Positions 1-64,000 of a stretch of DNA of 64,000 bases are shown here, one piece after another (within the stretch, counting starts at the first letter, position 1; the number at the start of each line of letters is the position of its first letter). The notes beneath the pieces are model-generated. The model was not told where the DNA came from, made no database searches, and saw only the letters and a program-made list of their open reading frames with translations. The stretch comes from Lytechinus pictus (Eukaryota), in assembly GCF_037042905.1 (NCBI RefSeq), contig NC_087245.1, positions 30,630,001 to 30,694,000 on the forward strand, given 5' to 3'. The translations under genes were made by a program, and so were the position numbers.

Positions 1-3000
1 GGACATTAGTTCGGCTCCCCCTTTGTCGAACATCAATTGGGTGCCTCTAGATCGATTATCAATTTGGCGCCCCTCTGGGGCAATATCAGTTCAGCCCCCC
101 CCCCCCCCCCCCCAGGTTGAACATCAATTCACCACCCCCTCCCCTAGGGTTTAGATCAATTCGACACCCCTATGTCGGACATTAATTCGGCTCCCCTTTG
201 TCAAACATCAATTTGGCCTCCCTAGGTGGAACATTATTCGGTGCCCCCTCCCCCCTAGGTGGAGCATTAATTCGGTGCCCCCTAGGTTTTTCACTAAATC
301 GGCAACCTTATGTCGAACATGAATTCGGCAACCTCCTATGTCGAACATTTATTCGGCGCCCTGAGTAAAATATAAAATCGGCGCCTACTTAGTTCGGACA
401 TTAATTCGGCTCCCCTTTGTCGAGCATCAACTTGGCGCCTCTAGATCGAATATCAATTTTGCGCCTTTTATGTGCAACATCAATTTAGCCCCCCCCCCGG
501 TTGAACATTAATTCAACGCCCGTCTTCCATGTTTAAGATCAATTCGACGCCCCTATGTCGAACATCAATTTGGCGCCCCCCTTGGTGCAACAACAATTCA
601 GCCCCCCCTTAGTTGAACATTAATTCGGAGCCCACTTGTCAAACATCCATTTGGCGCCACAAGACAAACGTCAAATTGGCGCCCCTAGGTCGAGCATCAA
701 TTGGCGCCCCTAGGTCGAACAATAATTCAATAATTCGGTGCCCCCCTTTGTCGAACACCAATTTGGCGCATCTACACCGAATATCGATTTTGCGCCCCTT
801 AGGGGCATCATCAATCCAGCCCCCCACCCCCAGGTTGAACATCAATTATACGCCCCTCCCCTAGGTTTAAGATCAATTCGACGCCCCTATGTCGAACATC
901 AATTTGGCGCCCCTCTGTCGAACATCAATTCGGCACCCTCCAATGTCGAACATCAATTTGGTGCCCCTCTGTCGAACATCAATTCGGCACCCTCCTATGT
1001 CGAACATCAATTCGGCGCCACTGAGTTAAATGTGAATTTGGCGCCTACCTAGGTCGGACACATTAATTCGGCGCCAACTTAAATCGGACATTAATTCGGC
1101 TCCCCTTTGTCGAACACCAATTCGGCGCCTCTACACCGAATATCGATTTTGAGCCCCTTAGGTGCATCATCAATCCAGCCCCCCACCCCCAGGTTGAACA
1201 TCAATTCAACGCCCGTCTTCCATGTTTAAGATCAATTCGACGCCCCTATGTCGACCATCAATTTGGCGCCCCTCTGTCGAACATCAATTCGGCACCCTCC
1301 TATGTCGAACATCAATTCGGCGCCACTGAGTAAAATGTGAATTCGGCGCCTATTTAGGTCGGACATTAGTTCGGCTCCCCCTTTGTCGAACATCAATTGG
1401 GTGCCTCTAGATCGATTATCAATTTGGCGCCCCTCTTGGGCAATATCAGTTCAGCCCCCCCCCCCCAGGTTGAACATCAATTCACCACCCCCTCCCCTAG
1501 GGTTTAGATCAATTCGACACCCCTATGTCGGACATTAATTCGGCTCCCCTTTGTCGAACATCAATTCGGCGCCTCTAGATCGAATATCGATTATGCGCCC
1601 CTTTTGGTGCAACATCAATTCAGCCCCCCTCCCCCAGGTTGAACATCAATTCACCACCCCCTCTCCTAGGGTTTAGATCAATTCGACACCCCTATGTCGG
1701 ACATTAATTCGGCTCCCCTTTGTCAAACATCAATTTGGCCTCCCTAGGTGGAACATTATTCGGTGCCCCCTAGGTGGAGCATTAATTCGGTGCCCCCTAG
1801 GTTTAACACTAAATCGGCAACCTTATGTCGAACATCAATTTGGCGCCCCTCTGTCGAACATCAATTCGGTACCCTCCTATGTCGAACATCAATTGGGCGC
1901 CTCTAGATCGAATATCAATTTGGCGCCCCTCTTGGTGCAACATCATTTCACCACCCCCTCCCCTAGGGTTTAGATCAATTCGACACCCCTCCCCTAGGTT
2001 TTAAGATCAATTCGACGCCCCTATGTCGAACATCTATTCGGCGCCCCCCTTGGTGCAACAACAATTCAGCTCCCCCCCCCCCCCTTGGTTGAACATTAAT
2101 TCGGAGCCCAAGTGACAAACATCCATTTGGCGCCACAAGACAAACGTCAAATTGGTGCCCTTTTGTCGAACATCAATTAGCGCCCCTAGGTCGAACATCG
2201 ATTCGGCACCCCTTCCTTAGGTTTAAGATCAATTCGATGCCCCTATGTCGATATCAATTTGGCGCCCCTCTTGGTGAAACATCAATTCAGCCCCCCCCCC
2301 CTGGTTGAACATCAATTCTGCATCCTCCTTTGTCGAGCATTAATTCGGCGCCCCTATGTCGAACATCAGTTGGGTGCCCCCCTAGGTTGAACATCAATTC
2401 TGCGCCCCCCTAGGTCAAATATTAATTCGGCACCTCTAGGTCTAACATCAATTTGGACCCCCCCCCCCCCCCTTGGTGCAATATAAATTCAGCCCCGCGA
2501 GGTTGAACATCAATACGGCGCCCCCCCCCCCTCCCCTAGGTTTAAGATCGATTAGGAGCCAACGTGTTAAACATCCATTTGGCGCCCAAAGACAAACGTC
2601 AAATTGGCTCCCCTATGTCAAACATAAATTTTGCGTCCTTAGGTTTAACACTAAATCGGCAACCTTATGTCGAACATGAATTCGGCGCCCTAAGTAAAAT
2701 ATGAATTCGGCGCCTACCTAGGTCGGACACATTAATTCGGCACCAACTTAGTTCGGACATTAATTTGGCTCCCCTTTGTCGAACATCAATTCGGCGCCTC
2801 TAGATCGAATATCAATTTTGCGCGTTTTAGGTGCAACATCAATTCAGCCCCCCCCCCCAGGTTGAACATCAATTCAACGCCCGTCTTCCATGTTTAAGAT
2901 CAATTTGACAAACGTCAAATTGGCGCCCCTAGGTCGAACATTAACTCGGCGCCCCCTCCCCTAAGTTTGAGATCAATTCGACACCCCTATGTCGAACATC

Positions 3001-6000
3001 GATTTGGCGTCCCCCTTGGTGAAACATCAAATCAGCCCCCCCCCCCTAATTGAACATCAATTCGGCGCCCAAGTATTTCGGACATTAATTCGACTCCCCC
3101 TTTGTCGAACGTAAATTCGGCGCCTCTACACATCGAATATCGATTTTGCGCCCCCTTGATGCAACTTCAATTCAGCCCCCCCCCCTCCCAGTTTGAACAT
3201 CAATTCGGCGCCCCTCCAATAGGTTAAAGATCAATTCGACGCCCCTTTGTCGAACATCGATTTGGCGGCGCCCCCCCCCCCCTTGGTAAAACATCAAATC
3301 AGCCCCCCCCTTGAACATCGATCCGGCGCCCCTATGTCGAATATCAATTCAGCCCCCCTGTTGAACATCAATTTGGCGCCCCTCCCGTAGGTTTAAGATC
3401 AATTCGACGCACCTATGTCGATCATCGACTTGGCGCCCCCCTTGGTGAAACATCAATTCAGCCCCCCCTCCCCTAGGTTGAACATTAATTCGGCGCCTCT
3501 AGGTCTAACATCAATTTGGCGCCCCCCCCCCCTGGTGCAACATAAATTCGGCGCCCCTCCACTAGGTTTAAGATCAATTCGACGCCCCTATGTCGAACAT
3601 CAATTTGGCGCCCCCCTTGGTGAAACATCAATTTAGCCCCCCCCCCCCCCGGTTGAACATTAATTCAACGCCCGTCTTCCATGTTTAAGATCAATTCGAC
3701 GCCCCTATGTCGAACATCAATTTGGCGCCCCCCTTGGTGCAACAACAATTCAGCCCCCCCCCCCCCCTTAGCTGAACATTAATTCGGAGCCCACGTGTCA
3801 AACATCCATTTGGCGCCACAAGACAAACGTCAAATTGGCGCCCCTAGGTCGAGCATCAATTGGCGCTCCTAGGTCGAACAATAATTCAATAATTCGGTGC
3901 CCCCCTTTGTCGAACACCAATTCGGCGCATCTACACCGAATATCGATTTTGCGCCCCTTAGGTGCATCATCAATCCAGCCCCCCACCCCCAGGTTGAACA
4001 TCAATTCGGCACCCTCCTATGTCGAACATCAATTCGGCGCCACTGAGTAAAATGTGAATTCGGCGCCTACCTAGGTCGGACACATTAATTCGGCGCCAAC
4101 TTAGTTCGGACATTAATTCGGCTCCCCTTTGTCGAACACCAATTCGGCGCCTCTACACCGAATATCGATTTTGAGCCCCTTAGGTGCATCATCAATCCAG
4201 CCCCCCACCCCCAGGTTGAACATCAATTCAACGCCCGTCTTCCATGTTTAAGATCAATTCGACGCCCCTATGTCGAACATCAATTTGGCGCCCCTCTGTC
4301 GAACATCAATTCGGCACCCTCCTATGTCGAACATCAATTCGGCGCCACTGAGTAAAATGTGAATTCGGCGCCTATTTAGGTCGGACATTAGTTCGGCTCC
4401 CCCTTTGTCGAACATCAATTGGGTGCCTCTAGATCGATTATCAATTTGGCGCCCCTCTGGGGCAATATCAGTTCAGCCCCCCCCCCCCAGGTTGAACATC
4501 AATTCACCACCCCCTCCCCTAGGGTTTAGATCAATTCGACACCCCTATGTCGGACATTAATTCGGCTCCCCTTTGTCAAACATCAATTTGGCCTCCCTAG
4601 GTGGAACATTATTCGGTGCCCCCTCCCCCCTAGGTGGAGCATTAATTCGGTGCCCCCTAGGTTTTTCACTAAATCGGCAACCTTATGTCGAACATGAATT
4701 CGGCAACCTCCTATGTCGAACATTTATTCGGCGCCCTGAGTAAAATATAAAATCGGCGCCTACTTAGTTCGGACATTAATTCGGCTCCCCTTTGTCGAGC
4801 ATCAACTTGGCGCCTCTAGATCGAATATCAATTTTGCGCCTTTTATGTGCAACATCAATTTAGCCCCCCCCCCGGTTGAACATTAATTCAACGCCCGTCT
4901 TCCATGTTTAAGATCAATTCGACGCCCCTATGTCGAACATCAATTTGGCGCCCCCCTTGGTGCAACAACAATTCAGCCCCCCCTTAGTTGAACATTAATT
5001 CGGAGCCCACTTGTCAAACATCCATTTGGCGCCACAAGACAAACGTCAAATTGGCGCCCCTAGGTCGAGCATCAATTGGCGCCCCTAGGTCGAACAATAA
5101 TTCAATAATTCGGTGCCCCCCTTTGTCGAACACCAATTTGGCGCATCTACACCGAATATCGATTTTGCGCCCCTTAGGTGCATCATCAATCCAGCCCCCC
5201 ACCCCCAGGTTGAACATCAATTATACGCCCCTCCCCTAGGTTTAAGATCAATTCGACGCCCCTATGTCGAACATCAATTTGGCGCCCCTCTGTCGAACAT
5301 CAATTCGGCACCCTCCAATGTCGAACATCAATTTGGTGCCCCTCTGTCGAACATCAATTCGGCACCCTCCTATGTCGAACATCAATTCGGCGCCACTGAG
5401 TTAAATGTGAATTTGGCGCCTACCTAGGTCGGACACATTAATTCGGCGCCAACTTAAATCGGACATTAATTCGGCTCCCCTTTGTCGAACACCAATTCGG
5501 CGCCTCTACACCGAATATCGATTTTGAGCCCCTTAGGTGCATCATCAATCCAGCCCCCCACCCCCAGGTTGAACATCAATTCAACGCCCGTCTTCCATGT
5601 TTAAGATCAATTCGACGCCCCTATGTCGACCATCAATTTGGCGCCCCTCTGTCGAACATCAATTCGGCACCCTCCTATGTCGAACATCAATTCGGCGCCA
5701 CTGAGTAAAATGTGAATTCGGCGCCTATTTAGGTCGGACATTAGTTCGGCTCCCCCTTTGTCGAACATCAATTGGGTGCCTCTAGATCGATTATCAATTT
5801 GGCGCCCCTCTTGGGCAATATCAGTTCAGCCCCCCCCCCCAGGTTGAACATCAATTCACCACCCCCTCCCCTAGGGTTTAGATCAATTCGACACCCCTAT
5901 GTCGGACATTAATTCGGCTCCCCTTTGTCGAACATCAATTCGGCGCCTCTAGATCGAATATCGATTATGCGCCCCTTTTGGTGCAACATCAATTCAGCCC

Positions 6001-9000
6001 CCCTCCCCCAGGTTGAACATCAATTCACCACCCCCTCTCCTAGGGTTTAGATCAATTCGACACCCCTATGTCGGACATTAATTCGGCTCCCCTTTGTCAA
6101 ACATCAATTTGGCCTCCCTAGGTGGAACATTATTCGGTGCCCCCTAGGTGGAGCATTAATTCGGTGCCCCCTAGGTTTAACACTAAATCGGCAACCTTAT
6201 GTCGAACATCAATTTGGCGCCCCTCTGTCGAACATCAATTCGGTACCCTCCTATGTCGAACATCAATTGGGCGCCTCTAGATCGAATATCAATTTGGCGC
6301 CCCTCTTGGTGCAACATCATTTCACCACCCCCTCCCCTAGGGTTTAGATCAATTCGACACCCCTCCCCTAGGTTTTAAGATCAATTCGACGCCCCTATGT
6401 CGAACATCTATTCGGCGCCCCCCTTGGTGCAACAACAATTCAGCTCCCCCCCCCCTTGGTTGAACATTAATTCGGAGCCCAAGTGACAAACATCCATTTG
6501 GCGCCACAAGACAAACGTCAAATTGGTGCCCTTTTGTCGAACATCAATTAGCGCCCCTAGGTCGAACATCGATTCGGCACCCCTTCCTTAGGTTTAAGAT
6601 CAATTCGATGCCCCTATGTCGATATCAATTTGGCGCCCCTCTTGGTGAAACATCAATTCAGCCCCCCCCCCTGGTTGAACATCAATTCTGCACCCTCCTT
6701 TGTCGAGCATTAATTCGGCGCCCCTATGTCGAACATCAGTTGGGTGCCCCCCTAGGTTGAACATCAATTCTGCGCCCCCCTAGGTCAAATATTAATTCGG
6801 CACCTCTAGGTCTAACATCAATTTGGACCCCCCCCCCCCTTGGTGCAATATAAATTCAGCCCCGCGAGGTTGAACATCAATACGGCGCCCCCCCCCCTCC
6901 CCTAGGTTTAAGATCGATTAGGAGCCAACGTGTTAAACATCCATTTGGCGCCCAAAGACAAACGTCAAATTGGCTCCCCTATGTCAAACATAAATTTTGC
7001 GTCCTTAGGTTTAACACTAAATCGGCAACCTTATGTCGAACATGAATTCGGCGCCCTAAGTAAAATATGAATTCGGCGCCTACCTAGGTCGGACACATTA
7101 ATTCGGCACCAACTTAGTTCGGACATTAATTTGGCTCCCCTTTGTCGAACATCAATTCGGCGCCTCTAGATCGAATATCAATTTTGCGCGTTTTAGGTGC
7201 AACATCAATTCAGTCCCCCCCCCCAGGTTGAACATCAATTCAACGCCCGTCTTCCATGTTTAAGATCAATTTGACAAACGTCAAATTGGCGCCCCTAGGT
7301 CGAACATTAACTCGGCGCCCCCTCCCCTAAGTTTGAGATCAATTCGACACCCCTATGTCGAACATCGATTTGGCGTCCCCCTTGGTGAAACATCAAATCA
7401 GCCCCCCCCCCCCTAATTGAACATCAATTCGGCGCCCAAGTATTTCGGACATTAATTCGACTCCCCCTTTGTCGAACGTAAATTCGGCGCCTCTACACAT
7501 CGAATATCGATTTTGCGCCCCCTTGATGCAACTTCAATTCAGCCCCCCCCCTCCCAGTTTGAACATCAATTCGGCGCCCCTCCAATAGGTTAAAGATCAA
7601 TTCGACGCCCCTTTGTCGAACATCGATTTGGCGGCGCCCCCCCCCCTTGGTAAAACATCAAATCAGCCCCCCCCCCTTGAACATCGATCCGGCGCCCCTA
7701 TGTCGAATATCAATTCAGCCCCCCTGTTGAACATCAATTTGGCGCCCCTCCCGTAGGTTTAAGATCAATTCGACGCACCTATGTCGATCATCGACTTGGC
7801 GCCCCCCTTGGTGAAACATCAATTCAGCCCCCCCTCCCCTAGGTTGAACATTAATTCGGCGCCTCTAGGTCTAACATCAATTTGGCGCCCCCCCCCCTGG
7901 TGCAACATAAATTCGGCGCCCCTCCACTAGGTTTAAGATCAATTCGACGCCCCTATGTCGAACATCAATTTGGCGCCCCCCTTGGTGAAACATCAATTTA
8001 GCCCCCCCCCCCCCGGTTGAACATTAATTCAACGCCCGTCTTCCATGTTTAAGATCAATTCGACGCCCCTATGTCGAACATCAATTTGGCGCCCCCCTTG
8101 GTGCAACAACAATTCAGCCCCCCCCCCCCCCCTTAGCTGAACATTAATTCGGAGCCCACGTGTCAAACATCCATTTGGCGCCACAAGACAAACGTCAAAT
8201 TGGCGCCCCTAGGTCGAGCATCAATTGGCGCTCCTAGGTCGAACAATAATTCAATAATTCGGTGCCCCCCTTTGTCGAACACCAATTCGGCGCATCTACA
8301 CCGAATATCGATTTTGCGCCCCTTAGGTGCATCATCAATCCAGCCCCCCACCCCCAGGTTGAACATCAATTCGGCACCCTCCTATGTCGAACATCAATTC
8401 GGCGCCACTGAGTAAAATGTGAATTCGGCGCCTACCTAGGTCGGACACATTAATTCGGCGCCAACTTAGTTCGGACATTAATTCGGCTCCCCTTTGTCGA
8501 ACACCAATTCGGCGCCTCTACACCGAATATCGATTTTGAGCCCCTTAGGTGCATCATCAATCCAGCCCCCCACCCCCAGGTTGAACATCAATTCAACGCC
8601 CGTCTTCCATGTTTAAGATCAATTCGACGCCCCTATGTCGAACATCAATTTGGCGCCCCTCTGTCGAACATCAATTCGGCACCCTCCTATGTCGAACATC
8701 AATTCGGCGCCACTGAGTAAAATGTGAATTCGGCGCCTATTTAGGTCGGACATTAGTTCGGCTCCCCCTTTGTCGAACATCAATTGGGTGCCTCTAGATC
8801 GATTATCAATTTGGCGCCCCTCTGGGGCAATATCAGTTCAGCCCCCCCCCCCAGGTTGAACATCAATTCACCACCCCCTCCCCTAGGGTTTAGATCAATT
8901 CGACACCCCTATGTCGGACATTAATTCGGCTCCCCTTTGTCAAACATCAATTTGGCCTCCCTAGGTGGAACATTATTCGGTGCCCCCTCCCCCCTAGGTG

Positions 9001-12000
9001 GAGCATTAATTCGGTGCCCCCTAGGTTTTTCACTAAATCGGCAACCTTATGTCGAACATGAATTCGGCAACCTCCTATGTCGAACATTTATTCGGCGCCC
9101 TGAGTAAAATATAAAATCGGCGCCTACTTAGTTCGGACATTAATTCGGCTCCCCTTTGTCGAGCATCAACTTGGCGCCTCTAGATCGAATATCAATTTTG
9201 CGCCTTTTATGTGCAACATCAATTTAGCCCCCCCCCCCCGGTTGAACATTAATTCAACGCCCGTCTTCCATGTTTAAGATCAATTCGACGCCCCTATGTC
9301 GAACATCAATTTGGCGCCCCCCTTGGTGCAACAACAATTCAGCCCCCCCTTAGTTGAACATTAATTCGGAGCCCACTTGTCAAACATCCATTTGGCGCCA
9401 CAAGACAAACGTCAAATTGGCGCCCCTAGGTCGAGCATCAATTGGCGCCCCTAGGTCGAACAATAATTCAATAATTCGGTGCCCCCCTTTGTCGAACACC
9501 AATTTGGCGCATCTACACCGAATATCGATTTTGCGCCCCTTAGGTGCATCATCAATCCAGCCCCCCACCCCCAGGTTGAACATCAATTATACGCCCCTCC
9601 CCTAGGTTTAAGATCAATTCGACGCCCCTATGTCGAACATCAATTTGGCGCCCCTCTGTCGAACATCAATTCGGCACCCTCCAATGTCGAACATCAATTT
9701 GGTGCCCCTCTGTCGAACATCAATTCGGCACCCTCCTATGTCGAACATCAATTCGGCGCCACTGAGTTAAATGTGAATTTGGCGCCTACCTAGGTCGGAC
9801 ACATTAATTCGGCGCCAACTTAAATCGGACATTAATTCGGCTCCCCTTTGTCGAACACCAATTCGGCGCCTCTACACCGAATATCGATTTTGAGCCCCTT
9901 AGGTGCATCATCAATCCAGCCCCCCACCCCCAGGTTGAACATCAATTCAACGCCCGTCTTCCATGTTTAAGATCAATTCGACGCCCCTATGTCGACCATC
10001 AATTTGGCGCCCCTCTGTCGAACATCAATTCGGCACCCTCCTATGTCGAACATCAATTCGGCGCCACTGAGTAAAATGTGAATTCGGCGCCTATTTAGGT
10101 CGGACATTAGTTCGGCTCCCCCTTTGTCGAACATCAATTGGGTGCCTCTAGATCGATTATCAATTTGGCGCCCCTCTTGGGCAATATCAGTTCAGCCCCC
10201 CCCCCCCAGGTTGAACATCAATTCACCACCCCCTCCCCTAGGGTTTAGATCAATTCGACACCCCTATGTCGGACATTAATTCGGCTCCCCTTTGTCGAAC
10301 ATCAATTCGGCGCCTCTAGATCGAATATCGATTATGCGCCCCTTTTGGTGCAACATCAATTCAGCCCCCCTCCCCCAGGTTGAACATCAATTCACCACCC
10401 CCTCTCCTAGGGTTTAGATCAATTCGACACCCCTATGTCGGACATTAATTCGGCTCCCCTTTGTCAAACATCAATTTGGCCTCCCTAGGTGGAACATTAT
10501 TCGGTGCCCCCTAGGTGGAGCATTAATTCGGTGCCCCCTAGGTTTAACACTAAATCGGCAACCTTATGTCGAACATCAATTTGGCGCCCCTCTGTCGAAC
10601 ATCAATTCGGTACCCTCCTATGTCGAACATCAATTGGGCGCCTCTAGATCGAATATCAATTTGGCGCCCCTCTTGGTGCAACATCATTTCACCACCCCCT
10701 CCCCTAGGGTTTAGATCAATTCGACACCCCTCCCCTAGGTTTTAAGATCAATTCGACGCCCCTATGTCGAACATCTATTCGGCGCCCCCCTTGGTGCAAC
10801 AACAATTCAGCTCCCCCCCCCCTTGGTTGAACATTAATTCGGAGCCCAAGTGACAAACATCCATTTGGCGCCACAAGACAAACGTCAAATTGGTGCCCTT
10901 TTGTCGAACATCAATTAGCGCCCCTAGGTCGAACATCGATTCGGCACCCCTTCCTTAGGTTTAAGATCAATTCGATGCCCCTATGTCGATATCAATTTGG
11001 CGCCCCTCTTGGTGAAACATCAATTCAGCCCCCCCCCCCTGGTTGAACATCAATTCTGCACCCTCCTTTGTCGAGCATTAATTCGGCGCCCCTATGTCGA
11101 ACATCAGTTGGGTGCCCCCCTAGGTTGAACATCAATTCTGCGCCCCCCTAGGTCAAATATTAATTCGGCACCTCTAGGTCTAACATCAATTTGGACCCCC
11201 CCCCCCCCCCTTGGTGCAATATAAATTCAGCCCCGCGAGGTTGAACATCAATACGGCGCCCCCCCCCCCCCCTCCCCTAGGTTTAAGATCGATTAGGAGC
11301 CAACGTGTTAAACATCCATTTGGCGCCCAAAGACAAACGTCAAATTGGCTCCCCTATGTCAAACATAAATTTTGCGTCCTTAGGTTTAACACTAAATCGG
11401 CAACCTTATGTCGAACATGAATTCGGCGCCCTAAGTAAAATATGAATTCGGCGCCTACCTAGGTCGGACACATTAATTCGGCACCAACTTAGTTCGGACA
11501 TTAATTTGGCTCCCCTTTGTCGAACATCAATTCGGCGCCTCTAGATCGAATATCAATTTTGCGCGTTTTAGGTGCAACATCAATTCAGCCCCCCCCCCCC
11601 CAGGTTGAACATCAATTCAACGCCCGTCTTCCATGTTTAAGATCAATTTGACAAACGTCAAATTGGCGCCCCTAGGTCGAACATTAACTCGGCGCCCCCT
11701 CCCCTAAGTTTGAGATCAATTCGACACCCCTATGTCGAACATCGATTTGGCGTCCCCCTTGGTGAAACATCAAATCAGCCCCCCCCCCCCCCTAATTGAA
11801 CATCAATTCGGCGCCCAAGTATTTCGGACATTAATTCGACTCCCCCTTTGTCGAACGTAAATTCGGCGCCTCTACACATCGAATATCGATTTTGCGCCCC
11901 CTTGATGCAACTTCAATTCAGCCCCCCCCCTCCCAGTTTGAACATCAATTCGGCGCCCCTCCAATAGGTTAAAGATCAATTCGACGCCCCTTTGTCGAAC

Positions 12001-15000
12001 ATCGATTTGGCGGCGCCCCCCCCCCTTGGTAAAACATCAAATCAGCCCCCCCCCCCTTGAACATCGATCCGGCGCCCCTATGTCGAATATCAATTCAGCC
12101 CCCCCTGTTGAACATCAATTTGGCGCCCCTCCCGTAGGTTTAAGATCAATTCGACGCACCTATGTCGATCATCGACTTGGCGCCCCCCTTGGTGAAACAT
12201 CAATTCAGCCCCCCCTCCCCTAGGTTGAACATTAATTCGGCGCCTCTAGGTCTAACATCAATTTGGCGCCCCCCCCTGGTGCAACATAAATTCGGCGCCC
12301 CTCCACTAGGTTTAAGATCAATTCGACGCCCCTATGTCGAACATCAATTTGGCGCCCCCCTTGGTGAAACATCAATTTAGCCCCCCCCCCCGGTTGAACA
12401 TTAATTCAACGCCCGTCTTCCATGTTTAAGATCAATTCGACGCCCCTATGTCGAACATCAATTTGGCGCCCCCCTTGGTGCAACAACAATTCAGCCCCCC
12501 CCCCCCTTAGCTGAACATTAATTCGGAGCCCACGTGTCAAACATCCATTTGGCGCCACAAGACAAACGTCAAATTGGCGCCCCTAGGTCGAGCATCAATT
12601 GGCGCCCCTAGGTCGAACAATAATTCAATAATTCGGTGCCCCCCTTTGTCGAACACCAATTCGGCGCATCTACACCGAATATCGATTTTGCGCCCCTTAG
12701 GTGCATCATCAATCCAGCCCCCCACCCCCAGGTTGAACATCAATTATGCGCCCCTCCCCTAGGTTTAAGATCAATTCGACGCCCCTATGTCGAACATCAA
12801 TTTGGCGCCCCTCTGTCGAACATCAATTCGGCACCCTCCTATGTCGAACATCAATTTGGTGCCCCTCTGTCGAACATCAATTCGGCACCCTCCTATGTCG
12901 CACATCAATTCGGCGCCACTGAGTAAAATGTGAATTCGGCGCCTACCTAGGTCGGACACATTAATTCGGCGCCAACTTAGTTCGGACATTAATTCGGCTC
13001 CCCTTTGTCGAACACCAATTCGGCGCCTCTACACCGAATATCGATTTTGAGCCCCTTAGGTGCATCATCAATCCAGCCCCCCACCCCCAGGTTGAACATC
13101 AATTCAACGCCCGTCTTCCATGTTTAAGATCAATTCGACGCCCCTATGTCGAACATCAATTTGGCGCCCCTCTGTCGAACATCAATTCGGCACCCTCCTA
13201 TGTCGAACATCAATTCGGCGCCACTGAGTAAAATGTGAATTCGGCGCCTATTTAGGTCGGATATTAGTTCGGCTCCCCCTCTGTCGAACATCAATTGGGT
13301 GCCTCTAGATCGATTATCAATTTGGCGCCCCTCTTGGGCAATATCAGTTCAGCCCCCCCCCCCCAGGTTGAACATCAATTCACCACCCCCTCCCCTAGGG
13401 TTTAGATCAATTCGACACCCCTATGTCGGACATTAATTCGGCTCCCCTCTGTCGAACATCAATTCGGCGCCTCTAGATCGAATATCGATTATGCGCCCCT
13501 TTTGGTGCAACATCAATTCAGCCCCCTTCCCCCAGGTTGAACATCAATTCACCACCCCCTCCCCTAGGGTTTAGATCAATTCGACACCCCTATGTCGGAC
13601 ATTAATTCGGCTCCCCTTTGTCAAACATCAATTTGGCCTCCCTAGGTGGAACATTATTCGGTGCCCCCTAGGTGGAGCATTAATTCGGTGCCCCCTAGGT
13701 TTAACACTAAATCGGCAACCTTATGTCGAACATCAATTTGGCGCCCCTCTGTCGAACATCAATTCGGTACCCTCCTATGTCGAACATCAATTGGGCGCCT
13801 CTAGATCGAATATCAATTTGGCGCCCCTCTTGGTGCAACATCATTTCACCACCCCCTCCCCTAGGGTTTAGATCAATTCGACACCCCTCCCCTAGGTTTT
13901 AAGATCAATTCGACGCCCCTATGTCGAACATCTATTCGGCGCCCCCCTTGGTGCAACAACAATTCAGCTCCCCCCCCCCCCCTTGGTTGAACATTAATTC
14001 GGAGCCCAAGTGACAAACATCCATTTGGCGCCACAAGACAAACGTCAAATTGGTGCCCTTTTGTCGAACATCAATTAGCGCCCCTAGGTCGAACATCGAT
14101 TCGGCACCCCTTCCTTAGGTTTAAGATCAATTCGATGCCCCTATGTCGATATCAATTTGGCGCCCCTCTTGGTGAAACATCAATTCAGCCCCCCCCCCCT
14201 GGTTGAACATCAATTCTGCACCCTCCTATGTCGAACATCAATTCGGCGCCACTGAGTAAAATGTGAATTCGGCGCCTATTTAGGTCGGACATTAGTTCGG
14301 CTCCCCCTTTGTCGAACATCAATTGGGTGCCTCTAGATCGATTATCAATTTGGCGCCCCTCTTGGGCAATATCAGTTCAGCCCCCCCCCCCCCAGGTTGA
14401 ACATCAATTCACCACCCCCTCCCCTAGGGTTTAGATCAATTCGACACCCCTATGTCGGACATTAATTCGGCTCCCCTTTGTCGAACATCAATTCGGCGCC
14501 TCTAGATCGAATATCGATTATGCGCCCCTTTTGGTGCAACATCAATTCAGCCCCCCTCCCCCAGGTTGAACATCAATTCACCACCCCCTCTCCTAGGGTT
14601 TAGATCAATTCGACACCCCTATGTCGGACATTAATTCGGCTCCCCTTTGTCAAACATCAATTTGGCCTCCCTAGGTGGAACATTATTCGGTGCCCCCTAG
14701 GTGGAGCATTAATTCGGTGCCCCCTAGGTTTAACACTAAATCGGCAACCTTATGTCGAACATCAATTTGGCGCCCCTCTGTCGAACATCAATTCGGTACC
14801 CTCCTATGTCGAACATCAATTGGGCGCCTCTAGATCGAATATCAATTTGGCGCCCCTCTTGGTGCAACATCATTTCACCACCCCCTCCCCTAGGGTTTAG
14901 ATCAATTCGACACCCCTCCCCTAGGTTTTAAGATCAATTCGACGCCCCTATGTCGAACATCTATTCGGCGCCCCCCTTGGTGCAACAACAATTCAGCTCC

Positions 15001-18000
15001 CCCCCCCCTTGGTTGAACATTAATTCGGAGCCCAAGTGACAAACATCCATTTGGCGCCACAAGACAAACGTCAAATTGGTGCCCTTTTGTCGAACATCAA
15101 TTAGCGCCCCTAGGTCGAACATCGATTCGGCACCCCTTCCTTAGGTTTAAGATCAATTCGATGCCCCTATGTCGATATCAATTTGGCGCCCCTCTTGGTG
15201 AAACATCAATTCAGCCCCCCCCCCCTGGTTGAACATCAATTCTGCACCCTCCTTTGTCGAGCATTAATTCGGCGCCCCTATGTCGAACATCAGTTGGGTG
15301 CCCCCCTAGGTTGAACATCAATTCTGCGCCCCCCTAGGTCAAATATTAATTCGGCACCTCTAGGTCTAACATCAATTTGGACCCCCCCCCTTGGTGCAAT
15401 ATAAATTCAGCCCCGCGAGGTTGAACATCAATACGGCGCCCCCCCCCCTCCCCTAGGTTTAAGATCGATTAGGAGCCAACGTGTTAAACATCCATTTGGC
15501 GCCCAAAGACAAACGTCAAATTGGCTCCCCTATGTCAAACATAAATTTTGCGTCCTTAGGTTTAACACTAAATCGGCAACCTTATGTCGAACATGAATTC
15601 GGCGCCCTAAGTAAAATATGAATTCGGCGCCTACCTAGGTCGGACACATTAATTCGGCACCAACTTAGTTCGGACATTAATTTGGCTCCCCTTTGTCGAA
15701 CATCAATTCGGCGCCTCTAGATCGAATATCAATTTTGCGCGTTTTAGGTGCAACATCAATTCAGCCCCCCCCCCCCCAGGTTGAACATCAATTCAACGCC
15801 CGTCTTCCATGTTTAAGATCAATTTGACAAACGTCAAATTGGCGCCCCTAGGTCGAACATTAACTCGGCGCCCCCTCCCCTAAGTTTGAGATCAATTCGA
15901 CACCCCTATGTCGAACATCGATTTGGCGTCCCCCTTGGTGAAACATCAAATCAGCCCCCCCCCCTAATTGAACATCAATTCGGCGCCCAAGTATTTCGGA
16001 CATTAATTCGACTCCCCCTTTGTCGAACGTAAATTCGGCGCCTCTACACATCGAATATCGATTTTGCGCCCCCTTGATGCAACTTCAATTCAGCCCCCCC
16101 CCCCCTCCCAGTTTGAACATCAATTCGGCGCCCCTCCAATAGGTTAAAGATCAATTCGACGCCCCTTTGTCGAACATCGATTTGGCGGCGCCCCCCCCCC
16201 CCTTGGTAAAACATCAAATCAGCCCCCCCCCCTTGAACATCGATCCGGCGCCCCTATGTCGAATATCAATTCAGCCCCCCTGTTGAACATCAATTTGGCG
16301 CCCCTCCCGTAGGTTTAAGATCAATTCGACGCACCTATGTCGATCATCGACTTGGCGCCCCCCTTGGTGAAACATCAATTCAGCCCCCCCTCCCCTAGGT
16401 TGAACATTAATTCGGCGCCTCTAGGTCTAACATCAATTTGGCGCCCCCCCCCTGGTGCAACATAAATTCGGCGCCCCTCCACTAGGTTTAAGATCAATTC
16501 GACGCCCCTATGTCGAACATCAATTTGGCGCCCCCCTTGGTGAAACATCAATTTAGCCCCCCCCCCCCCCCGGTTGAACATTAATTCAACGCCCGTCTTC
16601 CATGTTTAAGATCAATTCGACGCCCCTATGTCGAACATCAATTTGGCGCCCCCCTTGGTGCAACAACAATTCAGCCCCCCCCCCCTTAGCTGAACATTAA
16701 TTCGGAGCCCACGTGTCAAACATCCATTTGGCGCCACAAGACAAACGTCAAATTGGCGCCCCTAGGTCGAGCATCAATTGGCGCTCCTAGGTCGAACAAT
16801 AATTCAATAATTCGGTGCCCCCCTTTGTCGAACACCAATTCGGCGCATCTACACCGAATATCGATTTTGCGCCCCTTAGGTGCATCATCAATCCAGCCCC
16901 CCACCCCCAGGTTGAACATCAATTCGGCACCCTCCTATGTCGAACATCAATTCGGCGCCACTGAGTAAAATGTGAATTCGGCGCCTACCTAGGTCGGACA
17001 CATTAATTCGGCGCCAACTTAGTTCGGACATTAATTCGGCTCCCCTTTGTCGAACACCAATTCGGCGCCTCTACACCGAATATCGATTTTGAGCCCCTTA
17101 GGTGCATCATCAATCCAGCCCCCCACCCCCAGGTTGAACATCAATTCAACGCCCGTCTTCCATGTTTAAGATCAATTCGACGCCCCTATGTCGAACATCA
17201 ATTTGGCGCCCCTCTGTCGAACATCAATTCGGCACCCTCCTATGTCGAACATCAATTCGGCGCCACTGAGTAAAATGTGAATTCGGCGCCTATTTAGGTC
17301 GGACATTAGTTCGGCTCCCCCTTTGTCGAACATCAATTGGGTGCCTCTAGATCGATTATCAATTTGGCGCCCCTCTGGGGCAATATCAGTTCAGCCCCCC
17401 CCCCCAGGTTGAACATCAATTCACCACCCCCTCCCCTAGGGTTTAGATCAATTCGACACCCCTATGTCGGACATTAATTCGGCTCCCCTTTGTCAAACAT
17501 CAATTTGGCCTCCCTAGGTGGAACATTATTCGGTGCCCCCTCCCCCCTAGGTGGAGCATTAATTCGGTGCCCCCTAGGTTTTTCACTAAATCGGCAACCT
17601 TATGTCGAACATGAATTCGGCAACCTCCTATGTCGAACATTTATTCGGCGCCCTGAGTAAAATATAAAATCGGCGCCTACTTAGTTCGGACATTAATTCG
17701 GCTCCCCTTTGTCGAGCATCAACTTGGCGCCTCTAGATCGAATATCAATTTTGCGCCTTTTATGTGCAACATCAATTTAGCCCCCCCCCCCCCGGTTGAA
17801 CATTAATTCAACGCCCGTCTTCCATGTTTAAGATCAATTCGACGCCCCTATGTCGAACATCAATTTGGCGCCCCCCTTGGTGCAACAACAATTCAGCCCC
17901 CCCTTAGTTGAACATTAATTCGGAGCCCACTTGTCAAACATCCATTTGGCGCCACAAGACAAACGTCAAATTGGCGCCCCTAGGTCGAGCATCAATTGGC

Positions 18001-21000
18001 GCCCCTAGGTCGAACAATAATTCAATAATTCGGTGCCCCCCTTTGTCGAACACCAATTTGGCGCATCTACACCGAATATCGATTTTGCGCCCCTTAGGTG
18101 CATCATCAATCCAGCCCCCCACCCCCAGGTTGAACATCAATTATACGCCCCTCCCCTAGGTTTAAGATCAATTCGACGCCCCTATGTCGAACATCAATTT
18201 GGCGCCCCTCTGTCGAACATCAATTCGGCACCCTCCAATGTCGAACATCAATTTGGTGCCCCTCTGTCGAACATCAATTCGGCACCCTCCTATGTCGAAC
18301 ATCAATTCGGCGCCACTGAGTTAAATATGAATTTGGCGCCTACCTAGGTCGGACACATTAATTCGGCGCCAACTTAAATCGGACATTAATTCGGCTCCCC
18401 TTTGTCGAACACCAATTCGGCGCCTCTACACCGAATATCGATTTTGAGCCCCTTAGGTGCATCATCAATCCAGCCCCCCACCCCCAGGTTGAACATCAAT
18501 TCAACGCCCGTCTTCCATGTTTAAGATCAATTCGACGCCCCTATGTCGACCATCAATTTGGCGCCCCTCTGTCGAACATCAATTCGGCACCCTCCTATGT
18601 CGAACATCAATTCGGCGCCACTGAGTAAAATGTGAATTCGGCGCCTATTTAGGTCGGACATTAGTTCGGCTCCCCCTTTGTCGAACATCAATTGGGTGCC
18701 TCTAGATCGATTATCAATTTGGCGCCCCTCTTGGGCAATATCAGTTCAGCCCCCCCCCCCCCCCCAGGTTGAACATCAATTCACCACCCCCTCCCCTAGG
18801 GTTTAGATCAATTCGACACCCCTATGTCGGACATTAATTCGGCTCCCCTTTGTCGAACATCAATTCGGCGCCTCTAGATCGAATATCGATTATGCGCCCC
18901 TTTTGGTGCAACATCAATTCAGCCCCCCTCCCCCAGGTTGAACATCAATTCACCACCCCCTCTCCTAGGGTTTAGATCAATTCGACACCCCTATGTCGGA
19001 CATTAATTCGGCTCCCCTTTGTCAAACATCAATTTGGCCTCCCTAGGTGGAACATTATTCGGTGCCCCCTAGGTGGAGCATTAATTCGGTGCCCCCTAGG
19101 TTTAACACTAAATCGGCAACCTTATGTCGAACATCAATTTGGCGCCCCTCTGTCGAACATCAATTCGGTACCCTCCTATGTCGAACATCAATTGGGCGCC
19201 TCTAGATCGAATATCAATTTGGCGCCCCTCTTGGTGCAACATCATTTCACCACCCCCTCCCCTAGGGTTTAGATCAATTCGACACCCCTCCCCTAGGTTT
19301 TAAGATCAATTCGACGCCCCTATGTCGAACATCTATTCGGCGCCCCCCTTGGTGCAACAACAATTCAGCTCCCCCCCCCTTGGTTGAACATTAATTCGGA
19401 GCCCAAGTGACAAACATCCATTTGGCGCCACAAGACAAACGTCAAATTGGTGCCCTTTTGTCGAACATCAATTAGCGCCCCTAGGTCGAACATCGATTCG
19501 GCACCCCTTCCTTAGGTTTAAGATCAATTCGATGCCCCTATGTCGATATCAATTTGGCGCCCCTCTTGGTGAAACATCAATTCAGCCCCCCCCCCTGGTT
19601 GAACATCAATTCTGCACCCTCCTTTGTCGAGCATTAATTCGGCGCCCCTATGTCGAACATCAGTTGGGTGCCCCCCTAGGTTGAACATCAATTCTGCGCC
19701 CCCCTAGGTCAAATATTAATTCGGCACCTCTAGGTCTAACATCAATTTGGACCCCCCCCCCCCTTGGTGCAATATAAATTCAGCCCCGCGAGGTTGAACA
19801 TCAATACGGCGCCCCCCCCCCTCCCCTAGGTTTAAGATCGATTAGGAGCCAACGTGTTAAACATCCATTTGGCGCCCAAAGACAAACGTCAAATTGGCTC
19901 CCCTATGTCAAACATAAATTTTGCGTCCTTAGGTTTAACACTAAATCGGCAACCTTATGTCGAACATGAATTCGGCGCCCTAAGTAAAATATGAATTCGG
20001 CGCCTACCTAGGTCGGACACATTAATTCGGCACCAACTTAGTTCGGACATTAATTTGGCTCCCCTTTGTCGAACATCAATTCGGCGCCTCTAGATCGAAT
20101 ATCAATTTTGCGCGTTTTAGGTGCAACATCAATTCAGCCCCCCCCCCCAGGTTGAACATCAATTCAACGCCCGTCTTCCATGTTTAAGATCAATTTGACA
20201 AACGTCAAATTGGCGCCCCTAGGTCGAACATTAACTCGGCGCCCCCTCCCCTAAGTTTGAGATCAATTCGACACCCCTATGTCGAACATCGATTTGGCGT
20301 CCCCCTTGGTGAAACATCAAATCAGCCCCCCCCCCTAATTGAACATCAATTCGGCGCCCAAGTATTTCGGACATTAATTCGACTCCCCCTTTGTCGAACG
20401 TAAATTCGGCGCCTCTACACATCGAATATCGATTTTGCGCCCCCTTGATGCAACTTCAATTCAGCCCCCCCCCTCCCAGTTTGAACATCAATTCGGCGCC
20501 CCTCCAATAGGTTAAAGATCAATTCGACGCCCCTTTGTCGAACATCGATTTGGCGGCGCCCCCCCCCCTTGGTAAAACATCAAATCAGCCCCCCCCCCCT
20601 TGAACATCGATCCGGCGCCCCTATGTCGAATATCAATTCAGCCCCCCTGTTGAACATCAATTTGGCGCCCCTCCCGTAGGTTTAAGATCAATTCGACGCA
20701 CCTATGTCGATCATCGACTTGGCGCCCCCCTTGGTGAAACATCAATTCAGCCCCCCCTCCCCTAGGTTGAACATTAATTCGGCGCCTCTAGGTCTAACAT
20801 CAATTTGGCGCCCCCCCCCCTGGTGCAACATAAATTCGGCGCCCCTCCACTAGGTTTAAGATCAATTCGACGCCCCTATGTCGAACATCAATTTGGCGCC
20901 CCCCTTGGTGAAACATCAATTTAGCCCCCCCCCCCCCCGGTTGAACATTAATTCAACGCCCGTCTTCCATGTTTAAGATCAATTCGACGCCCCTATGTCG

Positions 21001-23390
21001 AACATCAATTTGGCGCCCCCCTTGGTGCAACAACAATTCAGCCCCCCCCCCCCCTTAGCTGAACATTAATTCGGAGCCCACGTGTCAAACATCCATTTGG
21101 CGCCACAAGACAAACGTCAAATTGGCGCCCCTAGGTCGAGCATCAATTGGCGCTCCTAGGTCGAACAATAATTCAATAATTCGGTGCCCCCCTTTGTCGA
21201 ACACCAATTCGGCGCATCTACACCGAATATCGATTTTGCGCCCCTTAGGTGCATCATCAATCCAGCCCCCCACCCCCAGGTTGAACATCAATTCGGCACC
21301 CTCCTATGTCGAACATCAATTCGGCGCCACTGAGTAAAATGTGAATTCGGCGCCTACCTAGGTCGGACACATTAATTCGGCGCCAACTTAGTTCGGACAT
21401 TAATTCGGCTCCCCTTTGTCGAACACCAATTCGGCGCCTCTACACCGAATATCGATTTTGAGCCCCTTAGGTGCATCATCAATCCAGCCCCCCACCCCCA
21501 GGTTGAACATCAATTCAACGCCCGTCTTCCATGTTTAAGATCAATTCGACGCCCCTATGTCGAACATCAATTTGGCGCCCCTCTGTCGAACATCAATTCG
21601 GCACCCTCCTATGTCGAACATCAATTCGGCGCCACTGAGTAAAATGTGAATTCGGCGCCTATTTAGGTCGGACATTAGTTCGGCTCCCCCTTTGTCGAAC
21701 ATCAATTGGGTGCCTCTAGATCGATTATCAATTTGGCGCCCCTCTGGGGCAATATCAGTTCAGCCCCCCCCCCCCAGGTTGAACATCAATTCACCACCCC
21801 CTCCCCTAGGGTTTAGATCAATTCGACACCCCTATGTCGGACATTAATTCGGCTCCCCTTTGTCAAACATCAATTTGGCCTCCCTAGGTGGAACATTATT
21901 CGGTGCCCCCTCCCCCCTAGGTGGAGCATTAATTCGGTGCCCCCTAGGTTTTTCACTAAATCGGCAACCTTATGTCGAACATGAATTCGGCAACCTCCTA
22001 TGTCGAACATTTATTCGGCGCCCTGAGTAAAATATAAAATCGGCGCCTACTTAGTTCGGACATTAATTCGGCTCCCCTTTGTCGAGCATCAACTTGGCGC
22101 CTCTAGATCGAATATCAATTTTGCGCCTTTTATGTGCAACATCAATTTAGCCCCCCCCCCCGGTTGAACATTAATTCAACGCCCGTCTTCCATGTTTAAG
22201 ATCAATTCGACGCCCCTATGTCGAACATCAATTTGGCGCCCCCCTTGGTGCAACAACAATTCAGCCCCCCCTTAGTTGAACATTAATTCGGAGCCCACTT
22301 GTCAAACATCCATTTGGCGCCACAAGACAAACGTCAAATTGGCGCCCCTAGGTCGAGCATCAATTGGCGCCCCTAGGTCGAACAATAATTCAATAATTCG
22401 GTGCCCCCCTTTGTCGAACACCAATTTGGCGCATCTACACCGAATATCGATTTTGCGCCCCTTAGGTGCATCATCAATCCAGCCCCCCACCCCCAGGTTG
22501 AACATCAATTATACGCCCCTCCCCTAGGTTTAAGATCAATTCGACGCCCCTATGTCGAACATCAATTTGGCGCCCCTCTGTCGAACATCAATTCGGCACC
22601 CTCCAATGTCGAACATCAATTTGGTGCCCCTCTGTCGAACATCAATTCGGCACCCTCCTATGTCGAACATCAATTCGGCGCCACTGAGTTAAATGTGAAT
22701 TTGGCGCCTACCTAGGTCGGACACATTAATTCGGCGCCAACTTAAATCGGACATTAATTCGGCTCCCCTTTGTCGAACACCAATTCGGCGCCTCTACACC
22801 GAATATCGATTTTGAGCCCCTTAGGTGCATCATCAATCCAGCCCCCCACCCCCAGGTTGAACATCAATTCAACGCCCGTCTTCCATGTTTAAGATCAATT
22901 CGACGCCCCTATGTCGACCATCAATTTGGCGCCCCTCTGTCGAACATCAATTCGGCACCCTCCTATGTCGAACATCAATTCGGCGCCACTGAGTAAAATG
23001 TGAATTCGGCGCCTATTTAGGTCGGACATTAGTTCGGCTCCCCCTTTGTCGAACATCAATTGGGTGCCTCTAGATCGATTATCAATTTGGCGCCCCTCTT
23101 GGGCAATATCAGTTCAGCCCCCCCCCCCCCCAGGTTGAACATCAATTCACCACCCCCTCCCCTAGGGTTTAGATCAATTCGACACCCCTATGTCGGACAT
23201 TAATTCGGCTCCCCTTTGTCGAACATCAATTCGGCGCCTCTAGATCGAATATCGATTATGCGCCCCTTTTGGTGCAACATCAATTCAGCCCCCCTCCCCC
23301 AGGTTGAACATCAATTCACCACCCCCTCTCCTAGGGTTTAGATCAATTCGACACCCCTATGTCGGACATTAATTCGGCTCCCCTTTGTCA

Positions 23391-24627
23391 CCTTATTCAT
23401 TAATGATCTCCCAAACGCTATACCAAATGGCACCGTTTACATGTATGCTGACGATACTACTATTTCTGTTTGGGGGGGATCGAAGCAAGAGGTTGAGCTA
23501 AAACTGTCAAAAGCTCTTAGGGATTTGGACTCTTGGCTCAATAAAAACAATTTGATTTTGAATAGTGACAAGACCAAAACGATGCTACTAGGATCAAAAC
23601 AAAAGCTAAGGTCACTAGACAGCAATATGCTATCGATAGTGTTAAATGGATGTCAATTGGAATGTGTAAATGAATATAAATGTTTAGGAGTTATCATAGA
23701 TAACAATCTCGACTTTAAAAAACACGTTGACAGCATATCTTTAATTGTAAAACAAAAACTAGGAACTATTCGCCGCTGTAAACAGTATTTTGATAAAGCA
23801 CAATTGAATAAGCTGTATTGGGCTTTTGTAATGCCCCATATAATGTATTGCTGTACCGTCTGGTCGGAAAGATCTGAAATTAATCACAGTAAGTTAGAGA
23901 GATTACATAAGAGGGCAGCATACATGGTATCTAACTTCTCTTGGGAAACTCCATCTGAACAAATTTTCAAAATATTATCCTGGCCCAAAATACGCAATGT
24001 CTTTTTTAGAGCATCTCGCTTAATGGTTCATAAATGTTTACACGAAGCTGCTCCCCAGGTGCTTTGTGATAAGTTTATTTATATAGAGAAAATATCCTCC
24101 CGAACAACTAGAAGCACAAATAAGATGATAATCAGGGTGCCATATGCTCGTACAACCTTTTATCAGAAATCATTTTTTGTCACAGGCCCATTACATTGGA
24201 ATAAACTACCCGAACACCTCCGATTCATAGAAAACATTAAACAGTTCAAACGGGAAATGGCTAAATGGGAAAAAACCTTTAATATGTAATAGGGACTAAT
24301 GGTGGAATCTATTTTATTCTTTCTCCTCATTTTGTACATATTTTATCTCTTTTCATGTGTATATAATGTTTTCGTTTAGTTTTAGGTAACATCTGTACAG
24401 TATCATATTTTATTTGTTCTGTTATTTTCCATAGTTAATTATGCTTATTTCATTTCATTTTTTTTCTTCAATATTAGTATTTATGCTCTATTCTTTGTTT
24501 ATACTTGAATATGTTACCATGTTTTATATTTGTGTTTGTTCACGAAGGGCCTCAACGAAAACCAGCTTGTTGCTGATTGAGCTACCCTTCTTTTAAATAT
24601 TTGAAATAAATAAATAAATAAATAAAA
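23391..24627 (+). mobile_element. 5'-truncated non-LTR retrotransposon (CR1/L2 group, Crack/L2-like), 1237 bp, young
   Basis: Inserted at TTGTCA^AACATC; the empty site is seen in other HOR copies (e.g. ~10,466). It has an RT C-terminal half, an AT-rich 3' UTR, a terminal stem-loop at 24,544-24,590 and a (TAAA)n tail. No clear TSD. Confidence 0.93.
23393..24289 (+). CDS. Partial LINE reverse transcriptase (C-terminal half of ORF2), uninterrupted frame, 5'-truncated
   Basis: In-frame LFINDLP...MYADDTT catalytic motif, then WLNKNNLILNSDKTKTM, KCLGVIIDNNLDF, YCCTVW and WNKLPEHL, all typical of CR1/L2-group RTs. Confidence 0.92.
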   Translation, partial: LFINDLPNAIPNGTVYMYADDTTISVWGGSKQEVELKLSKALRDLDSWLNKNNLILNSDKTKTMLLGSKQKLRSLDSNMLSIVLNGCQLECVNEYKCLGVIIDNNLDFKKHVDSISLIVKQKLGTIRRCKQYFDKAQLNKLYWAFVMPHIMYCCTVWSERSEINHSKLERLHKRAAYMVSNFSWETPSEQIFKILSWPKIRNVFFRASRLMVHKCLHEAAPQVLCDKFIYIEKISSRTTRSTNKMIIRVPYARTTFYQKSFFVTGPLHWNKLPEHLRFIENIKQFKREMAKWEKTFNM

Positions 24628-27600
24628 AACATCAATTTGGCCTCCCTAGGTGGAACATTATTCGGTGCCCCCTAGGTGGAGCATTAATTCGGTGCCCCCT
24701 AGGTTTAACACTAAATCGGCAACCTTATGTCGAACATCAATTTGGCGCCCCTCTGTCGAACATCAATTCGGTACCCTCCTATGTCGAACATCAATTGGGC
24801 GCCTCTAGATCGAATATCAATTTGGCGCCCCTCTTGGTGCAACATCATTTCACCACCCCCTCCCCTAGGGTTTAGATCAATTCGACACCCCTCCCCTAGG
24901 TTTTAAGATCAATTCGACGCCCCTATGTCGAACATCTATTCGGCGCCCCCCTTGGTGCAACAACAATTCAGCTCCCCCCCCCCTTGGTTGAACATTAATT
25001 CGGAGCCCAAGTGACAAACATCCATTTGGCGCCACAAGACAAACGTCAAATTGGTGCCCTTTTGTCGAACATCAATTAGCGCCCCTAGGTCGAACATCGA
25101 TTCGGCACCCCTTCCTTAGGTTTAAGATCAATTCGATGCCCCTATGTCGATATCAATTTGGCGCCCCTCTTGGTGAAACATCAATTCAGCCCCCCCCCCC
25201 CCTGGTTGAACATCAATTCTGCACCCTCCTTTGTCGAGCATTAATTCGGCGCCCCTATGTCGAACATCAGTTGGGTGCCCCCCTAGGTTGAACATCAATT
25301 CTGCGCCCCCCTAGGTCAAATATTAATTCGGCACCTCTAGGTCTAACATCAATTTAGACCCCCCCCCCCCTTGGTGCAATATAAATTCAGCCCCGCGAGG
25401 TTGAACATCAATACGGCGCCCCCCCCCCCTCCCCTAGGTTTAAGATCGATTAGGAGCCAACGTGTTAAACATCCATTTGGCGCCCAAAGACAAACGTCAA
25501 ATTGGCTCCCCTATGTCAAACATAAATTTTGCGTCCTTAGGTTTAACACTAAATCGGCAACCTTATGTCGAACATGAATTCGGCGCCCTAAGTAAAATAT
25601 GAATTCGGCGCCTACCTAGGTCGGACACATTAATTCGGCACCAACTTAGTTCGGACATTAATTTGGCTCCCCTTTGTCGAACATCAATTCGGCGCCTCTA
25701 GATCGAATATCAATTTTGCGCGTTTTAGGTGCAACATCAATTCAGCCCCCCCCCCCCCAGGTTGAACATCAATTCAACGCCCGTCTTCCATGTTTAAGAT
25801 CAATTTGACAAACGTCAAATTGGCGCCCCTAGGTCGAACATTAACTCGGCGCCCCCTCCCCTAAGTTTGAGATCAATTCGACACCCCTATGTCGAACATC
25901 GATTTGGCGTCCCCCTTGGTGAAACATCAAATCAGCCCCCCCCCCCCTAATTGAACATCAATTCGGCGCCCAAGTATTTCGGACATTAATTCGACTCCCC
26001 CTTTGTCGAACGTAAATTCGGCGCCTCTACACATCGAATATCGATTTTGCGCCCCCTTGATGCAACTTCAATTCAGCCCCCCCCCTCCCAGTTTGAACAT
26101 CAATTCGGCGCCCCTCCAATAGGTTAAAGATCAATTCGACGCCCCTTTGTCGAACATCGATTTGGCGGCGCCCCCCCCCCCCTTGGTAAAACATCAAATC
26201 AGCCCCCCCCCCTTGAACATCGATCCGGCGCCCCTATGTCGAATATCAATTCAGCCCCCCCTGTTGAACATCAATTTGGCGCCCCTCCCGTAGGTTTAAG
26301 ATCAATTCGACGCACCTATGTCGATCATCGACTTGGCGCCCCCCTTGGTGAAACATCAATTCAGCCCCCCCTCCCCTAGGTTGAACATTAATTCGGCGCC
26401 TCTAGGTCTAACATCAATTTGGCGCCCCCCCCTGGTGCAACATAAATTCGGCGCCCCTCCACTAGGTTTAAGATCAATTCGACGCCCCTATGTCGAACAT
26501 CAATTTGGCGCCCCCCTTGGTGAAACATCAATTTAGCCCCCCCCCCCGGTTGAACATTAATTCAACGCCCGTCTTCCATGTTTAAGATCAATTCGACGCC
26601 CCTATGTCGAACATCAATTTGGCGCCCCCCTTGGTGCAACAACAATTCAGCCCCCCCCCCTTAGCTGAACATTAATTCGGAGCCCACGTGTCAAACATCC
26701 ATTTGGCGCCACAAGACAAACGTCAAATTGGCGCCCCTAGGTCGAGCATCAATTGGCGCCCCTAGGTCGAACAATAATTCAATAATTCGGTGCCCCCCTT
26801 TGTCGAACACCAATTCGGCGCATCTACACCGAATATCGATTTTGCGCCCCTTAGGTGCATCATCAATCCAGCCCCCCACCCCCAGGTTGAACATCAATTA
26901 TGCGCCCCTCCCCTAGGTTTAAGATCAATTCGACGCCCCTATGTCGAACATCAATTTGGCGCCCCTCTGTCGAACATCAATTCGGCACCCTCCTATGTCG
27001 AACATCAATTTGGTGCCCCTCTGTCGAACATCAATTCGGCACCCTCCTATGTCGCACATCAATTCGGCGCCACTGAGTAAAATGTGAATTCGGCGCCTAC
27101 CTAGGTCGGACACATTAATTCGGCGCCAACTTAGTTCGGACATTAATTCGGCTCCCCTTTGTCGAACACCAATTCGGCGCCTCTACACCGAATATCGATT
27201 TTGAGCCCCTTAGGTGCATCATCAATCCAGCCCCCCACCCCCAGGTTGAACATCAATTCAACGCCCGTCTTCCATGTTTAAGATCAATTCGACGCCCCTA
27301 TGTCGAACATCAATTTGGCGCCCCTCTGTCGAACATCAATTCGGCACCCTCCTATGTCGAACATCAATTCGGCGCCACTGAGTAAAATGTGAATTCGGCG
27401 CCTATTTAGGTCGGATATTAGTTCGGCTCCCCCTCTGTCGAACATCAATTGGGTGCCTCTAGATCGATTATCAATTTGGCGCCCCTCTTGGGCAATATCA
27501 GTTCAGCCCCCCCCCCCCAGGTTGAACATCAATTCACCACCCCCTCCCCTAGGGTTTAGATCAATTCGACACCCCTATGTCGGACATTAATTCGGCTCCC

Positions 27601-28399
27601 CTCTGTCGAACATCAATTCGGCGCCTCTAGATCGAATATCGATTATGCGCCCCTTTTGGTGCAACATCAATTCAGCCCCCTTCCCCCAGGTTGAACATCA
27701 ATTCACCACCCCCTCCCCTAGGGTTTAGATCAATTCGACACCCCTATGTCGGACATTAATTCGGCTCCCCTTTGTCAAACATCAATTTGGCCTCCCTAGG
27801 TGGAACATTATTCGGTGCCCCCTAGGTGGAGCATTAATTCGGTGCCCCCTAGGTTTAACACTAAATCGGCAACCTTATGTCGAACATCAATTTGGCGCCC
27901 CTCTGTCGAACATCAATTCGGTACCCTCCTATGTCGAACATCAATTGGGCGCCTCTAGATCGAATATCAATTTGGCGCCCCTCTTGGTGCAACATCATTT
28001 CACCACCCCCTCCCCTAGGGTTTAGATCAATTCGACACCCCTCCCCTAGGTTTTAAGATCAATTCGACGCCCCTATGTCGAACATCTATTCGGCGCCCCC
28101 CTTGGTGCAACAACAATTCAGCTCCCCCCCCCCTTGGTTGAACATTAATTCGGAGCCCAAGTGACAAACATCCATTTGGCGCCACAAGACAAACGTCAAA
28201 TTGGTGCCCTTTTGTCGAACATCAATTAGCGCCCCTAGGTCGAACATCGATTCGGCACCCCTTCCTTAGGTTTAAGATCAATTCGATGCCCCTATGTCGA
28301 TATCAATTTGGCGCCCCTCTTGGTGAAACATCAATTCAGCCCCCCCCCCCTGGTTGAACATCAATTCTGCACCCTCCTTTGTCGAGCATTAATTCGGCG

Positions 28400-31300
28400 C
28401 CCCTATGCCGAACATCAGTTGGGTGCCCCCCTAGGTTGAACATCAATTCTGCGCCCCCCTAGGTCAAATATTAATTCGGCACCTCAAGGTCTAACATCAA
28501 TTTGGACCCCCCCCCCCTTGGTGCAATATAAATTCAGCCCCGCGAGGTTGAACATCAATACGGCGCCCCCCCCCCTCCCCTAGGTTTAAGATCGATTAGG
28601 AGCCAACGTGTTAAACATCCATTTGGCGCCCAAAGACAAACGTCAAATTGGCTCCCCTATGTCAAACATAAATTTTGCGTCCTTAGGTTTAACACTAAAT
28701 CGGCAACCTTATGTCGAACATGAATTCGGCGCCCTAAGTAAAATATGAATTCGGCGCCTACCTAGGTCGGACACATTAATTCGGCACCAACTTAGTTCGG
28801 ACATTAATTTGGCTCCCCTTTGTCGAACATCAATTCGGCGCCTCTAGATCGAATATCAATTTTGCGCGTTTTAGGTGCAACATCAATTCAGCCCCCCCCC
28901 CCAGGTTGAACATCAATTCAACGCCCGTCTTCCATGTTTAAGATCAATTTGACAAACGTCAAATTGGCGCCCCTAGGTCGAACATTAACTTGGCGCCCCC
29001 TCCCCTAAGTTTAAGATCAATTCGACACCCCTATGTCGAACATCGATTTGGCGTCCCCCTTGGTGAAACATCAAATCAGCCCCCCCCCCTAATTGAACAT
29101 CAATTCGGCGCCCAAGTATTTCGGACATTAATTCGGCTCCCCCTTTGTCGAACATAAATTCGGCGCCTCTACACATCGAATATCGATTTTGCGCCCCCAT
29201 GATGCAACTTCAATTCAGCCCCCCCTCCCAGTTTGAACATCAATTCGGCGCCCCTCCAATAGGTTAAAGATCAATTCGACGCCCCTTTGTCGAACATCGA
29301 TTTGGCGGCGCCCCCCCCCCCCTTGGTAAAACATCAAATCAGCCCCCCCCCCCTTGAACATCGATCCGGCGCCCCTATGTCGAATATCAATTCAGCCCCC
29401 CCCTGTTGAACATCAATTTGGCGCCCCTCCCCTAGGTTTAAGATCAATTCGACGCACCTATGTCGATCATCGACTTGGCGCCCCCCTTGGTGAAACATCA
29501 ATTCAGCCCCCCCCCCCTAGGTTGAACATTAATTCGGTGCCTCTAGGTCTAACATCAATTTGGCGCCCCCCCCCTGGTGCAACATAAATTTGGCGCCCCT
29601 CCCCTAGGTTTAAGATCAATTCGACGCCCCTATGTCGAACATCAATTTGGCGCCCCCCTTGGTGAAACATCAATTCAGCCCCCCCCCCCTTGTTAAAAAT
29701 CAATTCGGCGCCTTTAGATCGAATATCAATTTTGCGCCCCTTTTGGTGCAACATCAATTCAGCCCCCCCCCCCCAGGATGAACATCAATTCAACGCCCCT
29801 CCCCTAGGTTTAAGATCAATTTGGAGCCGGCTTGTCAAACATCAATTTGGCGCCCCTAGGTGGAACATTATTCGGTGCCCCCTAGGTGGAGCATTAATTC
29901 GGTGCCCCCTAGGTTTAACACTAAATCGGCAACCTTATGTCGAACATCAATTTGGCGCCCCTCTGTCGAACATCAATTCGGTACCCTCCTATGTCGAACA
30001 TCAATTGGGCGCCTCTAGATCGAATATCAATTTGGCGCCCCTCTTGGTGCAACATCATTTCACCACCCCCTCCCCTAGGGTTTAGATCAATTCGACACCC
30101 CTCCCCTAGGTTTTAAGATCAATTCGACGCCCCTATGTCGAACATCTATTCGGCGTCCCCCTTGGTGCAACAACAATTCAGCCCCCCCCCCCCTTGGTTG
30201 AACATTAATTCGGAGCCCAAGTGACAAACATCCATTTGGCGCCACAAGACAAACGTTAAATTGGCGCCCTTTTGTCGAACATCAATTAGCGCCCCTAGGT
30301 CGAATATAATATTAATTCGATGCCCCTCCCCTAGGTTTAAGATCAATTCGATGCCCCTATGTCGATATCGATTTGGCGCCCCCCTTGGTGAAACATCAAT
30401 TCAGCCCCCCCCCCTAGGTTTAACACTAAATCGGCAATCTTATGTCGAACATGAATTCGGCACCCTCCTATGTCGAGCATGAATTCGGCGCCCCTGAGTA
30501 AAATATGAATTCGGCGCCTACTTAGGTCGGACATTAATTTGGCGCCAACTTAGTTCGGACATTAATTCGGCTCCCCCTTTGTCGAACATCTATTCGGAGC
30601 CTCTAGCTCTAGATCGAATATCAATTTTGCGCCTTCTAGGTGCAACATCAATTCAGCCCCCCCCCCCTAGGTTGAACATCAATTCAACGCCCCCCTTCTA
30701 TGTTTAAGATCGATTCGACGCCCCTATGTCGAACATCAATTCAGCCCCCCCCCCCTAGTCGAACATCAATTCGGAGCTCACGTGTCAAACATCCATTTGG
30801 CGCCTCCAGACAAACGTCAAATTGACGCCCTTATGTCGAACATCAATTCGGCGCCTCTCCCAAAGGTTTAAGATTAATTTGACGCCCCTATGTCGAACAT
30901 CGATTTGGCGCCCCCTTTCGTGAAACATCAATTCAGCCCCCCCCCCCTTGTTGAACATCAATTCGGCTCCCTAAGTCGAACATCACTTCTGCGCCCCCCA
31001 AGGTCGAACATTAATTCGGCACCTCTAGGTCTAACATCAATTTTTTGCCCCCCCCCCCCTTGGTGCAACATAAATTCAGCCCCCAACTAGGTTGAACATA
31101 TATTTGGCGCCAATTTGTCGAATATCAATTCGGCGCCCCTTGATCGAACATCAACTCGGCGCCCCCTCCCCTAAGTTTAAGATCAATTCGACGCCCCTAT
31201 GTCGAACATCGATTTGGCGTCCCCCTTGGTGAAACATCAAATCAGCCCCCCCCCCCCTTATTGAACATCAATTCGGCGCCCAAGTATTTCGGACATTAAT

Positions 31301-34300
31301 TCGGCTCCCCCTTTGTCGAACATAAATTCGGCGCCTCTACACATCGAATATCGATTTTGCGCCCCCATGATGCAACTTCAATTCAGCCCCCCTCCCAGTT
31401 TGAACATCAATTCGGCGACCCTCCCATAGGTTAAAGATCAATTCGACGCCCCTTTGTCGAACATCGATTTGGCGGCGCCCCCCCCCCCTTGAACATCGAT
31501 TCGGCGCCCCTAAGTCGAATATCAATTCAGCCCCCATGTTGAACATCAATTTGGCGCTCCTCCCCTAGGTTTAAGATCAATTCGACGCCCCTATGTCGAT
31601 CATCGATTTGGCGCCCCCCTTGGTGAAACATCAATTCAGCCCCCCCCCTAGGTTGAACATTAATTCGGCGCCTCTAGGTCCAACATCAATTTGGCGCCCC
31701 CCCCCCCCTGGTGCAACATAAATTCGGCGCCCCCTCCCCTAGGTTTAAGATCAATTCGGAGCCGGCTTGTCAAACATCAATTTGGCGCCCCTAGGTGGAA
31801 CATTATTTGGTTCCCCCCCCCCCCTGGGTGGAGCATTAATTCGGTGCCCCCTAGGTTTAACACTTAATCGACAACCTTATGTCGAACATCAATTTGGCGC
31901 CCCTCTGTCGAACATCAATTCGGCACCCTCCTATGTCGAACATCAATTCGGCGCCACTGAGTAAAATATGAATTCGGCGCCTACTTAGGTCGGACATTAA
32001 TTCGGCTCCCCCTTTGTCGAACATCAATTGGCACCCCTCTTGGGCAACATCAGTTCAGCCCTCCCCCAGGTTGAACATCAATTCACCACCCCCTCCCCTA
32101 GGGTTTAGATCAATTCGACACCCCTATGTCGAACATCAATGTGGCGCCCCCCTTGGTGCAACAACAATTCAGCACCCCCCTCCCCCTGGTTGAACATTAA
32201 TTCGGAGCCCACGTGTCAAACATCCAATTTGCGCCACAAGACAAACGTCAAATTGGTGCCCTTACGTCGAACATAAATTTGACCTCCCTAGGTCGAACAT
32301 CAATTCGGCACCCCTTCCCTAGGTTTAAGATCAATTCGACGCCCCTATGTCGAACATCAGTTGGGCGCCCCCCCCCCCCCCACTAGGTCTAACATCAATT
32401 TGCCCCCCCCCCTTGGTGCAACATAAATTCAGTCCCGCGAGGTTAAACATCAATTCGGTGCCCCCCCCCCCCCTCTCCCCTAGGTTTAAGATCAATTCGG
32501 AGCCAACGTGTCAAACATCCATTTGGCGCCCAAAGACAAACGTCAAATTGGCTCCCCTATGTCAAACATAAATTTTGCGTCCTTAGGTTTAACACTAAAT
32601 CGGCAACCTTATGTCGAACATGAATTCGGCACCCTCCTATGTCGAGCATGAATTCGGCGCCCCTGAGTAAAATATGAATTCGGCGCCTACTTAGGTCGGA
32701 CATTAATTTGGCGCCAACTTAGTTCGGACATTAATTCGGCTCCCCCTTTGTCGAACATCTATTCGGAGCCTCTAGCTCTAGATCGAATATCAATTTTGCG
32801 CCTTCTAGGTGCAACATCAATTCAGCCCCCCCCCCCCCTAGGTTGAACATCAATTCAACGCCCCCTCTTCTATGTTTAAGATCGATTCGACGCCCCTATG
32901 TCGAACATCAATTCAGCCCCCCCCCCTAGTCGAACATCAACTCGGAGCTCACGTGTCAAACATCCATTTGGCGCCTCCAGACAAACGTCAAATTGACGCC
33001 CTTATGTCGAACATCAATTCGGCGCCCCTCCCAAAGGTTTAAGATCAATTTGACGCCCCTATGTCGAACATCGATTTGGCGCCCCCTTTCGTGAAACATC
33101 AATTCAGCCCCCCCCCCCCCTGGTTGAACATCAATTCGGCTCCCTAAGTCGAACATCACTTCTGCGCCCCCCAAGGTCGAACATTAATTCGGCACCTCTA
33201 GGTCTAACATCAATTTTTTGCCCCCCCCCCCTTGGTGCAACATAAATTCAGCCCCCAACCAGGTTGAACATATATTCGGCGCCCCTATGTCGAATATCAA
33301 TTCAGCCCCCCTGTTGAACATCAACTCGGCAACCCTCCCCTAGGTTTAAGATCAATTCGACGCCCCTATGTCGATCATCGATTTGGCGCCCCCCTTGGTG
33401 AAACATCAATTCAGCCCCCCCCCCCTAGGTTGAACATTAATTCGGCGCCTCTAGGTCCAACATCAATTTGGCGCCCCCCCCCCCTGGTGCAACATAAATT
33501 CGGCGCCCCCTCCCCTAGGTTTAAGATCAATTCGGAGCCGGCTTGTCAAACATCAATTTGGCGCCCCTAGGTGGAACATTATTTGGTGCCCCCCCCCCTA
33601 GGTGGAGCATTAATTCGGTGCCCCCTAGGTTTAACACTTAATCGGCAACCTTATGTCGAACATCAATTTGGCGCCCCTCTGTCGAACATCAATTCGGCAC
33701 CCTCCTATGTCGAACATCAATTTGGCGCCCCTGAGTAAAATATGAATTCGGCGCCTACTTAGGTCGGACATTAGTTCGGCTCCCCCTTTGTCGAACATCA
33801 ATTGGCACCCCTCTTGGGCAACATCAGTTCAGCCCTCCCCCAGGTTGAACATCAATTCACCACCCCCTCCCCTAGGGTTTAGATCAATTCGACACCCCTA
33901 TGTCGAACATCAATTTGGCGCCCCCCTTGGTGCAACAACAATTCAGCACCCCCCTCCCCCTGGTTGAACATTAATTCGGAGCCCACGTGTCAAACATCCA
34001 ATTTGCGCCACAAGACAAACGTCAAATTGGTGCCCTTACGTCGAACATAAATTTGACCTCCCTAGGTCGAACATCAATTCGGCATCCCTTCCCTAGGTTT
34101 AAGATCAATTCGACGCCCCTATGTCGAACATCAGTTGGGCGCCCCCCCCCCCCCACTAGGTCTAACATCAATTTGCCCCCCCCCCCCTTGGTGCAACATA
34201 AATTCAGTCCCGCGAGGTTAAACATCAATTCGGTGCCCCCCCCCTCTCCCCTAGGTTTAAGATCAATTCGGAGCCAACGTGTCAAACATCCATTTGGCGC

Positions 34301-34400
34301 CCAAAGACAAACGTCAAATTGGCTCCCCTATGTCAAACATAAATGTTGCGTCCTTAGGTTTAACACTAAATCGGCAACCTTATGTCGAACATGAATTCGG
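28400..34400 (+). repeat. Intermediate satellite domain with rearranged ~1.8-2.2 kb units
   Basis: The block 'aacactaaatcggcaa..atgaattcggcaccctccta' recurs at ~30,420, ~32,590 and ~34,360. The second unit lacks ~400 bp present at ~31,110-31,510. Substitutions relative to the 4.37 kb HOR increase from ~28,400. Confidence 0.8.
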
Positions 34401-35696
34401 CACCCTCCTATTACGAGCATTAATTCGGCGCCCCTGAGTAAAATATGTATTCGGCGCCTACTTAGGTCGGATATTAATTTGGCGCCAACTTAGTTCGGAC
34501 ATTAATTCGGCTCCCCTTTGTCGAATATCGATTCGGCGCCTCTAGATCGAATATCAATTTTGCGCCCCTCTTTGTGCAACATCAATTCAGCCTCCCCCAG
34601 GTTGAACATCAATTCAACGCCCCTCCCCTTGTGTTTCAGATCAATTCGACGCCCCTATTTCGAACATCCATTTGGCGCCCCCCTTGGTACGACATCAATT
34701 TACCCCCCCCCCTAGGTGAACATCAACTCGAAGCCCACGTGTCCAACATCCATTTGGTGCCTCAAGACAAACGTCAAATTGGCGCCCTTATGTCAAATAT
34801 CAATTTGGTGCCCCTTGGTCGAACATTAATTCGGTGCCCCCTAGGTGGAACATCACTTCGATGCCCCTAGGTTTAACACTAAATCGGCATCCACATGTCG
34901 AATATCAATTCGGCGCCAAAAGGTCGAACATAAATTTGGCGCCCCCTCTGTCGAACATCTATTCGGCGCCTCACCCCCCTTCGGTTGAACATCAATTTGG
35001 CGCCCCCCCCCATTTCGAACTTCAATTCAGCGCCACCAGGTAGAACGTCACCTTGGTGCCCCCGTCATCATAGGTTTAAGATCAATTCGGTGCCCATTTG
35101 TCGAACATCAATTTTGCGCCCCCCCCCTTTGGTGCACCATCAATTCAGCCCCCCCCCCCCGGTTGAATATCAGCTCGGCGCCCCTATGTCGAACATTAAT
35201 TTTGCTCCCCCCCCCTCTTAGTTGAACATCAATTCTGCGCCCCCTTAAGGTAGAACATAAATTCGGCATCTCTACGTCGAATATTAATTTGGCGCCATCC
35301 CCCCTTGCCCCTTTGGTGCAACATAAATTCAGCCCCCCCCCCCCTGGTTGAATATCAGCTCGGCGCCCCTATGTCGAACATTAATTTTGCTCCGCCCCCC
35401 CCCCCCCCTTGGTTGAACATCAATTCAGCCCCGAAGTTGAACATTTATTCGGCGACCCCTCCCCTAGGTTTAAGATCAATTCGGAGCCCACGTGTCAAAC
35501 ATCCATTTGGCGCCCCAAGATAAATGTCAAATTGGCGCCCCTATGTCGAACAATAATTCAGCGCTCCCTGCAGTTTAACACCAATTTGGCGCCCCCCTTA
35601 GGTTGAACTTCAATTCGGCGCCCACCTTAGTCGGACATTTATTCGGCTCCCCCCTCTGTTGAACATTAATTTGGCGTCCCCTTATGTCGAACATTA

Positions 35697-36897
35697 TTTT
35701 ACTAATTAAAAACTCTGACAGTATTTGACATAATTACACTACAACGTTTATTGTTTATACTTGAGTATTTAAATGCGATGCTGCCACAATCATTTCAAAA
35801 TTGTTATATTTTAAATAACACCATTCATGATTACCCCACCTGTAATTCTTCTAAATTACATTAAATCAATCCAAAACTGCTTCTTGTCCAGAGATTGGAA
35901 TCCTCTCCCAGAATCAATTAAATCTTCTTGCTCCCTACACTCATTTAAAGCTTAAGTTAAAGGTCAAGTCCACCCCAGAAAAATGTTGATTTGAATAAAT
36001 AGAGAAAAATCAAACTAACATAATGCTGAAAATTTCATCAAAATCGGATGTAAAATAAGAAAAATATGACATTTTAAAGTTTCGCTTATTTTGCACAAAA
36101 CAGTTATGTGCACAACTCAGTGACATGCAAATGAGACAGTCGATGTCTATCACTCACTATTTCTTTTGTTTTTTATTGTTTGAATTATAAAATATTTCAT
36201 TTTTTACAGATTTGAAAATAAGGACCAACTTGACTGAACCATATAGTATTACACGATGCTAATTCCACATGTTCAGGCAGGAATTAATCATTGTTTCACT
36301 TGACAATAAGGAGAAAATTAGAATATTTCATATTTCATATAATAAAATATACAAAAGAAACAGTGAGTGGATGACATCATCAGTCACCTCATTTGCATAC
36401 CGACCAGGATGTGCATATAACTGTTTTGTGAAATTAAGCGAAACTTTAAAATGCCATAACTTTCTTAATTTACAGCCGATTTTGATGAAATTTTCAGTGT
36501 TATGCTTGGTGTACTTTTCTCTTTTGTTTCAAATCAACTTTTTGTTGGGGTGGACTTGTCCTTTAAGGTCAGCTTACTATCGGAATATGCAAGATAAACT
36601 TTCTGTGTCATCATCGTTTCCTATTCCTTCTCCACCATTATCATCATTATTTCCACCACCACCACCACCACCACCACAATACACCATTATATAATTAACT
36701 GATATTTTGATAATTCGTAATCATCCATTTTACTCATAATATGGTTATATAATTGATAAATGTTTTGGAATGTCATATTTTTAAGCATTTGTTTGCTTAC
36801 AATCCATATTCTGCAACTGAATTTATGAAAATATATCTACTATATTTATGTTATATTATATTGATACGTAGAAGAAAAAAAAAATCAAATCAAATCA
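35697..36897 (+). mobile_element. Decayed 3' fragment of a CR1/L2-group LINE, interrupted by a TTAA-flanked MITE
   Basis: Translates to a degraded RT C-terminus (YLNAMLPQSFQN..IHDYPT..WNPLPESIKSSCSLHSFK) with stops and deletions, then a (CCA)n-containing 3' UTR and an (AAATC)n tail. Confidence 0.8.
35961..36562. mobile_element. Non-autonomous DNA transposon (Kolobok-like MITE), 602 bp, TTAA TSD
   Basis: TTAA|AGGTCAAGTCCACCCCA...TGGGGTGGACTTGTCCT|TTAA with long imperfect inverted arms. The empty site GTTAAGGTCA is present in the paralogous LINE copy at ~41,991. Confidence 0.88.
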
Positions 36898-37116
36898 AAC
36901 ATCAATCCGGCGCCAATAGGTAGAACGTTAATTCGGCGCCCCCCCCCCCCTAGGTTTACGATCAATTCGGCGCCCCTATGTCGAACATCAATTTTGCGCA
37001 CCCCTTGGTGGAACATCAATTCAGCCCCCCCCCCCCCGTTGAACATCAATTCGGCCACCCTATGTCTAACATCAATTTGGCGCCCCAAGGCCGAGAATTA
37101 ATCCGGCGCCCCCTAG

Positions 37117-38434
37117 GTGGAACATCAATTCGGTGCCCCTCTATGTTTAACACAAATTCGGGGCCCCAAGGTAAAATATGAATTCGGCGCCTTCCTAGGT
37201 CGGAAATTATTTCGGCCCCCCTTAATTATGTCAATCATCAATTCGACGCTACCACCCCCCCCCCTCCTCGGTCGATCATCAATTTGGCGCCCCCTTATGT
37301 CGGACATCAATTCGGCATAACTAGGTAGAACGTTAATTCGGCGCCCCCTCCCCTAGGTTTAAGATCAACTCGGCGCCCCCTAGGTCGAACATCGATTCTG
37401 CGCACCCCCCCTTAGGTCGAACACCAATTCAGCACCCCTAGGTCGAACATCAATTCGGCGCCCCTTGGTCGAACATCGACTCGGCGCCCCCTCCCCCTCT
37501 AGGTCGAACTTAAATTCGGCACCCCCCCCTACGTCGAACATCGATTCGGTGCCCCCTAGGTTGAACGTCATTTCGGCGCCCTTCCCCTAGATTTAAGATC
37601 AATTCGGCGCCCCTTTGTCGAACATCAAATTGGCGCCCCCTTGGTGCAACATCATTTCAGCACCCCGAGGTTGAAAATCTATTCGGCACCCCTATGTCGA
37701 TCAATTTGGCGCCCCTAAGTTAAATATTCATTCCGCGCCCCCTAGGTTGAATATCAATTAACTCCCCTCCCCCCGGTGGAACATCAATTCGGTGCCCCTC
37801 TATGTTTAACACAAATTCGGGGCCCCAAAGTAAAATATGAATTCGGCGCCTTCCTAGGTCGGAAATTATTTCGGCCCCCCTTAATTATGTCAATCATCAA
37901 TTCGACGCTACCCCCCCCCCCCTCCTCGGTCGATCATCAATTTGGCGCCCCCTTATGTCGGACATCAATTCGGCATAACTAGGTAGAACGTTAATTCGGC
38001 GCCCCCTCCCCTAGGTTTAAGATCAACTCGGCGCCCCCTAGGTCGAACATCGATTCTGCGCACCCCCCCTTAGGTCGAACACCAATTCAGCACCCCTTGG
38101 TCGAACATCAATTCGGCGCCCCTTGGTCGAACATCGACTCGGCGCCCCCTCCCCCTCTAGGTCGAACTTGAATTCGGCACCCCCCCCCTACGTCGAACAT
38201 CGATTCGGTGCCCCCTAGGTTGAACGTCATTTCGGCGCCCTTCCCCTAGATTTAAGATCAATTCGGCGCCCCTTTGTCGAACATCAAATTGGCGCCCCCT
38301 TGGTGCAACATCATTTCAGCACCCCGAGGTTGAAAATCTATTCGGCACCCCTATGTCGATCAATTTGGCGCCCCTAAGTTAAATATTCATTCCGCGCCCC
38401 CTAGGTTGAATATCAATTAACTCCCCTCCCCCCG
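37117..38434 (+). repeat. 659 bp tandem duplication inside the degenerate satellite edge
   Basis: Near-identical sequence starts at 37,117 and 37,776 (matching ORF starts MEHQFGAPLCLTQIRGPKVKY). Confidence 0.9.
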
Positions 38435-38827
38435 GTTGAACAACAATTCGGCGCCAATAGGTTGCATGGCAATTTGACGCACCCCTCGGTTTAACACATT
38501 TTCGGCGCCCCCCTAAAATTGAACATCGATTCTCCGCCCCGCTAGGTCGAACATCAATTCGACGCCCCTAGGTCGAACATCGACTCGGCGCCACCTAGGT
38601 CGACCATAAATTCGGCACCCCCCCCCCTATGTCAAACATCAATTCGGCGCCCCCTAGGTTGAACATCAATTTTTGCAACAGTAGGTTGAACGTCGATTCG
38701 GCGCCCCCCTACCCTAGGTTGAAGATTAATTCGGCGCCTCTATGTCGAACGTCAATTTGGCGCCCCTTTGGTGCAACATCATTTCAGCCCCCCCCCCCAG
38801 ACTGAACATCGATTCGGCGCCCCCTAT

Positions 38828-40050
38828 TTATTTTTTTTAATTATTTATTTATTTATTCTTCACTTATTTGTTTATTCATTTATTTATTTATTTATTTATT
38901 TATTTATTTGTTTATTTATTCTTCACTTATTTGTTTATTCATTTATTTATTTGTTTATTTATTTATTTATTTATCTATCTATTTATTTCAATATATTTCT
39001 CCCGCGGGGTCCTGGAATACATGATAAAAACAAGTATAAACACATTTAAATACATATAAAATATACAAAGTAATATTTCAAATAACTTAACTCATATCAT
39101 AACAGAAAACAAAAAGCAAGCATACGGCATCGTTAAAAACATGATACTAATTAACAAAATTACACAAAAAGCAATACATATAAAAAAAAAAAAGTAGATA
39201 TACATAAAAAGTTGATTTCCATTTAAAAGGCAATAATAAAACTTAAAATTTAAAAAGATGCACTTTCAGTTTCTGTTTAAAACTTGATAGAGATTTTGAC
39301 TGTTTCAAATAAAATGGCAAGTTGTTCCAAAGTAAAATTGCTGAGTAAGATCAAGAGTGTTTGAAAATTTCGGTATGAGTTTTTGGGGTGATCAAATTAT
39401 CTTTTGCCGCATATCTAGTGTTAAAACAATGATAGTCACTTGCAAAAGTAAACACATTACGATAGAATCCCGATGACAGACCATTGATACATCTATACAT
39501 AAAAAATCACTTAAAATAGGTAACGCGATCGTTGAAAATTCACAAAAACATTTCTTTTGATGGGGTATAGGCTACAAATTACATTTTAGGATTAATCTAG
39601 CCGCTCTTTTTTTAAGTTTGATTATACGATCTATGTCCTTATTGAAACGCAACCCCCAGATTTCACAGTAATAATCAAGGTGTGATTGGACTAAACATAA
39701 GTATCGAGTCTTGAGGGTATTTTGGTCAACATAAGCCCTAACCCTTCTTAGCATACCTAGGCTGGCATACACCTTTTTACATACATTATCAACTTGGTAT
39801 TACCAAGATCGGTGTTGATCAATTAATTACTCCAAGACATTTTATCGTTGTACATCGTTCTATAACATCCCCATTAAATTTGAGAATTGCATCTTCCATA
39901 GAAAAAATAGATATCTTTTTTATCCGTGTTAAGCTTTAGTTTATTTACGTTTAACCATTCTTTTAAGGAATTCATATCATCCTGAAGCTTATATTGAATA
40001 TCTTGTGCAGACGTACTGTGAACATATAATGTGGTGTCGTCTGCGAACAT
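38828..40050 (-). mobile_element. Decayed 5'-truncated CR1/L2-group LINE, antisense to the satellite
   Basis: The minus strand reads MFADDTTLYVHS...LQDDMNSLKEWLNVNKLKLN, then (ORF 39572-39772) LGMLRRVR..HLDYYCEIWG..KRAARLIL, then WNNLP. It has frameshifts and a ~160 bp degenerate (TAAA)n tail at 38,828-38,986. Confidence 0.9.
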
Positions 40051-40939
40051 CAATTCAGCTCCCCTAAGGGAAATATGAATTCGGCGCCACCCCCTTGGTC
40101 AGACATTGATTTGACTCCCCCTATGTCGAACATCAATTCGGCGACACTGTGTAGAACGTCAATTCGGCGCCCCTACGTCGAACATCATTTTGGCGCCCCG
40201 CTAGGTGGAACATCAATTCAGCACCCAGGTTGAACATGAATTCGGTGCCTCTATGTCGAACACCAATTCGGCGCCCCCTAAGACGAACATGAATTAGTCA
40301 CCCCCCATGTCTAACATCGATTCGGTGCCCCTAGGTTGAACATCGATTCGGCGCCTTTAGGTCGAATATCATTATTTTGGAAATTTGTCAAATCTAGAAA
40401 GTCTGAGAGAATTTCTGTTGAATGTTAAAAACCATTTGGCGTCCCCTATGTCGAACATCGATTCGGCGCCACTAGGTAGAACAATTCGGTGCGCCCCTCC
40501 TAGGTCAAAGATAAATGCGGCGCCCCTATGTCGAACATCAATTTTGCGCCCCCTTGTTGGAAGATCAATGCAGCCACCTCCTCCCCCCCCCCCAAGGCTG
40601 AAAATTAATTCGGCGCCCTCCCCCTAGGTGGAACATCGGAGGAACATAGCAGCCCCCAGGTTGAACATAAATTCGGTGCCCCTTTATTTAACATAAATTT
40701 CGCGCCCCAGGACAAACATCAAATTGGCGCCCCCATGTTGAACATCAATTCAGCACCCCTAGGTCAAACATTAATTCGGCACTCTCTTAGGTTGAAAATC
40801 AATCCAGCCCCGCCCCCTAGATTAAAGATCGATTCGGCGCCCCTGTGTCAAACACCAATTTGGCAGCCCCTAGGTTGAACATCAATTCGGCGCCCCTAAG
40901 TGAAATATGTATTCGCCCCCCCCCCCTTGATCAGACATT

Positions 40940-41118
40940 TTTTAGCATTATTTGTATTTTAGTTTTGCTGTATATAATTACATGTATCCCTAAGTATTTG
41001 TAATCTTTCCTTTTATTAAGTGTATATTTTCTTTATGCAGGACCATTATGTGAAACAGCCTGCGAGCTGATTAATGTTTTATCCTGTTGAAAGATGTTTT
41101 AATAAATAAATAAATAAA
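40940..41118 (+). mobile_element. Extreme 3' end (UTR only) of a CR1/L2-group LINE
   Basis: AT-rich insert splitting a monomer (CAGACATT^GATTCGGCTCC), with a terminal stem-loop at 41,038-41,086 and a (TAAA)n tail. Confidence 0.75.
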
Positions 41119-41781
41119 TTGATTCGGCTCCCCACTGTGTCGAACATCGATTCGGTGTCACTTGGTAGAACGTCAATTCGGCGCCCCCGCTAGGTGGAAC
41201 ATCAATTCAGCCGCCCGGGTTGAACATAAATTCGGTGCCTCTATGTTGAACATCAATTCGCCACCACTAGGGCAAACGTCAACTTGGCGTCACCCTCGGT
41301 TTAACAATAATTCAGCGCCCCCTCAGGTCGAACATCAATTCGGCACCCCCCCCCTAAGTCGAACATAAATTTGGCACCCCCCATGTCAATCTTCAATTCG
41401 TCGCTACTAAATAAAATATGAATTCGGCGCCCACCTAGGTTTGACATTAATTCGGCTCCCCCTATGTCGAACATCGATTCGGCGCCCCTCCCTCTCCTCG
41501 GTCGATCATCAATTTGGCGCTCCCTATGTCGAAGATCAATTTGGCACCACTAGGTGGAACATCAATTCGGCGCCCCCTCCCCTAGGTTTGAGATCAATTC
41601 GGCGCCCCTATGTCGAACATCAATTTGACGCCCCCTTGGTGCAACATCAATTCGGCGCACCCCTAGGTCGAACATCGATTCGGCACCCCTTTAGTAAAAT
41701 ATGAATTCGGCGCCCATCCAGGTCGAACATAAATTTTCGAACATCAATTCGGCGCCCTCTCCCTCCCTCGGTTGAACATTA

Positions 41782-42438
41782 CTTTCTATATTTAAGTATT
41801 TAAATGGGATGCTACCATCATCATTTCAATTTGTTTACTTTGAATAAAACCATTTATGATTACCCTACCCGTTATTAATCTAATCTACATTAAATTAATC
41901 CAAAACTACTTCTTGTCCAGAGATACATAAGACATCACAATCCCAGAATCAATTAAATCCTCCTGCTCCCTACAGTCATTTAAAGCTAAAGTTAAGGTCA
42001 TGTTACTATCGGAATATGCGAGGTAAATTTTTCTGTCATAATCGTTTCCTATTCCTTTGCCACCACAATTATCACCACCACCACCACCATAATCATCATC
42101 ATCATCATCTTCATTTTCACCATCATTGTTTTTTTTCTTGACTATATATTATATAGCAAATTTTGGTTTGTTTGATTTTCTTTTTTTAATACTTAATTGA
42201 AATATTAATAATTCGTTTTCATCCATTCTGCTCATAATTATATATAATTACGATTACATAATTGATATATGTTTCGGTTTTTCATATTTTCACGCATTGT
42301 TTTGCTTACAATGGTGATCCATCTTCTGCTACTGATTTTATGTTCAATGATATCTTCCTCATATATTGTCACAATATATTTGTTATATTTATTTTATATT
42401 ATATTGGTATGTAGAATAAAACTAAATAAATAAATCAA
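41782..42438 (+). mobile_element. Second copy of the decayed LINE fragment at 35,697, without the MITE
   Basis: Colinear with 35,750-35,960 plus 36,567-36,890 (aatccaaaact.cttcttgtccagagat, cccagaatcaattaaatc, ttactatcggaatatgc, (CCA)n). Confidence 0.85.
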
Positions 42439-44818
42439 GTCGAACATTAATTCGGCGCCACTAGGTAGAACGTCAATTCGGTACCCATCCCCTCCTCTAG
42501 GTTTAAGATCTATTCGGCGGACCTATATCGAACATCAACCTGGTGCAGCAGTCAGGTGCCCCACTTGGTGGAACAACAATTCAGCCTCCTCCCCAAGGTT
42601 GAACATCAATTCGGCGCCCCTATGTCGAACATCAATTTGGCGCCCCAGGACAAACATCAAATTGGCGCCATTAGGTCGAACATGAATTCGGCTCCCCCTT
42701 TGTCAAACATCAAGTCGGCGCATCTAGGTCGAACATGAATTCGCCCCCCCCCCCTCTCGGTTGAATATCACTTTGGCGCCTCCCTATGTCGAACATCATT
42801 CAGCCCCCAATGTTGAACATCAATTCGGCTCCCCTTTGTCGAACATTAATTTTGCGCCCCTTAGGTGGAGCATTAATTCGGCGCCCCCCCCCCCCTCGGT
42901 TTAACATCAATTCGGCGCTCCCTAGGTCGAACATCGATTCGGCGCCCACCCAGGTCGAACATAAATTTGGCGCCCCCCCCCCCCTATGTCAAACATCTAT
43001 TCAGCCCCCAAGGTTGAACATCAATTCGGCTCCCCTATGTCGAACATCAATTCGGCGCCCCCTGTCGAACATCAATTCTGCGCCTCTAGGTCGAACACCA
43101 ATTTGGTGCCCCCGCCCCCTCGGTTGAACATCAATTTGGCGCCACTAGGTAGAACGTCAATTCAGCGCCGCTTTTGTAATGATAATTACTTTTCATTGTC
43201 TCTGATAGCATACTCTGAGAAGACACATGGCTAATTTTAAAGGGGAAAAGTAAAAAGGAAAACAAACTAATAAAAATAAATAATGCAATATTTATTGAAA
43301 TATGATTTGAAATTACTCGACTGGCCGCAACCTTGATACATAACATCACAAAGAGATATCCCTGAAACTATTTTTTTGTAATGTGTGGAAATTTGTAAAA
43401 TGTTGATTCAAAAATCGTCGAATTCTGAGCGGTTTTCACGTTTTGAAACTGTTAGCATACAATATTTCGCGTAATATCAGGACATAATAAGGCTTTGAAA
43501 TATATTTCTATATATCCACAGTTTGTGATCAAATAAATAGGAAATATTTGCAACACAAATTTCAAGACAAATCACTTCTCAGTTTTCCAATAATATTGGC
43601 GGCATTACACATCGCCACCGAAGGCTACAGTGCACCTGCGTATTCTTTCATACTTCTTTAGAAATAGAAAACTACATGAATTAATTTGCATTTCGTTGTC
43701 ACTCCCTCTTTTATAACTCCATGTTATTCCCAAGCGAGCAACTGAAGAGTTGTAATACTGATAGTTGCATATTGTCAAAAAGTGTTGTAAACTCATAATC
43801 AAGTATAATCATATCATGACCGTTAAGTTGGGTATACCTGTATAATTATGCATTTTTAAATAAAGTTGTAGCATCTGATGGGTGCAAGGCATTTCTTTGG
43901 CATTTTTTGTCATCATAATAGCCACGCCCACTTTTTTTCACAGAGGCCTCCCCATATTATTATGGCCTATCAGGTCCATGGAGTAAACATCACCTTTGAT
44001 ATCAAATTGAAGCCAATTAAAACGAAAATGCAGAAGAGGAAGAAAGAGAAAAAAGGGGAAAGAGAGACGAAAGAAAAAGAAAGTCACTAATTTGATACTT
44101 TTTTTTTAATAGAAAACAAAGTTGAAGAATATTTATGATTGTCAAATAGTCAAATTCTTCATCAGAAGAAATATCTGACTTACGAGTATAATCAACTCAA
44201 ATTGACTGATGCCAAGTAATAAGAAGACCCCCCCCCCCACAGACCATGTTTGGTATCAAATTTAACTCATTGCAGATGGAATGTAACTATAAAGGTTAGA
44301 AGATATATTTAAACATCATGTAATGTCTTGAACAGTCTTTATCATATTTAACAAAATACGTGTAACATCAAATCAGTCCACGTATGTGAAATAAGATCGA
44401 TTTTTTAATAGTTTGATACAAAATTATATATATTCATCAAGTTCAAGGCAGTTCAAATAGCTATGGTTATACAAATTAAAATATGTTTGTGATAATGTAT
44501 AAGTTTATGTATAATATTTTGCCAGTACCATCCAAATTGTTTGAATGGAAATGAAAGGATTTTGGTATTAATTGTAACTAATGTGACCAAAAGAGAGATT
44601 TAATGCATGTATTTTTCCTTTGGTTTGTGATTTGGTTAAATAACTTTGGAATACTGTAAAAATAGTGATACGTAACGTCTGTTGTAAGAATTGTGTGTTT
44701 TTACCTCAGTGTGCCATATAGAACTAAGGTACAAAGTCAGAAACTACATAACATGTTCCAAATATCATGTGACATTAACCTAGGACCGTGATCCATTTCG
44801 ATCTTTTATAACCTTTAA

Positions 44819-45564
44819 AGGTGTACTCTGGATCGAAAATAATCATATCTAAATAATTACATAGAGTAAAATTCACCGAGCAAAATTCTAAAAATTGCAT
44901 CAAAATCTGAAAAAAAAATAACGAAATGATTGAATTTTAAAGTTAAGCAATATTGTGTGAAAACATATATGCACCCTCGTCATGAATATTCATTAGGTGG
45001 GCTGATGATGTCACATCCCCACTTTCCTTTTCTCGGGTTATTACATGAAATCATAATTATTTCATATTTTCATATATGTGTGTATGATAAGTCTCCTTTA
45101 TAATAAAAAAAGTTGCAGCAATGACTATCTAATGCGTTAACTCACTTTTTATATCCAATCTGTTTAGTCTTTTGAGGACAACATTTGAAGAAACATAATT
45201 TCATATATTTATTCATTTATTCATTTATCTATTTATTTTGTTTTATTTATTTTATACTGCAGGGTAGGCCTGTTCAGTTCTTAAAACTGCTTTACAAAGG
45301 CGCCCTGCAGTTTAAAATACATGTCAAGATAACCATGAACAACAACAACAACAACAACAACAAACATATGATAAAATAAAAAAGAACAAGTGTGTTCGTG
45401 GAGATATACATGTACATAGATCTGTTTCACCGAAATACTGCAAATCTATAAAATGTCATAACTTTGTTATTTCTTGTCAGATTTTGAAAAAAATGTTCAG
45501 TGTTTTGTATGCCTGATTTTTCTATATCTGTTCAAATCATAATATTTTCAGCCTGGAGAACCCT
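44819..45564. mobile_element. Kolobok-like MITE (second family), carrying a LINE 3' fragment
   Basis: TTAA|AGGTGTACTCTGG..GAAAATA...TATTTTCAGCCTGGAGAACCCT|TTGA; internal motifs resemble the 35,961 element. Confidence 0.7.
45205..45385 (-). mobile_element. LINE 3'-end fragment (CR1/L2 group) nested in the MITE
   Basis: The minus strand has a stem-loop at 45,256-45,311 followed by a degenerate (TAAA/TGAA)n tail. The 5' boundary is approximate. Confidence 0.65.
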
Positions 45565-45971
45565 TTGAATTACCAACTGATATGCGTTATTCATTTTTTC
45601 ATCACAATGAAATAGTGTGGAATTACATATAGAGTTGCCGTTAGTACTACCTATTATCATTCAACGAAGAGCTTACTTAGGCCTATTATCAAATATATAA
45701 ATTTGAAATATTCCATCATTTACAAATGAAATACATAAGAAATATAGTGCATGACATCATCGCCTATCCTGCTACTATATCATAGGTGAAAATAAGCTAA
45801 TGTCATAACTTTTTTAATTTACCTCCGAATTTTAGTGAAATTTTTCAGCATTATGGTTTGAATTTGTATTTTCTCTATCATTCAAATTAAATTTTTGATA
45901 ACATGGCCTTTAAAAAACCTCAAGTCTTTGAGTGAGTTTGAGTTGAAAATGTTTTTTCATGTCAAATTTCT

Positions 45972-46225
45972 GATTATAATAGTTGGATCTATAAAGCGTT
46001 TTTTTGCCTGAGGATACAAAGCGCTGCTATTATTACACAGGCATATAGGCGCTCAAGAATTCGAGGAATTTTTTCCTACCGGGTACCCATTCACATCACC
46101 TTGGCAGAGTGCAGCACAATGTCGGTAAATCTCTTGCTGAAGGAGAACACGCCATGGCTGGGAATCGAATCTACGTCCCTCAGATTGAAAGACGAGAGTC
46201 ATAACCACTAGACCACAACGCTCCC
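45972..46225 (-). mobile_element. tRNA-derived SINE with core domain and L2-like 3' tail
   Basis: Minus strand: GGGAGCGTTGTGGTCTAGTGGTT (Pol III A box), GATTCGATTCCC (B box), core-like CCTTCAGCAAG..AATGGGTACC, and a tail AGCGCTTTG..AACGCTTTATA..TATTATA. Confidence 0.8.
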
Positions 46226-46699
46226 AAATTTGGGTATTAACTTAATAGTGAAGCTCGTAAATGGCAAATGTTGCAGAGCTGAATTAGGGGTTATACTATG
46301 AAGGATGAAGAAGTTTTCTCGAAACGTAAATCGAGTACACTTCTTAGAAAAAAAACGAAGAGCCAATTAATGCTTGTGAAAGTATAAACATTTTTAACCT
46401 CAAACATTTGTGCTCCAAACAAGTCTCTGGTAGTATTTTGATGGGGAAGGGGGCAACCAAAAGGTCATATCATGTTTTTCCAATTGAAATAGCTGAAAAC
46501 GGCGCTGTATGAAACGGGCTCTGTGTCTGTTTTTATGATGATATTAAAGAGAAACGAAAGATGCAACTAGATTATTTCTTTTCTATTTTTTTTCCACAAG
46601 CGCAAATATTTATTGATGTCGACCAGCCCCTCCAACCCTTTGGGTATAGTGCAAGTACATCCTGAGCCACAGTTGGAAGTGGACAACGATACTCGAGTA

Positions 46700-46952
46700 C
46701 ACTCTAAAAATATTGGGTAAAAGTGCTCCATGAGGATAATTATTGTGTCCAACCAACATTGGGCATTTCTTTTCGGCATTTTTATTTATCCAGTGTGATG
46801 AAAATTGTGCCCATTCTAAGGTAATTGCTGCTTATTTTTCTAATCTTACTGGACAATATGTTACCCGCATTGGGTAAAATACTGCCCAAATTGGTTGGAC
46901 ACATAATTACCCTCGTGGTGGTAAAAATTTTACCCAATATTTTTTTACCTTG
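46700..46952. mobile_element. Palindromic MITE, CACT-type terminus, TA flanks
   Basis: CACTCTAAAAATATTGGGTAAAA / TTTTACCCAATATTTTTT, plus the inner pair TGTGTCCAACCAA / TTGGTTGGACACA. Confidence 0.75.
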
Positions 46953-47177
46953 TACACCATTCATGCCGTCTGGTCAGAGAGAAATAATCAGTGCAGGTCT
47001 TGTAAGTATATCACTAACAAAACATGCGAGCGCGAAGCGCGAGTTTAATTTTTTATATTCAGACCTGAAAAGGGAAATGTCAAGCACAGTTTGATTAAAT
47101 GAATAGGATAAGGATAAACGAACCAATAATGAGAGTGCGAAGCGCGAGTTAATTTGTTTTTGATCTACTGAGTCCTG

Positions 47178-47360
47178 GTAGGTGTTTCATAAAGTTGTTT
47201 ATAAATTAGGAGCGACTTTAAGAACGACTGGTGATCCTTCCTTAGGTGCTAAATAGTCACCAATGTACATTTAATGGTGAATATCATTTACCACAAGAAA
47301 GAATCACCAGTCCTCCTTAAAGTCACTCCTAACTTACGAACAGCTTAATGAAACACCCAC
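47178..47360. mobile_element. Harbinger-like MITE (CWG flanks)
   Basis: CTG|GTAGGTGTTTCATAAAGTTG..GACTTTAAG..GACTGGTGAT / ATCACCAGTC..CTTAAAGTC..CAGCTTAATGAAACACCCAC|CAG. Confidence 0.75.
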
Positions 47361-47439
47361 CAGAAAGGGAAATTTCAAACGTCGTTTAAATTCATAAATA
47401 TTACAGGATAACAATATCTCTGAACAAATAATCCCCGTG

Positions 47440-47810
47440 CATTTTTCTCTCTCTCTTTTACATTCCTTCATCCCCCTTTCCCTTTCACTAGCTTCTCGTC
47501 CTCTTTTTCTCCCTCTTTCCTTCCTTTCTCCCAATACCTTATTTGTTTCGTTCTCTCTTTTGGCACTTCCTTTCCATTCTCTTCTTCTTCTCTCTCTCTC
47601 TCTCTCTCTTTTCCACCTTCCTTTATTTCCTCTTTAGCTTACGAATCTTTTCTAGTCTTCATTATTTTTTTTACCATTTTCTTCTTCCCCGCTTCCTTCC
47701 CCCTTTTCCTTGAAATCTTTCTCTCCATTATTTCCTCTCTCTCTTTCCATTCTTTTCTAGTATCCATTTCTCTTTACCTCCCTCTTCTTTCCCTCTCACT
47801 CCTTTCTTTT
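47440..47810 (+). repeat. CT-rich low-complexity tract
   Basis: Near-pure pyrimidine sequence including (CT)n at ~47,589-47,609. Confidence 0.85.
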
Positions 47811-48063
47811 GGTGATCATTTTCAGAGTTGCTCCATTATATTGGAATTTTACTCAATACATAATATAATTTTAGTCCGATTATATAACGAGGCTATAGAA
47901 AAGAAACGAAACGATAGAGGGCTATAAATCTGTTTCACTTATGTTGCTTTTTCCCATCAGCGCAAGAATGAATCTGTTGTCGACTAAGACGTCTACCCCA
48001 CATTGGATATGATCAATTACCGCCTCGTGGAGTCACCTCGGGATCCTTGGCTTGGTAGAGACA

Positions 48064-48215
48064 TGGAGAGCGTTTCATGAAAGGACTTGTCGGATGTTTT
48101 ATCTGACCTGTCCTGTTTTGTCCCACAGTTACCATAGTAACAATCAAAATCAAGGAAAGTTGTCGGGACTCGGGCCTGACAACTTGTCGGATGAAAATGT
48201 TTATGAAATGCTCCA
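48064..48215. mobile_element. Degenerate Harbinger-like MITE
   Basis: Termini TGGAGAGCGTTTCATGAA / TTATGAAATGCTCCAG, with internal repeated TTGTCGGA/CTGAC motifs. Confidence 0.5.
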
Positions 48216-48267
48216 GGACTTACGGTGCACATCCCCATCCATGCGGCCTGGTCATGAATGGAGGACC

Positions 48268-48997
48268 GGAGCAGGTGGGGAACTCCCACTTCCCTGGAGC
48301 AGGCGAGGAACTCCCACTTCCCTGGAGGAGGCGAGGAACTCCCACTTCCCTGGAGCAGGCGAGGAACTTCCACTTCCCTGGAGCAGGCGAGGAACTCCCA
48401 CTTCCCTGGAGCAGGCGAGGAACTCCCACTTCCCTGGAGCAGGCGAGGAACTCCCACTTCCCTGGAGCAGGCGAGGAACTCCAACTTCCCTGGAGCAGGC
48501 GAGGAACTCCCACTTCCTGGAGCAGGCGAGGAACTCCCACTTCCTGGAGCAGGCGAGGAACTCCCACTTCCCTGGAGCAGGCGAGGAACTCCCACTTCCC
48601 TGGAGCAGGCTAGGAACTCCCACTTCCCTGGAGCAGGCGAGGAACTCCCACTTCCCTGGAGCAGGCGAGGAACTCCCACTTCCCTGGAGCAGGCGAGGAA
48701 CTCCCACTTCCCTGGAGCAGGCGAGGAACTCCCACTTCCTGGAGCAGGCGAGGAACTCCCACTTCCTGGAGCAGGCGAGGAACTCCCACTTCCCTGGAGC
48801 AGGCGAGGAACTCCCACTTCCTGGAGCAGGCGAGGAACTCCCACTTCCCTGGAGCAGGCTAGAAACTCCCACTTCCCTGGAGCAGGCGAGGAACTCCCAC
48901 TTCCCTGGAGCAGGCGAGGAACTCCCACTTCCCTGGAGCAGGCGAGGAACTCCCACTGCCCTGGAGCAGGCGAGGAACTCCCACTGCCCTGGAGCAG
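48268..48997 (+). repeat. 28 bp minisatellite (GGAGCAGGCGAGGAACTCCCACTTCCCT), ~26 copies, some 27 bp variants
   Basis: Directly visible near-perfect tandem copies; 27 bp variants lack one C. Confidence 0.97.
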
Positions 48998-49087
48998 GTT
49001 TTCATCAGGAGGCGATGGTGGGTCAGGTTGATTAATTCGGAGCCGTTGCTTGGAAGGCATCCCGCATGTGGTTACTGATGTAATTGT

Positions 49088-49620
49088 TAAAGTTGATTTG
49101 AATCAATAGAAAAAAATCACACAAGCATATCGCGCTAAAAATTTCATCAAAATCGGATGATAAATGAAAAGAAGTTTTGACATTTTGAATTTTTGCTTAT
49201 TTTTCACCCGTTAAAGCACATTTCAGTTACATGTTAATAAAATAATCGATGATGTCCCTCACTCACTATTTCTTTTGTTTTTAATATTTCAATTTTTACA
49301 GATTTGACAACAAGGAGCAACTTGATTGAACAATAAAATGTTTAAAAAATGGTAATACCACAAAGGTAGGGAGGAATAAAACTTTGTTTCACATGACAAT
49401 GAGGAGAAAATTTGAATATTTCATATGATAAAATGCAAAAGAAACAGTAAATGGGTGACGTCATCAGTTCCCTCATTTGCATACCGACCAAGATGTGCCT
49501 ATAACCGTTTTGGGAAATTAACCGAAATGTCAAAAAATTTTATGAGATTTTCAGTGTTATGCTTGTTGGATTTTTCTCCTTTTATTCAAATCAACTTTTC
49601 GTTTGGGTGGACTTGTCCTT
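49088..49620. mobile_element. Diverged copy of the 35,961 Kolobok-like MITE, left end eroded
   Basis: Shares gttgatttgaat.aataga, aatttcatcaaaatcggatg, ctcactcactatttcttttg and ctcatttgcataccgacca; ends GGGTGGACTTGTCCTT. Confidence 0.8.
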
Positions 49621-49859
49621 TCGCTAAGATTTCTCAATTGAGAGGACTAATGAGAAGGAGAATGTGGATGGTTCGTGGTCTTCGCCGTCGACGAAACACC
49701 ACCCATCAAAAGTTTGGGAACGCCTATATAACATACTAGGACAAACAACACACCTCGTATTAAAGAGAGTGGGTGCAGTTTTGTTTTGAGAATAAAATAA
49801 ACATCGTATCATTTAAAGTGCAACGCTATAGATGTGATAGGTTCTTCAAGGAAACATTG

Positions 49860-50073
49860 CACTCTTAAAACAAATCAGTCAAATTGACTAGACAAGTAGT
49901 CAGATGCATGGGTGGAACTGATAGTCTAGTTACATTTCTGACATATATTCTAGTCAGAAATGACTCAATTCTACTAAAAGACGACTAGAAAATGTTTAAA
50001 TACGACTAGAATAACAGTTGCACCCAGCTGACCCTATAAACTAGTCTCATTTAACTGATTTGTTTTTAGAGTG
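49860..50073. mobile_element. MITE with CACT...AGTG termini
   Basis: CACTCTTAAAACAAATCAGTCAAATTGACTAG / CTAGTCTCATTTAACTGATTTGTTTTTAGAGTG, with internal GACTAG repeats. Confidence 0.8.
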
Positions 50074-51607
50074 TACCGTTTTGCTATACTTGAAATGGTA
50101 AAAATCAGTGCTACATCTTTTCTCCTCCACCCCGAACAAGGACTCTAACAGGAGTATAATCTGTAAATAGATTCATAAAACGATTCTTTGGCGGTTCTTC
50201 TCTCATGGTGGGTTCTCGTAACAATACATGGCCTGTCATTTGGACACTTTGGACATCCTCTGACAAACCTTTTGGGACCCTTTCAGGTCTGTAGGTAAAA
50301 GGTCGTATCGAAAGTACGAGCAAAATTTGGATGCAGTCTTATTTACAATAATTTTCCTACGTGCATGGTTTCAGAAAGACCAACTTTTATGATTATATGG
50401 AAGGAAATACTGGTAAATAAATTTAAATCTCCCGCTTGTTTATATCCATACAGGTGTTCCGAAACTATTGAAGGGTGGTACCATGTGGATACCATGGTTT
50501 GAAAGATCACCCAGTGCAGTCTCGTCATGGTGAGGGTGTGACTGATCTAGGATCCAGTTGGTTTTCCGCCTTCCCAAGCCAGATGACATTTTCCTTCATT
50601 TTCCTGAGGATGTTAAATACTATATATTAAGATTGGTTGGTACAAAACAGGTTAACAAAATCGGTTCACCAATTCACCTTCCACGCATGCGGGGATTTTT
50701 TTAGCATATAAGCCGCATTCTCTGGGACTTTCCAATGTTTTAATGTAAAGTATCTACTAGTAATAGTTTTAAGGAGGAGGCTTTATTTAGTTGATCAGTT
50801 TGTTCTCCAAATTTGTTTAAGGCTTGTTTTAGATTTCGGTAAAAACACAACATAGTCATGATGATTTCAATGGTGATCCCGTAAGGAATGCTAACTTTGT
50901 TGAAGATGAATCCATCAAATCTCGTCTTAATTATACTTTAATGGGCAATATGTTTTGTAAAGCTCGGTCGCTTCATTTTCCCGCATAATTCCTCTAAAAA
51001 ATTAATAATTTCGCGCCCCTATTACTATTAGCCTCATTGGCATAATTGAGGCTCAGTGTTTGCAACATTCCTTTAAATAAGTTTAAACAAATTTAAATTA
51101 ATCTAAAAAAAATGCTTCTTGCGGGCGCATTAAACAGAAAATGGAGAGAGAAAAAATATAAATTAGAATCTTTATAATGCAGAAAGTATTTGAATTCCAC
51201 ATTTTTCTTAGAGCTCAGTCGCTTTGCTTCCTCACCAAGTGTTTTTTTTTTCCTTTCAGGATTTTACGGCATTAAAGCCTTGCTACCGCTTTGCCAAAAA
51301 GTAGGCCTTAACTATTTGAATGCCACTATTGTTAATTCTACTCCTTACATTTTTCATGAATTTTTTATCCTCCTAAATGTTGTTTATTATTTACAATTGT
51401 ATTTGACTAGGTGAATATTTTCCACTATTTCTGTTTTATTATTACTATTGCTTGAATCAAGAATATCTTGTGCAATCTGTTAAAACTTACTGAAATGAAA
51501 TGAGGTTTGGTTTACAATCAGGGTACACCAGTCTATCTTATTGAACAACAAAAAAGCTGTTTTGTTTTCCTCACCTTTTTTATGGCGAAAATCAAGGTGA
51601 AATAATA

Positions 51608-51999
51608 GGTAAATTGCCGATTCGTCTATTGCCAACTCGTCCACTTATCTCATTGCTCTACCTTCGTTTAGTCTAATGCCATTCGGTCCATTAACATTTT
51701 GTCTGGCAACCATTTGGTCCAATATTCACTTCATCTAATCGCCAGTTCGTCTATGACCATTTCGTCTGATAACCAGTTGGTCTAATACCCATTTTCTTTT
51801 CATTCATTTCGCCCAATTGACACTTATCCAATTAGACCAAATGGTTTATGGACTAAATGGCTATTGGGCCAACTGGTAATTAGACGAAATGGTGAGTGGA
51901 CGAAATGTCAATTAGACCATGTGTATGGTGGACGAATTGATGATAGACCAAATGATAGTAGATGAGTTAATTGTCAATTAGACCAATTGGAAATAAACC
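51608..51999. mobile_element. Foldback-type non-autonomous DNA transposon with arrays of ~13-16 bp sub-repeats, TA flanks
   Basis: TA|GGTAAATTGCC...GGAAATAAACC|TA. The left arm repeats CCA(A/T)TTCGTCTA-like units; the right arm (from ~51,830) repeats the inverse TAGACCAAATGG/GACGAAATG. Confidence 0.75.
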
Positions 52000-52504
52000 T
52001 AATAATATTTCTTTTAAGCTGTGAGGCATGATGTCACATCTGATTTTGGTTTCTAATGTCTAATTCTACCTTTTGATTATGTGTTCTGTCAAATGATTAT
52101 TCTTCGGAAAAGGGCACTTTTTGACGAAAAACGATTTGACAACATTTGAACAAAAAATCAGTAATCTGTAGCTTCTGGGGTTTCGCGGGGGTTTTCATTG
52201 TTAACAATGGCATTTCAAAAATAAAAGCAGTGATTGGTAAAACAATGCTTAATGATGGATAATAATAAAGATGCATTGGACGAAAATTTAAGAAAATGCT
52301 ACAGTAAATTTGGCCCTAAAAGGTCAGATATGGTCCATTTTGAGAAGTAAACGTATATCTCAATATTTTTCTCGTTTTCCAACAATGGCCAATGCCAATA
52401 AGTTGCCATAGTATATTTGAGATTACAATACACATAATATTTTATGATTCACAAAAGACCCTTTTGAATATATACCCTGATCATAACAAAACCCCACTTG
52501 AACT

Positions 52505-52630
52505 GGAATGAATGAACGAAAAGATAAATGTATGAATGAATGAATGATGGTACTGATTCCTGAATTCATTTATTCATTGATTCATGTATGCAGCATTCAT
52601 TCATTCATTTATTTATTCATTCATTCATTA
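52505..52630. repeat. Head-to-head (TGAA)n/(TTCA)n microsatellite
   Basis: TGAA runs at 52,505-52,547 followed by TTCA runs at 52,565-52,629. Confidence 0.75.
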
Positions 52631-53053
52631 TATGAATTAATCAAGTAATTAATAAAGGCAAAGAGAATAGATGGCTAACGTGGACTAATACATGTTTTCT
52701 GATATAGGCATTTGTTGAAAATAAAATAAATTAATTGCTTATAGTACTCTGTGATTACCATTTTAGGGTTATTATCTTCATTCACGAAGCCTTTAAATAT
52801 GGTTATTTCACATGTTAAATGAAGAAGTGTAGAATATTATTTTGTAGGCCTATACCCCTCTCAGAGGCACATTCAGATTTCTGAAATCTACTCGAAATGA
52901 ATAATTTAATCTACTTTGCCTGTATATCTTGTTCCTCTGTCTAGTAATTAAAAAGAAAATCACTAAATACTTTCAATTGCTGGTATCTCACAGAACTTTA
53001 GTTAAGAATAAATTATGGTAGGCCTCTTTTCTAAAGTACACTTGGTAAATCTG

Positions 53054-53325
53054 GGGCCTGTCTTACAAAGAGTTACGATTGATCCGATCAACCACAACTA
53101 CGGACGGCCAGCAACGTCAACATCTAAAGTGCAAATTTGTTCAAAATATTTTATAGATATGATGTATATTCATACATTCATCGTTCTCTTGAAGATTCAG
53201 TGTGATTCTCTTTGTTTGCTAAGGAGATTTTGCATACACATTTCCTGTAGAGGAAAACATGGTATGGATGGATTTCCATAGTTGAGATTGATTGGATCAA
53301 TCGTAACTCTTTGTAAGAAGGGGGC
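53054..53325. mobile_element. Harbinger-like MITE (CWG flanks)
   Basis: CTG|GGGCCTGTCTTACAAAGAGTTACGATTGATCC / GGATCAATCGTAACTCTTTGTAAGAAGGGGGC|CAG. Confidence 0.85.
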
Positions 53326-53421
53326 CAGAACGAGAAGTTTTCTCTGCATATGACATGCGGCTAAATTTTAAAATTTGTTATTTTGCTAGGATGATTGATC
53401 ATTAAATTAATATGTTATACC

Positions 53422-53555
53422 CATTGGCGGCGATCTCAGGGGATGGGAAAACATGCCCCCTCCCATCGATTTTCAAAGTTTGTTCAGCAGTTTATGGGAG
53501 GGGGATGGTCTCGTCCCCCTAGATGGACCAAAATATCGTGAAATCGCCGCCTATG
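53422..53555. mobile_element. Short hAT-like MITE
   Basis: TIR CATTGGCGGCGAT / ATCGCCGCCTATG; flanks GTTATACC vs GTTAACCT may be a degraded 8 bp TSD. Confidence 0.6.
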
Positions 53556-55030
53556 GTTAACCTACCTTTGTCTACTTGTATTCATTCTCGTACAGAACTT
53601 TTACCCCCACTACACCATCTCTTACTCTTCTGTCCCGCCGTCTCTTCCTTCCGTTGTCTCTCTTCTCTCCCTCTTGTATCCTCCGTCTCTGCAATTCTTT
53701 TCTGCACATCAGCAAAGATGATGGTCTACCTCTGAAGGGACTTTCACACTTGGTAGTGCGACCATTTGAGTTACGATATACTTTGCACAAAAAGCAATTC
53801 TCAAAAGTGGTCGAGCGACCAATTTTTGAAAGTCCCTTAAAGTGCATCCTCTCTACCCTTTTTCCACACAGCCCTTGGAGAATAGAGTGAACTTCATAAA
53901 TTGCATGTCCACATTAATAACCCTGATCCAATAATCACTTGCAATCAAATTTAGCAAACTTTCAGTTATCCTTAGATCCAAAACCTCATGATAGATGTTA
54001 AACATTTAACTTTATCCTACCGCAGAAGATTAACTTTTCGCATTGCAAATTTGAAATAATTATTCTTGCTTGGTTTCTTCCATATATTTTCTTAATGTCT
54101 CTAAATGCATTGATTATCATCACAGAATTAACAGTACATTGTACGATTCAAAATATTTCTGACAAATTATTTTCATGCAGTGAAGTTCGCTCTTGTAAAA
54201 TAAAACAAGATGATCCCCTATTTTCAATCACAATTTCACCGGGAATGTTGCAAAGTGCAATGTCATTGAGGTATTCATTGTGACAATTTACTTTTCATGA
54301 GTTTTCTTTTAGATTATGAAAAAATCTAACATTTTGGGTGCATGAATACTAAATTACTTCTCAAAACAAAAGGATAAAGCAGTATTTGCTGTAATATCAT
54401 AAATCATTTTTTGAAAGGAGGAAAAGTTTGCCATCAATTTCAATCCATTTTGCAACAATTAACTATGGGGGGGGGGGGGTCGTACATCACAAAAAGGATA
54501 TGATTATTAAGTGCAGAAAATGGTAATCCAAATAGTGAGGGTCTGTCAATGAAAATTTAAAAAAGAAATCCCTGCTTACTAATCACCAAATGTTCAGTGA
54601 CGAATCGGTCAGTAATGCATTAATTAAAATTTCATCTAGGCCGACCAGCCTCAAATTTTGGAAGATGCCTGATAAATTTGAATAAATACTAGCCTTCTAT
54701 ATTTGGTTTACCTTCTGCACATTCTACAACATAAATGCTGGCCGGTATACTGAAAGTCGTGTTATCTTTAGCATGACCCTTTGTGTCAAATTTCATATTT
54801 TTTCAAAATGATATTTATATTTGCTTTATACTGCATAAATGTCGAGATAAAAAGTGCAAGCAAGTCTATTTCTGAACAAAGTTTCACAGTATAAAGATGT
54901 GCAGAAATAAAGCATAACTGATATATTTTTCAAAGAAAAAGATCCCCCCAAAAAAAATTACAAGCTGCCAACGAACACCTTAAGCTGATAGTGGGGTTGC
55001 TGAGATAACACGATATTCAAAATACCAGTC

Positions 55031-55284
55031 ACCTGGGGGCCACTCAACTGTATTGCTGTACACTTGGCGACAAACAAAACGCATAAAAAGGGTACTTTTT
55101 GCTTTTCATGCACGTTTATAGGGTGTAAAAAAGGCCAAAATTGGAGAAAAAAACTTATTTTTTAAGGGGGAAAAAACATGAATAGGGTATACATTTGACC
55201 AATGGATAAAGCTTGCCTAGGGATGGTTTTATAAAAGCTGTGGTCACACGTGTGTAAAGCAATGCAATTAAGTGGCCACCTGGG
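55031..55284. mobile_element. MITE with 6-7 bp TSD (ACCAGT[C])
   Basis: ACCAGTC|ACCTGGGGGCCACT...AGTGGCCACCTGGG|ACCAGTC. Confidence 0.7.
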
Positions 55285-55294
55285 ACCAGTCCTG

Positions 55295-55757
55295 GGCCCC
55301 GTTTTGCATAAAAGTTAATACGAAATAGTGATATGGATCCTAATCGAATGATTGGCTGAAATTTATCATGTGACCAGTCATGGTTTTGAGATAAGGATCC
55401 ATATCACCATTTGGTATAGCAAAATTACACATTTTGATTGGGTATTAGAATAATTACACACTCGTTCACTTTGACAAAGGTACCTTGTGTGTGTGTAATT
55501 ATTAGTAATGCCCTTCATGTGTATAATTTGTGTACTATTAAAGTAAGAACAAAAATACTATATGATGCAACTTCTGAAGGTTGGCCAAAAAAGAAAAATA
55601 ATAGTGTAGTAGGTTTCATGGTACACCATGCATCTTAGGCAAGTGTTTGGGTGGTCCTTTTCAAGACCAACACTTTCCCCAAAAAGATACATGGTGTACT
55701 GTGAAACCTAGTACGACACTAAAATTACTATAATAGTACATTTTATGCAATGGGGCC
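55295..55757. mobile_element. Harbinger-like MITE (CWG flanks) with an internal palindrome
   Basis: CTG|GGCCCCGTTTTGCATAAAA / TTTTATGCAATGGGGCC|CAG; internal inverted repeat GTGATATGGATCC / GGATCCATATCAC at ~55,328-55,407. Confidence 0.7.
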
Positions 55758-58156
55758 CAGGGGCGGGGGGGAGAGGGGGTGGGGTGGGTTATGAATAGTG
55801 CCAAATTTAGAATACAAAAAGGGGAGTACTAGGCAGTAGAGAAATACACGAATGAGGAAAAAAGAAATATTTTATTTATTTTCCAATGGATTTATTGAAA
55901 AAATAGACAAAAAAAAAATCAGCAGCCCAGAAGATTCATTCAAGTATACAAGATACCATAGCAGCCGACCTCTTGATTCAATGGGGCAAACCCTGACCCT
56001 CACAAAATGACCAGCCGCCTAGTCGGAGCTTGGGTCTTCTTGTCAAAATCACACAATACATGATGACATCACTACCTTGAGACCTATTTTTCAATGTACA
56101 GAGACGGGCACTGAATACTGTTGTGCATGGTATACAACTTGCCACAATGGAAGTGCTTTTATCAATGAAATGTTGTGTAGCCAATAGTATGCAAGACAAT
56201 GCATTGATTTTTGAAGTTTGGGGGCAACAGTTACTCTTTTTTTTTTTTGGGGGGGGATTTATTTTTCCTAAAAAATGAATTTTAATTTGCTCCCTTTCTC
56301 ACAACCACCCCCTCCCCTCTCAACCCTTTAACACAAATGGCAGTAGATCCACCGATTGTGCACTCTTCCCATACCTCCTTGTACTATCCATCCAGGGAAG
56401 AATTTTGTGAAGATTTTGGAGCAAATTAGTGATAATCACTAAAAAAACTTGTTATGAAAAAATGCTCCCTGTATCTGCCCATTTTCAATCATTTCACATC
56501 ATTTCAACATAAATTATCCATGACTGATACTACAGTGTTCTAATTTTCAATTAATATTTCTGATTATTAATCATATTCACATTTCATATTTTTATTATTC
56601 GTTTAATTTTATTTCTTTAAAATTTATCTATTTATCTTTTTTTTTTTTTTTGAGCAAATGGAATATATTACAAATATATTGCAAATAAATATACCCTTTT
56701 CTGCACATGATGCAATTGTGTTTCTGAACACTGCATTTTGATCAAAATAGAAACCAATAGGGGAAAAAATTATTTTTCCCTTGTTAAGCTAATCTAATGA
56801 GTCACCATCATACATGAACCAAATGTTTGCTTGCATACTGTATCCATCATGCAACCATGAACTCTGAGTGATCAGGCGAGGCACCGACAATGATAGATAG
56901 ATCTAATAGGGAGGGACCCTAACATAGGCTTGTCCTGAGGGAGTACACTTCATATCCCACAATGGTTTATAATCCCCCATCAATCATTGCAATACAATGC
57001 ATGAACCATTGTCATGAAGGCAAAACATCAAATTTCAGAGAAGACACCAATAAAAAAATAAAAAATCTTTCCATGGATATAAGGAACCATTCCTTCAGCC
57101 GAATCGTCATCAACAACCAATGACAACTCTCACAGACAGCACCCAATAAAATTGCCCAATCTTGTTCCAGACTGGATAGAGGAAACCACTTCTTTCCCCA
57201 AAGGATCATGGGGAGTTGGAACAATCTACCAAAAACATGCAATGTCAAACAGCACCCAACCACACTGGATATAGGAAACCATTTCTTTAGCCAAAGGGAC
57301 ACCTGGAAAAATCTACCAATCACTGCCCTACCAACAGACCGGAAGATGGATGAATGAACAGCCTTGCACTACTTCATGTCAAGCTTCAGGACCTGGCTGA
57401 TAAAACCTCTCTTGACATGATCAGAGGATCAGGAACCATGAGCAAAGAGGGAAATAATTCTATGATGGTTTGGAATTATGCATTGTATGATCATTGCAAA
57501 GAAAGTGAAAGACTCGCGATTTCCTTTGAAAGATTTCTAGATGGCACAAGATCAAAGGATAAGCAAATTAATCATTGAGTGGAGGCCCTTCTCCAAACTG
57601 GCAATGATAAGCAGGTACATATTACCTATCAAGCCCGGGAGGGTTTCTGCAATAAATCTGTAAAGATCAGTGGCGGCCGAACAGAAGCGTTGTTATCGTA
57701 ACAGAACGCTAACAGTAGGGCCAGTCACATCTTTTACGGGCGACCACTGCCTAGACGCATTGTTTTCACTAACAGGGCACTAAAAGTAGGTCTACCGGTA
57801 TCGATAAACTCACAGAAGCTTAGCCGAATTCCTAATAATCTAACAATAAAAGGCCAGCAGAAGCTAACAGTGGCACTAATGTTAATACAAATCACTAACA
57901 GTGCCAAGGGCACCAATAGTGACGATGTTAGTGAATAATATCTCCCTTTAAAACTTGTCTCCCTTTCTTACACCAATGCAATTTCTGTATGTAGCCAAAA
58001 TTCATAAATGTATAATTATTTTACCTTAATTACAAGCTATTGACTTTATGTTTTTATGAATGAAATATTGATGATAATTTCCATCAAAAAACAATAAAAA
58101 CAAAGAAATACATAGGTAAGCAAAAAATTGTTGACAATCCTCTTGAGAGTGTCCAT

Positions 58157-58782
58157 GGCTGGTATTAAATTGAAAGTATTGATTTTGTAAGTATTTTACT
58201 TAGCATTTTATTTGGCAAAGTAAAATACTCAATTCAGATCACGTCTAAGTATTTTACTTTATAAAAAAAATATTACCCGGTATATGGTTCAGTCAAGTTG
58301 GTCCTCAATGTCCAATTGGTAAAAATTGAAATATTAAAGATATTAAAACAATTTAAAAAAGAAATAGTGAGGGACATCATGGATTCTCTCATTTGCAGAT
58401 TACTGAATTGTGCATATAACTGTTCCGTGAAAAATAAGTTTTACTTCCGATTTTGATTAAATTTTCAGTGTTGCACTTGTTTGATTTTTCTCTATTTATT
58501 CAAATCAACATTTTTCTGGGAAGGACTTGGTCATTTTGACGTCGTGATAAAGTTTGAGCCGAATAATGCGCAATGTTATCATCTGTGCACAGAATTTTTT
58601 ACTGTGCGTACCAAGTTTGCAAGCTAGACTTAAGTCTGGTATGTGGCTGACCTAGATTTAAGCCAAATACTTAGCCAAAAAAATGCAATTGAATACCAAA
58701 GACGGATAAGTGTTTTACTTGAGCAAAATACTGAGTAAAATACTTAAAATTCTGGCTTAAGTATCAAAATGAATACTGGCCC
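58157..58782. mobile_element. Degenerate Harbinger-like MITE containing a partial inverted Kolobok-like MITE (~58,280-58,530)
   Basis: Termini GGCTGGTATT / AATACTGGCC, with AGTATTTTACT / AGTAAAATACT arms. The inner segment is the reverse complement of ~35,965-36,245. Confidence 0.6.
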
Positions 58783-59119
58783 TATATATCAACGACCGAG
58801 ATCTAAGGGGAGGGGGGGGGGGCTGAAAAAGCCTACCCTCTCCCTTGCTTTCAAATTTCAAAATAGCCTGGGCTACATGGGGTTAACAGAGTAACTTCCC
58901 CTCACTTTAAGGGATTATATTTCTGAACACCTGAACGTGATGAAATTCGCTCTACACAGGAATCCATTCAAATTCTTTCCAAAGAAAGAGCGTTTCCTCC
59001 TGGACGCAGATATTCAATGTCGACAAAGACTTTTAAAAATCTGCCTTATCAGAAGCAAAAAAAATGCATTGTGGTTTAGAGTTACAGCCTATTAAGGCAG
59101 AAAATGGATGCAGATATAC

Positions 59120-59460
59120 ATAGCTTCCCTTTTGGTAAACAATATTGGCAAGCATAAGGAGCAAAAAAGCCAATATAGAGTCAAAGTCTTTATTGACTTC
59201 GACTCCATAATATTAAGACTTCACATTGCCTTTCATTTCAGAGTCAAATAAATCCTGGAAAATCCAATAAACACAGGAAAATATCAAATGGGTGAAAAAA
59301 GACACAATTGACAAACTGGAACTAGATCCACTGAGAATTCCTCTAACGCCACCACAAAGAGGCCAACACTCTCGCAAGATATCAGCATTTGTAAGTCCAA
59401 GAAGGGTGTGACTTGCATGAGGTTTGGAAGAGCTCTGGATATTGTGTATAAAGCTGAGAG
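59120..59460 (-). pseudogene. Possible highly decayed L1/Tx1-type ORF2 C-terminus
   Basis: Minus-strand frames give LYTISR..PVCQLC (frameshift) THLIFSC..LLLMLANIVYQK, loosely resembling the CCHC-containing C-terminus of L1/Tx1 RTs. Weak. Confidence 0.3.
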
Positions 59461-60902
59461 GAACATCATTCCTTGTGGCCAGACAGTGCAAACCAGGTTT
59501 TGATCGATCTTGATCAATGTCACCGAGCTCCAAAGCTAGTCTGCGGGCACAGACCCTTTGATCAACAAGTGTGCCTCCACGCAAAGACTAGCACATACAA
59601 AACTTGCAGCACACAAGGCATGAGTAGGCTGCACATTCACACCCTTAACTCGAGTGAAGGGTTTGCCCAGCAGACTACTCCAAAGCCATATTGGCTAAAC
59701 CGCTCCACCAATATTTCAATGTGGGTCAACTTGCAACACTATACTGGTAAGGCTCTAGAAATCCAAATTTGACATTACACTTCTAAAACAAGATTCCAGA
59801 CTTACATATATGGCTCTGATTGAAGGAGGAGGTTTTTTTTATTACACATTGTGGAAAAACCATTGAAGTGCACAACCCTCATAAAAATGGGTGAAAAATT
59901 TTCATCCGAGGTTGAAGATTTGGGTAGACAAACCTATGTTGAGGATCCACCCTGATCATCACATATCTAAACATTCGTGCAGTCCACATTATCTCTTCAC
60001 ATTCTGTGATTACACGAAGGATACATGCTCAGCATCAGAAGGTTCATGTAGGTACATGGTGAAATGCCCGCAATAAAGCTTGAAATATTGCTTCAAATTA
60101 GTCTGACCCCCCAAAAATAACACATACAGAAAAGAACAAATATATTGCAAAGTAATTCACATTGCTCTATCATTGCTTAGCAATGAAAAAAAGAATAAGA
60201 TCAAATTCTGTTTATAAAAATTGTTCATCCTTTTAGCACATTATTAAATCAGTCATGGTAAATATCATGTTGAAACAATGTGAAATAAAGATGTGGTTAG
60301 AGCAGCAGCCAGAACAGATAGTACTGGGAGGTATATAAATAGACTGTAATCGATGGATTGACACATACCCAACAAAAGGATACGGGAAGGGGAAGAAATA
60401 ACAGTAAAAGAGAAGGGATTACAGTCGTTACGAGAGAAAATCCTGATATGGGGACTATTGCTTCTCAATATTTTCACAAAGGTTACTGCCCCCAGTATAT
60501 AATTACTGGAAAACCCGTTGCATTGTCTTGCATACTCTAGGCTACACAAAATATCATTGAAATCATTATTAAAGCACTTACATTGTGGTAAGTTGCATAC
60601 CATGCACAGCAGTGTCCAGTGCCCTTCTCTGCACACTGAAAAATAGATCTCTCGGTAGCGATGTCACTAAGTGTGTGATTCTGGCAGGAAGACCCCAGCT
60701 CAAACCAAGTCAGCAAGCCATGTTTGTGAGGGTGTAGGGCCTACACCATTGATCGATATGGTCAACTGCTATGGTCCTGCAACTTGAATGAATCTTCCAG
60801 GCTGCTGGTCTTACAATTTATTTTTTTTTAAAGAAGAAAAATACAATTAATGAATACAAAGCAAGTACATTTTGTATGTAACACATATAATCATACACTG
60901 TA

Positions 60903-61155
60903 CAGGTGTGGATCCAGAGTCAGACTTTTACGGGGCAATTTTGTCCCAAAAAAATTGACAATTAAAAAAATAAACAGTATAAGGTCATCAGTACAAAATG
61001 AAAACGTTTCTTCTGAAAAGCTTGACAAGCAAAAAAAAAAGGTAATTGCTCATTTAACAGGGTGCACAATTAAGGCATCCATGGGGTGCACCAATTCATT
61101 TCACAATTTTACTGGGTGACCCGAAGCTTCCACCATCCCCCTGGATCCGCGCCTG
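60903..61155. mobile_element. hAT-like MITE
   Basis: TIR CAGGTGTGGATCCAG / CTGGATCCGCGCCTG; no convincing TSD. Confidence 0.6.
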
Positions 61156-61689
61156 ATGTAAAGCAGGTCCAAGCTATCTGACATTAAGAAACAAATCAAA
61201 GAGATGTTTCACAAAGATTAAACATAATTTAAAAAAAATCACTCTCAAATTTATACTTTTTTAAAGAAAATAATGGATCACTGGATTGATTGAATCACGC
61301 TCAGAGAACGCACTGTACTATGTCTATGAAATGATGAGACTGTGCATCAAATATCATGAGCTAGTTGAAAACTTCAGAAAAAAAAATCAAGTTGGATTTT
61401 ATACCTTTTTTGTGAAACACTTCCCAGAATTGTTTTGCTTGTGTAATAAAACTCTTCCCCAAAAAACAAAAAATATCCAACAATATGAAAGCACTTTTTA
61501 ACACTAGACCTACCTACTATTTTTGTTTTCCTCCAAAAAAGCACATGACTGGTTCCATATATTACTATAGCACTGTGGAATATTTGAAAGAAACTAGATG
61601 GAACCTCCACTGCATGCAGTCAAACTTATGCCTCTGACATTGCCAGATGAAGAATATTTTACACAGCTTACTTCCAAAAATTTCAAATA

Positions 61690-62210
61690 ACTTCTGTGAC
61701 TTATGATCTCGTGACCAGAATAATCTAATCAGATCTTCACACACAAATGCATATATGACCCAAGTTTGACATTGATCCCTCAAACAAATCTTCAGTTTAT
61801 CGCAAGAAAGATTTATTTTCAGGTATACAATGACCCAAGTTTGAAGTTGCACCATCAAAAGGTCATTTCAAAAGAAGATATTTTGGAATATAAAAGGACC
61901 TTTTTAGCCTTTGACCTTATAACCCCCAAAGGTAATATAATAATTGCCCTTCTGGTATGCATGTACAGGAACCAAGTTCTTCAATTATTAAGAGAATGAG
62001 ATATGCAGTGTATAATAATATTTTAGCCCTTTGACCCCATGACCAAGAAAAAACGATTGCTCAAAATAAAGACATCAGCTAAAAATTTGAAAAAAGGAGA
62101 CAGTAGTTTTAGCCTAACATGCCAGATATGGTCAGTTTTGAGAAATTCAAGTTGGTCTCATAGTGCCCAATAGCTTACTATCATAGATTTTGAGATATTG
62201 TACACAGATT
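61690..62210. repeat. Degenerate TGACC-rich interspersed repeat (possibly Helitron-associated)
   Basis: Repeated ATGACCCAAGTTTGA (61,756 and 61,830) and TTTAGCC.TTTGACC (~61,903 and ~62,022). Boundaries are approximate. Confidence 0.4.
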
Positions 62211-62237
62211 TTATTTAAGATGCACATGGCTTTTTAA

Positions 62238-62632
62238 AGGTAAATGCTAGTTTTGGTAACGATATCAAAATGAGTTCGTGCAGAATCCAATGAAATGACC
62301 ACCAAAGTGTCTGTTTGTATAAATAAAACGCATGTGCCAAAGGATTCTGGAAGAAATTGTGTAATTGCTGAGAAATCAGCAAATAAGCAAAGGATTCGGG
62401 TAGAGCGTCGGGCCCGACGCTCAAAGCAATAATTATACACTGTCCCACGTGCGCTTATCTGTGTTGGGGAAGTTCAGTCTGAACATTTTTCAGCGTAGAT
62501 TTCAAGATTTCACAAAGTTCAGTTTATGTAACTGTACCAGATCTAGATCCTCGATGATATACTGACAATTAAGCCTGGTTTTACAGACTTTCTCATGAAA
62601 TCAGTGTTTACTGCAACTACTGGAATTTCTCT
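62238..62632. mobile_element. Kolobok-like MITE (third family), TTAA TSD
   Basis: TTAA|AGGTAAATGCTAGT..GGTAAC / GTTTAC..ACTGGAATTTCTCT|TTAA. Confidence 0.65.
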
Positions 62633-64000
62633 TTAAATGACATACCCTAATTGTAAAGCAACATATAATGACATATGTGACATTTGAATGCATGGCACCA
62701 AATTCTACTTGGATCATTGCCACTTCCATATCAATACTTGAACCAAGTTTGAATTGTTCAAACCATTCTGTAGCTAGATAAACAGACAGATAACCCAGAA
62801 GAATAATGGCTATGGCAACCACCTATGGTCAGTCGAAAAAAAAAAAAAAATTATTCACCAGTATTTAACATTTCCAAGATACAGTCCAGCATGCATCACT
62901 TCACCTATAAAACATTTGTCAGGCATTGACTATTTGACTTCATAATTCTGATTCAATAAGATTAAAACAGAGAGGCTATACAGGGACGTGCCCCTTATAA
63001 TCACCTGAACTAGTACAGTGGGTAAACTATTGACAAATATTTGTGTGAAATTTTTACATATAGGTTCGCTTCTAATATAAATTGAAATTGTACATTTTAG
63101 GCTGTATCTATTAAACTATAATTGATGTGTCGATGACTAATTCAATAGAAAAGTAGAATTTCATATAAAAATTTAGTAAAAATTCCTTGGAATATTTTCA
63201 TTGACCTAAGCAACACTGTTGAATCACCAGACCACAGTATAGGCCTACTAACAAGCTTTAGAACTCCAGCAACAGGGCACCTCTGTCAAAGTCTGGAAAT
63301 GAGAAACTGTATATCTTGATCCCTGTATTTTCCACTATTGACCCTGGCTTAAAAGTGACTGGTCAGAAATTGCATTGATCAATTTGCTAATAGTTAATAA
63401 CCATTACATTAAAGCTTTATGGAATATAGACTTGTGCTTTCAATTTTTGGTTAGCCTTTCTGTTCACTGACCCCAAACCCAAAATAACCTTTGATATTGG
63501 TCTAGTTACCTGAAATTACAAAAAAGTAAATTTGTCAATCTTGTATAATTTTTCTCATTTGAGCTCTAGATAACTGGTCCCATTTAGCTCTTTGATCACA
63601 AATGAACCCTAAGATCTTTTTTCCACATCTAAAGTTTTTCTTGTACGTAAAGATATAAACATAATAAATTCTACAAATAAATCTTCAAGTTAAATTACAC
63701 ACACTTTGCAGCACTCACTGGAGTTCTTAGCTATATCCCGACGAGGCCTGGTGCTCTCGTGCTTGCTGCCCCGTTCACCGACAATTTAAGGGACAAGCCC
63801 GGTCAGCTCACTACTCACAGGAGCTCTAGCAAATGAGGACAACAGCTCCCCAACAGGACGCCAATCAGACCAGTGAGTGATGACAAAACAATGTTTAGAT
63901 GTGAACAATAAACAAGAATAGTTATTTTCTAATAAACCAGGGTATGGTTTGAGAGGCATAGCTAATGAGCAGGTGACAATCAATAAATTTGGCACACATA

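Follow-up and report, generated by a model that had tools for sequence, protein, structure and literature searches.

Very short monomers arranged in multi-kb units, which the first-pass annotation of this sea urchin DNA had called unusual, are already known from human HSat2 and HSat3, non-kinetochore satellites that make up blocks of heterochromatin next to centromeres and on distal Yq (PMC4022460). These are nested tandem repeats, with a unit of 1.77 kb for HSat2 on chromosome 1 and of 3.6 kb for DYZ1 on Yq (PMC4022460; 10.1101/2021.07.12.452052). The satellite array of Lytechinus pictus described here is real, and as a short-monomer satellite it has apparently not been described before. Like HSat2 and HSat3, it combines a very short, diverged monomer with multi-kb units and a periodicity that varies along one array. 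Unlike them, it has discrete monomers (26-35 bp) that can be typed and a known extent of at least 43 kb; we claim no sequence relation. Monomer types recur within one unit, as in the cascading higher-order repeats (HORs) of alpha satellite covered by PMC11050224. The urchin array differs from these in its 26-28-bp rather than 171-bp monomer, its ~157 monomers per unit and its variable poly-C spacers. An orangutan study reportedly found alpha-satellite units of 58 and 59 monomers.

Alpha-satellite centromeres hold older LINEs outside the core and, within it, only a young one (10.1101/2021.07.12.452052). The urchin array shares with the layered expansion of primate centromeres a homogeneous core, diverged HOR layers, a monomeric layer and a LINE age pattern, but it is seen on one side, its layers measure a few kb, inversions are absent and an edge-type tract lies inside the core. 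Tetris of Drosophila virilis is said to be a satellite-armed foldback element. Foldbacks of this type resemble the present array in being interstitial, tens of kb long and set among transposons, whereas the right end of the urchin array shows neither an inverted arm nor a terminal repeat or target duplication. We read the window (the whole 64,000-nucleotide stretch that was analysed) as covering the right end of a non-coding satellite array, which is most probably (roughly 0.65) a locus-level block without a kinetochore.

Monomers, units and layers

The array comprises ~1,370 monomers (1,373 counted) of 26-28 bp that lie head to tail on one strand across positions 1-43,170, the many-kb arrangement by which satellite DNA is recognised. 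A 26-bp period persists throughout 1-43.2 kb (lag-26 match of 0.433 versus 0.262 ± 0.007 in 200 shuffles), and 1,015 of the 1,016 good core-motif matches are on the plus strand, the last at ~43,166; a lone minus-strand match lies at 51.9 kb. The median monomer-to-monomer spacing was 27 bp and the 4,369-bp unit contained 156-159 monomers according to which anchor rule was used, in agreement with the earlier estimate of a ~26-35-bp base monomer repeated ~150 times per HOR. The short monomer has a GC content of ~50%, and the array continues past the left end of the window. Exact searches with the monomer motif gave 0 matches in metagenome contigs and 0 in viral contigs.

Table 1. Layers, rearrangements and insertions within the array (positions are those of the window).
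Feature	Positions	Strand	Evidence or remark
Layer A, homogeneous 4.37-kb higher-order unit, ~157 monomers	1-26,759	+	copy alignment, monomer counts
Edge-type (3.15-kb unit) segment within layer A, closed by a 1,029-bp jump back	12,606-14,227	+	15 variants in common with 26,816-27,716
1.217-kb extra module (example), copy of a 3.15-kb unit with an internal deletion	21,155-22,370	+	block alignment to edge unit
Young 5'-truncated LINE, 1,237 bp, inside core	23,390-24,626	+	RVT_1, E 1.6e-8
Layer B, 3.15-kb-type edge unit	26,760-29,690	+	distal part 99.3% identical to layer A (16 substitutions/2,252 bp)
Layer C1, ~1.93-kb unit, ~70 monomers, mosaic	29,831-31,760	+	block comparison
Layers C2 and C3, 1.77-kb unit, 63 monomers, ~1.6 copies	31,766-34,660	+	~98% alike
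Layer D, monomeric satellite, no long-range order	34,661-43,170	+	72-78% best non-self identity, duplication excepted
Old LINE 3' end, short tandem tail	35,697-36,897	+	82% identical to the LINE end at 41,781
TTAA-flanked MITE nested in the 35,697-36,897 LINE	35,961-36,562		relatives in flank
Young 656-bp tandem duplication in old layer, two copies	37,130-38,446	+	99.2% alike, 5 substitutions/656 bp
Decayed LINE 3' end, stops and frameshift	38,827-40,043	-	tblastn E 1e-14; RT 30-46% amino-acid identity to young LINE
AT-rich 60-bp insert	40,373-40,432		inside layer D
Short LINE or SINE 3' end, (AAAT)n tail	40,939-41,119	+	stem-loop similar in shape to the young LINE's (z -0.84, not significant)
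Decayed LINE 3' end: broken ORF2 end, 3' UTR, tail	41,781-42,438	+	sequence comparison

Layer A contains three whole copies of its unit (1-4382, 4383-8747 and 17,301-21,669) and three partial ones. Relative to the copy at 17,301-21,669, the others showed 0-3 substitutions and 3-13 poly-C length changes per segment, with five private substitutions across ~23.8 kb of aligned copies. Poly-C aside, the copies are 99.9% alike, versus 65.6% between distinct monomers, as expected of a higher-order repeat. At a cut of five mismatches, the 156 monomers of one unit fell into 29 types, including 7 singletons, so that types recur within the unit; the number of types ranged from 16 to 62 over the cuts tried. 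Sub-periods of 169, 305, 359, 1,355 and 3,014-3,151 bp were found within the unit, and the first of these, among the main short periods, corresponds to six monomers and to about one nucleosome. When the 1.217-kb module was aligned to the edge unit, three of four blocks were 100%, 99.0% and 98.7% identical and one was 88% identical, and the 4.37-kb unit is thereby shown, to judge from this alignment, to consist of a 3.15-kb unit joined to a shortened second copy of it. The near-identical 4.37-kb HOR reported earlier for 1-28.4 kb was confirmed in its small divergence, but its phase persists at 99.3% to ~29.67 kb, and it is not uninterrupted, being broken by the LINE end in the core and by the rearranged unit at 12,606-14,227.

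Long-range identity declines outwards from 100% to 98-99%, then 82-99% and finally 72-78%, while the unit length steps up leftwards from 1.77 to 1.9-2.2, 3.15 and 4.37 kb. Rearranged units of 1.8-2.2 kb had been noted in the first-pass annotation, and units of 1.77 and ~2.17 kb were indeed present within 29.7-34.5 kb. Differences in shared blocks of 170-250 bp follow position (0-4 between A and B, 2-11 between A and C1, 5-16 between A and C2 or C3), and the comparison of A with D gave 20 differences in 154 bp. The mosaic layer C1 has an A/B-like head (2 differences in 172-183 bp) and a middle identical to C2 (0 in 210 bp). The outer monomers cannot be called degenerate, as they had been, with a mean identity to consensus of 80.5% (n = 190) versus 78.4% in the core (n = 909); only the higher-order arrangement is missing. 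Inserted DNA makes up ~38% of 34,450-43,170. The homogeneity gradient is not monotonic because an edge-type unit recurs in the core. Positions 11,193-14,227 equal 25,357-28,378 without internal substitution and include the 15 variants diagnostic of the edge unit, a tract of edge type having been copied 14.2 kb inwards with zero substitutions. The junction at 14,227 falls in monomer register, within a 23-bp homology with one mismatch, and all three placeable junctions (12,606, 14,227 and 37,786) are in register.

Proposed growth of the array, and its insertions

Satellite arrays in general have a better-homogenised centre and divergent ends, and gain longer units through cycles of duplication (PMC5615363). 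The layered order seen here agrees with local unequal exchange, a process by which any satellite keeps its older parts at the ends. We propose that the 26-28-bp monomer diversified into types and that misaligned exchange or template switching between in-register monomers lengthened the units, which would have grown from 3-6-mers through 0.66-1.8 kb, ~2 kb and 3.15 kb to 4.37 kb. Each new unit would be amplified on the inner side, with older units left at the edge, where exchange may be rarer and retroelements may accumulate. The 656-bp duplication is a new unit starting within the old layer, and the 4.4-kb block has evidently been copied very recently. From ~2e-4 substitutions per site, the homogenised copies would be 2e4-1e5 generations old, assuming 2-10e-9 per site per generation, although conversion could mask a greater age.

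The core holds an intact LINE; the LINE copies outside it have decayed. We take the young element to belong to a CR1/L2-like clade; it retains 299 open codons including the RT end, a 3' UTR with a stem-loop (z -3.07) and an (AAAT)n tail, with a target duplication of 0-1 bp. In the one sequencing run listed (X1), contigs of 220 and 226 bp matched it with one mismatch each. The four old LINE fragments noted earlier in the outer layer correspond to four LINE-type 3' fragments within 35.7-42.4 kb, and relatives of the nested MITE lie in the flank at 44.9, 45.4-45.9, 49.1-49.6 and 58.3-58.5 kb. Insertions were enriched in the outer satellite (5 per 5.4 kb versus 1 per 33.2 kb in the inner satellite; p = 0.0003, or p = 0.03 when only non-redundant sequence was considered). 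The age gradient of layers and embedded LINEs is thus seen on one side, with two local exceptions (12.6-14.2 and 37.1-38.4 kb). A site-specific LINE was rejected, as the five junctions occupy differing points of the monomer. All five, one of them on the minus strand, lie within ~10 bp of the AT-richer monomer core, a number too small for a test of preference. For the two related LINE ends, origin as one duplicated insertion was considered: the score of the 3' flanks ranked within the highest 2.6% among 3,651 background pairs and that of the 5' flanks was at background. Independent insertions are preferred because both junctions differ.

Several observations count against a locus-level block that lacks a kinetochore. 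Contigs of the same run carry family members in other arrangements, and the family may therefore exceed one locus. In addition, the array runs off the window edge, the LINEs show an age pattern, a 169-bp sub-period is present and no flank gene was found.

Base composition and flanking DNA

The array has a CpG observed/expected ratio of 0.94-1.15. Transitions affected 16 of 746 CpG sites versus 47 of 5,529, a 2.5-fold excess (p = 0.003) that is unpolarised and biased upwards, and germline methylation of the array is therefore probably weak at most. C/G skew is strong, with 12-14% of array windows at G4Hunter ≥1.2 versus 1% in the flank, and only 0-1 canonical four-tract G-quadruplex/i-motif was found per layer.

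Old repeats are abundant to the right of the array, as expected from its first description as a transposon-rich flank, and the CpG ratio falls to 0.41 and 0.34 within 54-64 kb. In a starfish, the methylated parts are gene bodies and repeats (PMC12550476), and the low CpG therefore makes a gene body ~11 kb from the array edge possible; it could equally reflect methylated repeats. None of 9 flank frames matched Pfam, a candidate exon at 59,216-59,587 had 0 matches among 1.84 billion proteins, a splice-site scan of the flank yielded one candidate exon, within a repeat, and two of the candidate frames coincide in part with old repeats that form an inverted pair.

Alternative readings and significance

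Nothing seen in the window shows a centromere. The first-pass annotation had recognised a layered satellite whose younger part lies on the left and whose right side carries more retroelements, which holds; its further step to a centromere or pericentromere edge is unsupported by the tests. A homogenised centre with divergent ends is a general property of satellites and is expected at any array end. That an active centromere or the heterochromatin flanking it has its edge in the window, expanding in layers as primate alpha satellite does, is in our estimate unlikely. The order from homogeneous core through diverged higher-order layers to a monomeric layer, together with the age gradient of the LINEs, is that described for human centromeres, the array is open leftwards, and the 169-bp sub-period would suit this reading. 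Neither length nor GC content is conserved among centromere repeats (PMC4053949), and a short monomer therefore does not rule out a centromere. Against it, only 13.5 kb in total separate 99% identity from unique flank, and excess folding was absent in six of six strands (z -1.88 to +0.54). Excess hairpin or dyad folding has been proposed for centromeres lacking CENP-B and is not a strict criterion. The array contains 0 CENP-B box cores, which is uninformative outside mammals. Candidate centromere repeats of three urchins measure 163, 213 and 399 bp at 38-40% GC and differ from the present monomer when compared by length, GC and eye, a weak contrast because the survey left out monomers <50 bp (PMC4053949). 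The specific proposal of an echinoderm centromere edge, with a CENP-A-bearing cascading repeat of ~157 monomers and its predecessors (1.77, ~2 and 3.15 kb) alongside by age, is rather unlikely. If true, an echinoderm centromere edge would here be seen for the first time at sequence level, including a six-monomer module the size of a nucleosome; sea-urchin centromeres could then be probed directly, and the array would document compactly how a giant higher-order unit was assembled.

We regard it as quite improbable that the array belongs to a foldback or other non-autonomous transposon as its overgrown arm or inner repeat. The monomer core has a weak dyad, and sub-terminal binding repeats often have one. 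However, the 20.8 kb on the right contain no inverted arm and only the single minus-strand core match already mentioned; the array fades inside one monomer at ~43,170-43,190, and no flank repeat pairs with its end.

It is very improbable that the near-identical 4.37-kb copies are in part an assembly artefact, such as an over-expanded or mis-joined repeat. The copies are almost identical, and the long poly-C runs vary as long-read consensus error would make them (54 of 100 copies with runs ≥9 off their mode versus 3 of 599 for shorter runs), although slippage also accounts for these changes. No listed sequencing run contained half of the unit's words (X1 had 0.09 of 359 sampled from one unit), no RNA run with the unit was listed, which carries no information on expression, and no LINE junction was bridged among the 8 contig pieces listed. 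Twenty-six X1 contigs were placed on 23,150-26,400 (3.25 of 43 kb), a layout whose holes prove nothing, with identities of ≥99% for 4, 95-99% for 7, 90-95% for 8 and <90% for 7. Against an artefact, private markers (804, 2,323, 7,214, 12,606-14,227, ~18,330, 23,390 and 25,356) are at most ~5.4 kb apart, within long-read reach, and the 14,227 junction is unique and lies on short, imperfect homology. A coding or micro-exon array is close to refuted, since neither strand of one unit carries a donor-like or a T-rich acceptor-like site (0 of each; the flank has 5.6-8.5 donor-like sites per unit length), its longest stop-free frames reach 68-108 codons, frames would shift with poly-C length changes, and an Rfam search gave 0 matches.

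In its present form, the array is a clean small-scale record of higher-order repeat growth, with four unit sizes side by side. It shows that 14 kb at the end of an array is enough to display a "centromere-like" gradient, which is insufficient to call a centromere. Copy number and polymorphism could readily be tested with the private LINE insertion as a marker. If CENP-A were found on the array, it would offer, as far as our literature searches found, the first molecular handle on sea-urchin centromeres.

Layered organization of the array

The tandem array is already under way at window position 1 and ends on the right near 43,170. Its 26-bp period stands far above chance (0.433, against 0.262 ± 0.007 in shuffles), and monomer spacing is largely 25–32 bp because the poly-C runs vary in length. 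An anchor search placed all monomers outside insertions (n = 1,373) on the + strand, which is C-rich (∼650 C vs 350 G per 2 kb). CpG observed/expected is ∼1, with at most a weak decay within the array. Searching the satellite against Rfam gave 0 matches, and neither splice-like sites nor long reading frames were found in one unit.

Features of the array and its flank (window coordinates)
Feature	Position	Properties
Layer A	1-26,759	unit 4,365-4,382 bp, 156-159 monomers
Edge-type segment in layer A	12,606-14,227	follows edge-unit path, has its 15 marker variants
LINE end in layer A	23,390-24,626	1,237 bp
Layer C1	29,831-31,760	
Layers C2/C3	31,766-34,660	
Layer D	34,661-43,170	
TTAA-flanked MITE family	35,961-36,562; 44,860-45,070; 45,410-45,900; 49,089-49,621; 58,281-58,529	at least 5 copies/relics in 24 kb
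GC-rich 28-bp minisatellite	48,268-48,998	∼26 copies, 96-99% identity, few shortened units
Short palindromic elements, six more in flank	46,706-46,944; 47,175-47,363; 49,852-50,081; 51,692-51,957; 53,050-53,329; 55,606-55,714	67-85% arm identity

Layer A had been described in the first-pass annotation as a near-identical 4.37-kb higher-order repeat. The near-identity held, as each segment differs from the reference copy (17,301–21,669) by 0–3 substitutions, with no internal indel except in homopolymers; however, two interruptions had gone unmentioned, namely the edge-type segment and the LINE end. Private substitutions number 5 over ∼23.8 kb, a count that excludes two differences located at junctions. 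Poly-C runs of at least 9 deviate from the mode in 54 of 100 copies and shorter runs in 3 of 599, variation that may reflect slippage or consensus error. Identity between distinct monomers is just 65.6%; a cut at 5 mismatches sorts them into 29 types, the majority of which recur several times per unit. Recurrence of monomer types within one unit defines a cascading higher-order repeat in the accessible text of PMC11050224, and the layer A unit is one by that definition.

The 4.37-kb phase persists at 99.3% to ∼29.67 kb, as a 3.15-kb-type unit (layer B), beyond which lie a mosaic unit of ∼1.93 kb (C1) and then ∼1.6 copies of a 1.77-kb unit, ∼98% alike (C2/C3). One backbone of monomer types is common to layers A, B, and C. 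Differences in shared blocks increase with distance along the array: per 170–250 bp, layer A shows 0–4 to B, 2–11 to C1, and 5–16 to C2/C3, and 20 in 154 bp to the outermost layer, D. The exception to this ladder is the middle of C1, which is identical to C2. The unit of A is longer than that of B by 1.217 kb, and this extra sequence aligns with B in order (100%, 99.0%, 88%, and 98.7%); the newest (4.37-kb) unit is the neighboring 3.15-kb-type unit plus a shortened copy of it.

The edge-type segment terminates by a 1,029-bp jump back, at a junction in monomer register, and 11,193–14,227 equals 25,357–28,378 with zero internal substitutions. Edge sequence either was copied 14.2 kb inwards or survives there, and with such a tract in the core the homogeneity gradient is therefore not monotonic.

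Insertions and the flank

The LINE end in layer A keeps 299 codons open, and these include an RT end (RVT_1, E 1.6e-8); the nearest Atlas clusters of its protein are RT proteins (score 0.95–0.96). A stem-loop at 24,545–24,590 (z −3.07) is followed by an (AAAT)n tail, and the target duplication is 0–1 bp. The element is a putative member of a CR1/L2-like clade; L2-type elements carry a stem-loop directly ahead of the 3' tail. Contigs of X1, a sequencing run matched to part of the array (23,150–26,400), match this LINE with 1 mismatch in 220 bp and 1 in 226 bp, so near-identical copies are present elsewhere; this LINE family has probably been active until recently or still is.

Layer D is without long-range order (best non-self identity 72–78%) and contains a young 656-bp duplication with 5 substitutions. 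Its monomers, previously termed degenerate, match the consensus as closely as core monomers do (80.5% vs 78.4%), and monomeric is the fitting term. The four LINE-type ends in this layer, one of them with a TTAA-flanked MITE nested in it, make up 38% of its length together with a 60-bp insert; one LINE-type end retains a broken RT frame and another a broken ORF2 end. Insertion density is 5 in 5.4 kb in D versus 1 in 33.2 kb in A–C. The insertion points in the satellite differ, so nothing suggests a site-specific element. The 60-bp insert (40,373–40,432) is AT-rich and matches nothing elsewhere in the window. At the LINE-type 3' end at 41,037–41,088, a stem-loop just before the tail (z −0.84) resembles in shape that at 24,545–24,590.

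The flank (43.2–64 kb) holds old MITE-like repeats, 66–85% alike; no genes were found in it. The 28-bp minisatellite is unrelated to the main satellite, has several frames open, and sits within ∼1 kb of unexplained sequence (48.0–49.06 kb). Low-complexity, pyrimidine-rich sequence occupies ∼400 bp at 47,424–47,830, and a short AT-rich, repeat-like stretch (61,700–62,050) resembles by eye a 163-bp urchin candidate repeat. A 290-bp repeat forms an inverted pair (55,920–56,203 and 60,519–60,807, 78% alike), both copies of which are overlapped by stop-free frames of >100 codons that Pfam does not match. CpG observed/expected is 0.7 at 43–54 kb and 0.34–0.41 at 54–64 kb. The methylated parts of the genome in a starfish are gene bodies and repeats, according to the accessible text of PMC12550476; given this pattern and the low CpG, the distal flank (54–64 kb) may be a methylated intron, and no exons were found in 54,000–64,000.

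Probable growth of the array and comparison with centromeres

The sequence shows which units are present, in what order they lie, how they are related, and that the junctions are in register; from this we infer an exchange mechanism, a growth direction, and an age. Most likely, new multimer junctions would arise when similar monomers misalign and exchange, or through template switching between them, each new unit would be amplified on the inner side, and older units would remain at the array end, where homogenization is weaker and insertions persist. The available text of a review (PMC5615363) reports satellite array centers more homogenized than ends, and duplication cycles that generate longer units.

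That the window is an active centromere or the direct flank of one is unlikely. The anatomy fits the layered-expansion picture of human centromeres, in which, too, the core holds a young LINE and the old LINEs lie outside it (10.1101/2021.07.12.452052, accessible text), and a 169-bp sub-period was found in the array; but a homogeneity gradient is generic to satellite arrays, the old layers cover just 13.5 kb, and folding does not exceed shuffles. HSat2/3, heterochromatic blocks adjoining centromeres and on Yq, are also built from short monomers within multi-kb units (PMC4022460, accessible text). Published candidate repeats of three urchins are AT-rich and 163–399 bp, in a survey that left out monomers <50 bp (PMC4053949, accessible text). 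That the array is a transposon arm is improbable, and that its near-identical copies are an assembly effect is very improbable. Related monomers also occur in X1 contigs, where they are arranged differently. These contigs show that the satellite family exists independently of this assembly, but give no confirmation of the copy number.

Among the literature titles listed, from sources other than subscription journals, Repbase, and Dfam, none described the satellite family or a sea-urchin centromere sequence. The satellite family looks undescribed, and the architecture of the array is already known.
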